Source of the DNA: an uncultured virus (IMG/VR IMGVR_UViG_3300021092_000032)
Lineage: Duplodnaviria > Heunggongvirae > Uroviricota > Caudoviricetes
IMG/VR virus record: IMGVR_UViG_3300021092_000032
Direction: 5' to 3' (one strand)
Length of the DNA: 64,000 bases
The translations under genes were made by a program, and so were the position numbers. Below, in pieces: positions 1 to 64,000 of this stretch. The notes beneath the pieces are model-generated. The model had not been told where the DNA came from, searched no databases, and was given only the letters and a program-made list of their open reading frames with translations. The stretch's first letter is position 1; each line of letters opens with the position of its first letter.

Positions 1-92
1 GGGATCACTGGCACGCTGAAAAGGCTGAGCAGTTGCGGCAGTATGTGCGCGAACTAAAAACCTGGATACACCAGCAGGAAGGCCGCATTTAG
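1..92 (+). CDS. 3' end of small hypothetical protein (copy of 46633..46827)
   Basis: Encodes DHWHAEKAEQLRQYVRELKTWIHQQEGRI*, the same as the C-terminus of 46633..46827. Confidence 0.85.
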   Translation, partial: DHWHAEKAEQLRQYVRELKTWIHQQEGRI

Positions 93-108
93 CAACCCAC
101 CCCCACAT

Positions 109-148
109 GGAACCTCATGGAACCTCAAAGAACCTCATGGAACCTCAA
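109..148 (+). repeat. GGAACCTCAN decamer tandem array (4 units)
   Basis: Directly visible 10-bp period. Confidence 0.95.
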
Positions 149-157
149 TTTGTGCCG

Positions 158-208
158 CTAAGGCCCGGCAAACACGTCCGGACTACCCTGCGCCACGCTG
201 GTACAGCC
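158..208 (-). pseudogene. 3' fragment of the B-type PAAR gene (GCTSVAQGSPDVFAGP*)
   Basis: 51 nt identical to 46903-46953; truncated at 208. Confidence 0.9.
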
Positions 209-330
209 TGGGGGTTGTGGGCCAGCTGCTGGGGCACAGGAGCACGCAGACGACCGCCCGCTACGCGCACCTTGTGGATGAGGTAGCTCGCAGCGCCGTG
301 CGCCAGGTGGGGGCTGGGCTAAAGGTCTAG
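202..330 (+). pseudogene. C-terminal fragment of a tyrosine integrase
   Basis: Reads YSLGVVGQLLGHRSTQTTARYAHLVDEVARSAVRQVGAGLKV*, with the box II LGH...T.RYAH motif and catalytic Tyr. No start codon or N-terminal part. Confidence 0.85.
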
Positions 331-614
331 CCGGCAATTACGTCGTGGCTGCCGACAGCCACCGCCGTACAGGTTGCAATCTTGTCGCCGACCCGGCCAC
401 CGCCCTTGCCGTTTACGAACACCATCCGGCTGCCGATGGCGATGGGGGCCGCGTGCGTGGGGCACGGGGTGCCAGGCAATAGGTGGGGAGTATTTACGTC
501 GCCTTGCCGAGACCACGGACGCCCGTTCACAAACACGTCAAAGCTGCCTATAGCGCGAACCATCGGGGAGCAATGAGGAATGTCTGGATCACCTACACGT
601 GTTGCGGGTGGCAT
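327..614 (-). CDS. PAAR-repeat spike tip protein (module A)
   Basis: Three PAAR-like repeats (PATRVGD, VFVNGRPWSRQGD, VFVNGKGGGRVGD) with His/Cys metal ligands. Confidence 0.9.
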   Translation of the reverse strand: MPPATRVGDPDIPHCSPMVRAIGSFDVFVNGRPWSRQGDVNTPHLLPGTPCPTHAAPIAIGSRMVFVNGKGGGRVGDKIATCTAVAVGSHDVIAG

Positions 615-816
615 GGGTCCTCCTTAGCAGCTCAGTCAGTCTGTCCGACCAACGCTCGATCTCATCGTGCTGCTTGCGTGTATGGGGTGGTGGCGGAATT
701 ACGGGCTCAAAGCAGATCACCTCATCAATCTCCTGGGGTATGTCCTCCCAGCAATCAAAGCGCCAGCGTGCGCCGCTGATTAAAACCTCGAAGCGGTGCC
801 TCACGGCTTGGGCCAT
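589..816 (-). CDS. Hypothetical protein, PAAR-adjacent (PPPPHT..QH motif)
   Basis: Homolog at 47168..47395 in the same position; overlaps its neighbours. Confidence 0.75.
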   Translation of the reverse strand: MAQAVRHRFEVLISGARWRFDCWEDIPQEIDEVICFEPVIPPPPHTRKQHDEIERWSDRLTELLRRTHATRNTCR

Positions 817-1244
817 AGCTCACGCGGTGTCTTGCCGGTGGCCATCATCTGCGACAGGCGCTCGGCGCGTTGGCCCACCTGCGTGGCCCACTTACTGTCG
901 AGCATCATCGCTGCGGCCTTGGCGTACTCGCCGGCTTTGATCGTGGCGAGGGTGTTCTTGAACTGCAGCACTCCACCCAGCCCCATGTTGAACGTCATGT
1001 CGAGAAGCACCCGCTGGCGCACCTCGTCCAGCTGGCCAACCCACGGCAAAGCCCGGAGCAGCTCGCGCTCCTCCCGTGCGATGTCGTTGGCCAGCAGGTA
1101 GGCGGACTCCTCGGCGGTGATGCCTCGGTCATCCAGGTTGCGGCCCACCCCAATGGTTAGCTTGCCGGCGGTGCAGCGATAGGGCTTCAGGCGCTCGCCC
1201 TCGTGCAGGCGAAGCTGCCGCGTCATTGCAGCGCGGTCGATCAT
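801..1244 (-). CDS. Phage lysozyme (GH24 muramidase), endolysin
   Basis: HEGxRLKPYRCTAGKLTIGVG, DMTFNMG, MLDSKWATQVGQRA motifs. Confidence 0.92.
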   Translation of the reverse strand: MIDRAAMTRQLRLHEGERLKPYRCTAGKLTIGVGRNLDDRGITAEESAYLLANDIAREERELLRALPWVGQLDEVRQRVLLDMTFNMGLGGVLQFKNTLATIKAGEYAKAAAMMLDSKWATQVGQRAERLSQMMATGKTPRELWPKP

Positions 1245-1456
1245 TTGCGACGGTCCTTGGCCTTGACGCCGAGGATCAGGTCCAAAGGGCCGCCACCGCC
1301 CTTTTGTTTGGGGGAGTAAGGGAAGGCGCGCATCGCAGCGGTGAGTAGCAGCTGCAGCAGGCTGTTGGAACGCAGCTTGCTCATGCCGACAATCTCACTG
1401 GCCACGAACAGGGCCAGGCCGATGTATTCAAGATGGTGAACGTCCACGTCAAACAT
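1241..1456 (-). CDS. Small membrane protein, holin candidate
   Basis: Hydrophobic YIGLALFVASEIVGM segment directly upstream of the lysozyme; homolog at 47827..48015. Start chosen at MFDVDV. Confidence 0.55.
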   Translation of the reverse strand: MFDVDVHHLEYIGLALFVASEIVGMSKLRSNSLLQLLLTAAMRAFPYSPKQKGGGGPLDLILGVKAKDRRK

Positions 1457-1588
1457 GGCGGGGTCACTCCAGGTTAGATGTAGTGCAAGTAGGTGCCGAG
1501 AATGTATTTCGGCCCGGTGGTTGGTTTGCGTCCCGCGTGCAGCCAGGGCCACAGCGGCGGGAACATGAGCAGCAAACCGGCGGCCTTC

Positions 1589-2308
1589 TCAGGTCGTTGC
1601 CAGTATGGCCCAGCCGGAACCCGGCCCTTCAACCATCCAGCGTGGGCCGAAGTTCTTGTAGCTGTAACGCAGCTTCGCCCCCCAGTTGTTCACATAGGTG
1701 CCCGACACCAGATCGCATTCACCAAACGGGTCATGGACAACCAAACTCGTGTCGTCGTACCCAATGGCGCAGAGGTAGTGGCCTCCGCCTAAGGGCCTGT
1801 TGACCGGGCCTTTGTGAAGAAAGCCAAGCGGCACCGGGATTCCTTTGTCGATCTGCTTTTTCACCGTGTCGAAGTTGGCTTTCTGCGTGAACGCAGCCTG
1901 CACCCCATAGGTTGCCAGGGTCTTGATTTGTGCGCCGGCGTCCACCGTGTCTCCATGACGCAGCACGCGGCCAAGGTAGGCGTCGTCGCCGTTGGGGCCG
2001 TTCAAGGTGCCCGGCTTCATAGTTTCCAGCAACATGGCGCAGCTGCTGGAGAAGCACATCCGCAAGGCGTGCTGAGTAGCTGAGTCCCGCTGTGAGTAGT
2101 AATGCACGCTGAGCGGGTTTGTCTTGGGCGCTGGCTCAGGTTGCTTCCCGGCTGCTCGGTAAGTGTCTTTCCATTTAGCCGTTCGACTGTTCAGGCTTGC
2201 CGGCATCGCTTCATACAGTTCGCGGATGGCAGCGACCTGATGGGGCAAACCTTTGTAGTGCGTGAAGAACGGTAATAAATCTTCAATTTCGCTGCGTTTG
2301 TCAGTCAT
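1589..2308 (-). CDS. C39-like cysteine peptidase (putative second endolysin)
   Basis: YYSQRD...MCFSSSCAM (Cys), GGGHY (His), VHDPFG (Asp); N-terminal FF..YKGLPHQ domain. Confidence 0.8.
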   Translation of the reverse strand: MTDKRSEIEDLLPFFTHYKGLPHQVAAIRELYEAMPASLNSRTAKWKDTYRAAGKQPEPAPKTNPLSVHYYSQRDSATQHALRMCFSSSCAMLLETMKPGTLNGPNGDDAYLGRVLRHGDTVDAGAQIKTLATYGVQAAFTQKANFDTVKKQIDKGIPVPLGFLHKGPVNRPLGGGHYLCAIGYDDTSLVVHDPFGECDLVSGTYVNNWGAKLRYSYKNFGPRWMVEGPGSGWAILATT

Positions 2309-2568
2309 CGCATTTGAGCTGGAGGGTTGTGGTGCTCAAAAAGTAAACGCGGCGCAGCCATGGTCACAAGGATTGGCACTACCAAACTGAGCATGGCGGC
2401 TGCTCCTAGGACCCAAGCCAGCTTGCTTTCAAGATCGCGCATCCGGCTGAACAATCCGTCCAGCTCTGCTTTTCGCTCTGAGAGTGCCCCTATCAAAGCG
2501 TCAACCTTGCCTTCGAGCGCCCCAAGTTTGTGGTAGATGTCGGCGTGCGATACCTGCTCGTCGAGCAT
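2305..2568 (-). CDS. Coiled-coil protein with C-terminal TM helix (holin/antiholin-like)
   Basis: Heptad-like N-terminus plus WVLGAAAMLSLVVPILV; located in the lysis cluster; homolog at 48728..48988. Confidence 0.55.
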   Translation of the reverse strand: MLDEQVSHADIYHKLGALEGKVDALIGALSERKAELDGLFSRMRDLESKLAWVLGAAAMLSLVVPILVTMAAPRLLFEHHNPPAQMR

Positions 2569-2607
2569 GGCCTCATGTCTCTCAGGCTTAAGTCTAGAGG
2601 GCATTGT

Positions 2608-3705
2608 TCAACTGGTAGAGCCTGTGCTTTCGCCACTCTTGCCGCTGGTGCCGCAAGTGATTTTTGTTTGATAGCCCCGACTTGAGTATTCGTGCGTCAC
2701 GCTCTGGATTATCCACGTCGAGTTCAGTGGATCGCGGAAGCCGGTGAGCTTGATAGGGCGTTCGGCAAAAATGTCAGGTCGGCCCGCGCAGGTCAAGTCG
2801 ATTGTGACCGTACCGCTGGCCAAACTTTTGCCCCGAGCCTTGGCTGCCTCCATTGCCTCCTCGCGTGATGCGTGCAGCCTGCGGTCCTGGTAGCTAGGGC
2901 CAGAGCTAGTGCTGCCGCCACCGCCAATCAGACCGCCGCTAATGATCCCGAACAGCGAGTCCAGAAAGCCGATGCCCCCGCCCGCCGTGCTGTTGGGCAC
3001 CGGCACCTCAAGGGACTTCTCCGTGCCGGTCTCCTTGTCGTGGTACTTCGCCACGACCTTGCTGTAAGCGCCCCGGTCCTTAATAGTGGCTCGGTAGTCC
3101 TGCACCTGGGCCCGGTCAAGTGTCGCGGCAGTCAGCTGCTGGCCTGATGCCCCTACTCCTTCGCCAGCCGGGTTAAAGATCAGCTGACTTTCGGCTGGCT
3201 TGGATGTGGCTCCGTGCAGCCCAGCAAGGCGGGTTAAAAAGTGCGCGTCGCTTTCAGCGGTCTGATCAATGTGATCAATCTTGCGGTTGACGTAGCGCGA
3301 ATGCACACGCGGGGTCAAGCCATGCTCGCGAGCGATCTGGGTCACGATCTGGCCGATTGTCTTCTCGTGCCAACTGCGGGTTTTTTGCTGTTTAAGTTTT
3401 CCGCTAATCTCCATCGCTTTGGCCCTGATCTTGACCGTAGCTGGGGGGTGGCTTAGCTCCACCTCATCAATTACGTAGGTCCCCATGTCCTGCAGACTTT
3501 GCCCGTTGTGGGTGTAGCCCAGCGCCACGGTCAGCTCGACCTTGGCCTCAGGCAGCGGCAGGTTCTGGCCCCGGTCATCCAGGCTGATCTCAAGAGTGTC
3601 AGATTTCTGCCCAGCCTCGTCCTGCACCCTGATCGAAAGCAAACGATCAGCGATTTGCTTTGTGATGTCGTTGCCGCTGCTGGTGACGCGGAACCCAGGT
3701 TTCAT
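2608..3705 (-). CDS. Baseplate hub, P2 gpD-like
   Basis: DEAGQKSDTLEISLDD, DQTAESDAHFLTRLA; U-X-D synteny. Confidence 0.88.
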   Translation of the reverse strand: MKPGFRVTSSGNDITKQIADRLLSIRVQDEAGQKSDTLEISLDDRGQNLPLPEAKVELTVALGYTHNGQSLQDMGTYVIDEVELSHPPATVKIRAKAMEISGKLKQQKTRSWHEKTIGQIVTQIAREHGLTPRVHSRYVNRKIDHIDQTAESDAHFLTRLAGLHGATSKPAESQLIFNPAGEGVGASGQQLTAATLDRAQVQDYRATIKDRGAYSKVVAKYHDKETGTEKSLEVPVPNSTAGGGIGFLDSLFGIISGGLIGGGGSTSSGPSYQDRRLHASREEAMEAAKARGKSLASGTVTIDLTCAGRPDIFAERPIKLTGFRDPLNSTWIIQSVTHEYSSRGYQTKITCGTSGKSGESTGSTS

Positions 3706-3706
3706 G

Positions 3707-3931
3707 TCAGCTCCAGAGCTTTAATCGTGGCTCAGGTGGTAACGGGGCCAGTGCCGGCAGGGTGATCTTGATGCCCTCAGGCAGGATCGGCAGCAGAAGG
3801 GCCAGCTCGCGGTTTGCCTCTAGGGCAAGCACCGCCTCGGTTGAGCCGCGACTGTAGCCATAAAACCGGAAGCAGATTTCGTCTAGCTCGTCGCCTTGCT
3901 GGGTCAGGTAAATCTGGGAAAGGCTGCTCAT
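3707..3931 (-). CDS. Tail protein X-like (P2 gpX)
   Basis: TQQGDELDEICFRFYG...LPEGIKITLP...LW. Confidence 0.88.
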   Translation of the reverse strand: MSSLSQIYLTQQGDELDEICFRFYGYSRGSTEAVLALEANRELALLLPILPEGIKITLPALAPLPPEPRLKLWS

Positions 3932-4407
3932 GCGATCACCCCAAACAGGTCGCCGAACCAGCCGCCCCAGCCACCGCCACCATTGCCACCGCCACCACTG
4001 CTACCGCCACCAAATTGGTCCTCACCGTAGCGGGCTAACTCCATTGAGAAATCCACGTGCCGGGGGATGCCTGGGCCCACATAGACGGTCTGGGTCTCCT
4101 GCACCTGGGTGATGCAGTATTGCCCCAGCACGTTGCCTAGGCCGTCGATCAGCTGCAGCGGCTCGCCGCCCTCGGCCATCGTCCGCATGGTGTTGAGCTG
4201 GCCCAGACCGCCCCTGAAGTGGGGGTAGATCACCCCGTTTAGGTTGATCTTTTCTTCGCCCTTGCCGATGAACTGCATCGCCGGCTCGCGCCCCAGACGG
4301 TCCTGCTTCTCCCAGCGGTAGGCGCTCTGCCGTTGCAGCTGGTCGTGGGCTGCGGTGTTGATCTCGAATTGGAACCCGCCAAGGGTCATCAGGATCTGGG
4401 CTGCCAT
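3928..4407 (-). CDS. Tail tube initiator, P2 gpU-like
   Basis: LMTLGGFQF...YRW...PAMQFIGKGEEKINLNGVIYP. Confidence 0.88.
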   Translation of the reverse strand: MAAQILMTLGGFQFEINTAAHDQLQRQSAYRWEKQDRLGREPAMQFIGKGEEKINLNGVIYPHFRGGLGQLNTMRTMAEGGEPLQLIDGLGNVLGQYCITQVQETQTVYVGPGIPRHVDFSMELARYGEDQFGGGSSGGGGNGGGGWGGWFGDLFGVIA

Positions 4408-4409
4408 GG

Positions 4410-7382
4410 TCAGTCGTTTAGGAAGGCGCGGACGCCCGACTCCGCATCAGACAGGAACCCGCTCAGGGCCATAGTGACCTGCTGGGCAATCTCGTCTGCG
4501 CTGGCGTTGGTGCCGGCCACGTTGATATTGACGGTGGGGTTCATGTTCATCCCCATGGTGCCGCCCCCGGCCATTGCCATCGCGGGCGCTGGCGTGGGCA
4601 CCTGTGGGGAGTTGAGCTGCTGGAGCATCCCCATGGCCCCTGACAAAAGGCCGCTGTATTGAGGGGCAAACTTTTTGACCGCACCTTGCAACAGCTGGCC
4701 CAGGCCGCCAAGCATCCCACCGCCCTGGGCAGCCGGTGCCGTGGGCCTGGCGGGGTACTGTGGGATGAATGGCTGGCTGAGCATTGGCACGCCAGCTGCG
4801 GTTAGCTGCGGCTGCGCCTGGGGCTGCTGACCCTGTTGCGGGTTGTAGTTCTGCTGGGCTTTGGCCACTCCGCGCATCCCATGTGCGGCGGAGGCGTGGA
4901 TCGCATTATGCAGGACGGGTGATGCCTCGTTAACTCCGTCCGCCAGAGTGCTGATGATCGACTTGCCGCTAGCGGTTAGGTACTTGAAAGGGCCCTCCTT
5001 GGCGTCAGAGAAGGGCATCATCTTGCGCACATTGGCGAACACGCCTTTTACGGCGGCGTAAAGCGCCTGGGCCCGAGACACCACGCCCTGAATGATCGTG
5101 TCAATGATCGCCTCGCCGACGCCGACCACCATGCCGGGCACCGATTTGATGAACGCCACGATGCCCTGGAATGCCGTCACCGCCGCTGCCTTGGCTGCAG
5201 CGAACGCGGCGCCCACCTTGCTGGGGATCTGCATGAGCGCCCCCATGATCTGCTGGGCCAGCGAAATCGCGGCGCTGACGATCCCGCTGAAGGCCGTCTG
5301 AGCCATCGTCAGCAGGGTCCGCAGGCCGTTGAACGCCATTGCTGCGGCCGTGCCCATGGATTGGAACGCACCGGATAACATCGCCCTCAAGCCGCCCACG
5401 ATGTTGCGCAGGCCGGCGAAGGCTTGGTTTATGCCAGCCACCGCTCTTGTGGCGTCACCAGTAAAGATGCCGACGATCGTGTTCCAGATGCCTTTGATTA
5501 CGCCGACTACGCCGCGCAAGGCCTGGCCGATCCCGCTTAACATCTGACTGAGGCCGCCGCTCCACAGCGCCTGACCGATCGACATGAGTGCGCTTTTGAT
5601 CCGCCCGATCGCACCGGTCACCACGGCAAGCCCCTGATCGAACGCGCCCCGCAGACCGCTGGGGATCATCGCTCGCACCCAGCCCAGCCATGCCGACACC
5701 ATGGTGCGCACGCCGCCCAGCGCCTGATTAAACCCGGCGGCGATCAGCCCAGGGTTGAAGGTGAAAGCCCCGGCGACCATTTTGCCTAGGCCCCCGAGAA
5801 AGTTTAGGAACCCGCTGAGGGCTGTCTTGATCGCACCGAACGTGGCTTGGAACCTGGCGGCGATGCGCTGAAAGGCGCTTGTCACCGCTTTCCGAAACGC
5901 CGGCACCTTGTCCCATAGAGCCTTGAACGCCAGGCCCAAGCCCACGATGGCCAGCACTGCGATGCCGATGGGCCCGGTAATTGCCGCACCGATCGCAGCC
6001 ATGGCAGGGCCGATCGCGCCAGCCCATCCGGCGATGGTGGCCCCCAGGCTCATCGCCTTGATCGCAGCTCCCAGCGACGAGATCACGCTGATGAAGCTGG
6101 CGACAAACGGTGCAACCGCCACCAGCCCGACGAACGCAGCGCCCACGCCCACGATGGTGCTCGTCAGCCCAGGTGCTTTCTCCGCCAGCGCAGCAAAGCC
6201 CTCCACCAGGGGGGTGATCGTTTTGGCGGCAACCGCCAGCGCCGGCAGCAGAGCATTGCCCAGGGCGATGCCCAACCGCTCGGTGGTGGCCTTAAAGGTG
6301 TTGAGGTTGCCGTTCAAGGTGTTGATCGACTTCAGGTAGTCCTGCTCGACCGTGCCAGCTGCGGCATCACCGCCCGCGTCAGCCTTGAGCTTCTCGTACT
6401 CCTTGCGGTACTTCATCAGCGACATGAGGCCGAGTTTGGCCTCCTTGTCCCCGAAGATCTGAGAGAGCTTGAAGACATCACCACCGGTGACACGCTGCAG
6501 CTCGTCGAGCGCAGCCTCCATCGGGTTGACGCCTTTCTTCTTGGCGTTGGCGAGCACCTGTTCGATGTTGACGCCGAACTTTTTGAACCGTTTGACCGCA
6601 TCAGGCGCGGTCATTTTGAGCATGGCGTCGGTCATCCGGGTCGCCGCCTGCCCTGCGTCCGGCGCGTCCTTGCGCACCATCTGCATCATGGCCGCCAGGC
6701 TCACCGCGCCACTCTTGCCGGTGATGCCAAGGGTCCCAGCTGCCGCAGCAATGGTCGGCATGAACTGGGCCATATCCTTAAGCTCAAACGCGCCAGCCTT
6801 GCCTGCAAAAGCGAGCGCATCAAACGTGGACTTCAGCTCAGTCGGTTTGATCTTGAGGGCGTTTTGAAGTTGAAAGCCGGTCTTCGTAACGTCGGTCAGC
6901 TCCGAGCCGGTTGCGGTCGCAACCTTGCCCAGCGCCTCCATCGAAGCGACAGCATCCTTAAGGTCCAAGCCCTGGGCCACCAGGTCCTGGACGCCCTGCG
7001 CCAGCACCGTGGGTGCCAGGTTGGTCGTGTTGCGGGCTGACAGCGCCGACAGCTGTGCGCCCAGCGCCTTTAGCTCCGACTGACTGGATCCGCTGATCTT
7101 GCCGATCTCGGTAAGCGAGTCCTCAAACTTCGCAGCGGTCCGCACCGACTGGCCAAGGGCTAAGCCGATCGACGCCGCGCCAGCTGCCGCCACCTGGAAC
7201 GTATCGCTCCGCAGCATCCCCTTGAAGCCCTTGGCTCCAGCGGTTGCCGCGTCGTTAAACGTGCGGGTGACGTTGCGAGAGAAGCTGGAGACCTGGGTCT
7301 GTGCCGCCCGGAGCGAGCCCGCTAGCGACGCCGCTAGCTTGCCTCCAATCTCAACGGTGATCCGGCTAGTTGCCCCGGCCAT
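4410..7382 (-). CDS. Tape measure protein A (990 aa)
   Basis: Long Ala/Gly-rich helical protein with hydrophobic segments, between the chaperone and gpU. Confidence 0.92.
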   Translation of the reverse strand: MAGATSRITVEIGGKLAASLAGSLRAAQTQVSSFSRNVTRTFNDAATAGAKGFKGMLRSDTFQVAAAGAASIGLALGQSVRTAAKFEDSLTEIGKISGSSQSELKALGAQLSALSARNTTNLAPTVLAQGVQDLVAQGLDLKDAVASMEALGKVATATGSELTDVTKTGFQLQNALKIKPTELKSTFDALAFAGKAGAFELKDMAQFMPTIAAAAGTLGITGKSGAVSLAAMMQMVRKDAPDAGQAATRMTDAMLKMTAPDAVKRFKKFGVNIEQVLANAKKKGVNPMEAALDELQRVTGGDVFKLSQIFGDKEAKLGLMSLMKYRKEYEKLKADAGGDAAAGTVEQDYLKSINTLNGNLNTFKATTERLGIALGNALLPALAVAAKTITPLVEGFAALAEKAPGLTSTIVGVGAAFVGLVAVAPFVASFISVISSLGAAIKAMSLGATIAGWAGAIGPAMAAIGAAITGPIGIAVLAIVGLGLAFKALWDKVPAFRKAVTSAFQRIAARFQATFGAIKTALSGFLNFLGGLGKMVAGAFTFNPGLIAAGFNQALGGVRTMVSAWLGWVRAMIPSGLRGAFDQGLAVVTGAIGRIKSALMSIGQALWSGGLSQMLSGIGQALRGVVGVIKGIWNTIVGIFTGDATRAVAGINQAFAGLRNIVGGLRAMLSGAFQSMGTAAAMAFNGLRTLLTMAQTAFSGIVSAAISLAQQIMGALMQIPSKVGAAFAAAKAAAVTAFQGIVAFIKSVPGMVVGVGEAIIDTIIQGVVSRAQALYAAVKGVFANVRKMMPFSDAKEGPFKYLTASGKSIISTLADGVNEASPVLHNAIHASAAHGMRGVAKAQQNYNPQQGQQPQAQPQLTAAGVPMLSQPFIPQYPARPTAPAAQGGGMLGGLGQLLQGAVKKFAPQYSGLLSGAMGMLQQLNSPQVPTPAPAMAMAGGGTMGMNMNPTVNINVAGTNASADEIAQQVTMALSGFLSDAESGVRAFLND

Positions 7383-7385
7383 TGC

Positions 7386-7559
7386 TTACCTCCGTTTGGT
7401 CTTGGCCGCGATCTCCTTTTCGACTTCAGCGGCTGCTTTGTGCCATGCAAGCAGATCTTCCTGCGTCAGGCTAAGCAGATCTCCCAGGCCCCAGCCGGTG
7501 AGCTTGGCGACAATCACGCAGATACGTCTCAGCTCTCGTCCTGGGGCCCAGTGAAACCC
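7386..7559 (-). CDS. -1 frameshift extension of tail assembly chaperone (E+E' type)
   Basis: Slippery G GGT TTC at 7559-7553; the -1 frame reads ...KLTGWGLGDLLSL..DLLAW and ends just before the TMP. Confidence 0.8.
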   Translation of the reverse strand, partial: GFHWAPGRELRRICVIVAKLTGWGLGDLLSLTQEDLLAWHKAAAEVEKEIAAKTKRR

Positions 7560-7798
7560 GCCATAACGTTGGCGAGCTTTTGGAAATCCACAATGTCCAG
7601 CTGCTGGATGCTGGCAGGGGGCACGTCGCACAAGGCGGCCATCATGTTGACGGTCTTCTTGGCTTCAGTGCCCTTGCCTTCTTCGAAGGCCAGCTGATCA
7701 GCCACGGTGGGCCGGCGCATGGCCAGGGTTGAAACCTGAACCCCGTCAACCTCGACGGGGTAGTCCAGATCAATCGGTGTGGTGGGCCGGGTTTTCAT
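7529..7798 (-). CDS. Tail assembly chaperone (P2 gpE/Mu gp41-like)
   Basis: LDYPVEVDG...LAMRRPTVAD...LD..DF motif; lies between tube and TMP. Confidence 0.88.
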   Translation of the reverse strand: MKTRPTTPIDLDYPVEVDGVQVSTLAMRRPTVADQLAFEEGKGTEAKKTVNMMAALCDVPPASIQQLDIVDFQKLANVMAGFTGPQDES

Positions 7799-7803
7799 CT
7801 AGA

Positions 7804-8310
7804 TCAGATGCCGATTGCGGTGCGGATGCTTTCGAGCTGATCGGTGCCGTTAATGATCCGGGTCATGTTTTCCACGTCGATCTCATGCACCACAGACCCA
7901 CCAATGGTGAGCTTGTAGTAGCGGAGACCCATGACAAACGTGGCCTCGGTAATTTCACCAGCAACCATGGAACCGGGGTCGTGCTCCTTGATGTGGCCCG
8001 TGACGTTGTAGACGATCGAGGTCGCAGTCTCGCCGTTCGCCATTAGTGCGCCACGGATGGTGCATTGCACAGCGTTCTGATTGACCAGACCAAAGAGCTT
8101 CAGCACTTCGGGGTCATACTCGGCCAGGGTGAACTCAAACTCGATCGCCTCCATGCCCATGTCAATTTGAGCAGGCAGATCCATGCCGCCACCCCGATAC
8201 TCCTCGGTCTGCACCGAGAGGGTCGGAGGGGTCAGCTCAGTAACGCGCCCGGCGTAGCCGCGCCCGTCCACATAAAGACTGAAATTGCGAAGGGTCTTAG
8301 GTAATGACAT
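7804..8310 (-). CDS. Major tail tube protein (P2 FII-like)
   Basis: LPKTLRNFSLYVDG...EEYRGGGMD...IDMGME...EID..NM.RIING.D. Confidence 0.93.
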   Translation of the reverse strand: MSLPKTLRNFSLYVDGRGYAGRVTELTPPTLSVQTEEYRGGGMDLPAQIDMGMEAIEFEFTLAEYDPEVLKLFGLVNQNAVQCTIRGALMANGETATSIVYNVTGHIKEHDPGSMVAGEITEATFVMGLRYYKLTIGGSVVHEIDVENMTRIINGTDQLESIRTAIGI

Positions 8311-8318
8311 GACGGACC

Positions 8319-9533
8319 TCAGTTGTCAGTGGTGAGCAGTTCGGTCAGATAGCCGTTGGTCAGCACCGAACGGAACGTCACACGCTCTGCCGGGTAGCAG
8401 GGGGTGAAGTCGAAATCAAACGTTACGGTTCCGTTCGCAATGCTGCCTGGACCGTTGGCTTCAGGATCAATCCAGCAGCTACCGCCAAGGATTGCACCGC
8501 GAGCCTTAAGGCTCCGAAGGTACTCGTTCACGCTTTCAGCAACGTCCTGGAGGTAAGTCCGAGTGATGCAGCGATCGACTGCCCAGAGGTGACCGCGAAG
8601 CACAGACTCGTTCACCATGTCAGCAGTCCGGCGTACTGACAGGTACTGCCACTTGCTGTCGCTCGCAGTGGTTCGGTTGCCCCAAAGGCGGAAACCTTCC
8701 TCCCGAATGATCGTGGCAACCTTGGATTCGTTGAGCAAGTTTGCTGCGGAGTTGGCGTCGCCTAGCGCAAAAGGCACAGGACGGGACACGCCAGAGATGC
8801 CTTGAATGAGCTTGTTTGAGGGAGATTCCCAGAAACCGACTTCAGCATCGACGCGAGCGATCACACCAGCTACCCGAGCAGACGCAGGCTGGTTGACAAA
8901 GTTGATACCTGAAAGCACGCGAGCCCAAGGATCCACCACATAAAGGCGATCGTCGCCGTGGTCGGCAGCGTAGGTCTGAGCAGCGGCATCGTCAGTATTA
9001 GGACCGTCAGCAATGACGACCGCGCGAAGGCGCTCACCCAAACCCACAGCATCCTGGGCGATGCCTAACATCTCGGCCACCACTGGATTGACTAAAAAGC
9101 TGCCAACGTTGTCTGGGTCGGCAATGCGCTGATGTGTAAATCCAGGAGCCACCAAAATCTTGGGCGTCACACCCAGCTCAGCCTCAGCGCGCAGCCAGGC
9201 ATAGACACCTGAGTAGGCGGTGGAGTTACCCACTACGTTGGCCAAGGTTTCCAGCTCAGTTGCAGCTGCAGCCACTCGGACAACGACAACAGTTGCGCCC
9301 ACTTGGTCAAAAATGCCGTCCATTGCAGGCGGCAGAGTGCCTGTGGATCCCAGCTTGCCTGCAATAGCGCGGCTGCCAGGGATTAGGACAGGCGTGTTCA
9401 AAGGGAACACGGCTGCGTCAGCGCCTGGAGCAGTGCCGATCAAGCCAATGACCGCCGACCGCACGGTGCGGATGGGTCGAATGCCTGTGTCGAGTTCCAG
9501 GACCTCGACGCCATGCAGAAAGGTCGTGGTCAT
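8319..9533 (-). CDS. Contractile tail sheath protein (P2 FI-like)
   Basis: FLHGVEV, GFWESPSN, GFRLWGNRT, SVRRTADM, PAERVTFR. Confidence 0.95.
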   Translation of the reverse strand: MTTTFLHGVEVLELDTGIRPIRTVRSAVIGLIGTAPGADAAVFPLNTPVLIPGSRAIAGKLGSTGTLPPAMDGIFDQVGATVVVVRVAAAATELETLANVVGNSTAYSGVYAWLRAEAELGVTPKILVAPGFTHQRIADPDNVGSFLVNPVVAEMLGIAQDAVGLGERLRAVVIADGPNTDDAAAQTYAADHGDDRLYVVDPWARVLSGINFVNQPASARVAGVIARVDAEVGFWESPSNKLIQGISGVSRPVPFALGDANSAANLLNESKVATIIREEGFRLWGNRTTASDSKWQYLSVRRTADMVNESVLRGHLWAVDRCITRTYLQDVAESVNEYLRSLKARGAILGGSCWIDPEANGPGSIANGTVTFDFDFTPCYPAERVTFRSVLTNGYLTELLTTDN

Positions 9534-9570
9534 AGTCGCAAAATCCTCCTGAGTGTGATTCTAGGGGTCT

Positions 9571-9708
9571 TCAACGCCCCTGACCGCGCAAAGGCTTGCG
9601 GCCTCTGCGACGTGGCCGAGACCGCTGCCCGTAGCCCTGACGAGTCGTTTTTGGTGGTCCGGGTTCATGCTCAATGCGAGCGGTTCCGGTCTTCGCTCGA
9701 ACGACCAT
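9571..9708 (-). CDS. Small basic protein (45 aa), not in the ORF track
   Basis: MVVRAKTGTARIEHEPGPPKTTRQGYGQRSRPRRRGRKPLRGQGR; homolog in the same position at 56645..56773. Confidence 0.75.
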   Translation of the reverse strand: MVVRAKTGTARIEHEPGPPKTTRQGYGQRSRPRRRGRKPLRGQGR

Positions 9709-10136
9709 CAGCTAGCAAGAGCTTTAATCTTGTCAACGCTGCCTGCGCTGATATAGCCCTGCGCTTTGAAGTGAGCCAAGGCGGCTACACCATCAGCAGA
9801 CGAAATCTCAGCATTGCCGGTTGTCTCAAGCATCATTAGGAAGTCATCGATTAAGGCATCGGTGCTTTGAGCTGAGCGGAGCGCGATCCGTTCGGCGCTT
9901 GAAAGCGCCGAATAGAACGCAGACTGCGAGACAACCTTTGGCCTTGCTTCAGGCTCAGGAGGCAGAGCAACTTCAACCTTCTGAAATGTGTTGCCTTTCT
10001 TCACATCACCAACCTCGACGGTCTCGGGTACGGCGACAAACTGAGAGGCAATCTCTTCGACAAACAAAGTGGCGGGATCTGCGGTGCAGATCTCAAGCAC
10101 TAGGCCGTCATCCTGGATGCGAGCGTGTTTGGTCAT
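9708..10136 (-). CDS. Hypothetical protein, tail fibre chaperone-like
   Basis: Directly downstream of the glycine-rich fibre gene; start MTKHARI. Confidence 0.55.
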   Translation of the reverse strand: MTKHARIQDDGLVLEICTADPATLFVEEIASQFVAVPETVEVGDVKKGNTFQKVEVALPPEPEARPKVVSQSAFYSALSSAERIALRSAQSTDALIDDFLMMLETTGNAEISSADGVAALAHFKAQGYISAGSVDKIKALAS

Positions 10137-10144
10137 GGCAAAAC

Positions 10145-11293
10145 TCAGACGATGATTGCGTATTGGATGAAGATCAGGCCATCGCCACCCCACCCATGGT
10201 TGACGGTCTCAGAAGGATACATGGCGTAACCACTACACCCACCACCGCCGCCGCTGCCGCCGCTGCCACCCTGGCAATACTGACCAGCGCCGCCGCCGCC
10301 ACCGAGCACGCCACCGTTGCCTCCATTTGTGTAGGAAGAGTTGTTGCTTGTGTTGTAAGCAGCAGCTGAGCCACCGCCTGCGCCAGGGCCGCCATTACCG
10401 CCATTGGTCGCACCGCGCTCCGAGGAGTGCGAAGTGTTGGCGCCACCGCCGCCGCCGCCGCCGCCGAGCAGAATGAAGTTAGGCGACCAGATCGCGTGAC
10501 CTTGACCGTGGCCTGGAGGCGTCGTGCCAATACTGTTGTTGGAATAAGTATTGGCTGATGCACCTACTCCACCAGCGCCCAGCAGACCAGCGCCGCCTTG
10601 ACCGCCGTAGCTGTAATAAGTGCTGGTGCTTTGCGCGACTTGACCGTAACCGGCAGTCCCTGCCCCACCCGCCGTGGTATAGCTGGTGTAAGCAGTGCTG
10701 CCTGTGAAGCAAATCGAAGCGCCGCTGCCGCCGACGTAGCTAGTCCCGTCGCCGCCAGCAAAGCCGTTGCGATCGCCATCGGGATGGGGTGCAGACCCAC
10801 CGCCGCCGCCATAGCCAGAGCTGGAGCCGTTTGCACCGACGCCGCCGGAACCACCGCGACGGTTTATGTCGCCACCAATGCCAATACCGCCGACGCCGTA
10901 GGTCGCCGATGACCCTTGGTTTGCCGTGTTGTTGTGACCGGCATTGCCGCCGCTTGCTGAGCAGTGAGTCCCAAAGGAGCTGCTGCCGCCGACGCCGTTA
11001 TAGGTTCGGCAACCTTTGCCGACGGTCACGGTCACGCTTGCGCCGGGCACCAAGCTCGAAATCGATTTGATTGCTAGGCCGCCACCGCCGCCGCCATAGG
11101 CGGAGCCAGTGCCGCCAGACATGCCGCCACAGCCACCGCCACCCCAGACACGAACGATCAAAGGGACAGCGGTGTTGAAGTTGCTAGGCACCACCCAGGT
11201 GTAAGAACCATGGCTCTCAAACAGCTTGCACTGATTGCGGGGGCCGTCGCCACCCGATCCGCCGCTGGCAAAAAAGTCTTTCAGAGTTGACAT
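10145..11293 (-). CDS. Glycine-rich tail fibre tip / adhesin
   Basis: F..GSYTWVVP...VWGGGGxGG, many GGxGG runs, C-terminal GGDGLIFIQY. Confidence 0.8.
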   Translation of the reverse strand: MSTLKDFFASGGSGGDGPRNQCKLFESHGSYTWVVPSNFNTAVPLIVRVWGGGGCGGMSGGTGSAYGGGGGGLAIKSISSLVPGASVTVTVGKGCRTYNGVGGSSSFGTHCSASGGNAGHNNTANQGSSATYGVGGIGIGGDINRRGGSGGVGANGSSSGYGGGGGSAPHPDGDRNGFAGGDGTSYVGGSGASICFTGSTAYTSYTTAGGAGTAGYGQVAQSTSTYYSYGGQGGAGLLGAGGVGASANTYSNNSIGTTPPGHGQGHAIWSPNFILLGGGGGGGGANTSHSSERGATNGGNGGPGAGGGSAAAYNTSNNSSYTNGGNGGVLGGGGGAGQYCQGGSGGSGGGGGCSGYAMYPSETVNHGWGGDGLIFIQYAIIV

Positions 11294-11934
11294 CAGGAAA
11301 TCCTCCAGCCAGAGCTGGCGTCAGAAAACACAAGGGTGACGAATGCGTTTTTCACGTTGAGCACAAGGTCTTCGGCTAGACCCATTATCAGGCTACCGGA
11401 CCTGGCAACGGTGCAGTTATTCGTCAGGAAGGTGCTCGTCGCATCCACGATCTGCACATAAGTGCCGAGCACTGGGTCCGACGGGAGAGTGATTGTCAGC
11501 GCATTGCTGCTTGTCTTCACAAACAGCCTGCTGTTCGCCGCCGCTGTGGCGTTGGATGTGACAATCTGCCAAGTAGTCAGCGCAGTGACGACACCGCTAA
11601 GGGCGGTGACCTGAGCCTGCAACTCAGTCTCAAGCGCCTCGACTGCGCTTTCTACACCAGCAAACTGCGTTGCGATTGTGGCCGCAAAATTGGCATCGTC
11701 ACCCAGCGCAGCAGCCAGCTCATTCAACGTGTCGAGCGTTGCGGGAGCTGACTGCACCAAGCTGGCGACAGTCTGATCGACTAGCCCCTGAACAGCACTG
11801 TTTGTAGGGCGAGCAACGATGTCATTGTCGATGGCCTGAAGAGCGTCGCGTAGACGCTGCACGTCATCAGCTAGGAGGTTCGAGGGATACGGGAGCGGGT
11901 AGGCCCGCCCTGTTGTCGTTTGGTAGGTGGGCAT
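11293..11934 (-). CDS. Tail fibre proximal/adaptor protein
   Basis: APATLDTLNELAAALGDD fibre motif; C-terminal TITLP..P..G..VQIVD...GW domain; N-terminus shared with 57015..59285. Confidence 0.75.
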   Translation of the reverse strand: MPTYQTTTGRAYPLPYPSNLLADDVQRLRDALQAIDNDIVARPTNSAVQGLVDQTVASLVQSAPATLDTLNELAAALGDDANFAATIATQFAGVESAVEALETELQAQVTALSGVVTALTTWQIVTSNATAAANSRLFVKTSSNALTITLPSDPVLGTYVQIVDATSTFLTNNCTVARSGSLIMGLAEDLVLNVKNAFVTLVFSDASSGWRIS

Positions 11935-11938
11935 TGGA

Positions 11939-14900
11939 TTAGACCATCACGGCGCGGATGTTGCGGACAGCAGGCCGGAAGGCCGCAGAGCCGCTCATGT
12001 TGAGTTTAATTTTTGTCGCGGTGAGACCAGTAATGCCGGTGTCCTTGTAGACATACTCCGCGAAGCCGTCACCAATCGGAACCACCTTGTCGAGGGTGAG
12101 CGACTGGAAAGAACCGTTGCGGAAATACTGAGGTGTCACCGCAGCCGAACCAGTGATCTTAGCGTCGAAGATCACACGCATAGTTGTGCCGCCAGTAGAG
12201 AGCTGAAACTCTCGACCCTGGTAAATGCCAGACGTGTCAAGCGTGCCAGGGATCGAAATCATGCCTGGATAAAGAGTCGGGCTCTCAAACTGATTGCCTT
12301 CCAGGATTGCCTCTACCTGCAACGTGTCACTGATGCTTGTACCAAAGCGCAGCGCCTGATAAGGCGCAAGGCTGAAGACCTCGCCGTTGCTGCGCGTATA
12401 GCGGAAGGTGACCCGTGTTTGATCGCTGGGCTGCTCGATTGGAGCAGCAGCCATTAGGTCCGTCATGTTAGAGACGGTCAGGCTGCCAAGGTTCACCGTG
12501 CGGGTAGTGTTAGTGAACTCGGCTGCGTTCAGGCGGAAGGTGAGATCCTTGTCCTGATGCGGCGTCCAGGTGACGTTGTTTGAGCTGCTTAGCAGCACGC
12601 CCACGGTGTAAGGCTGGGCGGTGACCCAGCGGGTCGTGGTGGAGTCATACTTGCCGATCTCAGCAACGCGCACCGCGTGATTGGCATCGTCGGTGAGCAG
12701 CACGATGAAATACTCCACACCACCTTCTAGGTAGACCGGGAAGGGGAAAGTAGCCTTAACGAACACGTTGTCAGTCGTGATTGCGCTAGCCGGAATAGAG
12801 GCTTGCACAACTGTCGTAGAGGTTGGGAATCCGTTGTCAGATGTGCGGATCTGCACAGTGACAGGGTTATTCCCACCCTTAACGGCAAACTTCACGTCAA
12901 CGCTTGTTACGTGGCGACCGGTCTCAAGCACAAAAGATTGTGCAAGGGGATCCCAACCCCTCCAAGGCGGCGGGGGTGGGGGGCTCCACCAGCGCCAGGT
13001 CGTCCAGGTCGTTGTCTGTTGGAAGCGACGTACAACGAGAGTTCCTTGCCCGGTGTAAGTGGCAGCGCCGTAGCTGCCTTGCTGGCCAATGAATTCAACT
13101 CTCTTCGACCCAGAGGGCACGTTTGCAGGAATCGCAAAGGTGCCAGTGATCGTGCCGCTAAGGTTTGCGGTTAGGCCAGTCACAGGAAGCTGACGGCCGT
13201 CGAAGACGAGCTGCTGGACGGGCTCGTTTGCGTCAAAGCCAGTCACAGTGAACTGGACGTTGCGCTCACGCAAAAACTGAATCGCGCTGTTGGCTTCCGA
13301 CACCAGCGAGGTGACGGTGCTAACCGTGGTGCTTGACCGATCGCCTGAGCCGAAGACAAAGCTCTCAGTAGAGAAATTGGTTTGTTCGTCGGTGATTGTC
13401 CAGAGATCCACCGCTGGGTTCAGGGTGACGATCGCAGGCATTGGATCAAATGCCATGTAAGGGTTGATCGCCATCTGGCCAGTGCGTTGAAGCACCTGCA
13501 CCACAGGAGCTTCCTGATACGGAAGCAGGTTAAAGGTGAGATTGTTCTGGGCAGCGGGCACGGGAGTGCCGATCACGGCAAGTTGAAGTTCTTGCGACAC
13601 CACCGCTAGATCCTGAGCCACGCCTGCGTCGCGCAAATCGTTGTCCAGTAGCGGGTCGGTGAACACGCCGTATTTGGAGCTTGGTTCGCGGGAGCTAATG
13701 TCTCGCTGCAAACGCTCATCTGCGACAAGATTGTAAAGCTCCACAATGGAGTCTTTCATCTGACGCTGCTCACGCATCGACACCACACGAGTGCCGTCGT
13801 TGAACACCTTAGGAGTGCTGGTCGAGTACCAATCCAGGTAGTAGCTTGCAATCTGCAGCTGACCCGCAGAAGCCAACGGAACTACCGGGTTGAACGCTGA
13901 CGACACGCCCTTAACGCGGTGGAAGTAACCTTCAGGATCTAGAGCCACCACTTCATAGCGGGGCATCTTCCAGTTGTAGTCAATCAGTACGAGGCTGCTT
14001 GCAACAGCTCCGGTGATCTGGAACGTGCCAGCATCTGGGTCGATGTTGGTCGGAGTGACGCTAGTGAGGTGCTGAAAAGTCACCTCATAAGTGCTGCCAG
14101 GCGCAGGCTCAGCCCCAGGCAAGCTCCAATCCACATGATCAGAAGTGAGCACATAGTCGGTGCCTTGGGTGTAAATAGTTGTCCCCTGTTTTACCTGCAC
14201 AATGCTCAAGACCGCAGTGTTAGGCAGCAGATCGAGTGCCCCACTGAAGGCGCCGTGAGTCATGTTCACGGTCTTCTGTGCCGTGATTACAACATCTTGA
14301 ATCGCATTGAGAGGCTTGCGATTCAAAGTCAGAGTCTGAGTGCTAGTGCCCGCCGAGCTTTTGGGTTCGTTGTTAATTTGCTGAAGATCAGGATCGATGC
14401 CGTAGCTTAAAAAGGTGGCAGTCGGCTTGTCGATTTTGGTGCCCTGAACGTTGGCAACACCATCAGACACCGAGAATATGTACTGAGTCTGGCCATTGTT
14501 TTTGCCAAGGGCAATTAGTTCCAGGCCGTTGACGATGTAGCTGCCATTAGCGTCGCGGTCATAACGAGCCAAAAGCTGCTTAACGCCATCGAGAGCTGGA
14601 GGCACACCCTGCGTGACCAGCACGCCGTCGAGGACTGCATAAACGCTGTAGAACTCGCCAGGGCCGCCATCGCCAGACCATCCCCAAGAAATTGTGCGCC
14701 GAGTCCGCCCAGCGCCGGCTTCTTGGTAATTCCTGGTCCCGACTGCAGGATCACGCAGGCTTGCATCCTCTAGCTCGGTGAGCGTCTCGGTGACAACACG
14801 CACGCCAATTTGCAGGCTGCCTGTGGTGGGGATGGTCAGATCTTTAGCTGCAACTTCACGAACTGCGCCAAGCACGTAAATGGCGCCGGCAGTGAGCTGT

Positions 14901-15112
14901 GTTGCGCCAGTCTGCGGGTTGATGACGCAAGAAGCGCCACGCACTACGCCGCCATCCTTAAACAGGACATCGGTGAGGCGCTTCATGCGGTCGCTCATGA
15001 CCGCCTGAATTTCGTTCAGTTCTGCGGACTGCAGACCGCGACTGGCGCGGAACAGCAATTCGTCGTAACGCTTGGAAGCGTCAAATCGGTTGTAGTAGGC
15101 CTGGAGGGTCAT
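11939..15112 (-). CDS. Large baseplate/fibre-associated protein (DUF4815-like)
   Basis: YYNRFD..K.Y..LLF....LQSAELNEIQ N-terminus; DPLAQSF; GVLLSSSNN.TWT.HQ. Confidence 0.8.
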   Translation of the reverse strand: MTLQAYYNRFDASKRYDELLFRASRGLQSAELNEIQAVMSDRMKRLTDVLFKDGGVVRGASCVINPQTGATQLTAGAIYVLGAVREVAAKDLTIPTTGSLQIGVRVVTETLTELEDASLRDPAVGTRNYQEAGAGRTRRTISWGWSGDGGPGEFYSVYAVLDGVLVTQGVPPALDGVKQLLARYDRDANGSYIVNGLELIALGKNNGQTQYIFSVSDGVANVQGTKIDKPTATFLSYGIDPDLQQINNEPKSSAGTSTQTLTLNRKPLNAIQDVVITAQKTVNMTHGAFSGALDLLPNTAVLSIVQVKQGTTIYTQGTDYVLTSDHVDWSLPGAEPAPGSTYEVTFQHLTSVTPTNIDPDAGTFQITGAVASSLVLIDYNWKMPRYEVVALDPEGYFHRVKGVSSAFNPVVPLASAGQLQIASYYLDWYSTSTPKVFNDGTRVVSMREQRQMKDSIVELYNLVADERLQRDISSREPSSKYGVFTDPLLDNDLRDAGVAQDLAVVSQELQLAVIGTPVPAAQNNLTFNLLPYQEAPVVQVLQRTGQMAINPYMAFDPMPAIVTLNPAVDLWTITDEQTNFSTESFVFGSGDRSSTTVSTVTSLVSEANSAIQFLRERNVQFTVTGFDANEPVQQLVFDGRQLPVTGLTANLSGTITGTFAIPANVPSGSKRVEFIGQQGSYGAATYTGQGTLVVRRFQQTTTWTTWRWWSPPPPPPWRGWDPLAQSFVLETGRHVTSVDVKFAVKGGNNPVTVQIRTSDNGFPTSTTVVQASIPASAITTDNVFVKATFPFPVYLEGGVEYFIVLLTDDANHAVRVAEIGKYDSTTTRWVTAQPYTVGVLLSSSNNVTWTPHQDKDLTFRLNAAEFTNTTRTVNLGSLTVSNMTDLMAAAPIEQPSDQTRVTFRYTRSNGEVFSLAPYQALRFGTSISDTLQVEAILEGNQFESPTLYPGMISIPGTLDTSGIYQGREFQLSTGGTTMRVIFDAKITGSAAVTPQYFRNGSFQSLTLDKVVPIGDGFAEYVYKDTGITGLTATKIKLNMSGSAAFRPAVRNIRAVMV

Positions 15113-15119
15113 GGCAGCC

Positions 15120-15605
15120 TCAGAAGGTCAAGACGAACTCAAAGGTTTCGCGGGTCGCTGGTGTGCGGATGATTGCCGCCACATGCTCTAACAAGTAGAG
15201 GGTGCCTTGAGCGGTCACCTGCGACGGAGAGAAAAACATCTGACCAGGGGGCAAACCCTCGCCAGTTACCGCGTCGAGGAAGATCCCAGTCTCACGAATG
15301 GTGCTGCTGTTAATGTCCTCAAAGTCGAGGGTGAACCGCAGGTAAAGGTAGTTTGTCTGGGTCTGGCTTACGTCGTAGCGCCCGCTGGGCAGGACGATTG
15401 CGCCTTCAGCAGCAGGAATGACGAACGACACCTGAGCGGTTTTGCGGTAGCCCAGCGCAGACGCCAGCCCAGTTGAGCTGATGTTTTCAGCAGGGGTCCC
15501 GAGGGAGTCCCACTGAACATCGCCAGCGCCCACACCGAGAAAGATGTTCCGTGCGGCCACCGAGGCGGCTAAGCCCGCTCGGCCTGTTGTTACAAGGGTT
15601 GCCAT
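15120..15605 (-). CDS. Baseplate-associated structural protein
   Basis: Conserved homolog at 62462..62947; between the gpI-like and DUF4815-like genes. Confidence 0.7.
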   Translation of the reverse strand: MATLVTTGRAGLAASVAARNIFLGVGAGDVQWDSLGTPAENISSTGLASALGYRKTAQVSFVIPAAEGAIVLPSGRYDVSQTQTNYLYLRFTLDFEDINSSTIRETGIFLDAVTGEGLPPGQMFFSPSQVTAQGTLYLLEHVAAIIRTPATRETFEFVLTF

Positions 15606-15647
15606 TAGGCCATGGCCTCCTGAGTCGTTGTCATTCTATGCGTAAGT

Positions 15648-18311
15648 CTAGATGTGGGTTGAATGACGGGTTTCAATGCTGAGTGAGGTTGGGTTCCACG
15701 GGATGAGCTGCGTTGCCCACATCGCCAAGCCTATCCAGTCTTCAGTGCCCTCGATCCAGGCTGCCTGGCCCCAGGAGGTAAGTTGCCACTCCTGCTCGGC
15801 ACCGTGGTTCCAGGTGTAGCCCGGCCCGTATTCGTACCAGGAGCCTGTGTCCCAGGTGCTCCAGGTGTACCAGTGCCATGTCGTAGGCAGCAGCGTGCGG
15901 ACATGCAATCGCGTCTCAAATGTGGCTGTGGTGTACGTGGCCCATGCAGTGTGGAATCTGGTGTTGCAGCCGGCCACTCTCTCAGTGAGCGACCACTCGT
16001 GGCCCGCCTGAATCCAGTCAGCTGCGCCCCAGTGGGTCTGATACAGCGGCTGACCAATCGCGGTTTCACAATGCTCACGACTAACAAAAAGAAACTCGCC
16101 GAACGCGACGTTGAACTCAGAGAGCAGGTGCTCACTAAGGAAGAACCGGTCGTCGAGTGCGCGGATTACTCGCTGTGTGTGACGCTCAACTACTTCGAGG
16201 TCGCCGCCCACAGGTTTGGCGACAAGATCTTCAATCTGATGCGTCCTGTCAATACGAAGATTGCTTTCTGCTCCAAGGACCGCAAGGGTCTCACCTAGCA
16301 GCAAGCCATCAGAAAGGAACAAGTGCGCCTGCGGTTGACTGGTGACATGCACCGCACCAAGGCCATACCAGGTCGCGCTGTTTTGCCAGTCGCTGTCATC
16401 CCAGGTTGCAGGATGACGGACCAAGCCCAGGCTGCTGTAAGCATGTCCCCGGCTGACTGAGCCAATGTCGACGATCGTGCTGAACTCACCGATACGGTGT
16501 TGATCAAGCAAGAACTGATCGTCGAGGCCATCAATGACACGCTGATGTTCCCGCGTAATTGTGGTCTGAATGCCTCCTATCGGATCTGGGTGCGGATCGA
16601 AGATGTGGTGGAAGCGTTCGAACACCTCATCGACCGCAACCCAAACGGAAGAAACAAGGTGCTGTGACAATCTGTTAAGACCGCTGGCCTGATACTCCGC
16701 AGCAGGAAGCACAAGAAGCGCGTTGCTTACGTGCTCGGAGAGGATCCCCGATCCACTGTCAGCGTTGCTATCGCTGAGCACAAGAACACCCTGCCCGCTT
16801 TCCTGGAGGTAGCCGTAGTCCGCTAGAGCGTCGTAATCGGCGGCAGTAATCGCTTGGCTTGGATCCGCTTCTGAAAGCAAGAACGGGTCATAACCGATCT
16901 CCAGCTCTTCAGCGACGTTGAAGCGTGTGTTGGTCTCGCCCAGGGGCTGACCCTCGGAAAGATAAATGCCGGCTTTGCTGTCGGTCCTGTTGTTGACGAA
17001 TAGAAGCGAGCCAAGCCACCACGTACCCTGATTCCAGGAAATTGCCTCCCAGGTGTCTGGCGTCTCGGTTGTTGCCGCACGACCCAGCATGTGATTGCGG
17101 GTGATTGCAGCGCGATCAGAAACCAGTTCCCAATCGCTGAGCAGGTGCTGATCCAGCAGGAACTGGTCATCGAGACCATCAACCAGGCGACGATGCTCGC
17201 GTTTGATGCAGACGTGGCTGGCAACGTCTGCCGCCGCGACAAACACAGTCGAGTGATCCCGATCGAAGCGTTCGTTGATTTCTTGATAGGCAACGCTGCG
17301 GACGTGCTCGCTGAGCAGGTTCTCGCCTGTCGTCGGGTCGCCTTCGGAAAGCAAAAACGCACCAACGCCGGTCTCGACCTCGATGAGTGCTGGCAGGACT
17401 GTATTGGTCTCGCCCAGGATGCACTGATCGCTGAGGTAGACGCCCGCCTTGGCAAACTTAAGCGCAGGCTGTATCCGGTTGACCAGTCCGGCCCAATCAA
17501 GCCCCTGATCCCAGGCGTAGTTTGTCCAGGTGCTTGTCGGTTGCCACCATGGCCCCGCTTCGGTGAGATGGCCACGGCTAATTACCGCGCCCATGTTCAC
17601 CATGTGCCATTCGCGCCATACCAACTCACTGAGCTGGTTAACGTCGAGGATCATTCGATCCTCATACCAACCTTGATCGGTGTGGGTACGTTCTACGCTG
17701 CTAGTAAAGACAGCAGCGTCAGTGAAGCTGGCGCTTTCCTGAAAAACGCGCCCGAAAGAAAGCTGCGGCCAGTCTTCTCGGAGGTACACTCCGGTGTGGT
17801 CGCACAGCCAAGAGCCACCGCTTAGGACGTGATCGTCGAGCTTTAGACGGCGATGGTCATATCCGCCATAAATGCGGAACAGCCGCGAGCGGATTGGAGC
17901 TGAAAGGCGCGAAACCTGAATGACGTTGTTGGTAAATTCAAGGTTTGGCGGAGCTTGGTCGAGGCCGAGCTGAAAGTCGGCCCAGCGAAGCGTGCCTGCT
18001 TCCGACTCTTCGATTTCTGCATCAAATCCAATCCAGCTCAGGCCAATTCCAATCGCAGCACGTGTGCCGCGCAGGCGTTGCCATTGAATGCCTTTTGCTA
18101 GCGCCTGTCGCAGATCAGGCACATAGGGCAAAATTTCGCCTAAGCCGTATTCATAGATGAGCCAAGGCACCACCGAATCGGGTATGTCCTTGCGCTTTGC
18201 ATCGCGGATCCGTTGAACACCAGGGCCTAGCCGGGGAAGAAAGTCGCCGGAACGGGAAAGATCCCGCTCAAGCTGCGTCGAGTTACTTGGCAGGAGATCC
18301 GTTGCGGTCAT
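15648..18311 (-). CDS. P2 gpI-like baseplate wedge protein with long Trp-rich repetitive extension
   Basis: N-terminal LLPSNSTQLERDL...VPWLIYEYGL...RLRGT; follows gpJ. Confidence 0.78.
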   Translation of the reverse strand: MTATDLLPSNSTQLERDLSRSGDFLPRLGPGVQRIRDAKRKDIPDSVVPWLIYEYGLGEILPYVPDLRQALAKGIQWQRLRGTRAAIGIGLSWIGFDAEIEESEAGTLRWADFQLGLDQAPPNLEFTNNVIQVSRLSAPIRSRLFRIYGGYDHRRLKLDDHVLSGGSWLCDHTGVYLREDWPQLSFGRVFQESASFTDAAVFTSSVERTHTDQGWYEDRMILDVNQLSELVWREWHMVNMGAVISRGHLTEAGPWWQPTSTWTNYAWDQGLDWAGLVNRIQPALKFAKAGVYLSDQCILGETNTVLPALIEVETGVGAFLLSEGDPTTGENLLSEHVRSVAYQEINERFDRDHSTVFVAAADVASHVCIKREHRRLVDGLDDQFLLDQHLLSDWELVSDRAAITRNHMLGRAATTETPDTWEAISWNQGTWWLGSLLFVNNRTDSKAGIYLSEGQPLGETNTRFNVAEELEIGYDPFLLSEADPSQAITAADYDALADYGYLQESGQGVLVLSDSNADSGSGILSEHVSNALLVLPAAEYQASGLNRLSQHLVSSVWVAVDEVFERFHHIFDPHPDPIGGIQTTITREHQRVIDGLDDQFLLDQHRIGEFSTIVDIGSVSRGHAYSSLGLVRHPATWDDSDWQNSATWYGLGAVHVTSQPQAHLFLSDGLLLGETLAVLGAESNLRIDRTHQIEDLVAKPVGGDLEVVERHTQRVIRALDDRFFLSEHLLSEFNVAFGEFLFVSREHCETAIGQPLYQTHWGAADWIQAGHEWSLTERVAGCNTRFHTAWATYTTATFETRLHVRTLLPTTWHWYTWSTWDTGSWYEYGPGYTWNHGAEQEWQLTSWGQAAWIEGTEDWIGLAMWATQLIPWNPTSLSIETRHSTHI

Positions 18312-19285
18312 CGGTCATAACCGGCCATGGTGATCGTGAACGAACCCAACGCGACGGCAGTATTGGAGTTGGCAACGACAACGGCGCTCGGGCTCACCAG
18401 CTCAACGCGCTGCACTCCTTGGACGTGTAAGCGACTGATCAGCCAGCTTGGTGCGAGATCCCAGCCAAGACCTGCGGACTTTTGGAAGTCTTCCCGGATG
18501 CGAGCTTCAAGATTGTTAAGAATTGTTGGCGACTGATCTGGAAAAAGGAATACGCGGACGTTGACATTGACGGTTTGGATCGTCGCGCCAATCACCTCCA
18601 CAGTGTCCGTAATTACTCGCACAGAATCGCTCTGGAGCCGACTGTCGAGCACTGCCAAGAGCTGAGGACTTGCGGTGCCATCACCTCCAATCCCAAGAGC
18701 ACCCGCACGCACGCGGGTGCGAAAGGCTTGAACGGTTTCAAGCGGAGTCAGTATGCGCGGCGCAACGCCGTAGAACTGAGCCATCACGCTCAGCTCTTCT
18801 AGTGTCGCCTCGTTGATCAACTCGCCTTCATGGCTAAGCACGGCGATCCGTACCTGGCCTGCATCCGGGCTGGTCACCAAAGCGTCGGCCACACGGTTGT
18901 CAGCTGTTAGCGTTTGATACCGATACCAGGCGGCACCGCCAGCAGTTGAGCTGCCTTTGATCCGCTCGATAGTGCGATTGCGGAGCTGCTCATCGGTTTC
19001 CGGCATCTGACGGTTGACGCCGTAGAACGCGGAAAGCTGATCCAGATCACCACCCTCTGCAAAGGCAAGCAGCGTTGCCTTGAAGGCATCGTTCACTCGC
19101 TGCCGAAGAATCAGCTCGCGGTAGGCAAAGACCTGCAGCAGCTTTACCGCAGGATCGCTTTCGAGTAGCGCGGTGTACTCAGGATGCCGAGCAAGGAAGT
19201 CCTCCACCAGGGAGCGGAAAATGCTCTCGTAATCAAGCGCCTCGATCAGCTTCGGCTCAGGGAGGTTGCTGATGGTGTATGTCAC
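18308..19285 (-). CDS. Baseplate J-like protein
   Basis: LP.P.LIE.LDYE, LESDPAVKLL..FAYRELILRQRVNDA, STAG. Confidence 0.92.
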   Translation of the reverse strand: MTYTISNLPEPKLIEALDYESIFRSLVEDFLARHPEYTALLESDPAVKLLQVFAYRELILRQRVNDAFKATLLAFAEGGDLDQLSAFYGVNRQMPETDEQLRNRTIERIKGSSTAGGAAWYRYQTLTADNRVADALVTSPDAGQVRIAVLSHEGELINEATLEELSVMAQFYGVAPRILTPLETVQAFRTRVRAGALGIGGDGTASPQLLAVLDSRLQSDSVRVITDTVEVIGATIQTVNVNVRVFLFPDQSPTILNNLEARIREDFQKSAGLGWDLAPSWLISRLHVQGVQRVELVSPSAVVVANSNTAVALGSFTITMAGYDR

Positions 19286-19629
19286 AAAAAGCCTCCGATG
19301 CGCAGATCTTGAAGCGTCACCTCCCGGCCGTCAGGCAAGTAGGTGAACGTGAGGTCCATAGTCACAGACCCCTGGCCCACCTCCAGCAGATTGACCCTCT
19401 CGCATCGTAGGCGCGGTTCCCAACGAGAGAGCGCATCCACGGTTTCAGCTCTAATGGCTGCGATCAGGGATTGGTTGACCGCTCGGTCGACAAGGCGCGG
19501 CAAGTCGCTGCCATAGTCCCGACGCATCACGCGGGTGCCCTTAGGTGTCGTGAGGATGTCCGCGACTGATTGGCGAAGATGATCAAAGCCCGCAAGAGAG
19601 GTCCCAGCCTCTCGGTTCATCCCTTTCAT
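19282..19629 (-). CDS. Baseplate W / gp25-like protein
   Basis: HLRQSVADILTTPKGTRVMRRDYGS...WEPRL. Confidence 0.93.
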   Translation of the reverse strand: MKGMNREAGTSLAGFDHLRQSVADILTTPKGTRVMRRDYGSDLPRLVDRAVNQSLIAAIRAETVDALSRWEPRLRCERVNLLEVGQGSVTMDLTFTYLPDGREVTLQDLRIGGFL

Positions 19630-19680
19630 CTAGCGGGCTCTGTGTTTGGACGAATTCTAGGCGGGCTGCTGTGCCTGGCC

Positions 19681-21255
19681 TCAGCCATAGGTGCCGTTCG
19701 TGCTGTCAGTACCGCTGCCGGCCTGTTCCGGCTGATTAAATGTGATTTCGCAGTCGCTGCTCCCTGGACTTTCTTCCTGCTGCTCTTCGGTTCGATTGTC
19801 TTGCTGCTGGGTGTTTACGTTTGGATCGCGCTGCAGCGGAGTGCCTACGTTAAGAAGGCTTTCAATGTTGATGTCGCCGCTGTCTACAAAATTTGCAATC
19901 ATTGTTCCGGGTTGCACTTCGCCCTGAAAAAGCATTTCCCAGGTTTGCACGAGACCGTTGTCGTGTATTGCGTCGACAATCCCTTCGTCTGTAATTGCCG
20001 CAAGGTTTGAACGCAGACCTGCCATAAGGTTTGTTGCGTTAAGTTCTGGTGCGCCGTTTTGGCCAGAGACGCTACTCAACAAATTTGTGACAGTGCTTGC
20101 CATTCCCGCTACATTGCTTGGCAGCAGGCCGCTGCTGCTAGCTACCTGCACTAGCTGGTTTACGTTGATCTCGCCGCCGTTGAGCCAGCCGCTGACAGTT
20201 TGAAAACCATCGAGCGCAACGCCGACTTGCGGCGGCACATCGAGGCCGAATTGACCTGCGATGTCGAGTGCGAAATCAGCCATTCCCCAGGGATCACTGA
20301 GCAGTGAATTAGGGTTTTCGATAAAGCCCATCACGTTGGACAGCGGGCCCATCAAGTTGCCTACGCCAAGTGCGTTCATACCAGCGCCCAAGATGTCGGT
20401 TGGGATAAAGCTCGACAGGCCGGTGCTACCCAGAAAACTTGTCAACCCGGACATGGGAGCGCCTAAGCCCTGCGTAAGGTTGCCAAACAGATTGCCTATG
20501 TTTCCGAAGTTGCCTAGGGCACTGAACATGCTAGTAACACCAAAGGTGCTGATTAGGCTGCCAGCTATTCCAAACACGCCGCCCTGATTGTTGAGGTGGA
20601 TCGGATCGCCAAGAAAATCGAGTACAGCGTTGCCTTTCAATTCCTTGTCCATGCCGATCACCTTGTCGGACAGCAGCAGCTTGCCGGTGATGTGGCAGGC
20701 GTCGCAGTCCAGCTTGATAAACGGGCTTTTGATAATCACCTGACCGCAAGCGTGCACCTTGACCGAGCCCGGCGTCTCAACCCGCACCAGGCTCTTGCCC
20801 TTGTCGTATTCGATCAGGGTGCCGTCACCAAAAAGGCGACGCCATACATCGTCGCGCGGCTCGCCAAGCTCTCCAAACTCATAGCCCTCTGCACGATCGC
20901 CAAACGGTGCGTCGTCCTTGTGCATGAACATGGACGACAGGATCAGGCCCGTCGTCAGCTCACCACCGGGCGCATAGATCTGCACCACGTCGTCGACTCG
21001 GGGCGGATCCCACGACGACAGGCCGCCGCGTGTGGAAGATGCTGACACCTCCAGCACAGGCAGCCACGCGGTCTCGATGCAGCCGCCAGGCGAGCCATCC
21101 TCGCCAATGCAGACGCGCACAAGCCGCTTCTCAAGATCAACCTCCTTGACCTTGCCGGTGCGGAGGATGTTCTCGGTGTTGCGAGCGCCTTCGGTGTTCT
21201 CGAAAACGCCAACGCCGCCCGTTCGCCTGCTACTTCTTGGAACCTGAAAGCTCAC
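19681..21255 (-). CDS. Baseplate spike gpV-like protein with long C-terminal extension
   Basis: OB-fold (R.G.V.EVD...VRV...TAWLP...W.PP.V...V...PGG.L..G) plus F.DG..IEYD. GTG start at 21255 is inferred. Confidence 0.8.
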   Translation of the reverse strand: MSFQVPRSSRRTGGVGVFENTEGARNTENILRTGKVKEVDLEKRLVRVCIGEDGSPGGCIETAWLPVLEVSASSTRGGLSSWDPPRVDDVVQIYAPGGELTTGLILSSMFMHKDDAPFGDRAEGYEFGELGEPRDDVWRRLFGDGTLIEYDKGKSLVRVETPGSVKVHACGQVIIKSPFIKLDCDACHITGKLLLSDKVIGMDKELKGNAVLDFLGDPIHLNNQGGVFGIAGSLISTFGVTSMFSALGNFGNIGNLFGNLTQGLGAPMSGLTSFLGSTGLSSFIPTDILGAGMNALGVGNLMGPLSNVMGFIENPNSLLSDPWGMADFALDIAGQFGLDVPPQVGVALDGFQTVSGWLNGGEINVNQLVQVASSSGLLPSNVAGMASTVTNLLSSVSGQNGAPELNATNLMAGLRSNLAAITDEGIVDAIHDNGLVQTWEMLFQGEVQPGTMIANFVDSGDINIESLLNVGTPLQRDPNVNTQQQDNRTEEQQEESPGSSDCEITFNQPEQAGSGTDSTNGTYG

Positions 21256-21589
21256 GCTGCACCAGCACGAAGAAATACCGGCACACGCCAGGGATGTCTG
21301 CTTCGCTCTGTAGATCAGAGGTGCCCATGGCGTAGAACTTTGCGGCCAAGTGCTTGACACCCTGATTAAACAGGTGGTTCTGCTTTTCAGCAGGAACCTC
21401 GGAACCAATGAATTTGAAGGCGGTCAGAGTAGCAGCCTGCAGGAGCTGACGCATCTGATCCCCGTTGGCATCCTTGAGGCCCAGGAAGTCGGCCAAATCG
21501 GAAGGCTTTATGGCGGCTGCGGGCTGGCTTGCTACAGCCTGATCCAATCCTGCCGGTGCTTCTTTACGGGTGCGCTTAGTTGTCGCCAT
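21230..21589 (-). CDS. Hypothetical protein, weakly HK97 gp6-like connector
   Basis: L..FLGL...D..L..LL.AA...F.G...QGV.HLAA.FY pattern. Confidence 0.4.
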   Translation of the reverse strand: MATTKRTRKEAPAGLDQAVASQPAAAIKPSDLADFLGLKDANGDQMRQLLQAATLTAFKFIGSEVPAEKQNHLFNQGVKHLAAKFYAMGTSDLQSEADIPGVCRYFFVLVQRELSGSKK

Positions 21590-22181
21590 TGGAAATCACC
21601 ATTTGGTCAAAGTCTACGGAACCCTGCGGCACATGACTCCGCAGAGTGAGGGTCGTGGTACTTGGCGCGGGGCAGTTGTCCGGGAAGTCTCGATCCCAAA
21701 GGCCGAGATCAACACCCACACGGTAGCTCAGGTAGTTCGCGCGGTATGTGATCCGAACAGCGCCGATTGGGAGCTGCCCGTCTCGGTCGACATCCAGTTC
21801 CGTGCGAACCATCTGCAGCATTGCCGTTTCAAGTCCCTGGACCAGAAGCCCATCAAGCGCAGTTTCGATGCCTAGCGCCATGGCATCAAGCGCGTCGTCC
21901 ACATTGTCCAAGGCCACGCAAAGGCCTTCAACGTGAACCATTAGCGTCCGGCGGTAGCCACCGTCAAAATCGCTACGGTTCACCAGCTCGACTTCTTCCT
22001 CCTTGCAGTTCACTAAAACAAGCGGAAGCTCGTCAGGGTCGATCTCGATTGAGCGATTGGCGTAAACCCGATTTTTTGCAGGGGTCCAGTAACCGTCATA
22101 CGGACGGCCTTCCTGAAAATAAGCAAGCCGATCGCGGATTGCGTGGCGGAGCTGATGGCGCGGATGAAGCAAGACGGTCAT
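21576..22181 (-). CDS. Tail terminator / neck protein
   Basis: HPRHQLR.AI...RVY.NR...ELP; follows the head-tail adaptor. Confidence 0.65.
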   Translation of the reverse strand: MTVLLHPRHQLRHAIRDRLAYFQEGRPYDGYWTPAKNRVYANRSIEIDPDELPLVLVNCKEEEVELVNRSDFDGGYRRTLMVHVEGLCVALDNVDDALDAMALGIETALDGLLVQGLETAMLQMVRTELDVDRDGQLPIGAVRITYRANYLSYRVGVDLGLWDRDFPDNCPAPSTTTLTLRSHVPQGSVDFDQMVISNGDN

Positions 22182-22495
22182 CAGGACTCGCGTTGCAAGT
22201 AGAGAGTCACACCAGTGTGACCGTCAGGCTGCGCATCGCGCACGCGATAAGTCTTGCCTCGAACGTCGACACGATCGCCGCTCTTGGGCTTAATAGTCAA
22301 GTCCCAGGAGTCAATGCCTGCCACTGGCTGCAGGGTTGAGACGGGGCCGCCGGTCTCGGGATCGGCGGCTATGTAGGCCTCCTGGAAGATGACACGGATC
22401 TGCCAGGCGCTTTCGTTCCTGCGGTACGTGGCGGGTTCCCCCATCACGTTGATGCAGGCGCGAAGAGCGCGGTTGGCAAGATCGTTCAGCATCAA
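22181..22495 (-). CDS. Head-tail adaptor (lambda gpFII-like)
   Basis: P..GD.V.V.G.TY.V...QPDG.G...L.L; position after the head genes. Confidence 0.7.
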   Translation of the reverse strand: MMLNDLANRALRACINVMGEPATYRRNESAWQIRVIFQEAYIAADPETGGPVSTLQPVAGIDSWDLTIKPKSGDRVDVRGKTYRVRDAQPDGHTGVTLYLQRES

Positions 22496-22821
22496 ACGCT
22501 GAGGCGCACAGTGGCAGCAGCGTCAGCAGTGGCGGCAGCTACAAGAAAGTGTCCGATGACGGTGTTGCCTGCGGCAACGCCAGTCACTTTCTTGGCGCTG
22601 TTGTCCCAGTAGGCCACAGCGCCCTGAACACCATCTGTACCGGCGCCGGTGGCCTTAGTCAGGCTATAAACGCCTTCGGTAGCAATCGCGCCGACCTCGC
22701 CATTAGCGATGTCAGCAACAGCAACCCCAAACAGGGCGCCCACAAGAACGCCGCCGCCACTGCTCACCGCATAGGGGGCAGTGATGTCAACGTTGCAGCC
22801 GTTTTGAACGTAGTTTTTCAT
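22492..22821 (-). CDS. Capsid decoration protein (DUF2190-like)
   Basis: MKNYVQ.G..V...AP..V.SG..V.VG..FGVA...G. Confidence 0.82.
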   Translation of the reverse strand: MKNYVQNGCNVDITAPYAVSSGGGVLVGALFGVAVADIANGEVGAIATEGVYSLTKATGAGTDGVQGAVAYWDNSAKKVTGVAAGNTVIGHFLVAAATADAAATVRLSV

Positions 22822-22832
22822 GGTTCAGGTCC

Positions 22833-24698
22833 TCAGGCGCCGGTGGACTTGTAGAAGCCCCGGTGGTTCAGCAGGGTGCAGCCGAAGTCGAGGCGGGCGT
22901 AGATGGTAGTGCCATCAGGATCGCGCTCGTTAACGGTTTCAACCTGGGGGCCAGCCTCGCCGTCGAGATAACCGAAGGCGATCATGTCGATTTGGGCTGG
23001 GTCAGCGGAGACGTAGTAGACGACTTCGCTGGCGTCATCGAGGCGGGGCTCAACGATCAACGACATGGAACCGGTGAAGATGTTTACGTCGCCGGTGGTG
23101 TTTGGCTGAATGGGGCTCAGGAATTTCTGAGCCGCAGTTTCCAGGCTGGTGGGCAGGAGCATGTAGCGCGGCCGCAGGTTGATACGGTTGCCGGCAATGT
23201 CCTTCTGATTGCGCAGGGCCTTACGGGCTGCAGAAATTGCAGCTTCACCGATAACTCCGGCGCCCTGGTTTGCGTGGTCGGCATGGAATAGCGCCTTGCC
23301 GTCGTAAGCCATCTTGGCGTTGGAAGTGATGAGCTTCCACACTTCGTTTGACTCAAACAGGCTCATGCCCCGGCCGATCATCGAGGGGATGCGGCTGAGA
23401 GCATCCAGATCATCGTTGATGATGAGCTGGCGGGTGACGCTGATTTTCTTGCCGTAGGTGTAGATCCGCCAGGAGCTTTCTTGCTCCTTAACGGTTGCGG
23501 CCTTGTATTCACCGCCTTCGAGCAAGGGCTCAGGGGTGATTTGGCCGGCAATTTCAAGCTCGTACACGGGCTTGAAATCAGGCAAGTTCCGCTGACGTGC
23601 AATCGGGCGGAAGGTTTGCTGCTCCTCGGCGTAAGCGTTTGCCAGGGTCTTGCGAGCAATGTTGCTCAGCAGCTTGGGAAAGTCGCTGGTGGAGTGCATG
23701 GCACGGCCGGCGATTTCCGACTTGCTCATGCCTACCAGGCTGTGACCAGAGCGCACGAGTGCGTCTTTGGCCATGTCAATCAGGCTGCTGTGACCATAGG
23801 CGCGTGCCTGATCGTCCCACTCACGAAGGCCACAACGGGCCTCCAAAGTGGCGGTCATGCACTCGCTGCGCTTCTGGCCTTCGTCGGCCAGCACCTGCAC
23901 GTGAGTACGGGTGGGCGCAGCAGCTTCGCGCTCTGCCATTTTGTCAATGATGCATTTGCGGGCTTCGTCGATGGCAATGCCATCTTCTGCCAGTTTGTCG
24001 GCCAGGGAGTCATCCAGCCCAGCGGCGCGAACGGAACGGCGGATTTCCGCCACCCGACGACGCTCAGCAGCGATGACAGCCTGGATGTCCTCGGGGGAGG
24101 CGACGCGGTCCTGGGCCACAGGGGGCTCAGGAGCAGCGACCTCCAGTTCGCGGGTGTCTTCCATTGGGCTGGTGTCCTTTACAGGCTCGTTGTGAACTGT
24201 AGGCGGCTCATCTGAGCGCACCTGGGCCCCTGCATCTGCAGGGATTGGGACAAGGGAAAGTTCATGGGGTTCCCAGTCCACAGCACGCATCACCGTGGTA
24301 TCACCCTCAGTGCTGCGCTCGTATTTCCAGACGCGGTAGCCCACCGAAATGGACCTGATGATGCCGTCACGCACATCCCGGAAGATGGGCTCAACGTCAT
24401 CGCGGCTGGAAAACCGCACTACGGCGCGGCCTTCGTTGCCGTCCAGCCAGGCACGCTCAACCACCCCAACAATGTCGGAGAGCTCGAGTGCGCTATGACT
24501 GTTCAGCAGCGGGGCCCCGGCGTTCAGGCGTTCCATGCGGATCGCCTTCTTGTCCATCGACAGCTCCTCCATGAAGGGGCCGTCGAAGCCGTAGCGTGCC
24601 ACCCGTGCGCCTGTGGTCCACACGACCTCGACCGTGCGCTGTTCGGCGTCAACGGTCTCGGGTGCGAACATCGCCCGAGTTTGGAGTAGTTCGCTCAT
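22833..24698 (-). CDS. Prohead protease-major capsid protein fusion
   Basis: N-terminal protease (PLLNSH, SISVGYRV, WEP.E.SLV.IPAD) plus capsid (HSTSDFP, TYG...S.TRQ.IINDDL, LF.A.H.N). Confidence 0.9.
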   Translation of the reverse strand: MSELLQTRAMFAPETVDAEQRTVEVVWTTGARVARYGFDGPFMEELSMDKKAIRMERLNAGAPLLNSHSALELSDIVGVVERAWLDGNEGRAVVRFSSRDDVEPIFRDVRDGIIRSISVGYRVWKYERSTEGDTTVMRAVDWEPHELSLVPIPADAGAQVRSDEPPTVHNEPVKDTSPMEDTRELEVAAPEPPVAQDRVASPEDIQAVIAAERRRVAEIRRSVRAAGLDDSLADKLAEDGIAIDEARKCIIDKMAEREAAAPTRTHVQVLADEGQKRSECMTATLEARCGLREWDDQARAYGHSSLIDMAKDALVRSGHSLVGMSKSEIAGRAMHSTSDFPKLLSNIARKTLANAYAEEQQTFRPIARQRNLPDFKPVYELEIAGQITPEPLLEGGEYKAATVKEQESSWRIYTYGKKISVTRQLIINDDLDALSRIPSMIGRGMSLFESNEVWKLITSNAKMAYDGKALFHADHANQGAGVIGEAAISAARKALRNQKDIAGNRINLRPRYMLLPTSLETAAQKFLSPIQPNTTGDVNIFTGSMSLIVEPRLDDASEVVYYVSADPAQIDMIAFGYLDGEAGPQVETVNERDPDGTTIYARLDFGCTLLNHRGFYKSTGA

Positions 24699-24728
24699 TG
24701 CGACTCCACTGGCGGTTTGATTCTAAGG

Positions 24729-26222
24729 TTACTCATCTTCAGGCTCGTCAGCCGCCGGCGCTGCAGTGTTGGCCTGGGCTGCGCTGTTTAACTGGCCGCT
24801 GCCGCTGACCTGCCGGGGGTCGCTGTCCAGGATAAGGCCTAGGCGGTCCAGGGCTTCGTTGTCCTCAGCCATTTCGTCGAAGACTTCTTCAGGATCATAA
24901 CCAAACTCACGGATAGCTTCGCTAAGCGACAAGAAACCGGCACGTACTGCCTTTTTCGTTGCTTCAATTTCTTTGGCCGGGTCAATCAATTCGCGGCGCG
25001 GGGGCGTCCAGTGTGCAACGATGCCCTCCAACCGCACGCCGTTAACGCTGCCAGCTTGCACAAACCAGTTCCAAATCGGGCTGAGCATTTGGGGAACCAG
25101 CATTTGCCATCGCCAGGCTTCAATATTGCGGTGGAACTCCAGCCAGCCCATGCGGCCGCTACTAAAACTGGTGTTACTCAAATCGCCGGTTAGTGCTTCG
25201 TATGTGACACCGTAACCTGCTGCGATTTGCAGCAAGTATTCGCGTGTAATTTTGTCAAACTCGCCAACGCTGGGCGGCGATGCAAAACGAATATCTTTGC
25301 CAGGGGGCAGGATTTCAAGCGCACCGGGCTCCAGCTTGTCAATCAGTTCGGCGCCCATGCCTGCGTCGGGCGCTTCGGTGTCCACCAGGAATCCGGCAAA
25401 GCAAGCAGAAATCTTTTGCTTAAGCAACTGCGCATCACTGTAGTCATCAAAATCACGCAAACGAATGATCACCGGGGATGCCCAGGGAACCCCTCTGGTT
25501 TGATGTGGGCGGTCCTGCCGGAATACATGAATGATCTGGTCAGTGCCTACAAAGCTGCTACCAAAGCCGCGCACCCTTACATGATTTTCACCAGGGTGTT
25601 CGTCATACAGCCAATAGCCAAGGCGGCGGCCGTTGGCGTCATGCTTTATGCCCTCCCGCGTGAAGCTGCCGTCATCACCAGCGCCGTCGTGGGAGTCATC
25701 CAACATGTCTGGCTCCATGATCTGCAGCTGCAGGGGCACCCGCTGATTACTGCTGCTGATGGGGGTTCGCCGGCGGATCAGGACTTCACCAGATTCCACC
25801 ACGCAACGCATCGCCAGGGCTTGCAAGCCAGCAAAGTCCATACGCCCGTGGTAGTCGCACTGTTGCGGGTCGTTGGCCCAGCTGCTCAGTAAATCAGTGA
25901 GCTGCTGACTGCGACGCCGACTGCGCACGGCGCGGGCCTGCCCGATGATGCCCGTGCCGACAGTGTTGCTGACAATCACTGCGACCGCTTTGGCAGCGTA
26001 TGGGTTGTTGCGCACAAGGTCGCGGCTGCGGTCGCGCAAGGTTTTCAAGGCTGGGCCGGCGGCTGCGTCGGCACTTGTGCCCTGCGTCAGCCAGCCTTCG
26101 GTACGGCGGCCCCGGCTGGCGCCGTCATAGCGGCGCAAGGCGTCAAGCTGCAGGCGGGCACGCTGCCGGCGGAGTGCAGCTTGCGGGTTGACGCTGGCAA
26201 TGATCTGATCCAGCGCGTTCAT
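24729..26222 (-). CDS. Portal protein, lambda family
   Basis: YDGAS.GRR..GW, LR.RSRDLVRNNPYA, R..Q.RGVPW, YE.LTGD.S..SFSS.R, IDP.KE. Confidence 0.93.
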   Translation of the reverse strand: MNALDQIIASVNPQAALRRQRARLQLDALRRYDGASRGRRTEGWLTQGTSADAAAGPALKTLRDRSRDLVRNNPYAAKAVAVIVSNTVGTGIIGQARAVRSRRRSQQLTDLLSSWANDPQQCDYHGRMDFAGLQALAMRCVVESGEVLIRRRTPISSSNQRVPLQLQIMEPDMLDDSHDGAGDDGSFTREGIKHDANGRRLGYWLYDEHPGENHVRVRGFGSSFVGTDQIIHVFRQDRPHQTRGVPWASPVIIRLRDFDDYSDAQLLKQKISACFAGFLVDTEAPDAGMGAELIDKLEPGALEILPPGKDIRFASPPSVGEFDKITREYLLQIAAGYGVTYEALTGDLSNTSFSSGRMGWLEFHRNIEAWRWQMLVPQMLSPIWNWFVQAGSVNGVRLEGIVAHWTPPRRELIDPAKEIEATKKAVRAGFLSLSEAIREFGYDPEEVFDEMAEDNEALDRLGLILDSDPRQVSGSGQLNSAAQANTAAPAADEPEDE

Positions 26223-26419
26223 TTGTAGTCCCTCTGCGTGCTGAAGTATTTGCGGCTGCGGGTGCCTTGCCCAAGGCGTGCGCGGATCATGTCGCGCACC
26301 TTGAACAGTTCATCCAGGCTGCGGTATTGGACCTCTTTGTCGTCGTAGCGGACCCTGAGGTAGCCGCTTGCAATGGCTTCTTCGATCGCGGCGAGGCCGG
26401 CTTGGCTGAACATGGACAT
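26219..26419 (-). CDS. Head completion protein (lambda gpW-like)
   Basis: L.AIEEAIASG..RV.Y....V.YRSL.EL; between terL and portal. Confidence 0.82.
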   Translation of the reverse strand: MSMFSQAGLAAIEEAIASGYLRVRYDDKEVQYRSLDELFKVRDMIRARLGQGTRSRKYFSTQRDYK

Positions 26420-26449
26420 TCGATCAACCTCCTTGAGTCATGTTATCGG

Positions 26450-28333
26450 CTAAAGGAAGGTGCTTTTGCGCCGTTTGACCGTGGTTTCGCCTGGTTTGCT
26501 GCTGGTTTGCGCTGGTTTGGCAGAGCTGCCTGACGTTAGCCCACGCTCATGCTCCCATCGCGTCGCGTCCCAACGGTCAGCACCGACAGCCATTGCAGCG
26601 GCCCTGGCGTATACGCGGCAATCAAGGGCTTCATTGCGGTCGCGGGTTTTTTCCCACTGGTATTTCTGGTAGCCGCGCACCACCCGGCTTATCAGGGCCT
26701 CGGCTGTCAGTTGCTTGAACCACTCTTCCGGGTGCTGCGGAAAGTGACACCAGCCGAAAGGCAACCCGTCATCCAGGTTTTCAGGCAGTTTCCGGCGCAG
26801 CCAGCCGTACAACTCAGACTTAGCCACGCTCACGCCCACGGGCCAAACTTTCACGCCGCCCCTAATGCGCTTGCCACGGATCGTCACTTCAACTGGCGTC
26901 GGCGGGCTAATGATCGTGGCCTGCTGTTCACGGCCTTTTACGGCCATCACCCGCATGGCGCTCTGGCGATGCACCCAGCGATAAACCTCTTGCGTGCGGA
27001 ATCCGCTGTCAATGGCCGCCATGCGTATAGCCACAGTCATGCCGTCTTCACGGGTGTATTCGCGCTGCACCTGCCGGCTCAAGTCTTCCCAAACAGCGTC
27101 GTCGGCCGTATCGCCATGTAAAACCACAAAATCGACAGACCAGCTTTCAAGGTTTGGGCCCCAGGCCACGACTTCCATTTCCAAGCGATCTTTCTGTACG
27201 TCAATACCTGCGGTGAGGAACGCAGCGGCATCCGCCACTTGACCTAAGGGGTAATTCTCACGGCGGCCATACAACACTTCCCAGTCAGGGGCTTCGCCAG
27301 TGTCCGCATAAGTAAGGCCGAGCACCGTGTTTTGAAACACGCGCATCGCCTCGTCAGATTTCTGCGCCTGCATAAATGCTTCAACGCAATCACGCCAACT
27401 AAACCACCCGAGGGGTGAATACAGCGAACTGATGTGGTAGCCGCGCCACTTGCCTTCCGGGTTCTCTGGCACCCATTGGCCCTTTGGCAGGATGGCGTTC
27501 TTGTGGTGTTCTTCAAAGAGTTCGTCGCAGTGGACGCACTGGTAGCGGACGGTTTCAGGCCGCCCGTTTTCCCACTTCATTTGCTCCCAGACCAGCTGCT
27601 GCAACGTGCCGCAGTGCGGGCAAGGCACCTGGAAAAACCGCATGTCGCTATCCACAAACTCGCGCTCAATACGGCTACGGCCGGCCAGCGTGGGAGTGGA
27701 AACGTAAAAGATTTTGCGCCTGCTGAATGTCCTTGTGCGGGCCTCGGCCAAAGTGCAGGGGTCACCTTCCCCGTCCACGTCGCCGGGGTATGCATCAGGT
27801 TCGTCCAGGAAAAGGAAACGGACCGGCATTGAACGCAGACCGGCGGCGCTGTTGGCGCCCGCCATGACAACCACACCACCTGGAAATTCTTTGGCGAGCA
27901 GGCTGTTTCCGCTGTCCCTGCTGCGGGGGTCACGCACCTTGTCTCGCAGGGTTGGGCTTTCTTCAATCAATGGGGCGATGCGCGTTTTGCTGTTGCGCTT
28001 TGCCATCTCAACGGTTGGCTGCACCATCAGCATCGGGCCTGGACAGTTGTCGATGCAGTAGCCGAGCCAGTTGTTGCCGGCCTCAGTGCCGCCCACCTGG
28101 GCGCCTTTCATGAACACGACTTTTTCTATCGGGCTTGTGGCGCTCAGGCAGTCCATGATTTCCCGCAGATACGGCGTCCGCACGGTGCGCCAATGGCCGG
28201 GCTCCGCGCTGGCTCGCTGGCTCAGCATCCGATGCTTGTCAGCCCATTCACTGACGGTCAGCAGCGGATCGGGGCGGATGGCATCCTGGGCAGCGGCCCA
28301 CACGACCGCCATGCCGTTAGAAAGGGCCATCAC
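26450..28333 (-). CDS. terL: Terminase large subunit (lambda gpA family)
   Basis: P..LTVSEWAD, TPYLREIMD, KGAQVGGTE, LDE.D.YP, STPT, GIDVQKDR, IDSG, NEALDC.VYA. Confidence 0.95.
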   Translation of the reverse strand: MMALSNGMAVVWAAAQDAIRPDPLLTVSEWADKHRMLSQRASAEPGHWRTVRTPYLREIMDCLSATSPIEKVVFMKGAQVGGTEAGNNWLGYCIDNCPGPMLMVQPTVEMAKRNSKTRIAPLIEESPTLRDKVRDPRSRDSGNSLLAKEFPGGVVVMAGANSAAGLRSMPVRFLFLDEPDAYPGDVDGEGDPCTLAEARTRTFSRRKIFYVSTPTLAGRSRIEREFVDSDMRFFQVPCPHCGTLQQLVWEQMKWENGRPETVRYQCVHCDELFEEHHKNAILPKGQWVPENPEGKWRGYHISSLYSPLGWFSWRDCVEAFMQAQKSDEAMRVFQNTVLGLTYADTGEAPDWEVLYGRRENYPLGQVADAAAFLTAGIDVQKDRLEMEVVAWGPNLESWSVDFVVLHGDTADDAVWEDLSRQVQREYTREDGMTVAIRMAAIDSGFRTQEVYRWVHRQSAMRVMAVKGREQQATIISPPTPVEVTIRGKRIRGGVKVWPVGVSVAKSELYGWLRRKLPENLDDGLPFGWCHFPQHPEEWFKQLTAEALISRVVRGYQKYQWEKTRDRNEALDCRVYARAAAMAVGADRWDATRWEHERGLTSGSSAKPAQTSSKPGETTVKRRKSTFL

Positions 28334-28871
28334 TGCTAGCCAAAGCCTCGCAACAGCGGGCGAGTTCGCGTTGCATCACGATCTGCATTTCGTGGCGCTT
28401 GGCCGGCTCCACGTTGCCAATAATCGCGGCCAACTCGTTCACTATGCGGACAGGGATGTTTTGCACTGCATCGCGAAACGTGCGCACCATCTTGAACGTT
28501 CCCATCTTTACCTCATCCACGCGCACGAGCTGCCCGGCTTTTTCCCGGTACTCCATCTCCAATAGTTTCGCCTTGTAACCTTCCCCGTAAGCGCGTGCCT
28601 TGCTGTAATCAATTGACTGCATACCATCAGTGCCGGTAGTCAGCAGGCCCTGAGCTGCAGCCTTGCCAGTGTTGATCTGCTCGGCCGTGCGCTGCTGCGC
28701 CTGGCTTGTATTGCGGCGCCACTCCACATCAGCGGCAGCCTGGTCAATCTTGGCGTTGCGCCCTGTGTGGGTCACGGCCTGCCGCAACCGCCCATCTTTG
28801 ATGGCTTTGCGCACCGCCTGCGGGCTGACCCCACGGTGCGTGGCGTACTCAGGAATTGAAAGCATCATCAA
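28317..28871 (-). CDS. terS: Terminase small subunit
   Basis: N-terminal HTH (EYA.HRGVS.QAVRKAI..GR), G.LV...V coiled segment; overlaps terL. Confidence 0.8.
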   Translation of the reverse strand: MMMLSIPEYATHRGVSPQAVRKAIKDGRLRQAVTHTGRNAKIDQAAADVEWRRNTSQAQQRTAEQINTGKAAAQGLLTTGTDGMQSIDYSKARAYGEGYKAKLLEMEYREKAGQLVRVDEVKMGTFKMVRTFRDAVQNIPVRIVNELAAIIGNVEPAKRHEMQIVMQRELARCCEALASSDGPF

Positions 28872-29257
28872 TCATGAAACCCAGTGATGAACGGCACGGC
28901 GCGGCAGGTTGGCGCATCTTGCCAGGGGAATGCGATGGGCTGGCAAGCGCCTTCCATCTTGATAACGCTGTTCCATTGCTGGGTATCGCTGGCGTCCACC
29001 CAGAACCAGGCGTCCACGTCATAAAACTTAACAATAAGGTCGGGCAGCTGTTTACAGCTGGCAATCACCCCATCCACGAGCAACATCCCAGCCGCAGGCT
29101 TAGGCAACAGCGGCAGGTCCAGCCTGTGCGACAGCGCCACGGCCATGACCAATCCGGCGGGGCTGGCGCCATAGACGCCGCTGCGCCTGCCTTGGATGCA
29201 CTGCGCAGCGATCAGGTCAATAGCTGCATCAAACCCGGCCCAGCTGAGCTGCATCAT
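28868..29257 (-). CDS. Degenerate type I phosphoribosyltransferase-like protein
   Basis: SW..F...I...YG...GL..AVALSH.L.LP...LLVD...FPW resembles Gpt-type PRTases; PRPP loop altered (VDGVIASCKQL). Confidence 0.6.
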   Translation of the reverse strand: MMQLSWAGFDAAIDLIAAQCIQGRRSGVYGASPAGLVMAVALSHRLDLPLLPKPAAGMLLVDGVIASCKQLPDLIVKFYDVDAWFWVDASDTQQWNSVIKMEGACQPIAFPWQDAPTCRAVPFITGFHD

Positions 29258-29259
29258 CG

Positions 29260-30060
29260 TTAGTGCCCATAGAAAGCATCCAGCGCATACCAGACCAGGC
29301 TGTTCCGGTAGCCGCCTGGATGCGTTGGCACAATGGGCGTCACACCATGCAAGTTCCGCCACGCCGGGTAAACAAGAAGCGAGTTATCCGCGCTGTTGAA
29401 AGTGGTGTCGTAATCAGGGACGAACAGGTTGCCGCCGATGGCGTTGCGGCGCTTTGTGATGATTGCATTGATCCCACCCTTCACGTTCAGATTGTCTTGA
29501 TGCATCCGGGCGGCAATGTTGCAGTTGCTGATACTGCTGCTGAACAGCTCAGCAAAACGCCACTTCTCAGGCACGCGGCGCAGCACGGCTTCACGATGCA
29601 TTGCATACACCTCCGGGGCTGCCTGCTCAACAATGCCCAAGGCTTCTGTGCCGGCCTTGATCATGGCTTTGACAAAAGTGCGGGCGCTGGCCACGGTATG
29701 CACGGCGCTTCGGTTGGGATAGCCGCGCCTCATATGTGGTTTAGGCGGGATGCTGCCCAGAATGCATGAATACTGATCCACGATTCTGTACTGCATTTTG
29801 CCGTCAGGGCCTTTACCCATCGGCTGCTTCCGCTCCATCAGGCTCTTAGGCACGCGATCGCTGTTCAGCTCAGCGTCGGCAATGTTCACCAGGGCCTGCA
29901 GGCGTTCAGGCAGCTTGGCCAGGTAAAAGCCAATAGGCTTTCCCTCCTCCCCGATGAACATCGTGTCTTCAAACAAGGTTGGAGGCCGTTCGGCCGGTTC
30001 GTCATTGATCTTGAAGGCGTGGGCCACTTTCTGCAGATGGACAGTTTTCATAGTTGGCAC
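29260..30060 (-). CDS. TET/JBP-family 2OG-Fe(II) dioxygenase
   Basis: HQD (HxD), GGNL..PDY, LHGVTP (distal His), YRNSLVWY (2OG-binding Arg, RxSLVxY). Confidence 0.8.
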   Translation of the reverse strand: MPTMKTVHLQKVAHAFKINDEPAERPPTLFEDTMFIGEEGKPIGFYLAKLPERLQALVNIADAELNSDRVPKSLMERKQPMGKGPDGKMQYRIVDQYSCILGSIPPKPHMRRGYPNRSAVHTVASARTFVKAMIKAGTEALGIVEQAAPEVYAMHREAVLRRVPEKWRFAELFSSSISNCNIAARMHQDNLNVKGGINAIITKRRNAIGGNLFVPDYDTTFNSADNSLLVYPAWRNLHGVTPIVPTHPGGYRNSLVWYALDAFYGH

Positions 30061-30530
30061 AGCTTGCGAAAGTTGGCTTCGGATTCAGCAGGAGTTTCGT
30101 TTCTCCAAATGGCTTTCGGGCCAGGAAACGCTTTGAAAAAACTGACCCGGCTGCGCATGTTGGATGCGTATGTGTTTTCGTTCCAGCCACCGCTGCCGCG
30201 CTGCAACACCCGGCGGTAAACGACATCACGCGGCACGTTCAGCAGAATGCAAGCCAGGTCAAAGCCCATACCCTGCAGAACACCGATGTCCTTCTTGGCT
30301 GAGTAATACTGGCCAGCGATGACCAGCTTGCCGGTGTAGTTCTGCAGGCTGGCCCAGACTTCGGCCTTGCTGTCACCGCTCAGGCTGTCGGCACCAAATT
30401 GCTTACGGCCCAGAATGTCGAACTCCTGGCAGCGGCAAACGTAATTGGATTGCCCAACAAAGGCGGCCCGCTCAATGATTGTGCTTTTGCCGGCGCCCAT
30501 GGCCCCAGTCAAAAAAACTGCCTGCTTCAC
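30048..30530 (-). CDS. P-loop nucleotide-kinase-like protein
   Basis: VFLTGAMGAGKST Walker A near the N-terminus; R...R lid (YRRVLQRG); 160 aa. Confidence 0.72.
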   Translation of the reverse strand: MKQAVFLTGAMGAGKSTIIERAAFVGQSNYVCRCQEFDILGRKQFGADSLSGDSKAEVWASLQNYTGKLVIAGQYYSAKKDIGVLQGMGFDLACILLNVPRDVVYRRVLQRGSGGWNENTYASNMRSRVSFFKAFPGPKAIWRNETPAESEANFRKLCQL

Positions 30531-31156
30531 AGCTTGGCCTTCTCAGCGGCCAGCTTGTCAATCAGCATCATGCCGACGTAGCCACCTTGCGCACGCCAGA
30601 ACTTGACCAGCTCCTGGGCTTCTTCGTAGTGCTCAGGCTCAAATTCAATCTGTATGGCCTTCTTTACGTCACTTGCCATTTCGTCGAGCTGTTTGTCCAG
30701 GTCGTCCTCGCCGTCCAACACGCTGTAATCCAACTCGGCGCCAAAGCTGGGCAGGTCATCGCCCCAACCCAGCAAGGTCAAGTCAAACTCCAGGCCTTCC
30801 AGGTCTGCCAATTCAGCTTTCAGCAGTTCGTTATCCCAGCCAGCGTTCAGGGCCAGTTGGTTGTCGGCAATCACATACGCCCTGCGTTGCGCCGGGGTCA
30901 GGTGGTCTAGCACCACTACAGGCACCTCATCCAAGCCCAAAGCCTTGGCGGCCATCAGGCGGCCATGGCCGGCGATGATGCCAGCTTGCGTGTCGACCAG
31001 GACCGGATTTAAGAATCCGAACTCCACAATGGACGCGGCAATGCGGTTTACCTGTTCTTCGGAGTGGGTGCGCGGGTTGCGGTCATAAGGCACCAGCTTG
31101 TCGGCGGGCCAAACCTCAACTCGCTTGGCCATGGCTGGCTTGATGGAGACGGGCAT
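30527..31156 (-). CDS. ParB/Srx-domain protein (terminase-linked type)
   Basis: L.PY.RNPRTHS..Q...IA.SI.EFGF.NP.LVD...IIAGHGRL.AA..LG...VPV...AY.IADN. Confidence 0.88.
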   Translation of the reverse strand: MPVSIKPAMAKRVEVWPADKLVPYDRNPRTHSEEQVNRIAASIVEFGFLNPVLVDTQAGIIAGHGRLMAAKALGLDEVPVVVLDHLTPAQRRAYVIADNQLALNAGWDNELLKAELADLEGLEFDLTLLGWGDDLPSFGAELDYSVLDGEDDLDKQLDEMASDVKKAIQIEFEPEHYEEAQELVKFWRAQGGYVGMMLIDKLAAEKAKL

Positions 31157-31159
31157 GGT

Positions 31160-31560
31160 TTGGGCTAGGTGGGGTGGCTTGGCAAATGTTAGACACCCAA
31201 TAGGCCACAAAAGCAACCAAAGCGCAACCTCTAACGTATTGGTTTCCCTCGGCTTTCCGGTGGTTGCCGATTCATTGAAAATCTCCGCCAGCCTGTCAAC
31301 TTGCCTGCCATGGAGGGAGGCAAAGCGGCAGGCAAAATGACAGGCGAGTCTGTAATCCCTTGCGGCGCAATGCTTTTCGCAACCCGAAAAAACCGCTGAC
31401 ACTGGCCAAAAAACGGGAGCGTGGCGCCCGCAGGCTGGCCGGCCAGGGGGGACCCAACCCGGCGGGGGGGTGTGGGCAACAAAGGCAAGGGATGCCCCTG
31501 GGTTGCGCAGCGGACGCCCTGTGCCTTTGTGGGATGTGTGCAGGGGTTGCCCCCGACTGC
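31160..31560. other. Non-coding region upstream of the ParB/terminase cluster, candidate cos/pac region
   Basis: No credible gene; G/C runs (GGGGGGACCC...GGGGGGGTG at 31446-31476) and A/T tracts. Positional inference only. Confidence 0.35.
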
Positions 31561-31561
31561 C

Positions 31562-32122
31562 TTACCTGACAAACCCTGCAGACACCTTCTTGATGCCTTG
31601 CACAATGCCGTTCTGCAGTTGCTCCTCAATGCGCTGCTCAGTGGCTTGCTGGATGGCCCCTTTGTGTTTGCCACCTGTGTAGATGGCATGGATGGACGGC
31701 CCATGGACCACCCGCAGGGGCAGACGTGCCTGGCCCTTGCGCTTAAAAGGAAGGCCCTTGGCAATAAAGCCGCCCTTCACGATGCTGCGCTGGCCCTTGA
31801 AAATGGCAAGGGACAGGCCTTTGGCTGTTTCCTTTGCCTTGTACTGCATTGCCGTTATTGGTTTGCGGCTGGTCCTGATGATTGCTGTTTGCCCACCATC
31901 CCGATAGGTGGGCTGGGATACGTCTTGCTTAATGCGCCCTGCGCTGAGTGAGTACCGCTGGCCGACTTCCTTGGCGAGGGTAGTGCGCCCACCACGGGCG
32001 GCAATCTTTACGCCATGCTTCACAGCTTTTGGAATGTCCTGGGCAGACATGCGCTGCAGCGCGGCGACCAGCTCTTTGTCGCCAAGCACCCGAGCAGTGA
32101 GCCGAATGTCAATTTGTGCCAT
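31562..32122 (-). CDS. Minor tail/neck protein, lambda gpZ-like
   Basis: F.R.G..RLP...V.GPS motif; GGAGG RBS upstream. Confidence 0.7.
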   Translation of the reverse strand: MAQIDIRLTARVLGDKELVAALQRMSAQDIPKAVKHGVKIAARGGRTTLAKEVGQRYSLSAGRIKQDVSQPTYRDGGQTAIIRTSRKPITAMQYKAKETAKGLSLAIFKGQRSIVKGGFIAKGLPFKRKGQARLPLRVVHGPSIHAIYTGGKHKGAIQQATEQRIEEQLQNGIVQGIKKVSAGFVR

Positions 32123-32155
32123 TGAACGGGCCTCCTGTATCCAGGCTAGGGGGGC

Positions 32156-32215
32156 AGAGGCTTTCAGAGGTTCCTTGAGGGCCGCTGAGGTCTGTTGAGG
32201 TTTGTTGAGGTTTTG
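32156..32215 (-). repeat. Decamer array (6 degenerate units)
   Basis: GAGG every 10 bp on +, i.e. ACCTCA-type units on -. Confidence 0.85.
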
Positions 32216-32224
32216 CGCGTGCGG

Positions 32225-32470
32225 TGGTTACGGTGTGGTTACGGTCAGCGTAACGGATGTAAACCTTTGCGCCAGAAGGCTTTAGGTGCCATGCGTTACA
32301 CGTTACACCTATTTTTTAAGAGAGGTAAAAAAAAGAAGAAGGAGGGGCACACACACACACAGCACAAAGGGGGGCTATTGCGCCAGGTTGGCGTAACCGC
32401 TGCAACATACGCGAAAACCCCTGCACTGCAAGGGTTTTAGGGTGTTACACAGGGCGTAACTTGGTTACAG
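32225..32470. other. Putative replication origin (GTTAC/GTAAC iterons around an A/T-rich tract)
   Basis: About 9 GTTAC/GTAAC pentamers in both orientations, immediately downstream of the primase-helicase stop. Confidence 0.6.
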
Positions 32471-35056
32471 TGCCGCCAATGGCAAGCGTGTCGCGCGGGA
32501 TTTGGCCCCTGCGCCTTTGAAATGCACAACACCGGCCCGCTCAGCACCGGGCAAGCGTGCGAGCACCGTTGCCCAAGAATGGGCCCAGGCTGTGTCCTGC
32601 AAAATCGTCCGTATGGCCTGGGCAGTGTTGCTCACCAGGAGATGCCCTGTGTCCTCCACGCGAAGGCCATTGCGGCCTAAGGCAGCCTGCGCAAGGTTGG
32701 TACTAATGTCCAAGCTCATCTCGGCACCCTGCGCCAGCTCAACGACCTCGCCCAAAGTGCGGGTAAAAGTGCCGTGATCTGTCTCAATACGAATTTGATG
32801 CTGCAGCAGGCGCTGGATGCACTGCACCTCGTCGGGTACTTCAGTGGCCTGGCTGTAAGGCTCCCAGTCGTTGTCCTCAATCAGCGCACGGGCTTCAGCT
32901 TCGGTTGGGACATGATCATGCATCAATGCCCAGGCGCCGGCTAAAAGCGTGCCGTATTGGTCACCTTGGCGCTGGCTGTCAAAGGCATCAGCAGCTACGC
33001 GGGTAAACACGCGGCACGCTTGGCGGATCATTGGGATCAACGCCACAGTGCGAGCGATGAGCCGCACAGCAAACTCAGGCGTAATGGTTTTTTCTAGGTC
33101 GCGCTCTAAAGATTCCCAGTGGGCCTGGCGCTCATCCTTCGGTGTGTCATTGCCGTTGCGCAGTGTGAGTTGAGCAAACCGGGTGCGATCTGCGCCTTGC
33201 TTTAGTGCCGTCGTGATGGACGACATGAAGAACATGCTGCGGATATGGAAGCGTGTCACTTCCCCGCTCGGGCTGCCCTTCAGCATCTTGGCGTGCGACT
33301 CGCTACTGGCAACGCGGGCCAAAGCCAGCACGTTCTGCATCCTGTACTGGTCCTGTTTTTCGTTTGATTCGGCCTCATCAAACACCACAGGCAGCGCATC
33401 ACTGCGCAATGCCTGGCGCAAACCGGCTTCGCTTGTGTTGCCGGCGACGTTTAAGCCAAGGTCGGCCAGCAAAGGGGCCACAAACTTGTCCAGGATGGCG
33501 CTTTTGCCAGTGCCGGCGCCGCCTGTTAACCAAGCGTGCGGGCGCCAGTCCAGCGCACCGCAAATAGGCGCCAAAGTGGCCCAGCCAGCCAACAGCAGGC
33601 CAGAAGCTGGTACTTCCCAGCGAAATCGGCAGGCCAAGGCGGCCACCAGGGCAGCCTCATCGGCATTTAACGGGCAATGGCCGGGGCCCTCCAATGCCTG
33701 GGCGCGTTGGTACAGGTAACGCGACTGAAGCGCGGCCGTGATCGGCATGGTTTCACCATCAACGATCAAACGGTCGCCTAAATGCACAACAGCCCGGCCG
33801 GCATCGTGCCAAGCGCCCCTACCTCGTATGCGTTCAGGGCTGTAGACGCCAACGGCTGAGCACTGCTGGAACAGGCTGGCAGCTGCGGCCACCCATTTCA
33901 CACCTTCGCGACTGCCGGGGTACAGCGATTCCCAGAAGGGCAACGGGGCCAGCGCGACAAGGTTGGTACTGTTGTGGCTTGCGCGGCTCAAGCGCATCAC
34001 CTGGCCGGTGTTGTTTGGCTGGTAGTAATAATTTTCGCCGTCAAAGCCCAGGCACTGAAACGGCGGCGCTGAGTCAGGCTCAGCATCAGCGGCTGTGGCA
34101 GCCAGTGGGATAGCCCTGGGGGCCACATGACTGATATGGGCCGTTACCCAGGCGGCGGCCTGCTGCTGGGTCCACTGGGCGTCAGCCAGGTCCCAACCGG
34201 TTTTCCATGTGGGGCCGTTGGCAACGATGCGCACAGTGACCCCCGGCAGTTGCAGCAAACGCTGCCCCAACTCATCCATCGCCTGCTCACCTGGCGCATC
34301 GTGATCAGGCCAGAGCACAACCTTTCGCCCGGCAAGGGCGCTCCATGCTGTTTTGCTAATGGCCTTACAGCCGCCGGACCATGTGACGACCACAGCTTGC
34401 GGAAACAAAAGCGCGGCGGCGTCTGCTGTTTTCTCGCCTTCAACTACCAGCACATTGGCATCAGGCCGCTCGGCCAGGCCAGCCTCGTTATACAAAGGGC
34501 GGCTATCGCCCAACGGGGCTTTCCAGCTCCAAACAACACCATTCCAAGTCAGCGGGCGAATGGCTTTGCCGGCAAAGCGGCAAACGTAAAAAGTTGGGCT
34601 GTATTGCCAAACATGTTCAGCCCCACTGGTAGGAGGGGCAACAGGCGGCGCGGGTATGAACGCAGTTGAAGTCCCCTGAGGTCCCTTGAGGTCTATTGAG
34701 GTTCCTTGAGGCTTTGTGGCCGAGCGTGGCGCTGCAGCAGAAAGCCGTGCCGGGGCTTTTTCCGCACCGATACCCAGGTGTTCTTCAACAGCGCGTGCGG
34801 CTTGTTTGTAATCCCAGCCTTTGACGCGCATCAGCAGGTCCATACCGTTGCCAGCGCCGCCGTTCTGGTGTTTGCCGCCGCAACGGTTGCAAAACCAGGA
34901 TCCACTACCGTCCTTGTCATCAAACCGGTAGCGGTCCGTGCCGCCGCACAAAGGGCAAGGCTGATGCGCGTCAGTCAGTTGCTGGTCGGTGAGGCCGCCA
35001 AGACACGCCAAGATTTCCGGCCAGCGCCCACGGGCGGCCCGCACTAGGTCAGCCAT
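32465..35056 (-). CDS. Primase-helicase, P4 alpha-like (Zn-binding + TOPRIM + SF3 helicase)
   Basis: H.PCP.CGG.DRYRFDD..G.GSW.C..CG; VVEGEKTA, WPD.D..G; GGAGTGKS, DEAE. Confidence 0.88.
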   Translation of the reverse strand: MADLVRAARGRWPEILACLGGLTDQQLTDAHQPCPLCGGTDRYRFDDKDGSGSWFCNRCGGKHQNGGAGNGMDLLMRVKGWDYKQAARAVEEHLGIGAEKAPARLSAAAPRSATKPQGTSIDLKGPQGTSTAFIPAPPVAPPTSGAEHVWQYSPTFYVCRFAGKAIRPLTWNGVVWSWKAPLGDSRPLYNEAGLAERPDANVLVVEGEKTADAAALLFPQAVVVTWSGGCKAISKTAWSALAGRKVVLWPDHDAPGEQAMDELGQRLLQLPGVTVRIVANGPTWKTGWDLADAQWTQQQAAAWVTAHISHVAPRAIPLAATAADAEPDSAPPFQCLGFDGENYYYQPNNTGQVMRLSRASHNSTNLVALAPLPFWESLYPGSREGVKWVAAAASLFQQCSAVGVYSPERIRGRGAWHDAGRAVVHLGDRLIVDGETMPITAALQSRYLYQRAQALEGPGHCPLNADEAALVAALACRFRWEVPASGLLLAGWATLAPICGALDWRPHAWLTGGAGTGKSAILDKFVAPLLADLGLNVAGNTSEAGLRQALRSDALPVVFDEAESNEKQDQYRMQNVLALARVASSESHAKMLKGSPSGEVTRFHIRSMFFMSSITTALKQGADRTRFAQLTLRNGNDTPKDERQAHWESLERDLEKTITPEFAVRLIARTVALIPMIRQACRVFTRVAADAFDSQRQGDQYGTLLAGAWALMHDHVPTEAEARALIEDNDWEPYSQATEVPDEVQCIQRLLQHQIRIETDHGTFTRTLGEVVELAQGAEMSLDISTNLAQAALGRNGLRVEDTGHLLVSNTAQAIRTILQDTAWAHSWATVLARLPGAERAGVVHFKGAGAKSRATRLPLAAL
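34666..34712 (-). repeat. Decamer array inside primase linker (5 units)
   Basis: 10-bp period; encodes PQGTSIDLKGPQGTS. Confidence 0.85.
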
Positions 35057-35058
35057 GG

Positions 35059-35247
35059 TTAGTCCAACCTTTCTTTCTCAATCTCCAAAGCCAACCGGCG
35101 TAGCTCTGTAACAACAGTGCGAGGCGTGGACCCTGGCATGTGAGCCAGCAGGGCGGCACGTTGGCGCAGCAGTTCACCCATGCGGCGCCGCTCGTAAGAA
35201 ACACCAGCGGCAAACGCCACAGAGTCGCGCAATTCCTGGGGTCTCAT
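35059..35247 (-). CDS. Hypothetical protein
   Basis: Tightly packed in the operon; ATGA overlap with the upstream gene. Confidence 0.55.
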   Translation of the reverse strand: MRPQELRDSVAFAAGVSYERRRMGELLRQRAALLAHMPGSTPRTVVTELRRLALEIEKERLD

Positions 35248-35543
35248 GCGTCGGCCTCTTGCGCTATGGCAGCTGAAGTCCCTTGAAGTTCCTTGAGGTC
35301 TATTGATGTTCCTTGAGGTCCCAATGCCAGGGCGGCCCGTTTGCGAAAAATGCGGCAGGCCCGGACTACTCCTTCAGCTGCTGTATAAGTCCAGTTGCGG
35401 TGCTGTATCTGTTGCGTGGCCCAGTGCTCGGGTTGCTTGGCCCATCTGAGGACGGCCTCGTCGTTGGCTGGCGAGCATCTCATGGCATCTCGGTAAAGGC
35501 ATCGCAGGCGCTGCAGGCACTGCTGAGGGGTGAGTGTTGCCAT
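35244..35543 (-). CDS. Hypothetical protein (start MATLTP) with decamer array near the 3' end
   Basis: Fits the operon gap; 35273-35322 encodes PQGTSIDLKELQGTS. Confidence 0.55.
   Translation of the reverse strand: MATLTPQQCLQRLRCLYRDAMRCSPANDEAVLRWAKQPEHWATQQIQHRNWTYTAAEGVVRACRIFRKRAALALGPQGTSIDLKELQGTSAAIAQEADA
35273..35322 (-). repeat. Decamer array (5 units)
   Basis: 10-bp period, closely similar to 34666-34712. Confidence 0.85.
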
Positions 35544-35619
35544 CGCGGGCGATGCAGGTTGACCGGCCCAGTGTGCGGGTGCTGGGCAGTTGGTAAAGGT
35601 GGGCTGTCGCAATTTGAAA

Positions 35620-35979
35620 TCAGGCTCTGCCGTCAAGGATGGCGCGGGCCTGGTCCACTGTCCGAGCCACGCCGGCAAGTCCACCAGCGGCACGGACCAC
35701 CTCAATGAATCGCAGCTGTTCGGGCGTAGCCCTGGCCCTGTCCTTGACTTCGATTGCCACGAAAACGGCCACCGATTGCCCCACCATGTCCGGAGTGATG
35801 TTGACCGTGTGCCACCCGATAAGGTCGCTGCTGCCGGTGCAGAGTCCGTAGCGGACCAGGCGGCCGGAGTGGTCTTTAAGAGCGCCTGTGTTGTTGCGGA
35901 ACAGGCGAGCAGCGCCACAGCCCAACGCCAAACGGATTGAATTTTGGACGACGTGCTCATTGCTGCGCCCTCCGGCCAT
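35620..35979 (-). CDS. VRR-NUC domain nuclease
   Basis: E..VQ..I, FRNNTG, G.SDLIG, FVAIEVK...R.TPEQ..F...V..AGG.AGVAR. Confidence 0.85.
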   Translation of the reverse strand: MAGGRSNEHVVQNSIRLALGCGAARLFRNNTGALKDHSGRLVRYGLCTGSSDLIGWHTVNITPDMVGQSVAVFVAIEVKDRARATPEQLRFIEVVRAAGGLAGVARTVDQARAILDGRA

Positions 35980-37606
35980 GACGGTGCTGACGGGCGTTCC
36001 AGATGTGATGTGCCCAGCCGGGACTGTAGCCGCGCTGTGCGGCCAGGGCCTGCAGGGCTTCAAGGGTCTTCGCTTGCGCACGCTCCTCGTCCTTGCCGCG
36101 CTTCACCAGGCGCAGCTCTGCGCAGGGGGTCCATTCCGAGGACCAGGCCGCATCTGGCCCAACAAATGGCACGATCAGTTCGTTGCCTGTCTGTGATCGC
36201 AGCAGGAGGCGGGCGTGCCAGCCGGTGTCAAACCGGGCTACCGCCTCCACCCGCATCGGCGGAAGCGGGTGCGTGGCACGGGCGGGCTCATCCTTGAACG
36301 TCACATAATCGCCCACGCGGAACGCGGCAAGCTCCACAAGATCGCCGTCAATAACGGCCAGCTCGCGCCTCTCAGTCTGAAACTGGTGGCCGCACACGGG
36401 GCACACGGTGGCCGCCGATGGGATGGCGGCAAAGCACCCGTCGCATACCTTCACTGGCGGGGCGGCGTCACGGTTGCGCTTCCTGCGGCCCTTCAGGCTC
36501 CAGTCACGCGGGTCAGTGGGCAGGCCGTGCCGCTGGGTGTTGCCGACGTGATCCATGATGATCGCGTGGTCCTTGCCAGGCGCCGGGCGCAAGCATCGCC
36601 CCACCTGCTGCAGGAACAAGCCAAGCGATTGCGTAGGTCGGAGCAGGATCGCGCCTGTGACGCTGGGAACGTCGGTGCCTTCGCTGATGATCTGGCAGCT
36701 GGCCAGCACCTTGATCCGCCCGGCGCCCAGGGCCTCGATCAGGCCGCGCCGGGTGTTCTTGTCCATGGTGCCGTCAATCACTGCAGCAGGAAAGCCGGCG
36801 GAGTTGAAGGCATCGGCTACCGCCTGTGCGTGGGCCACCGTGCAGCAAAACGCGATAGCGGTGCCCGGCGCAAGGTGCCGGCGATAGTGAGTCACAGCAT
36901 CGCCCATGATGCCCGCCTGCTGCAACTGCTGCTCTGCTTCATTCATGCGGTAGTCGCCGCCCAGCTTGCGGACGCCGCTCATGTCCAACTTGTTCGGTGG
37001 GGCATACACGCGGGCCGGCGCCAGGTAACCCTCTTCCGTGAGCCAAGCTGCATCTGGCCCGATGACCATCTCTTGGAAGAAATGGCCCAAAGCCTGGCCG
37101 TCTAAACGCTCTGGGGTCGCAGTGACCCCTAAAACTTTGGCCCTGGCGTAGTGGTCAATCACCTTTGACCATTGACCAGCGACGGCGTGGTGTGCCTCGT
37201 CAACAATCAACAAACCGAAGAAGTCAGCTGGAACGCGATGCAGCCGCCGCGCCAGGGTTTGCACGCTGGCAATCTGGACGCTGTGGCTCAAATCCATACT
37301 GCGGCCGGCAGCGATAACGCCGTGGTCCATGCCCAGCGCCTGCAGGCTGCGACTGGCTTGATCTACCAGTTCTTGCCGGTGGACCAATATGCAAATGCGG
37401 TTACCGCGTTGGGCGGCTTGCTCAGCAATGTGGCTAAAAATGACCGTCTTGCCGCCGCCCGTGGGCAGGACGTATAGGCAGCAACGTGTACCTCTCATAA
37501 ATCCGAGCCGCAGGTTGTTTACTCCCTCTTCCTGATACTTCCTAAGTTTTACTTTCACTTTCCGGAATCTTTGTAAGTCGTTGACAATACAAGGAAAACA
37601 CGGCAA
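35957..37606 (-). CDS. SF2 DEAD/H helicase with C-terminal Zn ribbon
   Basis: LRKYQ, LPTGGGKT, DEAHH, TATPER, EG.DVP, QQVGRCLR, CxxC...CPxC. Start uncertain. Confidence 0.92.
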   Translation of the reverse strand: MPCFPCIVNDLQRFRKVKVKLRKYQEEGVNNLRLGFMRGTRCCLYVLPTGGGKTVIFSHIAEQAAQRGNRICILVHRQELVDQASRSLQALGMDHGVIAAGRSMDLSHSVQIASVQTLARRLHRVPADFFGLLIVDEAHHAVAGQWSKVIDHYARAKVLGVTATPERLDGQALGHFFQEMVIGPDAAWLTEEGYLAPARVYAPPNKLDMSGVRKLGGDYRMNEAEQQLQQAGIMGDAVTHYRRHLAPGTAIAFCCTVAHAQAVADAFNSAGFPAAVIDGTMDKNTRRGLIEALGAGRIKVLASCQIISEGTDVPSVTGAILLRPTQSLGLFLQQVGRCLRPAPGKDHAIIMDHVGNTQRHGLPTDPRDWSLKGRRKRNRDAAPPVKVCDGCFAAIPSAATVCPVCGHQFQTERRELAVIDGDLVELAAFRVGDYVTFKDEPARATHPLPPMRVEAVARFDTGWHARLLLRSQTGNELIVPFVGPDAAWSSEWTPCAELRLVKRGKDEERAQAKTLEALQALAAQRGYSPGWAHHIWNARQHRHGRRAQQ

Positions 37607-37708
37607 ATACGGGTACGCAAGTAATGTTTAGAATTGTTTCAATAAGAGCCGTGAAACTCAGTGATGATGCAGGATGCGGGTAACCACCCCTTTTCAAAAA
37701 AACATGCG

Positions 37709-38518
37709 ATGACTACCCCCTGCATTGCCATTGAACTGAGCAACGCGGAGTACCATGAGCACCCTGCTGTCTCGAAAAGCCACCTGGACAAGGTTGCGAA
37801 AAGTCCAGCGCATTACTGGGCCAACTTTCTTGACCCAGAGCGCGTACCGATGGCTCCAACCGACGCCATGGTCCTGGGCACCGCATTACATACCGCCGTG
37901 CTGGAGCCCCACCTATGGAGCGAGCAGTTTGCCATCGCTCCTGATGGCATTGACAGGCGTTACAAGGCTGGGAAAGAAGCCTGGGCCGCTTTTGAAGCCG
38001 AAGCCCAAGGCAAAACGGTTATGACGGCTGAAGATGGCCAACGTATCCAGCGGATGGCCCAGGCAGTGCATCAGCACCCGGCCAGCAGCATCCTTCTCAA
38101 CCTGCCAGGGGTTGTGGAAGCCAGCTACTTCTGGACTGACGACGAGACCGGCCTTGAATGCAAGAGCCGGCCCGACTGGCACAGCACGGACCGCCGTCTG
38201 ATTGTTGACCTCAAAACTACTCAAGACGCCAGCCCCCAAGGTTTCCAGCGTTCGGTGGCCAAGTGGCGTTACCACGTTCAGGCCCACTGGTATCAACGCC
38301 CCTTTGCCGAAGCTGAACATTTCCTTTTCGTGGCAGTGGAAACGACCGCGCCTTTTCTGGTGGCGGTTTATGCGGCAACCCCTGCAATGGTTGCAGCCGG
38401 CGCCCGCGTTGCTGAACGTGACCTGCGCCTCATTGCTTCATGCCGCCAGTCCAACGAATGGCCTGGTTACGGCGACACCATCCAACCCCTCGACCTACCT
38501 AACTGGTGTAATGACTGA
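37709..38518 (+). CDS. PD-(D/E)xK exonuclease, RecE/Exo VIII-like
   Basis: EYH...SKS.L...SP.HY, GTA.H..VLEP, E.S.FW, CK.RPD, VDLKT, YH.QA.WY. Confidence 0.88.
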   Translation: MTTPCIAIELSNAEYHEHPAVSKSHLDKVAKSPAHYWANFLDPERVPMAPTDAMVLGTALHTAVLEPHLWSEQFAIAPDGIDRRYKAGKEAWAAFEAEAQGKTVMTAEDGQRIQRMAQAVHQHPASSILLNLPGVVEASYFWTDDETGLECKSRPDWHSTDRRLIVDLKTTQDASPQGFQRSVAKWRYHVQAHWYQRPFAEAEHFLFVAVETTAPFLVAVYAATPAMVAAGARVAERDLRLIASCRQSNEWPGYGDTIQPLDLPNWCND

Positions 38519-39281
38519 TTCAACCGCTTTGACCACAACGGCTCAGGCGCCTGCAGCAATGGCGTCCAAAATCCAACTCGAAATACAGGAGTTTGAACTC
38601 GACTGGCGCCGCGCCAAGGCATTGAGCATGAGCCGGATGGTGCCGCCGCACTTTCAAAACCATGCTGAGGACTGCATGGTGGCCGTAATGATGGCCCGGA
38701 CACTTGACATAGACCCGCTGCGGGCTGTGCAAAACATTCACGTCGTCAACGGCCGGCCTGGCTTTGACGCCAGTTTCACTATTGGGTTGGCAAATACGCG
38801 AGGGCCGTTTACCGGCCCAATCACCTGGACAACGCAGGGGCAAGGCGAAGATTTGAGTGTGACAGCGGAAGCAACAATTCGCTCCACTGGGCAAACAGTC
38901 ACCAGCACCGTTTCCATGCAAATTGCCAGGGCTGAAGGCTGGACCAAGAACCCCAAATACCGCACGATGCCAGAGCAGATGCTCAAATACCGGTCAGCGA
39001 CGTGGCTGATACGTTTGCATTGCCCTGAAGTATTGATGGGCCTGCAGTCCAGCGAAGAACTGGCAGACGTGCAGTATGTGCAGGTCAAAGAAGAGCCAAA
39101 GCGATCAAATGGAAGGCGTAGCACAAACGCCGTAGCAGACATTAACCAACAAATCAAAGAAATGGCTGCAATGGTGGAAGTGTCACAAACTGCGCCTACA
39201 TCCGTGGGCGCTGCAGAACAGGATTTGTCAAGCACGCCAATAGAAGGAGGCAGCGGGCAGATTGACGATCCATTCGCATAA
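38511..39281 (+). CDS. Single-strand annealing protein, RecT/Redbeta-like
   Basis: VP.HF...DC..A......DP....Q.I.VV.GRP; A..EGW.KNP.Y..MP.QML.YR; G....EE; paired with the exonuclease. Confidence 0.78.
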   Translation: MTDSTALTTTAQAPAAMASKIQLEIQEFELDWRRAKALSMSRMVPPHFQNHAEDCMVAVMMARTLDIDPLRAVQNIHVVNGRPGFDASFTIGLANTRGPFTGPITWTTQGQGEDLSVTAEATIRSTGQTVTSTVSMQIARAEGWTKNPKYRTMPEQMLKYRSATWLIRLHCPEVLMGLQSSEELADVQYVQVKEEPKRSNGRRSTNAVADINQQIKEMAAMVEVSQTAPTSVGAAEQDLSSTPIEGGSGQIDDPFA

Positions 39282-39293
39282 GGGAAACTGTTT

Positions 39294-39509
39294 ATGAGTG
39301 AACGTCTCTACTTAACGAGCAAGGAGCTCGCCCATCGGTGGCGGCTCAGTGAACAAACGCTGGCGAACTGGCGCCACGCGAAGAAAGGCCCGCCATTCTT
39401 GCGCATCGGCGGGCGCATTTTGTACCCACTTTTAACAACACACGATTACGAGCACAAATGGCTTACACAGCACAACTCACAGGCAACCTTGGCCGCGACC
39501 CGGAGCTGA
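39294..39509 (+). CDS. Excisionase/AlpA-like helix-turn-helix protein
   Basis: YLT.KELA.RW.LS..TL.NWR...GP.F.RIG.RI.Y. Confidence 0.8.
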   Translation: MSERLYLTSKELAHRWRLSEQTLANWRHAKKGPPFLRIGGRILYPLLTTHDYEHKWLTQHNSQATLAATRS

Positions 39510-39907
39510 GATACCTGGACAACGGCAAGATCGTTGCGAACTTTACTGTCGCCGTGCGGCAAAGTAAAAAGGAAGCGCCGGCGCGATGGGTCAAGGTTGC
39601 CATCTGGGGCAAGCCTGCTGAATACGTTGGCGACTACGTCCGCAAGGGCGACAGCGTGCTGCTCATGGGCCGCGTGGAAGCGCCTGAGGTTTACACGCGG
39701 AATGACGGCAGCACTGGCATCGCCGAAGTATTTGTCGCAGACAACGTTGAAAAGTTTGGCGAGCGCCAGCAGCAGGGCCAGGCTGCGCCAGCGCCCACGC
39801 GCACGCCACCGGAGCGGCCTGTGTACAAACAAGCTCCTCCGGTGGCTGCAATGGCCCCGCCTGTTGGTTTGCAGCAACAGCCCACGGACAACGACATACC
39901 TTTCTGA
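39458..39907 (+). CDS. ssb: Single-stranded DNA-binding protein
   Basis: LTGNLGRDPELRY, W..V..WGK.AE....Y..KG, C-terminal DIPF. Confidence 0.95.
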   Translation: MAYTAQLTGNLGRDPELRYLDNGKIVANFTVAVRQSKKEAPARWVKVAIWGKPAEYVGDYVRKGDSVLLMGRVEAPEVYTRNDGSTGIAEVFVADNVEKFGERQQQGQAAPAPTRTPPERPVYKQAPPVAAMAPPVGLQQQPTDNDIPF

Positions 39908-39947
39908 TCTGCATCTGGGCCCGCTTTGGCGGGCCTTGCCACCAATC

Positions 39948-40412
39948 ATGGACGCCGACTACATCACATGGCTACGCCGGCAGTACCGCTGTCAAGACGT
40001 GCTCAATCTTGTCCACTTGAGCGCTCTGGGCACCGGCTGGCACCGGCTGGCTGACCTGGCGGTGACCTTTGGCAGCCACGCTAAAACCACCAATCAATCG
40101 ATGCTCCGGTTACGCCGGCACGGCCTTGTCCAGTATGTGAGCTATGGCAAGGGCGGCACCTTTATATGGTGGTACAAGCGCCACCCAAGCGACCGGCCGA
40201 ACATTCAGAGAGACTGGCCGCGTTGGGTGCTGCGCGACACGACCATGCGCTGCAACCTGGAAGTGATGCTGGGTGAGCAGTCGCAACTGGCTGACCGCCT
40301 GCATTTGCACCCAGGCACAGTCCGTAACTTTCTTGCCGGCAGGACGCACCGCCTATTGGACCGTTACGAGCTGGTTTACGAGCCTGCCGAATGGCTGGCG
40401 CGGAACGGTTGA
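39948..40412 (+). CDS. Hypothetical, probable DNA-binding protein (winged HTH + HTH)
   Basis: LA..F......SM.RL...GLV and LADRLHLHPGTVRNFL patterns. Confidence 0.5.
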   Translation: MDADYITWLRRQYRCQDVLNLVHLSALGTGWHRLADLAVTFGSHAKTTNQSMLRLRRHGLVQYVSYGKGGTFIWWYKRHPSDRPNIQRDWPRWVLRDTTMRCNLEVMLGEQSQLADRLHLHPGTVRNFLAGRTHRLLDRYELVYEPAEWLARNG

Positions 40413-40804
40413 TGTCGGAACGCATACCCCCTATTGCGACAACGCGTGAGCAGCGCCTTACTGCTGGCTTACGTGCTGCCAGGCTGGCCATCGGCTGGAC
40501 CCAGGGTGAACTCGCCGCTGCAGCTGGCGTCGGCACCGTCACCGTGGCAAGGATGGAAGCAGGCCTGATGTCGCCCCGCCTGAGCACCCTTAGCAAGCTG
40601 CAGGACACCCTGGAGGCCGCAGGCGTGCTGATCCATGCCAACGATCCGCCGGGCGGGGCATCGTTAGTGCTCAGTCCCAAGGCAATCCTCGAAAGCCGTC
40701 GCCGCTATGAAGAAGCCCGCCGCCACCGCAGTCAGGGCCAGGGCGGCGACAATGTTTCAATTTGCAACAGCCCTGATGTGAGCACTCGGGTTGAGCACGC
40801 ATGA
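40412..40804 (+). CDS. XRE-family HTH transcriptional regulator
   Basis: LRAARLAIGWTQGELAAAAGVGTVTVARMEAG...L..L..TLE.AGV. Confidence 0.88.
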   Translation: MSERIPPIATTREQRLTAGLRAARLAIGWTQGELAAAAGVGTVTVARMEAGLMSPRLSTLSKLQDTLEAAGVLIHANDPPGGASLVLSPKAILESRRRYEEARRHRSQGQGGDNVSICNSPDVSTRVEHA

Positions 40805-40847
40805 TGAAGGGGTCAAGGGCGGCGACGCCCACACCACCCCACCAGTC
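40753..40847 (+). promoter_or_regulatory. Operator-promoter-hairpin cassette, copy 1
   Basis: TGTTTCAATTTGCAACA, CATGAT (40800), GGGCG-GCGA-CGCCC, C-rich leader. Confidence 0.7.
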
Positions 40848-41006
40848 ATGAAAGTCACCCGCTCTTCCACCATCGCTCGCGCCATACAGGCCGAGGTCGG
40901 CGGCAGCTTCCTTCACATCCTCGCCAAGGTTGCCGGCATTGTGCTGATGAACCCCACCTGGACCGACGAGGAAGTGGCTGGCGCCTACGCCACCATGCCT
41001 GAATAA
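40848..41006 (+). CDS. Small protein, paralog of 41786..41941
   Basis: Shared IARAIQAE.GG...I.AKVAG..LMNPTWTDEE. Confidence 0.75.
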   Translation: MKVTRSSTIARAIQAEVGGSFLHILAKVAGIVLMNPTWTDEEVAGAYATMPE

Positions 41007-41037
41007 CGCTTACCGATCACCCCCACCCCACCCAACC

Positions 41038-41259
41038 ATGACCACCCTCACCGCTTGCCCCGACAACGTGTGCCCGCAGGTCTGGGCCACGCTGCGCAAC
41101 TTCCCCACTGCCGATGCTGCCCTGGCCAGCCTGGCCGCCAGCCGTTGGAGCACCGACAGCGCCGACGCCTTTCATGCCGAAGTGTTTGCGCACCCTGGCG
41201 GCTACAGCGCCAGGTTTGTTATTGACGGCAAGGTGTCCGGCTACCTTTGCCGCGTTTAG
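41038..41259 (+). CDS. Small hypothetical protein
   Basis: C-rich leader CCCCACCCAACC before the ATG. Confidence 0.6.
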   Translation: MTTLTACPDNVCPQVWATLRNFPTADAALASLAASRWSTDSADAFHAEVFAHPGGYSARFVIDGKVSGYLCRV

Positions 41260-41374
41260 CCGGTAGCCTGCGGCCAGCCGGGTCGGCCCTCCCCGTAAGG
41301 GTGGGCGCCTCCGTAGTCATGTCAGGGGTGGCGTGGCTACCGGAGATGGAGGTATCGGAGGCCCGGTCCCTCTT

Positions 41375-41472
41375 TGTTTCGTTTTGCAACAGGCTCCTTT
41401 CGCTGTTCGGCGCAGCCCACGCATGATTCAGGTGTCAGGGGGCAGGGATGCCCCCACCACCCCACCCCAACC
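41375..41472 (+). promoter_or_regulatory. Operator-promoter-hairpin cassette, copy 2
   Basis: TGTTTCGTTTTGCAACA, TTCGCT-17-CATGAT, GGGGGCA-GGGA-TGCCCCC. Confidence 0.8.
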
Positions 41473-41667
41473 ATGACCATCAACGAAGCCCTCAGCATCC
41501 TTGGCGAAGCTGGCATCGGCGTCATCAACAACCGGGCCGCTTTCAGCAGCAGCCGCCGGGGCATCCACGGTCGCCCCACATACCGCGTCTACCTGCCCGG
41601 CGCAGCCAAGCCCCAGGTCTGCACGCTCCGCCAAGTGCGCGAGCTGGCCATCGCGCAGCTCGGGTAG
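41473..41667 (+). CDS. Small hypothetical protein (64 aa)
   Basis: ATG directly after the cassette leader. Confidence 0.65.
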   Translation: MTINEALSILGEAGIGVINNRAAFSSSRRGIHGRPTYRVYLPGAAKPQVCTLRQVRELAIAQLG

Positions 41668-41687
41668 GGCCGGTCCCGGCCCACCTT

Positions 41688-41785
41688 TGTTTCGTTTTGC
41701 AACAGGCTCCTTTCGCTGCTCAGTGAGCTGCCTGCATGATTCAAGTGTCAGGGGGCAGCGACGCCTCCACCACCCCACCCCAACC
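41688..41785 (+). promoter_or_regulatory. Operator-promoter-hairpin cassette, copy 3
   Basis: Near-identical to copy 2; GCGA-loop hairpin at 41751-41768. Confidence 0.8.
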
Positions 41786-41941
41786 ATGAAAGCCACTCGT
41801 ACCCTCGCCATTGCTCGCGCTATCCAAGCCGAGATCGGTGGCAACGTTCGCCGCATACAAGCCAAGGTCGCCGGCGTGGCTCTGATGAACCCCACCTGGA
41901 CCGACGAAGAGCTCGCCTGCCACTTCGCCATTCATAACTGA
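41786..41941 (+). CDS. Small protein, paralog of 40848..41006
   Basis: See paralog. Confidence 0.75.
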   Translation: MKATRTLAIARAIQAEIGGNVRRIQAKVAGVALMNPTWTDEELACHFAIHN

Positions 41942-41981
41942 GCCGCGCCTCAAGCCCATCGCACCCAACACGGCCCCCGCA

Positions 41982-42275
41982 ATGTCTCAATACCAGTTGC
42001 CGACCCACTGGGCAGATGCCCTTCTCAACGACGACTGGGATGACCTGGACGATGGCGAAACTTACTCCCTAGCCACCTTCCTCCTGATCGAGGGCCTGGG
42101 CCGTTGCTTGGACTGTGACGGCAAGAGCGAATACACGGCAACGCATGACGCCGCGCTCTATGGCGTTTTGCCTTGCTGGTGTTCGGTATACGACTTTGAC
42201 GAGCCCGAGCCCGAAGAAACCTGGGACAGCCACCCCAGTCTGACGGCTGAGCAACGCAATCCCACCCTGCGCTGA
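41982..42275 (+). CDS. Small acidic hypothetical protein
   Basis: Asp/Glu-rich (LLNDDWDDLDDGE; DEPEPEETWD). Confidence 0.65.
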   Translation: MSQYQLPTHWADALLNDDWDDLDDGETYSLATFLLIEGLGRCLDCDGKSEYTATHDAALYGVLPCWCSVYDFDEPEPEETWDSHPSLTAEQRNPTLR

Positions 42276-42282
42276 ACTGCCT

Positions 42283-42396
42283 CATTTCGTTCTGCAACAT
42301 CCGCCGATTTTTTCCTTTCGGCCGCCCGATGGCTCCCTGCATGATTCAAGTGTCGGGGCCATCGATGCCCCACAACCACCCCAAAGGAGCAACCCA
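42283..42396 (+). promoter_or_regulatory. Operator-promoter-hairpin cassette, copy 4
   Basis: CATTTCGTTCTGCAACA, TTCGGC-17-CATGAT, GGGGC...GCCCC, AAGGAG. Confidence 0.75.
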
Positions 42397-42837
42397 ATGA
42401 CAACCACTACCGCACTCCCGGCCTGGCTGCCCGAAGCCGCTGGGCTCATTGCTAACGGCGCCAAGAAGGCAGACATCGCCAGCCAGTTCGGCACAACCCG
42501 TACCAACCTGCGGGCTCTGCTCAAGACCGCTGGCCTGTTTCAAAAGCCTGTGGCTGACGCCAACCGCGCCGCACGCCGCGCCGCCCGCAAGGCTGCAAAG
42601 GCTGACACGCCTGCCGCCGCAACAGCCGACGCCAGCGCACCCGCCAGCGCCCCCATCACGGACCAGCTTGCCCAGTTACACCAGCTTGCTGAAAACCTCT
42701 CCGCCTACGACATGCGGTTGTTGGCCCGCAAGCACGGCATCAAGAAAACAGTTGACGGCAAGCCCATAGGCAGCGCCGCAAAGGCAGCAATCCTGGAAGC
42801 CGTGGAGATGGCCGCCCTAACTGCGGCCAACGCCTGA
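42397..42837 (+). CDS. Protein with N-terminal HTH and C-terminal Rho-N/HeH-like motif
   Basis: G.KKADIASQFGTTRTNLR; LS..DMR.LARKHGIK...K.AIL.AV. Confidence 0.55.
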   Translation: MTTTTALPAWLPEAAGLIANGAKKADIASQFGTTRTNLRALLKTAGLFQKPVADANRAARRAARKAAKADTPAAATADASAPASAPITDQLAQLHQLAENLSAYDMRLLARKHGIKKTVDGKPIGSAAKAAILEAVEMAALTAANA

Positions 42838-42891
42838 CCCCTTCGGGCCCTGGGCGACCGGGGCCCAATCCACCCCACCTGCATCACACCC

Positions 42892-43278
42892 ATGTACTTC
42901 ACAACGCACGAAGCCACCGAGCTACACCTGTACGCCTCCAACGACAGCCGCTGCTACGAGTCATACCTGCTGCCGGCCCTGCAAAACCTGGAACGCAAGT
43001 GGCGCAAAGACACGTTCATCTACGACCTGGGCCTGCGTCTGCTTAGCCGTTACACGCTGGTGGCCATTGCCAAGCAATACCGCCGGGAGCACGGCGGCAT
43101 CACTGACAACTGGAACAGGCTGTTCCCTGTTGCCGCCCGCCAAGAAGTGGCCGAAACGCTACTGGACAGCTTTGTCACCGAAATGCGTTGCGGCAACACC
43201 TACCTCACACCGCGCAAGGCATCGGGTAGCTACCGTGCAGGTGCCCGGCCTGCGTCCGCCACGGCGCCCAAGGCCTGA
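42892..43278 (+). CDS. Hypothetical phage protein
   Basis: Preceded by a GCGA hairpin and C-rich leader; 128 aa ORF. Confidence 0.65.
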   Translation: MYFTTHEATELHLYASNDSRCYESYLLPALQNLERKWRKDTFIYDLGLRLLSRYTLVAIAKQYRREHGGITDNWNRLFPVAARQEVAETLLDSFVTEMRCGNTYLTPRKASGSYRAGARPASATAPKA

Positions 43279-43310
43279 AGGCGCAACACCGCTGACGCGC
43301 CTGCAACAGC

Positions 43311-43420
43311 ACTGACCTCGCAAAACCTCAACAGACCTCAGGGAACCTCAGGGAACCTCTTGGAACCTCATGGAACCTCATGGAACTTCAATAGACCTCA
43401 GGGAACTTCAATAGACCTCA
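43311..43420 (+). repeat. Decamer array (11 units)
   Basis: Unbroken 10-bp period of nn(G/A)AC(C/T)TC(A) units. Confidence 0.95.
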
Positions 43421-43423
43421 AGG

Positions 43424-43936
43424 ATGTCCAGTCATGAGAGCTGCCCTTTGTGCTTCAGCAGCCACACGGATGTCGTTGAGTCGCGTTTGTGCAGCAACGG
43501 TACGCGCCGCCGCCGGCATAACTGCCTGCACTGCGGCCACCGCTGGACAGTTTGGGACGGTCAGCGTCCCAGCTTGGCTGCGATTGCTAGGCAAAAGATG
43601 AAGCCTCCCGGCCGCCAGAACACCGCCCGGCTTACGGCGGCACAAGTGCGGGTAGTCCTGCTGGCGCGGGACGTTACTCATTACGCAATGGCTAAACAGG
43701 TTGGCTTCAGCCCTGAAACCATTCGGCAGGTGCGTTATGGCGCCACTCATGCCAAGTTGCACCCTGAGATCGCCCGCTGGGCTCCACCAGCATCCGGCCA
43801 GGTTGTGCAACCTGCCAACAACGAGCCAAGCTGCTACGCCTGCTGCCACTGGAACGACCGCTGTGCCTTCGGGTTCCCAGACCCATTGCAGGAAGGGCCC
43901 GGCTTCGCGGCCGACTGCGACCTGTACGACACCTGA
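43424..43936 (+). CDS. Zn-ribbon (NrdR-N/Ogr-like) + HTH + Cys cluster protein, putative transcription factor
   Basis: CPLC...T.VVESR...RRRRH.C..CGHRWT; MAKQVGFSPETIRQVR; C..C.HW...C...C. Confidence 0.7.
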   Translation: MSSHESCPLCFSSHTDVVESRLCSNGTRRRRHNCLHCGHRWTVWDGQRPSLAAIARQKMKPPGRQNTARLTAAQVRVVLLARDVTHYAMAKQVGFSPETIRQVRYGATHAKLHPEIARWAPPASGQVVQPANNEPSCYACCHWNDRCAFGFPDPLQEGPGFAADCDLYDT

Positions 43937-43953
43937 AACCGCAACTGCTGCCT

Positions 43954-44040
43954 CATTTCGTTTTGCATCAACGTCTGGCGCTCAGCGGCCAGGGCTTGCA
44001 TGATTGCAGCAGCGAAGGCGAACTTCGCACCACCCCACAC
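43954..44040 (+). promoter_or_regulatory. Operator-promoter-hairpin cassette, copy 5
   Basis: CATTTCGTTTTGCATCA, CATGAT (43999), GCGAAG-GCGAA-CTTCGC. Confidence 0.7.
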
Positions 44041-44148
44041 GCACTCACAACACTTTGCATCCATGCGGCTGCCTTGTGCTGGCCGCCCTGGGCCTTGGCG
44101 CCTTTGCTGTTTGGCCCAGAACTTGTAAAAACGCATTCCACCAGTACC

Positions 44149-44337
44149 ATGCGAACGTTTCTTGCATCTAGCGCCCTGTGCCTGAGCCTGGCGGCCGGGT
44201 TCTGGTTCGCTCTGACCAGCACCCTGACAGACATGACGAAAGCCGATTGTCTGGCCGGCAGACAACGCGCCTGCGAACAGCTGCAGCAAGATGGAGTACC
44301 ACTGGCTGGCCCGCCAACGAGCGATCGAGACCAGTGA
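44149..44337 (+). CDS. Small membrane/secreted protein
   Basis: Hydrophobic N-terminus, then TL.DMT..DC.AG...AC. Confidence 0.6.
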   Translation: MRTFLASSALCLSLAAGFWFALTSTLTDMTKADCLAGRQRACEQLQQDGVPLAGPPTSDRDQ

Positions 44338-44531
44338 GCTACGCCTTAATTCGTGGCGGTGCCTGGGTCACCGCACCCGAAGACCAGGGAGAGGGCCTGT
44401 TGTTGCCGCCGGTGCTGGGCCTTGGCCCAAAGGCGCAAGCCTGGCTCGCACCTGACCTTGATGCTGCGATTGAACGGTCCAGCCTGCTGCGCTGTTGCTG
44501 GGGCTGGAACACCGAAATCCGTGCCGTTTGA
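44334..44531 (+). CDS. Small hypothetical protein
   Basis: GTGA overlap with the previous stop. Confidence 0.5.
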   Translation: MSYALIRGGAWVTAPEDQGEGLLLPPVLGLGPKAQAWLAPDLDAAIERSSLLRCCWGWNTEIRAV

Positions 44532-44782
44532 TGAACACGCGGCTTCTCAACTCGCAGCCCTGGCGCTTTCGGATTGGTGAGAGGGTATTTGTCCGTGGTT
44601 GGTCTGTGCTTGAAGAAGGCTACATAGTCGAGATGGTGCAGCCCGCTCCAGGGGGCTTCCCTCATTACCTCGTTGCAACGCGGGCCGGCGCAGAGTGGCA
44701 GATTGCTCAATTAGAACTGTCGCGGAGCCCTATTGGCATGGTGCAAAACGCCAAGCCAGGGAGCCGCAAAAGACCTCAATAG
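44531..44782 (+). CDS. Small hypothetical protein (SH3-like pattern F.IG..V.V)
   Basis: TGATG overlap with the previous gene. Confidence 0.55.
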   Translation: MNTRLLNSQPWRFRIGERVFVRGWSVLEEGYIVEMVQPAPGGFPHYLVATRAGAEWQIAQLELSRSPIGMVQNAKPGSRKRPQ

Positions 44783-44829
44783 ACCTCAAGGAACCTCAAG
44801 GAACCTCAAGGAACCTCATGCAACCTCAT
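44770..44829 (+). repeat. Decamer array (6 units)
   Basis: 10-bp period. Confidence 0.92.
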
Positions 44830-44833
44830 CCCT

Positions 44834-44989
44834 ATGGACTCCAACTGCAACCCCGTTGAACAGCAGGCCATCCAAGACCGTTTGGACGCTTGGTACAAAG
44901 AGGATGGCCGCCACGATCCCAGGCACCCAGCCCACGCCACATACACCGGACTAGCTGCTAAATACGCGCAGCGCAGTGATCGTCGCTGA
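44834..44989 (+). CDS. Small hypothetical protein (51 aa), not in the ORF track
   Basis: MDSNCNPVEQQAIQDRLDAWYKEDGRHDPRHPAHATYTGLAAKY... Confidence 0.6.
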   Translation: MDSNCNPVEQQAIQDRLDAWYKEDGRHDPRHPAHATYTGLAAKYAQRSDRR

Positions 44990-45185
44990 AGCGTTCTGTT
45001 ACCAAGGCCAGTCCCACCCCTGTTATGGCGTACAAAGGCAGGTCCACGGATTGGATACTGTGTTTGTGCCATGGGTCCACGACGGCTGCGTTGTTTACTG
45101 GGGCCAGCCTCAGCACACGCGCAGCCAAGCCATGGATGAGGCCCGCAGTATGGCAGTGGTTATGAACCCCAGGTTTCCGGGTTAA
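44976..45185 (+). CDS. Small hypothetical protein
   Basis: Overlaps the previous gene and continues the operon. Confidence 0.5.
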   Translation: MIVAEAFCYQGQSHPCYGVQRQVHGLDTVFVPWVHDGCVVYWGQPQHTRSQAMDEARSMAVVMNPRFPG

Positions 45186-45435
45186 TAGCGCTGGCCCATG
45201 TCAAATACTCCTGATCCAAGGGCTCTGCGACACCTGCCTGCGCCAACAAGGCTTCGGCGCCGGCAACTTGATGGATGAGCTGTGCAGTCAAATCGGCTTG
45301 CTGACACCACATACGAAATAACTGTTCGGCCAGGCATCGCAGCTCATCTATATCGTCGCAGTTGCGGATGGCCCGCGCCTGTTTTTCTACTTCCAGCTCC
45401 TGCGTAAGCGGGAGGGTGAAGTTCAGCCAGGCCAT
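45160..45435 (-). CDS. Small helical protein, opposite strand to its neighbours
   Basis: MAWLNFTLPLTQELEVEKQARAIRNCDDIDELR... Confidence 0.6.
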   Translation of the reverse strand: MAWLNFTLPLTQELEVEKQARAIRNCDDIDELRCLAEQLFRMWCQQADLTAQLIHQVAGAEALLAQAGVAEPLDQEYLTWASAINPETWGS

Positions 45436-45506
45436 TATCAAAGCCCGCAGAATGTTCCACGGTAGCCACGGTATGCAGGCCCGGTCGCTTGCGGTGCGGG
45501 TGCCCT

Positions 45507-45740
45507 GCGGAACGGATAAAGGGAATGCGGGAACGGATGCGCAACGCTGAGACCACTTGTGGGGAACGGATGGAACGGCAGGAACGGATCCCCACCCCTA
45601 CAGCCCTATAGGGAGAAAAAACTTGCTCCCTGTTTTCTTTTATGTGCGTAAGTGACTCAGACCCATACCATCCATTCCATTTGTTCCCTACTGGGGTTTT
45701 GCCGTTCCCGTGCCGTTCCGTGCCGTTCCCGATGCGCCGT
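45507..45740. repeat. Inverted iteron-like set: 5x GGAACGG facing 3x CCGTTCC around an A/T-rich core
   Basis: GGAACGG at 45509, 45530, 45563, 45572, 45581; CCGTTCC at 45702, 45713, 45723. Confidence 0.8.
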
Positions 45741-45752
45741 AGGAATGCGTTG

Positions 45753-45847
45753 TGTTTCGTTTTGCAACAAAGCCCTTTCGCGCCTCAGTTGGTTGCCCGC
45801 ATCATGCAGGGGTCCAGGGGGCGACCCCTGCAATCACCCCAGGCCTG
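45753..45847 (+). promoter_or_regulatory. Operator-promoter-hairpin cassette, copy 6
   Basis: TGTTTCGTTTTGCAACA, TTCGCG-17-CATCAT, CAGGGG-GCGA-CCCCTG. Confidence 0.75.
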
Positions 45848-46363
45848 ATGAATCTGTTTGCTTGTGACTTGCACCCTGCCGCCGCTGCTCGGTGCCTACC
45901 GTCCAAGCTGATTGTCAAAATGCCCGTAGAGACCTGCCAAATGCTGGCGGTCAACCTTGGCCCTTTGTGCCTTGACTGGGGCGGCATCCGTAAAAAGGAC
46001 GGCACCTTTTACCGTCACCGTGGCTTCATCAACCATCCCTGCACTGTGTGGGGCCGTGCCAATGGGTCAAACATGGCCTGGATGATTGCGCATGGCCTGG
46101 CCTTGGCCAACGAATATCGCATTCGCTACGGCAAAACCCATCCCACACTGGACGCGCTTGTGGATGCCTACTGCCTGTTCCGCGTAAACACAGGGACCAC
46201 GCTGGCAGCATACAAACAAGTCAGCGGCTTTGCCCGTGCAATGCCTGACGAGCTGCGGTTTGACACCACTATCAGCGACGTGGAGGCATACCGCCGTTAC
46301 CTGCGCACTAAAACGTATGCAGAATGGCGCCGCCGCCCGCAAGCTCAGCCCGCATGGTGGTGA
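45848..46363 (+). CDS. Pyrimidine-dimer DNA glycosylase (DenV-related) family protein
   Basis: MN.F......A..LP.K..VKM..E..QML, NHPC..W, L..EY..RYGK.H, AMP, YR.Y...K...W.R...P.W. Confidence 0.78.
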   Translation: MNLFACDLHPAAAARCLPSKLIVKMPVETCQMLAVNLGPLCLDWGGIRKKDGTFYRHRGFINHPCTVWGRANGSNMAWMIAHGLALANEYRIRYGKTHPTLDALVDAYCLFRVNTGTTLAAYKQVSGFARAMPDELRFDTTISDVEAYRRYLRTKTYAEWRRRPQAQPAWW

Positions 46364-46422
46364 CTCCGCGCAAATGGTGCGCAAAAGGCCTGATACGCTG
46401 GCGGTGTTGAGGGGATTTGTGA

Positions 46423-46456
46423 GGCCCGCAAGTTGCTGAGCTTGCGGGCTTTTTTT
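46423..46456 (+). terminator. Intrinsic terminator
   Basis: GCCCGCAAG-ttgctgag-CTTGCGGGC followed by T7. Confidence 0.8.
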
Positions 46457-46524
46457 ATGCGCATTTGATGGATCGTGTGGCGAAGCAAGTGGTGGGCAAC
46501 GTTGCCGCCAGTTTGGGCGTTTAG
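46456..46524 (+). pseudogene. Second tyrosine-integrase C-terminal stump
   Basis: YAHLMDRVAKQVVGNVAASLGV* aligns ungapped with 262-330 (12/22 identical by hand). Confidence 0.7.
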
Positions 46525-46526
46525 GC

Positions 46527-46606
46527 CAAACCTCATGGAAGCTCAAGGAACCTCATGGAACCTCATGGAACCTCATGGAACCTCAAAGAACCTCATGGAA
46601 CGTTCA
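46527..46606 (+). repeat. Decamer array (7-8 units)
   Basis: GGAACCTCAT period. Confidence 0.95.
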
Positions 46607-46632
46607 GACTGACGGCATGAGCACCGATACCA

Positions 46633-46827
46633 GTGCCCCGCGAGTGGAACACGCCAGTCCGCGAGCCGTGGAATCCGGTGATTCTGCAGCTTTTGCGTGC
46701 TGTCGATCATCACAACAGCCAGTTCCTCGCCACGGGGGATCACTGGCACGCTGAAAAGGCTGAGCAGTTGCGGCAGTATGTGCGCGAACTAAAAACCTGG
46801 ATACACCAGCAGGAAGGCCGCATTTAG
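46633..46827 (+). CDS. Small hypothetical protein
   Basis: ORF flanked by decamer arrays; 3' end duplicated at the window start. Confidence 0.7.
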   Translation: MPREWNTPVREPWNPVILQLLRAVDHHNSQFLATGDHWHAEKAEQLRQYVRELKTWIHQQEGRI

Positions 46828-46843
46828 CAACCCACCCCCACAT

Positions 46844-46893
46844 GGAACCTCATGGAACCTCATGGAACCTCAAGGAACCTCATGGAACCTCAA
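46844..46893 (+). repeat. Decamer array (5 units)
   Basis: GGAACCTCA(T/A) period. Confidence 0.95.
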
Positions 46894-46902
46894 TTAGCGC
46901 CG

Positions 46903-47190
46903 CTAAGGCCCGGCAAACACGTCCGGACTACCCTGCGCCACGCTGGTACAGCCGCTGATCGCATCACCTACGCGGCCGGCGCCCTTGCCGTTAACGAACA
47001 CGCTGGTACTACCCACAGCAATCGGCGCAGCATGGCCGGGGCAAGGAGTGCCCGGCAGTAGGTGGCCGGTGTTGTTGTCACCCTGGCGGCTCCAGGCAAT
47101 ACCGTTCACAAACACGTCCGGGCTACCCTGCGCCCGTGTCATGCCCGAGCAATGGGGCACATCAGCATCACCGATTCTGGTGGCGGCCGG
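46903..47190 (-). CDS. PAAR-repeat spike tip protein (module B)
   Basis: Homolog of 327..614; GTG start inferred. Confidence 0.9.
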   Translation of the reverse strand, partial: PAATRIGDADVPHCSGMTRAQGSPDVFVNGIAWSRQGDNNTGHLLPGTPCPGHAAPIAVGSTSVFVNGKGAGRVGDAISGCTSVAQGSPDVFAGP

Positions 47191-47395
47191 CACGTTCACG
47201 CTCCATCAGTTCTTGCAGCCTGCCACACCAGGCATCCATCTCGGCGTGCTGTGCAGCCGTGTGAGGGGGCGCCGGGATTGCCGGCAGAAAGGCGATCACG
47301 TTGTCAAACACGTCTGGAATGTCTTCCCACCGCGTAAACGTGCAAAGGTGCCCGCTGATACGCAGGACAAAGCGATGCCTCAGTTCTTCGGCCAC
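47168..47395 (-). CDS. Hypothetical protein, homolog of 589..816
   Basis: RHRF...ISG....F..WEDIP...D.VI.F.P.IP.PPHT..QH.E. Confidence 0.75.
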   Translation of the reverse strand: MAEELRHRFVLRISGHLCTFTRWEDIPDVFDNVIAFLPAIPAPPHTAAQHAEMDAWCGRLQELMERERAGRHQNR

Positions 47396-47820
47396 AGCTC
47401 TCGCGGTTGCTTGCCGGTAGCCATCATCGTGGCCAGGCGTTGCGCACGCTGCCCCACTTGCTTGGCCCATTTGCTGTCCAGCATCATGGCGCCAGCCTGC
47501 GGGTAGTCGCCGGCCTTGACTGTTGCCAGCGTGTTCTTAAAGCCCAGCAAGCCGGCTATGCCGAGGTTGAAGGCCATGTCTAGGAGCACGGCCTGCCGCA
47601 CTTCATCCAAAGTTTCCACCCAGGGCAAAGCACGCGCCAGCTCGCGCCAGTGCGCGTCAATGTCGTTGCTGAGCAGCATTGCGGACTCAGCCGCGCTTAT
47701 CCCGCGAGCCTCAAGGTTTCTTCCGACGCCGATGGTCAGCTTTCCTGCGGTGCAGCGGTACGGCTTCAGGCGTTCGCCTTCGTGTAGGCGAAGCTGCCTG
47801 ATCATCGCTTCGCGGTCCAT
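47380..47820 (-). CDS. Phage lysozyme (GH24), module B
   Basis: Close homolog of 801..1244. Confidence 0.92.
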   Translation of the reverse strand: MDREAMIRQLRLHEGERLKPYRCTAGKLTIGVGRNLEARGISAAESAMLLSNDIDAHWRELARALPWVETLDEVRQAVLLDMAFNLGIAGLLGFKNTLATVKAGDYPQAGAMMLDSKWAKQVGQRAQRLATMMATGKQPRELWPKN

Positions 47821-47826
47821 CGGCCG

Positions 47827-48015
47827 CTACTTTCCCAGGATTTTGCCAATCACCCCGGCGTCAGGCTTCCGCTTGTATGGATACGCCTGGCGAGCTGCCA
47901 ACAACAGCAGCTGTAGGACGCTGTTCGACTTCAGCTTGCTCATGCCGACCAGCTCGCTGGCCACAAACAGGGCCAGGCCGATGTATTCCAGGTGGGATGC
48001 TTCCATCAGCTCCAT
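47827..48015 (-). CDS. Small membrane protein, holin candidate (B)
   Basis: HLEYIGLALFVASE..GMSKL shared with A. Confidence 0.55.
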   Translation of the reverse strand: MELMEASHLEYIGLALFVASELVGMSKLKSNSVLQLLLLAARQAYPYKRKPDAGVIGKILGK

Positions 48016-48026
48016 TTTGATTCCTC

Positions 48027-48731
48027 CTAAAGACTAGCGATGATTGCCCACCCGGTACCAGGCCCTTCAACCATCCAGCGTGGACCAAAGTTCTTGTAGC
48101 TGTAACGCAGCCTTGCCCCCCAGTTGTTCACATAGGTGCCCGACACCAGATCGCACTCACCGAAAGGGTCATGGACTACCAAGCTCGTGTCGTCGTACCC
48201 GATGGCGCAAAGGTAATGCCCCCCGCCTATGGGCCTGTTGACCGGGCCTTTGTGAAGAAAGCCAAGTGGCACCGGGATCCCTTTGTCGATTTGCTTTTTC
48301 ACCGTGTCGAAGTTGGCTTTCTGCGTGAACGCAGCCTGCACCCCATAGGTAGCCAGGGTCTTGATCTGTGCGCCGGCGTCCACCGTGTCTCCATGACGCA
48401 GCACGCGGCCAAGGTAGGCGTCGTCGCCGTTGGGCCCGTTCAAGGTGCCCGGCTTCATAGTTTCCAGCAACATGGCGCAGCTGCTGGAGAAGCACATCCG
48501 TAAGGCGTGCTGAGTAGCTGAGTCACGCTGCGAGTAGTAATGCACGCTGAGCGGGTTTGTCCTGGGCGCTGGCTCAGGTTGCTTGCCAGCGGCGCGGTAG
48601 GTCTCCGCCCAGGCGGCATCTGGCTTGAGCAGTGTGGCCGGCATAGCCTCCTGCAGTTGGCGGACGGCGGCCTGCTGATGAGGGAGGCCTTTGTAAAAAC
48701 GGAAAAAATCTTCGAGCTGAATGCTGCTCAT
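48027..48731 (-). CDS. C39-like peptidase (B)
   Basis: Catalytic domain near-identical to 1589..2308. Confidence 0.8.
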   Translation of the reverse strand: MSSIQLEDFFRFYKGLPHQQAAVRQLQEAMPATLLKPDAAWAETYRAAGKQPEPAPRTNPLSVHYYSQRDSATQHALRMCFSSSCAMLLETMKPGTLNGPNGDDAYLGRVLRHGDTVDAGAQIKTLATYGVQAAFTQKANFDTVKKQIDKGIPVPLGFLHKGPVNRPIGGGHYLCAIGYDDTSLVVHDPFGECDLVSGTYVNNWGARLRYSYKNFGPRWMVEGPGTGWAIIASL

Positions 48732-48988
48732 CGCTCTTGTGACAGTGTTTGCGGCTGGCCGAAATGCAAGCGTGGCGCAGCGGCTGTGATCAAAATCGGG
48801 ATGATGACGCTGCAAGCCAGGGCAATCCCAGCCCACCTGGCGACCGCTTTTTCCAGTTCAGCAATACGGTCAAAGGCTGTGCTCAGATCCGTGTGCTTCT
48901 GCATCAGGGCCTGGCTCATGGCGTCGAGCTTGCCCTCCAGGATGCCAAGCGCACGGTAAATATCGACGTGCGAAACCTCTTCAGACAT
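48728..48988 (-). CDS. Coiled-coil + TM protein (B)
   Basis: VSH.DIY..LG.LEGK shared with A. Confidence 0.55.
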   Translation of the reverse strand: MSEEVSHVDIYRALGILEGKLDAMSQALMQKHTDLSTAFDRIAELEKAVARWAGIALACSVIIPILITAAAPRLHFGQPQTLSQER

Positions 48989-49013
48989 GCCCTGAAACTC
49001 CAGCACTGTCATT

Positions 49014-50408
49014 CTATTTGATGCGGTAGAAGGCAGGAGCCTGGCCGTCTTGACTGGTGACCCCATCAGGCGTCGTCACTTTTGAGAATGTGCCTTTGGT
49101 TGCGCTGTTGCTGATGATCGTGCCATCGTTCTGAACGATGCCAATGCTGTCACGCATAATGGCGATGGCGCCTGCCTTTGGGTCTTTCAGCAGGGTGCCA
49201 GCGCCTTCAGCCAGGGTAGACAATGCCGTGGGAACGCTTAGAAGGTTACCCCAGGGCGGCGAGATGCCTGCCGTCTGCAATACTTTGTTAACCGCGAATA
49301 CGCAAGCGTTTTCCGGTGCTGCGGGGCCGCCTTTTGTGTTCATGTCTTTGGCTGCCTCGGCCGCTTTGGCTGTCAGCTTGGCTTTTTCGGCTGCGGGCTT
49401 GCTGTCGTTTTTCGCGGCGCCGCCCACCCAGTTACTGTCGCCCTCGCCTGCAGTGCCGCATTCAATCGACGTGCTGTAGCCACTGCTCGTTAGTTCGTGT
49501 GTGATTTGCTTGATAGCCCAAGTTCCGTCAACATACGGGCGGAAGTTTTTAAGCGTGACCAGGCCATCAGCGTTCAAGTCAGGGCGGCCAGGCAACCGCA
49601 GGCTCACGCGTACTTCGCCAGCCTTCAGGCTTTGCAAACGGCTCTCTGCGGCTTTCTTAGCCTCGGCCTGGTCGCGGAACAGTTGTTTTTCCTCAAAGAC
49701 TGGTAAAGGGCCTTTCTTGCCGAAGGTTTCATTCTTCTCCTTGTTTAACTTTCGGTCTAGGTATTTAACCTTGACGGCGCCATAGGCGCCACGGTTTTTC
49801 AAGGTAGCCCGCCAGTCCGTTACCTCGTCCACGGTAATTGCAAACTCGCCCGCCCCCGTACTGCGGGGCGTAACGATAAGTTTGCCGTCTGCGGGTTTGA
49901 TTGTGGCTTTGTATTTTTTAGCCAGGCGGGTAAGAAACGACTGGTCGCTTTCGTTGGTTTGGTCCTCATGCTTAATTTTTACACTACCCAAACCTCCTTT
50001 AATCACAGGCGTCAGGCCGTTGCGCTTAGCAATTTTGTTCACCACATCAGCGATGGTTTTGTCATGCCAGCTTTCAGTCCGTTGACCTTTCACCAGTTCA
50101 GGCGCGGTTTGCGCGGCAGTGGCTTTAATGACCATGCTGCGTGGCCCCATGGATAGCTCAATTTCGTCCACGGCATAAGCCCCCATGTAGACCGGCAATT
50201 TGCCGCCACTGCTGTAACCGAGCCAAACACGCAGCCAAGCGCCGCTACGCGGCAACGGCAGCAGGCTGTCCCGGTCATCTAAGGAAATTTCGAGACTGTC
50301 ACTTTCTTGGCCAGCAGCGTCGTTAATGCGCAGGCTCAACAGACGATCCTTTATGGCATCAGTAACATCGTTCCCGTCGGCAATGATGCGGAAGGCCGGT
50401 GTGCTCAT
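49014..50408 (-). CDS. gpD-like baseplate hub (B) with extra C-terminal CHAP/NlpC-like domain
   Basis: gpD motifs, then NACVFAVNKVL..AGI..PWG...AGAIAIM.DSIGIV..DG.IISNS. Confidence 0.82.
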   Translation of the reverse strand: MSTPAFRIIADGNDVTDAIKDRLLSLRINDAAGQESDSLEISLDDRDSLLPLPRSGAWLRVWLGYSSGGKLPVYMGAYAVDEIELSMGPRSMVIKATAAQTAPELVKGQRTESWHDKTIADVVNKIAKRNGLTPVIKGGLGSVKIKHEDQTNESDQSFLTRLAKKYKATIKPADGKLIVTPRSTGAGEFAITVDEVTDWRATLKNRGAYGAVKVKYLDRKLNKEKNETFGKKGPLPVFEEKQLFRDQAEAKKAAESRLQSLKAGEVRVSLRLPGRPDLNADGLVTLKNFRPYVDGTWAIKQITHELTSSGYSTSIECGTAGEGDSNWVGGAAKNDSKPAAEKAKLTAKAAEAAKDMNTKGGPAAPENACVFAVNKVLQTAGISPPWGNLLSVPTALSTLAEGAGTLLKDPKAGAIAIMRDSIGIVQNDGTIISNSATKGTFSKVTTPDGVTSQDGQAPAFYRIK

Positions 50409-50617
50409 GAATCCCAGATACGCAGAGTTTCAGTGCTTTGCGGCAGTTGCAGGGTGGGCAGCTCAATCATCAGGCCCTCAGGCAGTATTGGCAACAAATC
50501 AGCCAAACCAGGGTTGACGCGCAACACGGTCTCCACCGTTAGTTGCGTGCGCCCGTAGTAACGCCAGCAAATCTCGTCCAGCTCGTCAAACTGGCGCGTG
50601 ACGTAATACTGGCTCAC
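50405..50617 (-). CDS. Tail protein X-like (B)
   Basis: Homolog of 3707..3931. Confidence 0.88.
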   Translation of the reverse strand: MSQYYVTRQFDELDEICWRYYGRTQLTVETVLRVNPGLADLLPILPEGLMIELPTLQLPQSTETLRIWDS

Positions 50618-51747
50618 GATTGCACCGCCTGTTTAACAGCGTTGGTAATTTTCGGATCGACGTTTAGCATCGGCCCCAACGTTGCGGCTGCGTCCACCAT
50701 GTTGCGAAGCCCAGGGGCGGCGGAACCCGCGAGTTGCTGCAGCACGGTCGGGCTGGCTTGGCGCAGGGCTTCAATCCCAATGCTTGTAGCTGCTGGGCCT
50801 TTACCTTGCGCAAATGCCTGAGCCATCTTGGCGCCATCAACGCCAAGCTGTGCCCAGGCGTTGTTCTGTGGCACGCTGATTCCCGCTAGGCCAAATGATC
50901 CAAGCGCAGCGCCCACATAGTCCTTATTGCCGACGGCTTTTGCAATGTTGGCAATTTGCCCCAAATTGAAGCCGGCGCCTTTTGCCTGCTGCGTCACAGC
51001 GCCCAAGGCGGAGCCGGTCGCTGCCTCCAGTGCCTGAAAGGGTGAGCCACCTCCGATAAAAGTGTTTAAGCCGCTAGTGACGGCGCCGGCCAAGCCTCCA
51101 GGTAATACATTGCCCAGAACGCCACCTATGCCACCAGGCAAGACACTCCCCAGTGCCCCAGTCAGGCCGCCAGGCAAAACTGCGCCAAGGGCCCCAGTAA
51201 GGCCGCCCGGTATGACTGCACCGAGGGCGCCTGCCAAACCGCCGGGCAAAACTGCCCCCAGGGCGCCTGCCAAACCGCCGGGCACAGCGGCCGCCAAAGC
51301 GCCCTCCAGCCCGGCAGGCGATGGCACTACAGCAAGCGGGCTCGCAGCTGGCGCAGGTTTGTCCGGTGCGTAGTAGACAAGGAGGATGTTGAAACCAATT
51401 TCGCGGGCGTTTCCACCCTCCGCGAATGTTCCTTTGCTTTCCTTAAGTTGTTTTATAGCCCATTGGCCGTAAACCTTGCCTAGGCCATCGGTAAACATCA
51501 ATGGTTCGCCCTTGACGGCGATTTTGCGAAGATCCTCCAGCGTGTTTTGCTTTCCGCTGAAGCCGGGATACAGCACGCCGTCCAGCGTGATTTGTTGTGA
51601 GCCAGGGCCTACAAACTGCTGCGCAGGGTCGCGCAAGAGGCGTCCTTGTTCCTCCCAGCGGTAGTTCGCATCCCACTCCAGCTTCTGCGGAACACCGTTT
51701 GGCAGGTCAAACTGGAAATCGCCAAGCTGGAACAGTGGCTTAGTCAT
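50614..51747 (-). CDS. gpU-like protein (B) with Gly/Ala-rich extension
   Basis: gpU domain, then repeated GGL(A/T)GALGAVLP. Confidence 0.82.
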   Translation of the reverse strand: MTKPLFQLGDFQFDLPNGVPQKLEWDANYRWEEQGRLLRDPAQQFVGPGSQQITLDGVLYPGFSGKQNTLEDLRKIAVKGEPLMFTDGLGKVYGQWAIKQLKESKGTFAEGGNAREIGFNILLVYYAPDKPAPAASPLAVVPSPAGLEGALAAAVPGGLAGALGAVLPGGLAGALGAVIPGGLTGALGAVLPGGLTGALGSVLPGGIGGVLGNVLPGGLAGAVTSGLNTFIGGGSPFQALEAATGSALGAVTQQAKGAGFNLGQIANIAKAVGNKDYVGAALGSFGLAGISVPQNNAWAQLGVDGAKMAQAFAQGKGPAATSIGIEALRQASPTVLQQLAGSAAPGLRNMVDAAATLGPMLNVDPKITNAVKQAVQS

Positions 51748-54262
51748 TTAGCAGCACCCGGTGGCGGGATTCAATTTGGCGCTGGATGTCCATAAAGGCC
51801 ATCTCCACCTGCTGGCGAATTTCATTGGCGTCGCCGCCTGTTGTGTTGATCGTAACGGGGGCGTTGATGGTTACAGGTGCGGCGGCCTGGGCCTGCTGGG
51901 GTGGCAGCGGCGCCTGAATTGTGAGCGGTGCTGCTGCCGCAGGCTGGGCAGCCATCATGGCAGTCATTGCACTTGCTGTCAGCGGCCGAGCAATGCGTGG
52001 CACGATGGCGCCGTTCATGCCAGGCACGAACAATTCAGGCCGGCGTTCACCCACGAGGTAGGGGCTGCCTTTGCTGACCGGGCCGCCAGATGCGCGGCCA
52101 GGTGGGCGGCTGCCGGTGTTTGGAGTTGTGGCAGGCGCTCCGCCGCCGCCCACAAATGATTTAATGCGATTCCATGTCCCGCTGATCCAACCAAACAGCT
52201 CAGTAGCCTTGGCTTTCAGTCCGTCCAGGATGGCTTGGATTACAAGCTGGCCCACGCTGGCGACCCGTTGCGGCGTTTGCTGAATAAAGGCCACCACTTG
52301 ATTGAAAATGCCTTGCACACCTGGCGGCAACTTACCGAAAAGCCCCAGAATTAAACTGGGTATGGGGAACATGATTGCCAGGATTCTCGGCCCCCATTGC
52401 ATGAAAAATCCAATGACTCGGTTGATCATGCCTTGCATGAAGGCGGCATAACCGTTCCAGATGCCTTGCATAAAGGCGATGGCGCCGTTCCAGGCGCCTT
52501 GGATGACGCCAGCAGCACCCTGGAAAATGCCGCCCAGCCAGGCACCCAAGCCACTAAAAGCGCCCTGCATAAAGGCGATGGCGCCGTTCCAGGCGCCTTG
52601 GATGACGCCAGCAGCACCCTGGAAAATGCCGCCCAGCCAGGCACCCAAGCCACTTAAAGCGCCCTGCGCGGCCGCCATGCCCTGCTGGAACACGCCCCCG
52701 ATCCAGGTGGTGAAGCGCCCCCAGGTGGCCACCACGGCCCCCCAGGCGCTGGCCATTGCGGCCTTCACCTTGTCCCAGTTCTTGACGAGCAGGTAGACGC
52801 CGACGCCGATACCGGCAATCAGTGCAATCCAGGGCAGCAAGGGCAGCATCGCCGCGCCAATGGTGCTGCCCAGCACCGCGAACACGGTGCCGATGCCAGC
52901 GAGGATAGGCGTGGCAGCCGCCACAGCGGCGCCGATGGTGCCGATGGCGCTAATCACGCCGGCAATAATTGGCAGCGCAATGATCAGGCCTGCCAGCGCA
53001 CCGCCGATCAAGACGATGCCTGTAACAAGGCCTTGATTTTTCTGTGCAAATTCGCCAAGGCCCACCAGCACGGGTGTCACGGCCTTCATAATTGCGTTCA
53101 GGCTCGGCAGCAGGGCAGTCCCGATGCTGATACCCATTGCCTGCAGGCCGTTCTGGAAAATCTTGGCCTGCGCCCCAGATGTTGCCATCTGGTTCTTGAA
53201 CTCCTTTTGCATGGAGCCCGCAAAAGCGGACTTATCTGCAACCAAATCAAAAGCCTGATCAAGGAGCTTTGTGTTGGTGAGCAGCGGCATGATCGCCGCT
53301 TTGCTTTCTTCGCCAAACAACGCGCCAGCAATGCTCACCCGCTTTTCGGGGGAGAGGTTGGCCATTGCCTTCATCACCGACTTGATGGTGCCTTCGGCGT
53401 CGGTCTGCATCCCTTTGGCCAGCTTGCTCGAGACATCGCTCCCGAACATGGTTTCCAGGGCTTCGACCTGTTTCTTCGTGGCCTGTTCGCCCTTGGTTAG
53501 GGCGTTGAGGAAATTCTTCAGGCCAGTGCTGGCGACATCAACAGGCGTGCCAGAAGCAAGGAACGCGGCACCCAGGCCCGCGATTTCTTCTTTCGCCAAG
53601 CCAGCTGATTTCCCAATAGCACCGATCCTGGTGGTAAGGCTTACAAGATCGGCAGCGTTAACCGTGCCCTGGAACTTGTCGGACAGGTAATTGATTGCAT
53701 CGCCAAGCTCAATGACCTCGGGCTGCGTGATGCCAAGCTGCGCCCGCATGGCGACCATCGCTTCGCCAGCAGCCTCGGCCGTCATCTGGAAGGCCACGCC
53801 CATCGCGGCGGCGGTCTTCGTGAAGGGGATTATGTCTTTCTCGGCATAGCCCGCAAAGCCAGCGGCGGCGGCAATCTTGGTGAGCTGCTCTGCGGTGTAT
53901 GGCAACTCCCCGCTCAGTTTGATTAGCTGGTTCCCAAACCGTGTGACACCAGCTGCGCCGTCCTCAAAGTCAATGGCCTTGCGAATGTCCGCCATGGCGG
54001 CGTCAAACTTCATGGCCTCGCGCACGCTCAGGCCAACAGCCCCGGCAAACGCGGTCGCGCCGATTGTGGCCTGCTGCCACAAATCGTTACTAAAAATGTT
54101 CTTGAAGCTTTTCTTGCCGCTGGTGGCGGCGTCGTTCATCGTCCGTGAGACGTTGCGCCCAAACGACGAAACCTGGCTCTGGGCCGTTTGGAGCGACGAG
54201 CGAAGTGAGGCGGCAATTTTGCCGCCGATCTCAACCGTAATCTTGCTGAGCCCGCCGGTCAT
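51740..54262 (-). CDS. Tape measure protein B (840 aa)
   Basis: Helical Ala/Gly-rich; C-terminal RASGGPV..G.PYLVGE..PELFVP; internal 99-bp duplication. Confidence 0.92.
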   Translation of the reverse strand: MTGGLSKITVEIGGKIAASLRSSLQTAQSQVSSFGRNVSRTMNDAATSGKKSFKNIFSNDLWQQATIGATAFAGAVGLSVREAMKFDAAMADIRKAIDFEDGAAGVTRFGNQLIKLSGELPYTAEQLTKIAAAAGFAGYAEKDIIPFTKTAAAMGVAFQMTAEAAGEAMVAMRAQLGITQPEVIELGDAINYLSDKFQGTVNAADLVSLTTRIGAIGKSAGLAKEEIAGLGAAFLASGTPVDVASTGLKNFLNALTKGEQATKKQVEALETMFGSDVSSKLAKGMQTDAEGTIKSVMKAMANLSPEKRVSIAGALFGEESKAAIMPLLTNTKLLDQAFDLVADKSAFAGSMQKEFKNQMATSGAQAKIFQNGLQAMGISIGTALLPSLNAIMKAVTPVLVGLGEFAQKNQGLVTGIVLIGGALAGLIIALPIIAGVISAIGTIGAAVAAATPILAGIGTVFAVLGSTIGAAMLPLLPWIALIAGIGVGVYLLVKNWDKVKAAMASAWGAVVATWGRFTTWIGGVFQQGMAAAQGALSGLGAWLGGIFQGAAGVIQGAWNGAIAFMQGAFSGLGAWLGGIFQGAAGVIQGAWNGAIAFMQGIWNGYAAFMQGMINRVIGFFMQWGPRILAIMFPIPSLILGLFGKLPPGVQGIFNQVVAFIQQTPQRVASVGQLVIQAILDGLKAKATELFGWISGTWNRIKSFVGGGGAPATTPNTGSRPPGRASGGPVSKGSPYLVGERRPELFVPGMNGAIVPRIARPLTASAMTAMMAAQPAAAAPLTIQAPLPPQQAQAAAPVTINAPVTINTTGGDANEIRQQVEMAFMDIQRQIESRHRVLLND

Positions 54263-54441
54263 CGCTTTGCCTTCATTTGCTTGGCAATCTCATTCTCGAT
54301 GGACTGGGCGCTTTTTAGCCAGGCCCAGAACTCATCAGCATCAAGATCAAGGATGTCGGCCAAGCCCCAACCGGTCAGCTTGGAGAGCACGATGACCCCC
54401 CTGCGCCAATCGTCCTCTAGGGCTTGGCCCCCTTGAAATCC
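54259..54441 (-). CDS. -1 frameshift extension of tail chaperone (B)
   Basis: G GAT TTC at 54441-54435; the -1 frame reads ...SKLTGWGLADILDL..DEFWAW...KR*, with ATGA overlap on the TMP. Confidence 0.75.
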   Translation of the reverse strand, partial: GFQGGQALEDDWRRGVIVLSKLTGWGLADILDLDADEFWAWLKSAQSIENEIAKQMKAKR

Positions 54442-54680
54442 AGAAGCTGCGCTTCCAGCTTGGCAAAATCAGCCGAGTCCAGCTCCAGCAGTTCATCGGG
54501 CGCAACCTCGCAAAGGCTGGCCATCAAGTGCAGGGCCTTGTCGGCGTCATCAGCCTTGCTTTTAGCGAAGGCCATTTCGTCCCGCACTTTGGGGCGGCGC
54601 ATAGTAAGGCTTTTAACCTCCACGCCGCTGATGGAAAGGGGAAAGTCGAGGGCGACTTTTGCTGTTGGGCGCTTGTCCAT
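54417..54680 (-). CDS. Tail assembly chaperone (B)
   Basis: Homolog of 7529..7798. Confidence 0.88.
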   Translation of the reverse strand: MDKRPTAKVALDFPLSISGVEVKSLTMRRPKVRDEMAFAKSKADDADKALHLMASLCEVAPDELLELDSADFAKLEAQLLDFKGAKP

Positions 54681-54686
54681 GCAGGA

Positions 54687-55193
54687 TTAGATTCCGATGG
54701 CTGTGCGGATGGACTCAAGCTGATCCGCACCGTTGATTTTTCGGATCATGTTCACTTTGTCAATCTCCACTGCCACAGTGCCACCGATGGTGATTTTGAG
54801 GTAGCGGAGCGCGATGCTGCATGTCATCGTGGTCTGCTCGCCGGCTTCCCAGTCGCCGGGGTCCATTTCTTTAATTACGCCGGTCATGTTGACCACCATG
54901 GATACGGCAGGCTCACCATCGCGACGCAAAGCGCCACGGGCTGTCAACTGCGTGGCAGCGCCGTCAGCCAGGCCGTAAAGGCCAAGAATGTTCTCGTCGT
55001 AATCAAACAGCTCAAAGGTGGATTCGAGCTTTTCCATACCCATGTCGATTTCGACAGGGGCATCCATGCCGCCACCACGAAACTCCTCCATCTTTGTGGT
55101 GAGTGTGGGCAGCGTCAGCGTGGAGACGGTGCCGGCCAAGCCGCGACCGTCAACGAACAAGCTGAAGTTCTTTAGAACGCGGGGGATAGCCAT
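54687..55193 (-). CDS. Major tail tube protein (B)
   Basis: Homolog of 7804..8310. Confidence 0.93.
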   Translation of the reverse strand: MAIPRVLKNFSLFVDGRGLAGTVSTLTLPTLTTKMEEFRGGGMDAPVEIDMGMEKLESTFELFDYDENILGLYGLADGAATQLTARGALRRDGEPAVSMVVNMTGVIKEMDPGDWEAGEQTTMTCSIALRYLKITIGGTVAVEIDKVNMIRKINGADQLESIRTAIGI

Positions 55194-55203
55194 GGGTCAG
55201 TCC

Positions 55204-56616
55204 TCAACGGAAAAGGTCAACAACGTAAGAGTTGACAAGGTGGGAGCGGAACGTGACCCGCTCAGCCGGGTAAGGGGGAGTGAACTCAAAATCGAAGAAT
55301 ACTTGCCCGTTGGCAATGTTTTCGGGGCTGTTGAGTTCCGGGTCCACCCACACGTCAGCGCCCAGCAGGGCGCCGCGTGCCTTCAGATTGCGCAGGTAGG
55401 CACGCACCGACTCTTGGACTTCTTCCAAGTAAGTCGCTGTGATGCAGCGGTCCACGGCCCACAGGTGGCCGCGCAGGATGCTTTCGTTGATCATGTCGGC
55501 GGTGCGCCGCACGCTTAAGAAGGCATAGAGGGGGTCCATTGCCAGGGTGCGGTTCCCCCACAGACGGAAACCCTGCTCACGAACGATAGTGGCAATCTTG
55601 GCTTCGTTCAGCAGGTTGGCCCGGCTGGTGTAATCGCCCAGGGTGAAATCAATGGCGCGGGCAGTGCCCTCAATGCCATTGATTTCGTTGTTGCTCGGGC
55701 TCCACCAGAAACCGCGCTCGTTATCCATTTTGTTGATCAAGCCGGCCACAGCAGGCGAAGCGGGGAAGGCTTCACCGTTGCGGATGATCCAGGGATCAAT
55801 GACATAGATGCGGTCGCTGCCAAAGTCGTCAGCGATTTGGATGGCGGCTGCGTCGTTGCTGTTGGGGCCGTCAACAATGATCACAGCGCGGAGGCGCTGT
55901 GCAATGCCCAGCATCTCAGCAACTACCTCGCTTCTGACGGCGCCACGTTGCACGGTGCCGGCTACCGCCTGTGTGCCACCGGCGGGCGGCGCTGCGATGG
56001 TGATGGTGGGGCTGCTGTTGTAGCCGCTGCCAGGGCTGTCAACAATAAACTCAACGACCTTGCCACTGTTTGCGCCAGTGCCCAAGCGAGCGCGGATCAC
56101 AGCGCCGCTACCGCCGCCACCAGTCACGGTCACTGCGGGGACAGTGGTGTAGCCCGCGCCTTGGTTGCTGACCGCGATTGACAGAATGCCGTTGCTGGCC
56201 CGCTGATGGGTGAACTCCGGCGCGATCAGGATGCGGGGCGCAAAGCCCACGGCGTTTTCCGCTGCCAGAAAAGCGTGAACACCCTCGTACTCGCCAGTGG
56301 TTTCATTGATTCCGCCGACCACGTTGTTGATCGTGGCGTAATCGGTAGACGCCTCTTCAACGCGGACGACAATAACAACGGCGCCAGCCTGGTCGTAGAT
56401 CAGGTCAAGGGCCTTAAACAAAGTGCCCTCTTCGCCTAGGCCGACCATTTCTGAGCGGCGAGCCAGCAGGACCGGCGTGTTAATAGGAAACTTTTCGGCG
56501 TCGGCGTCAGGCGCAGTGCCGATCAACCCGACGACGCTGCTGCGGACGGTTTGAATCGGGCGAGTCCCAGAGTCAATCTGGAGGACTTCAACGCCGTGAA
56601 GAAAGGTTGTGGTCAT
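55204..56616 (-). CDS. Tail sheath protein (B) with inserted G(A/S)GY beta domain
   Basis: Homolog of 8319..9533, 66 aa longer. Confidence 0.95.
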   Translation of the reverse strand: MTTTFLHGVEVLQIDSGTRPIQTVRSSVVGLIGTAPDADAEKFPINTPVLLARRSEMVGLGEEGTLFKALDLIYDQAGAVVIVVRVEEASTDYATINNVVGGINETTGEYEGVHAFLAAENAVGFAPRILIAPEFTHQRASNGILSIAVSNQGAGYTTVPAVTVTGGGGSGAVIRARLGTGANSGKVVEFIVDSPGSGYNSSPTITIAAPPAGGTQAVAGTVQRGAVRSEVVAEMLGIAQRLRAVIIVDGPNSNDAAAIQIADDFGSDRIYVIDPWIIRNGEAFPASPAVAGLINKMDNERGFWWSPSNNEINGIEGTARAIDFTLGDYTSRANLLNEAKIATIVREQGFRLWGNRTLAMDPLYAFLSVRRTADMINESILRGHLWAVDRCITATYLEEVQESVRAYLRNLKARGALLGADVWVDPELNSPENIANGQVFFDFEFTPPYPAERVTFRSHLVNSYVVDLFR

Positions 56617-56644
56617 CGCGAAGGGGCCTCCTTACAAAATGAGT

Positions 56645-56773
56645 TTAGCGGCCCTGGCCCCTGAGCTTCTTGCGCCCGTGCGAGGGCTTTGAATGTTGTC
56701 CAGAGCCCTGGCGCGTGCGCTTAGGCTTGTGCTGGATTTTCAGGGCCTCCGGGCTGACCTTTGGCCGTGCCAT
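56645..56773 (-). CDS. Small basic protein (42 aa), not in the ORF track
   Basis: MARPKVSPEALKIQHKPKRTRQGSGQHSKPSHGRKKLRGQGR. Confidence 0.75.
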   Translation of the reverse strand: MARPKVSPEALKIQHKPKRTRQGSGQHSKPSHGRKKLRGQGR

Positions 56774-57012
56774 CAGGGTTCAGGGGCAGACCAGCCTTCA
56801 GGCAAGCCAAGCTCAAGGCAAGCTGCCGCAAGGGCGTCGTCCGCTAATTGGACAATGGCGACCGTCGGGTTTTTTACTTCCTTCAGGGCCACGCCGGGGC
56901 GCAATGCAAAGTAGCAATCGCCAGGGAAGCGATAAACCTTTTCAGCGGCTAGGAAGCCCTGTCCCCAGGGCTCAATCTTGCCAGTCAGCTCAAAGGAATA
57001 CAGAACAGACAT
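56773..57012 (-). CDS. Small hypothetical protein downstream of the fibre
   Basis: Start MSVLYSF, 2 nt after the fibre stop. Confidence 0.55.
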   Translation of the reverse strand: MSVLYSFELTGKIEPWGQGFLAAEKVYRFPGDCYFALRPGVALKEVKNPTVAIVQLADDALAAACLELGLPEGWSAPEP

Positions 57013-57014
57013 GA

Positions 57015-59285
57015 TTAGTAACCAGAAATGGGCAGGGGATGGAACTGGCCCCTGAGCGTGAAGGAGATGCTGGTTTGCCCCCAGGTGTTGTTTCCGCCCA
57101 CGTAAACCGTGCCGGACTGGCCAATGGCTGCCCAGCAAGATTCGCCAACATGTGGGCTGATGTGCGTGAAATCCACAAAGGGTTCAGGCTGGGTCCAGAC
57201 AGGTGTGAAAACTGCGTGCTGGGTGTTTGCTGAAGCAGAGTTGTTGATGTTGCTGAACTGCGTAAATACAAGTGGGCTTGTACTCCAAGTGCCAGCGATG
57301 TAAATCTGGCCACGGTCGTCCAGCAGTGTGACCGAGGCGTTTGTCGAGCTTTGGTAACCGTTGCAGAAAACCGCAACAGGCTTACCGAAGCGGAACTGTG
57401 TGGTGCCCCAAGTAGATGAATACTGAGTGGCGAGAATTTCCCCAGGGAACACAGATGCAGAGCCGGCGGCCTGCAGTGGATCACCGTAATCGCGGAAAAG
57501 GATTTCGCCTGGGAACCAGTTGCCAATCACCGTCGCGCTTGAGTCGCTGCTGGTGGACACGTTACGGCCAAGCTGCCCGCCGGCATTGTTGCCCCAGGAG
57601 TAAACCTTTGGCTGCACAGCAGTTCCGCCGTCAGTGATGACGTAAATGCTGGGGTATCGGCCGCCACATACCCACATGGAAACCACTTTCTGGCCGCCGG
57701 AATTGAAGGTTGTAGAAGCGTTAGTAATTTCCACCGGCATGGAATTATTTGCGCTGGTGGAGCTGTAAACACCGGTATAGATACCAAAGGCATCGTTCCT
57801 GCCACAGGCATAAACGCGGCCTTCAGAAGTCAGCAAGAAGGTGCGGCCGTGATTTGAGTCGCCGTCTGTGGCCACAACGTGGACGATTTTCTTGCCGTTG
57901 ATTGCCGAGTTGGCAATGGCGGTAATTTCAACCGGACGATTCTGGTTGGTCGTGTTGTTAATGCCTAACTGGCCATGAGCGTTGTAGCCCCATGCGAAGC
58001 ATTTGCCAGTTGCTGTGATTGCGAAAACATGTGCGTATTGCCCACCGCTAACGGTGATGTACTCAACGTTTTCATTATTGAAAAAGCTGCGAGCTATACG
58101 ACGTGCAAAGTAGTTATTAGTGGTTGTGCCATCACCAATTTGGCCATAAGCGTTGTAACCAAAGGCGTACACGTTGCCATCAGTGTCTAACGCATAATGT
58201 GCGCCGAGAGTGGTATTGGCGTCACTCGTTGCAGAGCTGCAGAAATGTTTGATTTTAGGCCGCGCAGCGTCCACAAGAATCGAATTAGATTCGCTGTAAA
58301 ACTGCACGGGGACGGCAGCATCCATTTGAGTTGGCGTGGTCCCGTTGCCAACTAGGCCTGAAGCTGCATAACCAGCGCCATACAGGATCCCGTTTTCGCT
58401 CAGGTGGAAACTGTTGAAAAAGCCAGAATGGGTGCGGATGATCTTTGGCTGACGGGCAATCGTGTCAGTGATCGGCAGGCCATCCAGCGTCGTGGCAAAC
58501 TTTGCGTGATTGGTGTCACCAGCCAAAGCCTTCCAGTGGAAGTTCGGCACGCGGAACACCGTTGGGAACGATGGGACGTTGATTGCGTTGTAGTCGGTGC
58601 CTATGCCACCAGCGTTGTAATAATTGCCGTTGGTTGAGTCGTTGTAGTTGTTGCCCCATGTGAAATGCCGTCCGGAACGGCTGATATACCCGCCACGGCG
58701 GTAGCCGATCCAGCTGGACGGGGCTTGCTTGCCACGGCCGTACTTGGTATGCGGCAGCGCGGCATGGCCAGCCCCTGTGAGGTTGTAGTTGCTGTTTGGA
58801 AAGGCAAAGCCGAGGGCGCCTTTTGTGGCTTCCACGGCGGCCAGGGCGGCGGCTTGACTGTTGGCAACTGACGCAACGGCGCTTTGAGCGGTGGTTTGCG
58901 CAGTGGTGGCCGTGGCGAGAGCCGTGTTGGCGGTGGTTTGGGCAGCGCCTGCGGCAGTTTGCGCAGTCCCGGCTAAGTTGTTTGCAGCGGTCAGGGCGTT
59001 TGTAACCGTGACCGAGAACGCCTCGTCATTGTTCAGCGCAAGGGCCAACTCGCCCAAGGTGTTCAAGGCGCCAGGGGCCCCGGCCATCAGGCTGTCTACA
59101 GCCTGCTGAACCAGTGCCTGAACCTGCGCTTGGTTCAGCTTTGTAGCCAGCGCAGTGAACAGCGCGTCTACGTCCACGTCAAGGGCTTGCAGGGCGTCAC
59201 GGAGACGCACAACATCCTCGGCCAGGAGGTTGGAAGGGAACGGGAGCGGATAATTCCGCTGAGCGGTGCGGGTGTCAGTAGGCAT
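57015..59285 (-). CDS. Tail fibre / receptor-binding protein with RCC1-like repeats (B)
   Basis: Fibre N-terminus as in 11293..11934; repeated G.VY.WG.N..GQLG.G. Confidence 0.82.
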   Translation of the reverse strand: MPTDTRTAQRNYPLPFPSNLLAEDVVRLRDALQALDVDVDALFTALATKLNQAQVQALVQQAVDSLMAGAPGALNTLGELALALNNDEAFSVTVTNALTAANNLAGTAQTAAGAAQTTANTALATATTAQTTAQSAVASVANSQAAALAAVEATKGALGFAFPNSNYNLTGAGHAALPHTKYGRGKQAPSSWIGYRRGGYISRSGRHFTWGNNYNDSTNGNYYNAGGIGTDYNAINVPSFPTVFRVPNFHWKALAGDTNHAKFATTLDGLPITDTIARQPKIIRTHSGFFNSFHLSENGILYGAGYAASGLVGNGTTPTQMDAAVPVQFYSESNSILVDAARPKIKHFCSSATSDANTTLGAHYALDTDGNVYAFGYNAYGQIGDGTTTNNYFARRIARSFFNNENVEYITVSGGQYAHVFAITATGKCFAWGYNAHGQLGINNTTNQNRPVEITAIANSAINGKKIVHVVATDGDSNHGRTFLLTSEGRVYACGRNDAFGIYTGVYSSTSANNSMPVEITNASTTFNSGGQKVVSMWVCGGRYPSIYVITDGGTAVQPKVYSWGNNAGGQLGRNVSTSSDSSATVIGNWFPGEILFRDYGDPLQAAGSASVFPGEILATQYSSTWGTTQFRFGKPVAVFCNGYQSSTNASVTLLDDRGQIYIAGTWSTSPLVFTQFSNINNSASANTQHAVFTPVWTQPEPFVDFTHISPHVGESCWAAIGQSGTVYVGGNNTWGQTSISFTLRGQFHPLPISGY

Positions 59286-59289
59286 TGGT

Positions 59290-62200
59290 TCAGACCATCA
59301 CTGCGCGGATGTTGCGGACCTTTGGCCTGTGGGCCGCCGTTCCGGTGAGGTTTAGCTTCACCTTGGAAGCCGACAGGCCCACAATACCGGTGTCCTGATA
59401 AACGTACTCGACGTAGCCATCCCCGATGGGGGTGGCCTTGAGCAACGTCATGTTCTGGAAACCGTTCTTGTCGTACTGAGGCACCACGGTTGAGGAGCCG
59501 GGGACAAGCGCATCGAAAATGACGCGCATGGTGTTTCCGCCGGAGCCGACCAGGAACTGACGGCTCTGGTAGAAGCCGCTTGTATCCAGGCTGCCAACCA
59601 CCGACTGGACGCCGGTGTAAAGCACTGGGCTTTCTGTGGCTGTTCCTCGCAGAATCGCCTGCACCTGCATAGTGTCGTTGATTGATGCGGCGAACTGGAC
59701 GCCTTGGCCTGCAGCCAGCGTAAAGGTTTCTCCAGTGGTCCGGGTGTAGCGGAAGAAGAGGTCGGTGTTTTCGCTGGGCAGTTCCACAGCAGCCACCACC
59801 AGCAAGTCGGTCATGCCGCTTACCGTAAGGCTGCCCAGGTTGAACACCTGTTCAGTGGCCGTGAAGTTGGCCCCAACGAGGCGGAAAGTTAAATCCTTTT
59901 CTTGGTGAGCTGTCCAGGTAACGTTATTTGAACTGCTAAGCAACACGCCAATCGTGTAAGGCTGCGCAGTCACCCAGCGTGCCGCTGTGGAGTCGTACTT
60001 GCCAAGCTCTGCCACGCGTACCGCATGGTTTGCGTCGTCGGTGAGCAGCACGATGAAATACTCAACGCCGCCAACCAAGTACACAGGGGCGCTGAAGCTA
60101 GCCCGAACGTAAGTGTTCGTTGTGACAATTTCGTTAGGTTGGATTATTGTTTGAGCAATGACGGTTTCAGTTGGGAAGCCGTTGCTGCTCTCACGGATTT
60201 GCACCTGGACAGGCTTGTTTGCACCCTTCACAGCAAACTTCAGGTCAATAGCCTTGATGTGGCGTGATTGCTGGAGGGTAAAACTCTGCGCCAGCGGGTC
60301 AGGACCACGAGGGGCAGGCGGCGGTGGATTCCAGCGAGTAGTTGTGGTTGTGGTGGTTTGCCTGAAGTTGCGAATGAGCAGGGTGCCTTGGCCCGTGTAG
60401 ACCGCAGAGCCGAAGCTGCCCTGCACGCCAATGAACTCGACCAGCTTGCTGCCAGCGGGAACGTTGGGTGGAACTGTAAAGGAGCCGCTGAACGAACCAG
60501 AAAGGTTGGCGACAACCCCGCTGGGGGTAATGTTGCGCCCGTCAAATCGCAGTATTGAAAGACCTTCGTTTGGCCCGAAACCGCTAACACTGAAATTAAC
60601 AGTAGTCGCTCGCAGAAACTCGATTGCGCTTCTGCTTTCGCTTACAAGGGTTGTAACGGTGCTAGTGCTAGTGCTGCTTTGGCTGCCACTGCCAAAGACA
60701 AACGCTTGCGTAGCAAAAGTGGTCGCATTTTCGGTGACTGTGTAAAGATCGAGCGCCGGGTTTAGAACCACAGCAGCAGGCATCGGATCAAAGCTCTGGT
60801 ACGGGTTGATTTTCATTTCACCCGTGCGCAGCTCTTGGCCGATCAGCACTTCATCAGTTGAAGGCAGCAGTTTCGTTGCCGTGTTGTTCAAGGTTGCCAG
60901 GACAGGCGTGCCGCTGATAGCAAGCTGCAGGTCTTGGCCTACAATCACAGCGTCTTGTTCTACACCTGCATCGCGCAAATCGTCGTCAAACAGCGGGTCA
61001 GTAAATACGCCGTATTTTGCCGTTGGCTCTTTCGAGCTAATGTCCCGCTGCAAGCGCTCATCGGCTACGAGATTGTATAGCTCAATAACTGATTCCTTGA
61101 TTTGCCGCTGTTCCTTCATTGAAACAACGCGAGTACCGTCGTTGAATGTGCGCGGAACTTTTGTGCTTATCCAATCGTGGTAGATGCTGGCAAGTTGCAG
61201 CAAAACGTCAGACACGCCGGGCCGAATTGGATTAAACGCCGAAGGCACACCCTTGACTCGACTCAGCACGCCTTCGCGGTCAAGCACAATCGCGTCGAAG
61301 CGAGGCATTTTCCAGCGGTAGTCATTCAGGACCAAAGTGTTCGCTACGGCGCCCTGGATTTGGAAGGTGCCGGCGTCGGCGTTGATGTTGGTTGGGGTGA
61401 CGCTTTTGAGGAACCGGTATGTGACTGTATAGGTGCTGCCAGGGGCAGGCTCTGGACCGTTTGGGCTCCAGTCCACCTGATCAGCTGTGAGGTTGTAGCT
61501 AGTGCCTGCCTGGAAGGTGGTGGTTCCTTGCTTCACCTCTTCAATGCTGAGCACTGCAGTATTTGGCAGCGCATCCAATGCCCCAGTGAAAGATCCGTGG
61601 GTCATAGTCACGGTTTCTTCAGCCGTGATGACCACATCCATAATATTGTTGAGCGGCTTACGGTTCAACGAGATTGTCTGGAGCGCCGTGCCGGTGCTTA
61701 CCTTCGGCTCATTTGTAATGGTTTGTAAATCAGGGTCAATTCCAAAGCTGAGGGGCGAAGCCTGCGGCTTGTCAATTTTGTTGCCCTCAACGTTTGCAAC
61801 ACCTTCCTGAACACTAAACACGTAGTTCGTCTGGGTGTTGTCTTTGCCCAGTGCAAACAGGTTCAACCCGTTGACGATGTAGTTGCCGTTGGCGTCGCGG
61901 TCATAGCGGGCCAGAAGCTGCTTCACACCATCAAGCTGAGGCGGCGCTTCCTGGTTCAGCAACACGCCGTCACGTACGGCGTACACGGTGTAGAAATCGC
62001 CGGTACCACCGTCGCCATTCCAAGCCCAAGTGACCGTCCGACGGGTGCGGCCAGCGCCAGATTCTTGGTAGTTGCGTGTGCCCACCGCAGGGTCGCGCAG
62101 CGCAGGTGACTCAAGCTCTGTGATGGTTTCCGTTACCACTCTGACGCCGATCTGCACGTCACCAGTTGTTGGGATCGTGTAGTTCGAGGCTGCCACCTCA

Positions 62201-62454
62201 CGCACTGCGCCCAGTACATAGACGGCGCCGCTCTCCATTTGCACGTAGCCGGTTTGTGCGTCAATGGCTGCGGATGCGCCGCGCACAACAGAGCCATCGC
62301 GGAACAGGACGTTGGCAATTTTCTGCAGGCGATCGCTGAAGACCGACTGGATCTCGTTCAGTTCCGCCGACTGAAGGCCTTTGCTGGCACGGAACAGCAG
62401 CTCGTCGTAACGATCTGCGGCGCTGAAACGGTTGTAGTAGCCCTGGAGTGACAT
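59290..62454 (-). CDS. DUF4815-like large structural protein (B)
   Basis: Full-length homolog of 11939..15112. Confidence 0.8.
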   Translation of the reverse strand: MSLQGYYNRFSAADRYDELLFRASKGLQSAELNEIQSVFSDRLQKIANVLFRDGSVVRGASAAIDAQTGYVQMESGAVYVLGAVREVAASNYTIPTTGDVQIGVRVVTETITELESPALRDPAVGTRNYQESGAGRTRRTVTWAWNGDGGTGDFYTVYAVRDGVLLNQEAPPQLDGVKQLLARYDRDANGNYIVNGLNLFALGKDNTQTNYVFSVQEGVANVEGNKIDKPQASPLSFGIDPDLQTITNEPKVSTGTALQTISLNRKPLNNIMDVVITAEETVTMTHGSFTGALDALPNTAVLSIEEVKQGTTTFQAGTSYNLTADQVDWSPNGPEPAPGSTYTVTYRFLKSVTPTNINADAGTFQIQGAVANTLVLNDYRWKMPRFDAIVLDREGVLSRVKGVPSAFNPIRPGVSDVLLQLASIYHDWISTKVPRTFNDGTRVVSMKEQRQIKESVIELYNLVADERLQRDISSKEPTAKYGVFTDPLFDDDLRDAGVEQDAVIVGQDLQLAISGTPVLATLNNTATKLLPSTDEVLIGQELRTGEMKINPYQSFDPMPAAVVLNPALDLYTVTENATTFATQAFVFGSGSQSSTSTSTVTTLVSESRSAIEFLRATTVNFSVSGFGPNEGLSILRFDGRNITPSGVVANLSGSFSGSFTVPPNVPAGSKLVEFIGVQGSFGSAVYTGQGTLLIRNFRQTTTTTTTRWNPPPPAPRGPDPLAQSFTLQQSRHIKAIDLKFAVKGANKPVQVQIRESSNGFPTETVIAQTIIQPNEIVTTNTYVRASFSAPVYLVGGVEYFIVLLTDDANHAVRVAELGKYDSTAARWVTAQPYTIGVLLSSSNNVTWTAHQEKDLTFRLVGANFTATEQVFNLGSLTVSGMTDLLVVAAVELPSENTDLFFRYTRTTGETFTLAAGQGVQFAASINDTMQVQAILRGTATESPVLYTGVQSVVGSLDTSGFYQSRQFLVGSGGNTMRVIFDALVPGSSTVVPQYDKNGFQNMTLLKATPIGDGYVEYVYQDTGIVGLSASKVKLNLTGTAAHRPKVRNIRAVMV

Positions 62455-62461
62455 GGCAGCC

Positions 62462-62947
62462 TCAGAAAGTCAGAACGAACTCAAAGGTTTCGCGAGTGGC
62501 TGGCGTGCGAATAATCGCAGGCACATGCTCTAGCAGGTAGAGCGTGCCAGGGCTCTGAACCTCCTCGACGTCAAAGAATAACTGTCCTTGAGGGAGCCCG
62601 GTTTGAACCACAGTGTCTAGCAAGATGCCAGTTTCACGGATGGTCGCTGTGCTGGCGTTTTCAAAATCGAGTGTAAACCGCAAGTAAAGGAAGTTTGTCT
62701 GGGCAGTGCTGAGGTCGTATCGCCCGCTGGGCAGCACAATCGCGCCCTCAACTGCTGGGAGCACAAAACTCACCTGAGCAGCCTTGCGAAAACCGATGGC
62801 GGAAAGGAGCGCACTGCTGGAAATGCTTTCAGGCGGGGTGCCAGCATCATCCCAGAGGGGGCTGCCGGCGCCTACGCCGAGGAAGATGTTGCGGGCTGCG
62901 ACAGAAGCCGCCAAACCGGCGCGGCCTGAGGTCGTGAGGGTTGCCAT
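62462..62947 (-). CDS. Baseplate-associated protein (B)
   Basis: Homolog of 15120..15605. Confidence 0.7.
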   Translation of the reverse strand: MATLTTSGRAGLAASVAARNIFLGVGAGSPLWDDAGTPPESISSSALLSAIGFRKAAQVSFVLPAVEGAIVLPSGRYDLSTAQTNFLYLRFTLDFENASTATIRETGILLDTVVQTGLPQGQLFFDVEEVQSPGTLYLLEHVPAIIRTPATRETFEFVLTF

Positions 62948-62989
62948 TAGGCCATAGCCTCCTGAGTCGTAGTCATTCTAGGGGTCAGT

Positions 62990-64000
62990 CTAGGTGAGGG
63001 TTTGATGGTGGCTCTGAACGAAACGATAAGTTGGGTTCCATGCTGCGTCATTGTTCGGGTCTGTCGGCAGCCAGGGTTGACCGTATTGATCAATCCATGG
63101 CTCCGTTGATGCCCAGCCATTTGCCACGCCAAGCATCCAATCTGTAGCCGCCCACCCAGCATATGGCCAGGGCTGGCTTCCTTCAGTCCAGGCGTCGGTG
63201 TCGTCGCCGGTCCAGTTACCAGCCTGCCAATCTGGCGTGTCGGCCGTGGTCCAGGCTTCGGTTTCTTCCCATGCAGCGAGCGTGAAGTGGCGGAACGATG
63301 TGTGGCTGCTGCGGGTGTGTTGCGAAGTGGCACCTGGCGCGGCCAGGGCTGCGCTGGCGTGGAAACGGTGGATGCCATCTGCATATCTGGAGTGGGCGCT
63401 TGCAATCTGCAGGCTCGTGGGGTTCCAGGCCACACGCTGCGCCCACAGATTGTCGTTCCAGAAGCCCGCTGCCCCTTGCGACCAGTAGTTTTCGGTCCAA
63501 GATGCAGCGCCCCAAACCTCGCCGCCGGTTGCCCAAGCCTCGGCTCCATCGCCGGCCCAGTTGGCCTGACTCCAGTCCGTGAACAGGAACCGGGCGATTT
63601 CTGTCTGGCTTGTGCGGGTGTGCTGTGAGGTTGCGAAGCCCTGGCGATTTTCGACCGGGCCGGCCGATGCAAAACTCCGCTCGTACCGCTGCTCTTCTGC
63701 AAACCCAAGGACAGCATTGCTGGAGCCCAGGGGGTCGCTGTCGGAGAGATATATACCTGCGCGAAGCTGCCGTCCAGCAAAACTTGAATACAGCGATTGC
63801 CAAGGCCCAGCATCTGCCCAGGTGGGGTGATGGTCCCAAACGGGAACGTCGGCCACATAATCGTTCCAGGCCAGCCCGTTCCATGCGTATGCATCCAGCC
63901 AGTGCGGCCGGCGTTGCGCTGCAATGGCCGGATCTGTTGTGCTGTCCCAGTTGCCGTCCGCCCATGTAATGAGGGTTTGCCAGGCAGGCCGAGCCACATC
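62990..64000 (-). CDS. C-terminal part of Trp-rich gpI-like protein (B), 5' end outside the window
   Basis: AGIYLSD..PLG.SN and W-x4-W repeats as in 15648..18311; syntenic. Confidence 0.72.
   Translation of the reverse strand, partial: DVARPAWQTLITWADGNWDSTTDPAIAAQRRPHWLDAYAWNGLAWNDYVADVPVWDHHPTWADAGPWQSLYSSFAGRQLRAGIYLSDSDPLGSSNAVLGFAEEQRYERSFASAGPVENRQGFATSQHTRTSQTEIARFLFTDWSQANWAGDGAEAWATGGEVWGAASWTENYWSQGAAGFWNDNLWAQRVAWNPTSLQIASAHSRYADGIHRFHASAALAAPGATSQHTRSSHTSFRHFTLAAWEETEAWTTADTPDWQAGNWTGDDTDAWTEGSQPWPYAGWAATDWMLGVANGWASTEPWIDQYGQPWLPTDPNNDAAWNPTYRFVQSHHQTLT

Follow-up and report, generated by a model that had tools for sequence, protein, structure and literature searches.

Two diverged tail and lysis modules around one core in a lake phage contig: a very probable assembly walk over two co-existing genotypes

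Tailed phages, according to the Modular Theory, replace a functional module by a homologous one, and the same source lays out the WO phages as a lambda-type head combined with a P2-type contractile tail (PMC3173496). Chimeric contigs made from related viruses have been described in virome assembly benchmarks, metaSPAdes included (PMC5610896). In known de Bruijn chimeras of this kind a near-identical region becomes one edge, two genomes are joined through it, and the contig ends fall on k-mer vertices. The window analysed here, the whole 64,000 nt stretch of IMG/VR record IMGVR_UViG_3300021092_000032, resembles them in these respects and is very probably not one molecule but an assembly walk over a pair of lake phage variants, which co-exist and have a near-identical core in common. 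Both tail gene sets are themselves real.

Unlike the known chimeras, this contig is unusually tidy, its 24-kb core being flanked to left and right by a complete alternative arm of 22 kb, and it therefore mimics a genome with duplicated modules. As in modular evolution, a contiguous tail, baseplate and lysis cassette has been exchanged, and identity remains at 99% or more in the genes for head, replication and early functions. This differs from the usual module exchange in that about 25 genes are involved at once, the genotypes occur in the same samples, and stubs of a PAAR gene and of a donor integrase can still be read.

The best TerL relatives among deposited phages are Wolbachia phage WO (54-57%) and Ralstonia prophage-like records (55%), and the TerL matches in 969 phage records are all less than 60% identical. 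A megablast search of window positions 20000-44000 against 50,697 phage records gave no DNA match. Like the WO-type phages, the genotypes have a gpA-type terminase, a lambda-family portal and P2-like tail genes (Pfam); in contrast to them, DUF4815 and BW3TFN baseplate genes are present, and PAAR and C39-like genes lie at the distal end. The likeness to the P2 tail cluster (V W J I H G / FI FII E E' T U D) covers V, W, J, I, sheath, tube, a chaperone with a -1 extension, TMP, U, X and D. It differs from P2 in its lambda-like head genes, in the additional DUF4815 and BW3TFN genes, and in the lysis genes and PAAR that follow gpD. A search of bacterial genome contigs with gpD of module A found 13 loci (Neisseria, Burkholderia, Pantoea, Erwinia, Oceanospirillaceae), whose prophage gpD relatives, the nearest ones seen, are only 26-36% identical and so too distant to name a host or to check for a PAAR-integrase neighbourhood.

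The two modules, the core and their joints

Protein families were assigned with Pfam in two scans of 40 proteins each (80 ORFs) and, in addition, with PHROGs. Two co-linear, P2-like tail and lysis modules, A (128-22543) and B (46863 to beyond 64000), both on the minus strand, flank a single core (Table 1). The original prediction of a tail and lysis gene series occurring twice in the same order and orientation is thereby borne out by Pfam. It had placed the end of the series in A at 18311; the module goes on through J, W, V, tail terminator and head-tail attachment genes to 22543, so the shared core does not begin at about 18.3 kb.

Table 1. Features of the window, by module, core and joint
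Feature	Position	Strand	Evidence or remark
Module A
PAAR	327-614	-	Pfam
Lysozyme	801-1244	-	Pfam
103-aa ORF	1241-1552	-	
C39-like peptidase	1589-2308	-	Pfam
gpD	2608-3705	-	Pfam
X	3707-3931	-	Pfam
U	3928-4407	-	Pfam
TMP, 990 aa	4410-7382	-	Pfam
Chaperone	7529-7798; with -1 extension 7386-7798	-	Pfam, reading frames
Tube	7804-8310	-	Pfam
Sheath	8319-9533	-	Pfam
Fibre region (161-aa ORF, Gly-rich protein, 213-aa fibre)	9708-11934	-	Pfam, PHROGs
DUF4815	11939-15112	-	Pfam
BW3TFN	15120-15605	-	Pfam
gpI	15648-18311	-	Pfam
J, W, V (575 aa)	after gpI, up to 21408	-	Pfam
Tail-terminator-like and head-tail attachment proteins	up to 22495	-	Pfam, PHROGs
Shared core
Head, replication and early core, 24,319 bp	22544-46862		Pfam, PHROGs
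Head/packaging: cement, capsid, portal, head-tail adaptor, TerL, TerS	within 22544-46862		
Tet/JBP-like, AAA, ParB-like, neck gene, primase, helicase	within 22544-46862		
RecE-like exonuclease, RecT, HTH regulators, denV-like gene	within 22544-46862	+	
Neck/tail-completion gene	31562-32122		Pfam, PHROGs; inside the shared core
Module B
PAAR	46903-47199	-	Pfam
Lysozyme	47380-47820	-	Pfam
C39	48027-48836	-	Pfam
D	49014-50408	-	Pfam
X	50405-50617	-	Pfam
U, 377 aa	50614-51747	-	Pfam
TMP, 840 aa	51740-54262	-	Pfam
Chaperone	54417-54680	-	Pfam
Tube	54687-55193	-	Pfam
Sheath	55204-56616	-	Pfam
RCC1-repeat fibre	57015-59285	-	Pfam
DUF4815	59290-62454	-	Pfam
BW3TFN	62462-62947	-	Pfam
gpI, runs off the window	from 62990	-	Pfam
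Joints
Branch-vertex sequence, first bases of the window	1-127		exact copy of 46736-46862
Same branch-vertex sequence, leading into module B	46736-46862		
10-bp tandem repeat array, unit CATGGAACCT, 4.2 copies	106-147	+	Tandem Repeats Finder, sequence
10-bp repeat array at the B junction, 5.2 copies	46841-46892		Tandem Repeats Finder, sequence
PAAR-B-type stub, last 16 codons and stop	158-208	-	identical to 46903-46953
Tyrosine integrase 3' remnant, 40 codons	208-330	+	translation
Right-hand joint, A/B convergence	22424-22543		mismatch map, L001 against window
Second integrase allele, 3' remnant	46456-46524	+	L011 alignment, ORFs, sequence

In module A the P2-like tail families (sheath, tube, E-type chaperone, TMP, U, X, D and V/W/J/I) keep their conserved order with Pfam scores above the curated cut-offs, as do those of module B, in the same order, from PAAR to BW3TFN. 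The description of the copies as homologous but diverged agrees with the 21 of 24 module B proteins that have a counterpart in A at E<=1e-3, at identities from 27% (TMP) to 89% (C39). The I, J, W and V-like proteins of module B, read from the related contig L001, are 33-61% identical to those of A. DNA identity is 67-72% over the alignable stretches of the modules, and 90% in C39. Judged from the sequences, this likeness is far above chance. The predicted differences were also seen: the tape measures are of 990 and 840 aa; the fibre is a small fibre with a Gly-rich protein in A and a 756-aa RCC1-repeat protein in B; and there are insertions in U, D and the sheath. A diverged patch in gpI of module B (63681-63945) was considered as the product of a DGR, and this reading was dropped because its substitutions are of every kind and not adenine-specific.

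Both modules had been described as intact, including their frameshift sites. Every listed gene of A and B has an open frame throughout, and the reading frames reveal a conserved -1-frame extension of the chaperone in both. The chaperone of A has the canonical heptamer G GGT TTC in phase. The site in B has just five G residues near or before the stop, so this part of the claim holds only partly for B; in both modules the putative E' frameshift is read from sequence.

At the left joint, the 51-nt PAAR-B stub is detached from any PAAR body and is probably the scar of a replaced B-type module. Beside it, the integrase remnant at 208-330 converges on the PAAR gene of A and resembles the C-terminus of the full-length integrase of contig L011; the B junction lacks this remnant. 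Its 40 codons carry the LLGH...RYAH motif. The 10-bp arrays are unlikely to be integrase arm sites, because eight such arrays are scattered over the replication and early region. Similarity between A and B climbs from 22424 at the right joint, and the final difference is at 22543. Near the other end of the core, a 1,292-bp segment of L011 holding attP and the integrase gene is missing from the window between 46455 and 46456, and loose contig ends are found there in all four runs. The attP of L011 contains the 3' half of a tRNA-fMet-like gene. There are no tRNA genes in the 64-kb window, no full integrase among its 80 scanned ORFs, and no bacterial genes in the 64 kb according to Pfam and PHROGs.

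Contig ends, closure and depth

The first 127 bases of the window are identical, letter for letter, with 46736-46862, and the first difference between A and B is at position 128. An independent IMG/VR contig of 22,670 bp (G002/L003) matches window 1-22670 at 99.96-100%, begins at window base 1, and ends 127 bases beyond the last A/B difference (22543 + 127 = 22670). The JGI workflow is described as using metaSPAdes with k = 33, 55, 77, 99 and 127 (10.1101/2020.09.30.320929). These end signatures point to the source of the window having been assembled with k = 127.

Both genomes close separately as circles. L012, a section of a metagenome contig of 87,474 bp, has core 36879-46735 joined directly to window 1-10181, and the passage from A into the core is found in the window and G002. 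The join from the early region into B is present in L011, from another sample. Contigs L001 and L002 carry module B with 4.9 kb more baseplate genes and then continue from window 22464 onward into cement, capsid, portal and TerL, their head genes being 99.7% and 97.3% identical to those of the window core. In L001, module B extends about 4,972 nt beyond the window, through gpI, J, W, a short V-like gene, terminator-like and attachment genes, to the head genes. The second head set for which the original prediction suggested a search after module B is thus present in full. Genome A is 46,735 bp and genome B approximately 46,429 bp. CheckV assigns fragments of 22,670, 21,159 and 16,587 bp a completeness of 49%, 45% and 36%, respectively, which implies a genome of about 46-47 kb and not 69 or 93 kb.

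The core of the window is that of the A-linked haplotype, and B-linked cores differ from it. There are no differences from the A-linked core of L012 over 9,857 nt (100%). Over 2,530 nt, the B-linked core of L011 departs from the window by 18 substitutions and by the loss of 10 nt at 44812, and this deletion is present too in runs X20 and X22, in which only B was seen. Across 4,910 nt of its B-linked head L001 shows 14 mismatches, compared with 4 across 10,060 nt of its module B.

The 87,474-bp contig has 40,612 nt before its A junction and 46,862 nt from the junction to its end. Its first core is preceded by 16.4 kb, a length that agrees to within 91 nt with that of the B-arm contig G003 counted from its break in the 99-bp repeat of TMP-B. 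By this length arithmetic the contig seems to hold the core twice (B-part, core, A, core), which is equally what a true A-core-B-core tandem would give.

Logan contigs of the phages were found in 23 runs, and depth was compared in four of these (X1, X9, X20 and X22). The depths are k-mer means, one figure per contig, and are neither copy numbers nor read mapping; that of A comes from only two short A-allele contigs, which match the homologous stretches of B. In X1 the core is at 253, B at 37 and the A-allele contigs at 228 and 245; the 228x contig has the A-arm base at 17 of 17 variant letters. In X9 the core is at 120-123, B at 28-34 and A at 105 and 78. In X20 the core (14.2) is about equal to B (14.4) and there is no A-allele contig at the junction; in X22 the core is at 6.7 and B at 7-9, and no A was seen. 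Since contigs drop rare variants, A is to be taken as rare, not absent, in these two runs. The A:B ratio is therefore ~6:1 in X1, ~3:1 in X9 and ~0:1 in X20 and X22. Core depth is the sum of A and B, and A and B are unequal. This was the depth relation that had been predicted to mark a chimera.

The Logan B contigs begin at 46924 in X1 and X9, and that of X1 ends 4,959 nt beyond 64000, at the window equivalent of 22530. These breaks, at which B merges with A in a k=31 graph, occur only in runs that hold A. The contigs of X20 continue through both of them and those of X22 through the left one.

Origin of the contig

Of the three origins originally offered, a co-assembly of two related phages is favoured by the k=127 contig-end signatures, by a core depth equal to A + B with A and B unequal, and by further contigs in which either genome closes without the other. 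The two co-occurring genotypes would each have a complete genome of about 46.5 kb, in which a lambda-like head and packaging region is combined with a P2-like contractile tail and with an early region of replication and RecET genes; some variants also have an integrase. They would have in common the 24.3-kb core, at least 99% identical, and differ in 22-kb tail, baseplate and lysis cassettes of ancient divergence. In a short-read de Bruijn graph (k = 127) of a lake-water metagenome, the contig would run from arm A of a bubble through the core into arm B. Because the core collapses to one graph edge, a path that comes in from A is free to go out into B, and the contig that results shows a single core between two tail modules. 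There would then be no two-tailed phage, since the modules belong to two variants strung onto one contig by the short-read assembler. The graph-end signatures, both closed circles, the depth relations and the haplotype linkage are direct observations.

A physical tandem, whether a heterodimeric concatemer or two related prophages (A-core-B-core) from which the window was cut, is unlikely and also not needed. Such a circle would have both the window (A-core-B) and, by length arithmetic, the 87-kb contig as sub-paths; variants of the L011 type have an integrase and an attP with the tRNA-fMet-like half, so that lysogeny and double lysogeny are possible; and rolling-circle concatemers could be mixed in co-infected cells. 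However, the units of a tandem should have equal copy number, and A and B are unequal in a run-dependent way (~6:1, ~3:1, ~0:1), which contradicts an obligate tandem and makes that form very unlikely. In addition, the window has no tRNA, no att site or integrase between the units (int and attP being deleted at 46455/46456) and no bacterial genes, its ends lie exactly on k=127 vertices, and the core that adjoins B carries the A-linked haplotype. The assembly itself is no evidence of A-B linkage, because a short-read assembler cannot span a 24-kb repeat. A single genome of about 69 kb with two alternative tail cassettes for two receptors would account for both cassettes being intact and complete, and for a neck/tail-completion gene in the shared core. 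It is rejected as exceedingly improbable in view of the full head and packaging set after module B in L001, the direct join of the early core to A in L012, the presence of B without detectable A in X20 and X22, an A depth 3-6 times that of B in X1 and X9, and the genome size of about 46-47 kb implied by CheckV.

Probable replacement of the tail cassette

With the window read as a co-assembly, the underlying biology is the replacement of a whole tail cassette between near-identical temperate phages, an ordinary and well known form of mosaicism. The scars suggest that a B-type genome took up the A cassette. A double crossover, with an integrase-bearing relative as the donor of the whole cassette, is the probable origin of the A genotype. 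The crossover at 22424-22543, within the attachment and cement genes, looks homologous; the second was apparently illegitimate, leaving the 51-nt PAAR-B stub and a 123-nt stub of the donor integrase (158-330). The direction of the swap, its mechanism, and a differing host range as its consequence are what we infer.

Contigs of the A-core-B type inflate apparent genome size, can pass as 'novel architectures' and mislead completeness estimates. They can be quickly recognised by a k-mer-length end signature together with a core depth equal to A + B.

There is an even chance that one recent event swapped the entire 22-kb cassette (about 25 genes) in a single temperate lake phage lineage, leaving directional scars and genotypes that persist together. 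On this reading, swaps may be driven by the phage's own RecE/RecT pair together with the 10-bp arrays of the left joint, and co-infected cells could for a short time contain mixed A/B concatemers. Partitioning of hosts or receptors would agree with the sample-specific A:B ratios. Taken apart from each other, the two genotypes make a clean pair, distinguished solely by the full tail cassette, which is useful for the study of tail swaps and host range in nature.

The two tail modules

The 64-kb window has a GC content of 54-64% and no N, and no tRNA genes were found in it. Pfam scans covering 80 of its ORFs bore out the two gene series of the original prediction, both of which lie on the minus strand. 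The gene order predicted for module A also holds, but not its end limit, as J, W, V, tail-terminator-like and head-tail attachment proteins follow gpI, the last of them ending at 22495. In module B the order recurs from PAAR to gpI, with a tape measure (TMP) of 840 aa, U of 377 aa, D of 464 aa, sheath of 470 aa and RCC1-repeat fibre of 756 aa. A module A match exists for 21 of 24 module B proteins, with identities from 27% (TMP) to 89% (C39). At the DNA level the modules are 67-72% identical in alignable stretches and 90% in C39. Between the two modules is the core, whose genes are given in the table. Of the frameshift sites expected to be intact in both, the -1-frame extension is conserved in both chaperones, whereas the canonical slippery heptamer is found in A and just a G5 run in B.

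Features of the window (arrays, 10-bp tandem repeats)
Feature	Position	Strand	Basis
Module A PAAR	327-614	-	Pfam
Module A after PAAR: lysozyme, C39-like peptidase, gpD, X, U, 990-aa tape measure, E-type chaperone, tube, sheath		-	Pfam
Module A after sheath: fibre region, DUF4815, BW3TFN, gpI		-	Pfam
Module B PAAR	46903-47199	-	Pfam
Module B gpU	50614-51747
gpU-B repeats	51155-51303
TMP-B 99-bp repeat	52463-52667
Module B gpI	62990 to past window end	-	Pfam
gpI-B diverged patch	63681-63945
Core head/packaging: cement, capsid, lambda-family portal, gpA-type TerL, TerS			Pfam, PHROGs
Other core: Tet/JBP-like oxygenase, AAA protein, ParB-like protein, neck protein, primase, helicase			Pfam, PHROGs
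Core early: RecE-like exonuclease, RecT, HTH regulators, denV-like gene			Pfam, PHROGs
Genes directly upstream of TerS	29260-31402
gpZ-like tail-completion/Neck1 gene	31562-32122
Arrays	106-147, 32167-32212, 34666-34711, 35274-35322, 43324-43424, 44773-44828, 46529-46601, 46841-46892

The gpU of module A has only 159 aa, and in the extension in B a 36-bp unit (12 aa) is repeated in tandem about three times. Inside the TMP-B gene, 99 bp are repeated in tandem (2.1 copies, 98% match), and the IMG/VR B contigs break at this repeat; contigs from two lake-water runs (X9 and X22) lack one unit, giving a protein 33 aa shorter. The patch in gpI-B differs at about 30 positions in contigs from runs X1 and X20, with mixed substitution types and contig joints of the 'goes back' and 'same length, diverged' kinds. 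An allelic or duplicated segment seems likelier here than DGR-type variation.

Probably two genomes with a common core

Public contigs were searched with exact patterns taken from the window. Two IMG/VR stretches (L001 and L002), 99.96-99.99% identical to 53941-64000, continue past 64000 with 4.9 kb more of baseplate genes (gpI-B of 953 aa, J, W, short V-like, terminator-like and attachment genes) before entering sequence that matches the window from 22464 on, with 99.7% identity over 4,910 nt in L001. The cement, capsid, portal and terminase genes that follow module A therefore follow module B too. In L012, from a metagenome contig of 87,474 bp (the 87-kb contig), core 36879-46735 is joined directly to window 1-10181, so the early region leads into A as well; the early-to-B join is present in L011, from another sample. 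The core closes as a circle with either arm, of 46,735 bp with A and approximately 46,429 bp with B. CheckV completeness values of 49%, 45% and 36% for fragments of 22,670, 21,159 and 16,587 bp likewise indicate a genome of about 46-47 kb.

The A-linked core of L012 has no differences from the window in 9,857 nt compared, whereas in 2,530 nt of the B-linked core of L011 there are 18 substitutions plus a 10-nt deletion at 44812, the deletion being also present in runs X20 and X22. For L001, mismatches number 14 over 4,910 nt of the head region versus 4 over 10,060 nt of module B. The core of the window is thus that of A, and where the window passes into B, at 46862, the haplotype changes.

Each of 22 lake-water runs contained 83% or more of the sampled words of the core, and Logan contigs from four of these were compared with 44001-64000.

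Depth in four runs (per-contig k-mer means; A read through just two short contigs; rare variants dropped from contigs)
Run	Core	B arm	A-allele contigs
X1	253	37	228 (C39), 245 (junction)
X9	120-123	28-34	105 and 78
X20	14.2	14.4	none at junction (rare variants dropped)
X22	6.7	7-9	none (rare variants dropped)

The C39 A-allele contig has the A-arm base at 17 of 17 variant letters. The B contigs start at 46924 in X1 and X9, and that of X1 stops 4,959 nt past 64000. At these points A and B first have a 31-mer in common. Contigs of X20 pass through both merge points and those of X22 through the left one. In contig k-mer depths the core therefore equals A plus B, which the original prediction had given as the sign of an assembly chimera, with A:B from about 6:1 to about 0:1.

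Window 1-127 is the same as 46736-46862 in every letter, the first difference being at base 128. An independent IMG/VR contig of 22,670 bp (G002) matches window 1-22670, sharing its start base and ending exactly 127 nt past the last A/B difference (22543). The largest k of the JGI metaSPAdes workflow is 127 (section 13 of 10.1101/2020.09.30.320929). These 127-nt signatures characterize a bubble arm between two graph vertices, on one of which the window begins.

The two-tail layout is thus very probably an assembly product, and chimeric contigs from similar co-existing viruses are on record (PMC5610896). The depths fit two genomes with a common core. A single phage with two tails is effectively excluded, since the same head and terminase genes follow module B in L001 and L002, the finding named beforehand as refuting it, and the 1:1:1 depth of one genome does not fit the runs. 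A real tandem of the two units is improbable; its obligate heterodimer form should give 1:1:2, against the A:B ratios seen. Going by lengths alone, the 87-kb contig would end at window-equivalent 46862, which is also where the vertex that begins the window ends in its second copy, and its first 16.4 kb agrees in length with the B arm as measured from the TMP-B 99-bp repeat; its order would be B-part, core, A, core.

Core genes and lysogeny

None of the 969 phage records that match the TerL reaches 60% identity. Those of Wolbachia phage WO (54-57%) and Ralstonia (55%) match best. Relatives of gpD at 13 bacterial loci are 26-36% identical.

L011 contains a 1,292-bp segment (2521-3812), absent from the window at 46455/46456, with a full 439-aa tyrosine integrase beside a 46-nt tRNA-like piece. 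This piece resembles an initiator-tRNA-like gene, of which it would form the 3' half, and is likely to be an attP core; no whole tRNA was predicted by ARAGORN. Of the integrase gene, the window retains just the final 19 or so codons (46456-46524). Loose contig ends at 46455/46456 in all four runs indicate that int+ and int- forms co-occur; the full gene and its remnant together point to a temperate lineage with int+ and int-deleted forms.

Directly upstream of TerS are genes for a Tet/JBP-like 2OG-Fe oxygenase, a small P-loop protein and a ParB-N-domain protein, which may be a DNA-modification cluster. The oxygenase is under the Pfam cut-off and matches a PHROG labelled queuine tRNA-ribosyltransferase (E=3e-53). 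The shared core also includes the Neck1 gene, at a distance of about 9 kb from the tail cassette, so one neck protein would have to serve both tail types. The eight arrays (core ACCTCA, 3-7.6 copies each) are forward near plus-strand genes and reverse-complemented in the minus-strand replication region. Haplotypes differ in the number of copies, with the 10-nt indel at 44812 and 4 units at the A junction versus 5 at the B junction. A regulator or initiator of the phage may bind to these arrays.

Exchange of the tail cassette

At the right joint (22424-22543) identity climbs gradually inside the attachment and cement genes, as is typical of homologous exchange. On the A side of the left joint, the shared vertex and 10-bp array are followed by a 51-nt stub (158-208) identical to the 3' end of PAAR-B, then by what remains of the 3' end of a tyrosine integrase gene (40 codons, 208-330) and the complete PAAR-A gene. 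From this arrangement we infer that the A cassette was probably donated to a B-type genome by a relative with an integrase gene adjoining PAAR. The RecE-like and RecT proteins of the phage could promote such exchange. Module replacement is classic in the Modular Theory (PMC3173496), and the underlying swap of tail cassettes, though real, belongs to a kind already known.

Follow-up and report, generated by a model that had tools for sequence, protein, structure and literature searches.

The window, as we call the whole 64,000-nucleotide stretch of DNA analyzed here, appears to carry a mobile three-gene cassette, encoding a ParB-like protein, a small P-loop kinase, and a TET/JBP-family dioxygenase, inserted before the terminase of an uncultured freshwater myophage. 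This cassette would convert thymine (T) to 5-hydroxymethyluracil (5hmU) and then to 5-phosphomethyl-deoxyuridine (5-phosphomethyl-dU), with an adjoining phosphoribosyltransferase-like (PRT-like) gene standing outside the chemistry; we give this reading a probability of roughly 0.55. In the first step, for which published ParB-dependent T-dioxygenases are the precedent, the TET/JBP enzyme, switched on by its cognate ParB, would act on phage DNA after its replication and hydroxylate thymine at the 5-methyl group, yielding 5hmU. In the second, suggested by its fold, the gene order, and the equivalence of its slot to that of other enzymes, the kinase would phosphorylate the 5hmU hydroxyl to give 5-phosphomethyl-dU.

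Organization of the locus

The ParB-like, kinase, TET/JBP, and PRT-like genes form a tight minus-strand run leading into terS and terL, and the four overlapping or abutting genes reported in the first-pass annotation are indeed present at that place. The features are as follows.

30527..31156, minus strand: ParB-like protein, 209 aa from ATG; matches PF02195 and PHROG ParB families
30048..30530, minus strand: small P-loop kinase, 160 aa; Walker A motif and lid arginines
29260..30051, minus strand: TET/JBP-family Fe(II)/2-oxoglutarate dioxygenase, 263 aa from ATG 30051
28868..29257, minus strand: degenerate Gpt-like PRTase-fold protein, 129 aa; recognized by Foldseek, beside terS
28317..28871, minus strand: small terminase subunit (terS), 184 aa, TTG start; phrog_57, E 1.2e-31
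26450..28333, minus strand: large terminase subunit (terL) of lambda GpA type, 627 aa; 54–57% identical to the corresponding subunits in Wolbachia WO and Ralstonia phages
31157..31561, unstranded: non-coding gap of ~400 bp upstream of ParB, with a 19-nt inverted repeat at 31291–31345

Overlaps of 4 nt join ParB to the kinase, the kinase to TET (with the 30051 start), and the PRT-like gene to terS (with its TTG start). The TET ORF reaches a GTG at 30060 (29260–30060, 266 aa); the ATG at 30051 is the likelier start, since the resulting 263 aa equal the length of a 100%-identical database protein (P0001). Similarly, the PRT-like ORF spans 28868–29362 (164 aa) when read from a GTG, and the ATG at 29257 is almost certainly where the gene truly begins, because this start agrees with database protein P0121, lies 2 nt past the TET stop, and coincides with the onset of the alignment to 1vdm. 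The ParB ORF could be extended to a GTG at 31402; its homologues are 190–201 aa long.

Contigs from other lake-water runs, which may stem from one sampling campaign, span the locus, and the gene arrangement is thus no assembly accident; a 16,014-nt contig from run X20 covers 26000–33000 with 13 differences. No promoter-like sites were found in 28000–32600, where terminator-like sites occur at chance level, and the repeats in 31100–31620 comprise the one 19-nt inverted repeat and otherwise short, chance-sized pairs. TET found no match in the nearest virus record (G001), a scan of genome contigs with the TET protein returned no relative, and an NCBIfam search gave generic matches only.

The P-loop kinase and the slot between ParB and TET

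The 160-aa protein carries the Walker A motif (GAMGAGKST) and lid arginines (within RDVVYRRVLQRG) on which the first-pass annotation based its kinase call. Among 10 members of its family, Pfam matches were to AAA_18 (10/10), AAA_33 (8/10), and Zeta_toxin (7/10). A search of BFVD with its AF2 model (pLDDT 85.6) placed the 5-hmdU DNA kinases of phages PhiW-14 and SP10 at ranks 5 and 9 (E 2.6e-6 and 2.7e-5), and in the PDB the model has as its neighbors adenylate, guanylate, and polynucleotide kinases of the ordinary kind. Profile comparison by hhalign linked it to the kinase of the TET and transferase cluster of phage Tonitrus (probability 78.6%) and to Matzah gp3 (74.7%); the three share a G-x-D-x-L motif, and in BLASTP against the Tonitrus kinase the P-loop alone aligns. 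For the 5-hmdU kinase family PF18751, the window kinase gave no match at E ≤ 1, and two of the 10 family members matched at E 0.07. Sequence searches against PDB chains gave nothing useful.

The order ParB-kinase-TET holds in 15 of 16 kinase loci, which places the kinase beside a candidate source of 5hmU, and two different terminase types lie downstream of these loci. On the basis of its model and this setting, which agree with the kinase call, we predict that the 160-aa protein phosphorylates 5hmU in DNA at its hydroxymethyl group. In Figures 3 and S4 of PMC13229309, 'AAA domain' genes are colored by PF13238, the best-matching family of the window kinase, so the trio may already be drawn there without comment.

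The place between ParB and TET is informative in related loci. Among 77 of them, this slot holds an FkbM O-methyltransferase in 40 and a TET-associated glycosyltransferase (TAGT) in 30; in five ParB is directly adjacent to TET, and in two the gene between them is unnamed. Because an O-methyltransferase or a glycosyltransferase occupies it in these sister loci, the slot appears to hold enzymes that act on hydroxyl groups. In the TET survey, 81 loci have an upstream gene, and a kinase is found there in only three of them (L003, L004, and L078); one more locus, L052, is truncated where its contig ends. The window cassette itself contains neither a C5-methyltransferase nor a glycosyltransferase, as first reported.

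These comparisons bear on an alternative to which we attach a rather low probability: that the P-loop protein merely travels with the cassette and works as a nucleotide kinase, as a polynucleotide 5'-kinase, or as a packaging-associated NTPase. In the PDB it is best matched by adenylate kinase-like proteins and by the polynucleotide kinase of C. thermocellum, it lies outside PF18751, and it has a weak match (E 2.5e-5) to phrog_800, a family labeled 'terminase small subunit.' However, it keeps its position between ParB and TET despite the change of terminase type downstream, it fills the slot of an O-methyltransferase or glycosyltransferase, and its viral structural neighbors include two named 5-hmdU DNA kinases.

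No match to the amino-acid:DNA transferase family PF18724 was found among the scanned window ORFs (the control, Tonitrus gp6, matched at E 9.4e-23), and no PLP enzyme, radical-SAM enzyme, or flavin enzyme was found in the window. With no known transferase found, the phosphorylated base would either be the end product itself or serve a further enzyme as substrate. A 292-aa unnamed ORF (39534–40412) was considered as a transferase and rejected, as it has no similarity to the Tonitrus transferase and only weak HTH hints.

The dioxygenase and its ParB-like partner

Sequence comparison supports placing the 266-aa ORF product among the TET/JBP-family dioxygenases. The HQD, LHGVTP, and YRNSLVWY motifs quoted for it are all present, and H187, D189, H238, and R252, corresponding to the HxD...H iron triad and the 2-oxoglutarate-binding arginine, are invariant across 22 homologues. 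Its sole Pfam match is Tet_JBP (PF12851; E 1.1e-7, 31.7 bits, below the Pfam cut-off of 34.9), a family that all 22 homologues match as well (best E 1.3e-10). A grouping with AlkB or prolyl hydroxylases, named in the first-pass annotation as evidence to the contrary, was sought by Pfam, and no such match was obtained for the dioxygenase or the 22 homologues. Homologues number 2243 at E ≤ 1e-5; the enzyme shares 56% identity with a Prochlorococcus phage MED4-184 protein and 32% with the 'Tet-like J-binding protein' of Tonitrus. Against PDB chains, its family profile found no solved TET/JBP structure (best E 0.27), and the single sequence nothing useful.

By analogy, this iron enzyme probably hydroxylates thymine in DNA. 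Thymine as the substrate is an extrapolation, because ORFs bearing the HQWHGNTP motif of the published enzyme 5mYOX176 are 22–29% identical to the window dioxygenase (79 of 80 such ORFs match it at E ≤ 10, best 3e-7) and because its subfamily lies outside the tested constructs, its invariant motifs appearing in none of those listed in Dataset S11 of PMC13229309.

That the dioxygenase instead acts on 5-methylcytosine (5mC) from a host or distant phage methylase, producing 5hmC and then phosphomethyl-C, strikes us as improbable. Phage TETs of other clades oxidize 5mC, according to PMC8256090, and PMC13229309 reports that the tested T-dioxygenases also oxidize 5mC, iteratively, with the window subfamily outside the constructs tested there. 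Against this, no C5-methyltransferase (PF00145) match was found in the cassette genes or in 53 further window ORFs scanned, and none of the 15 kinase trios has a C5-methyltransferase in its cassette. Moreover, the published ParB-associated clade without an adjacent C5-methylase hydroxylates T, and the absence of such a neighbor is itself taken as an argument for a T substrate in PMC13229309.

The thymine reading also draws on the ParB-like protein, which is probably, again by analogy, the activator of the neighboring dioxygenase. It matches PF02195 (E 2e-8), with ParB_N at residues 14–84 and no other Pfam domain in its 209 aa, as well as PHROG ParB families (E 1e-52 to 1e-55), and consists of an N-terminal ParB/CTPase-type domain and a 75-aa C-terminal domain; its GHGR box and its C-terminal block, VKKAIQIEF, are both conserved. 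Of 85 surveyed loci, 77 have a ParB gene upstream of TET. The C-terminal 75 aa occur in 77 of 85 TET loci and 15 of 17 kinase loci and in only 2 of 63 same-backbone loci without TET, where the N-terminal domain occurs in 50. In the published system (PMC13229309), short ParBs activate their cognate phage T-dioxygenases on double-stranded DNA and require both the N-terminal nucleotide-binding and the C-terminal domain to do so. The earlier suggestion that ParB targets modification to the packaging site is not supported by this role. A C-terminal domain that moves with TET is in keeping with the published specificity of cognate pairs and extends it.

The PRT-like gene beside terS

The Gpt-like PRTase outline with an altered PRPP loop seen at first pass agrees with both the fold model and the degenerate loop. 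The AF2 model (pLDDT 84) has 51 PDB matches at E ≤ 0.001 in Foldseek, led by XGPRT structures (6kqc, 4jls, and 1nul) and the purine PRTase 1vdm (E ~4e-6 to 1e-5). In the window protein, LLVDGVIASCKQL stands at the PRPP loop and GASPAG at the pyrophosphate-loop region; its subgroup has lost RGG as well as the acidic pair and the TG-T loop. Both the PRPP-loop and RGG motifs are absent in the seven closest representative clusters and are kept in 104 of 152 wider family members examined. The 164-aa ORF matched no Pfam family at E ≤ 0.1, a sequence search against PDB chains gave a weak hint of 1vdm only, and tblastn against cultured phages found no match. A ParB_N and PRT-like fusion, hinted at by an ESM Atlas structural row, was unconfirmed: the seven longer proteins scanned among the best 150 profile matches carry LRR or Pribosyltran domains or nothing.

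Across its phage lineage, the PRT-like gene lies beside terS in 61 of 63 loci and beside terL in 60; it accompanies TET in two, which are near-identical copies, and a kinase in 2 of 16 kinase loci. The cargo between ParB and the PRT-like gene is elsewhere FolE/QueD/QueE/QueC (7-deazaguanine), Mom, a C5-methylase, PAPS-reductase, or DUF4417. Because it sits by terS whatever the cargo, and with TET only in those two copies, the gene is probably no member of the pathway; it looks like a backbone gene of the lineage and a catalytically degenerate offshoot of the small-PRTase family, and our guess is that its product is a nucleotide- or base-binding pseudoenzyme. It is surely co-transcribed with the cassette, since it begins 2 nt after TET and overlaps terS, and in this particular phage it possibly has a role with the cassette.

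The idea that this protein is the last enzyme, attaching a further group to phosphomethyl (or pyrophosphomethyl) uracil that serves as an electrophile in the manner of PRPP, is very unlikely: its place directly between TET and terS, a fold whose ancestral chemistry is pyrophosphate displacement, and the failure to find another transferase speak for it, but its PRPP-binding and pyrophosphate loops are lost, its family is found with unrelated cargo, and the other 13 ParB-kinase-TET loci lack it, so the elaborating function first ascribed to it is set aside. None of PMC13229309, PMC8256090, and PMC8989533 uses the word 'phosphoribosyl' in its main text, nor does the word occur in the supplementary files of PMC13229309, and a literature search combining phosphoribosyltransferase with JBP, bacteriophage, and terminase found nothing relevant. 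In annotation, the PRT-like gene should stay outside thymine-modification clusters.

Discussion

The preferred reading, a cassette of ParB, kinase, and TET making 5-phosphomethyl-dU, leaves the fate of that base to be considered. One tentative answer, which we think somewhat doubtful, is that the kinase performs the last step, capping 5hmU as the O-methyltransferase or glycosyltransferase would in sister loci, and that ParB-kinase-TET phages package DNA with a sequence-selected share of thymines as 5-phosphomethyl-deoxyuridine. To our knowledge, this negatively charged, phosphorylated nucleobase has so far been known only as a biosynthetic intermediate, and we know of no purpose for phosphorylation without a subsequent transferase. 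If the proposal is true, no simpler way of making a phosphorylated DNA base is known than this minimal set, which requires three small genes and no rewiring of the nucleotide pool, and it would show whether 5-phosphomethyl-dU can be a virion end product.

The first-pass annotation knew of no characterized pathway of this kind, a statement now outdated. ParB-dependent T-dioxygenases (2026) and clusters of TET, P-loop kinase, and transferase are in print, making ParB-kinase-TET a recently described kind of gene set; the statement still holds for the kinase-only version without a transferase, which is uncharacterized so far.

Comparison with known systems

TET/JBP-ParB-terminase neighborhoods, together with the kinase and transferase families, were reportedly first described by Iyer et al. 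in 2013 (NAR). The PRT-like protein shares with E. coli Gpt (XGPRT; 1nul/4jls) and the P. horikoshii purine PRTase 1vdm a compact type I PRTase fold (TM 0.65–0.73) and a C-terminal PW(Q/E) element; unlike them, it lacks the PRPP-loop acidic pair, TG-T, and the RGG pyrophosphate loop, and new conserved elements appear: LTWxGFDxAxDxIAAQC, WxWVD, and a C-terminal GF[DH]D.

Thymidine hypermodification in phages PhiW-14, SP10, ViI, M6, and PaMx11 combines a 5-HMUDK with an amino-acid:DNA transferase, and some of these pathways are TET/JBP-fed (Lee et al. 2021, PMC8989533); clusters of TET, P-loop kinase, and transferase appear in PMC8989533 and PMC8256090. The window resembles these systems in having a P-loop kinase, with a model like those of PhiW-14 and SP10, beside a 5hmU source, and in its expected product, 5-phosphomethyl-dU. 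It differs in having no PF18724 transferase, PLP, radical-SAM, or flavin enzyme and a smaller kinase (160 aa) outside PF18751, and its 5hmU would arise post-replication rather than via a dUMP hydroxymethylase. Actinophage sets (Microbacterium phage Matzah genes 1–3 and Rhodococcus phage Tonitrus genes 1–7) likewise combine a small P-loop protein with ParB and TET/JBP immediately ahead of terminase, with distantly similar kinases (hhalign probability 75–79%); in contrast to the window, their order is ParB-TET-kinase, their TET is ~30% identical, and Tonitrus adds a PF18724 transferase.

The ParB-dependent phage thymine dioxygenases of 5mYOX clade C1 (O'Toole et al., PNAS 2026, PMC13229309), of which 5mYOX176 with ParB176 is an example and which that paper links with P-loop kinases, resemble the window in having TET/JBP beside a short ParB with N- and C-terminal domains and no recognizable DNA-binding domain, no adjacent C5-methylase, and a terminase nearby. 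The window enzyme belongs to another subfamily, at 22–29% identity to the 5mYOX176-motif ORFs, and its ParB C-terminal domain was not found in the 80 HQWHGNTP-motif loci. Also comparable are the ParB-FkbM-TET and ParB-TAGT-TET cassettes of cyanophage-like contigs (for example, Prochlorococcus phage MED4-184, NC_020847), which share its TET subfamily (56% identity), its ParB including the C-terminal domain, and its place in front of terminase, whereas their middle gene is an O-methyltransferase or glycosyltransferase where the window has a kinase. A slot that alternates among these three enzymes offers a natural set of 5hmU 'capping' enzymes for comparison.

Gene layout at the cassette

The genes of the cassette and the adjoining terminase region are as follows.

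Genes at the cassette, from the ORF listing of the window, with terL as the next gene after terS
26450-28333, minus strand: terL, lambda GpA-type
28317-28871, minus strand: terS
28868-29362, minus strand: PRT-like ORF (phosphoribosyltransferase-like)
29260-30060, minus strand: dioxygenase ORF, 266 aa
30048-30530, minus strand: P-loop protein, 160 aa
30527-31156, minus strand: ParB

As the first-pass annotation described, tightly packed genes run into terS: five minus-strand genes lie head to tail (ParB, P-loop protein, dioxygenase, PRT-like ORF, terS). The TET motifs it quoted (HQD, LHGVTP and YRNSLVWY) are all present in the 266-aa protein, as are Walker A (GAMGAGKST) and an arginine-rich lid in the 160-aa protein. 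A head-tail adaptor, a portal and a protease-capsid fusion follow terL. The dioxygenase most likely starts at ATG 30051, giving 263 aa, the length of an identical database protein (P0001); the PRT-like gene starts at ATG 29257 and not at GTG 29362, giving 129 aa, equal to database protein P0121. The DNA derives from lake-water metagenomes, and because contigs of other runs cross the cassette with only a handful of substitutions, we consider its arrangement real. A 400-bp non-coding gap separating ParB from a tail-completion gene holds a 19-nt inverted repeat (31291-31345; 89% complementary, 17-nt spacer) that may serve in regulation or packaging.

At larger scale, the window contains two phage units, related yet distinct, one after the other (1-15700 versus 46736-64000), which match at 46736-46953 to 1-208 (94%), 48043-48695 to 1605-2257 (90%) and 59178-63040 to 11827-15698 (67%). 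Each carries a P2-like tail module (sheath, GpU, GpD, tape measure, DUF4815), and the first unit spans ~46.7 kb; the window could represent prophages lying in tandem or two strains that were assembled together. Near the junction lie genes for a pyrimidine-dimer DNA glycosylase-like protein (45752-46363, plus strand; Pyr_excise, E 7e-9) and an NrdR-type zinc-ribbon protein (43424-43936, plus strand), and the tail-fibre region of the second unit encodes a 756-aa RCC1-repeat protein (57015-59285, minus strand).

The dioxygenase and its probable ParB partner

The sole Pfam match of the window dioxygenase is Tet_JBP (E 1.1e-7), at 31.7 bits, under the 34.9 cut-off. All 22 aligned homologues match Tet_JBP (best E 1.3e-10), and none matches AlkB or prolyl-hydroxylase families. 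H187, D189, H238 and R252 are invariant in this alignment. With 2243 clusters at E<=1e-5 this is a large family, its nearest cultured members being the Prochlorococcus siphoviruses MED4-184, MED4-117 and P-HS2 (56% identity), followed by actinophage TET/JBP genes at ~30%. Searching PDB sequences with a profile recovered no solved TET.

According to O'Toole et al. (PNAS 2026; PMC13229309), enzymes of one phage TET/JBP subclass hydroxylate thymine in DNA only if a ParB homologue encoded next to them is co-expressed; this homologue keeps a nucleotide-binding domain at its N terminus and a further domain at its C terminus but has no evident DNA-binding domain. The authors also report that TET/ParB pairs are cognate-specific, and they link the subclass with P-loop kinases, amidotransferases and amino-acid:DNA transferases. 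This picture of ParB-dependent T-dioxygenases fits the window cassette. Of the 85 loci surveyed, 77 have ParB upstream of TET; in seven of the other eight, TET sits near the contig start, and in the eighth, the actinophage Tonitrus (L002), the annotated ParB is too far away for this search. We split the window ParB into its N-terminal 134 aa and C-terminal 75 aa. Of the 63 loci that share the phage backbone but carry other cargo, 50 have the former. The latter is present in 77/85 TET loci and 15/17 kinase loci, versus 2/63 backbone loci, both near-identical copies, and therefore travels with TET.

The window TET subfamily is no more than a candidate member of the tested clade: its invariant motifs appear in none of the expression constructs of Dataset S11 of PMC13229309. 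ORFs chosen for comparison by a motif of eight residues from the tested enzyme 5mYOX176 (80 loci out of 89 matches, not necessarily including 5mYOX176 itself) share just 22-29% identity with the window TET.

The kinase and the slot it occupies

The kinase family is small (nine further clusters) and matches kinase-type P-loop families only (AAA_18 10/10, AAA_33 8/10, Zeta_toxin 7/10). Because just two of ten members match the 5-hmdU kinase family PF18751, at E 0.07, the window kinase is not a member of that family by profile test. Its AF2 model (pLDDT 85.6) retrieves adenylate-kinase-like proteins and C. thermocellum polynucleotide kinase from the PDB; among viral models, proteins named 5-hmdU DNA kinase from PhiW-14 (E 2.6e-6, TM 0.66) and SP10 rank fifth and ninth, and a Microbacterium phage 'adenylate kinase' is also matched. 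Profile comparison pairs the window kinase with the TET-cluster kinases of two actinophages, Tonitrus gp7 (probability 78.6%) and Matzah gp3 (74.7%), with which it has in common a G-x-D-x-L motif beyond the P-loop; plain BLASTP against the Tonitrus kinase found similarity at the P-loop only. A 224-aa ORF without ParB or TET nearby (L163:4649-5323) is 79% identical over 52 residues of the kinase core; it could be a piece of a kinase, or a fusion that occurs in a different setting.

Gene context is a stronger argument for the kinase reading than these sequence and structure matches. The exact order ParB-kinase-TET recurs in 15 of 16 viral kinase-bearing loci, the sixteenth being a partial match without TET. 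Most trios are followed by a small protein (about 112-131 aa) and then a terminase of about 404-430 aa that differs in type from the window's; the three genes thus move together. Across 77 same-subfamily TET loci, drawn from those surveyed for the gene immediately upstream of TET (L001, L005-L085), the kinase slot holds an FkbM-type O-methyltransferase in 40, the TET-associated glycosyltransferase TAGT in 30 and an unnamed gene in two, and is empty with ParB abutting TET in five; many of these loci are near-duplicates, and the counts are not independent events. Since the slot's three named enzymes (kinase, FkbM and TAGT) all act on a hydroxyl, we read the window protein as a putative 5hmU kinase. 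The alternation of FkbM and TAGT within one TET subfamily implies phages with methoxymethyl-U and glycosyl-oxymethyl-U in aquatic viromes.

The PRT-like gene at the edge of a modification island

In Foldseek the AF2 model of the PRT-like protein (pLDDT 84) falls with the XGPRTs of E. coli and Yersinia and the purine PRTase of P. horikoshii (E ~4e-6 to 1e-5, TM 0.65-0.73), in agreement with the PRTase-like outline proposed earlier. The window protein has lost both its PRPP loop and its RGG loop. A profile search of 1.84 billion representatives yielded 614 relatives; the seven closest all lack both motifs, and the 104 of 152 examined that keep both are ordinary small PRTases. Row 6 of the ESM Atlas structural matches to 28868-29257 is a 277-aa viral cluster (TM 0.74 by query) with ParB_N in all members. 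It could represent a fusion of ParB with a PRTase, a candidate that did not turn up when the representatives were searched by HMM.

The first-pass annotation tentatively placed this protein in the modification pathway, a role its contexts argue against: TET and kinase accompany it in only 2 of 63 viral loci, and the other 13 complete ParB-kinase-TET trios do without it. In 61/63 loci the gene directly precedes terS, with terL downstream in 60/63 (51-81% identical to the window terL) and a ParB N-domain 0.4-3 kb further upstream in 50/63. A scan of 72 proteins from a de-duplicated subset of these loci found varied cargo between ParB and the PRT-like gene: FolE/QueD/QueE/QueC/DUF6884 (7-deazaguanine synthesis); a C5-methylase with an asparagine-synthase-like enzyme and a SAM methyltransferase; ParB-N6/N4-methylase fusions; PAPS-reductase/DUF3440 with a cupin and a second ParB; Mom; and DUF4417. 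Several 417-420-aa cargo proteins (L107, L128, L146) had no Pfam match. Given this variety, the PRT-like gene is a fixed terS neighbour that borders a modification island of variable content. In related phages (L088-L148), the ParB-to-terS interval is a swap site for DNA-modification cargo.

Comparison with known modification pathways

Known pathways, as set out in PMC8989533, continue from 5-phosphomethyl-dU via an amino-acid:DNA transferase. The Tonitrus transferase, our positive control, matches PF18724 at 9.4e-23 and phrog_6364 at 3e-52; neither profile matched among the scanned window ORFs, a set that leaves out the 1057-aa ORF at 11939-15112, to which a DUF4815 tail protein (59290-62454) is ~67% identical. 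The flanks of other trios, 5 kb on each side, contain small ORFs and terminase genes only, and 5-phosphomethyl-dU may or may not itself be the finished base. Among cultured phages, Microbacterium phage Matzah (ParB, TET, gp3, terminase) is a candidate for a similar gene set that has no transferase. We conclude that ParB-kinase-TET is a genuine module for DNA modification, coherent and of a kind already known; what is new here is its stripped-down, kinase-only form and a kinase family that lies outside the curated one.
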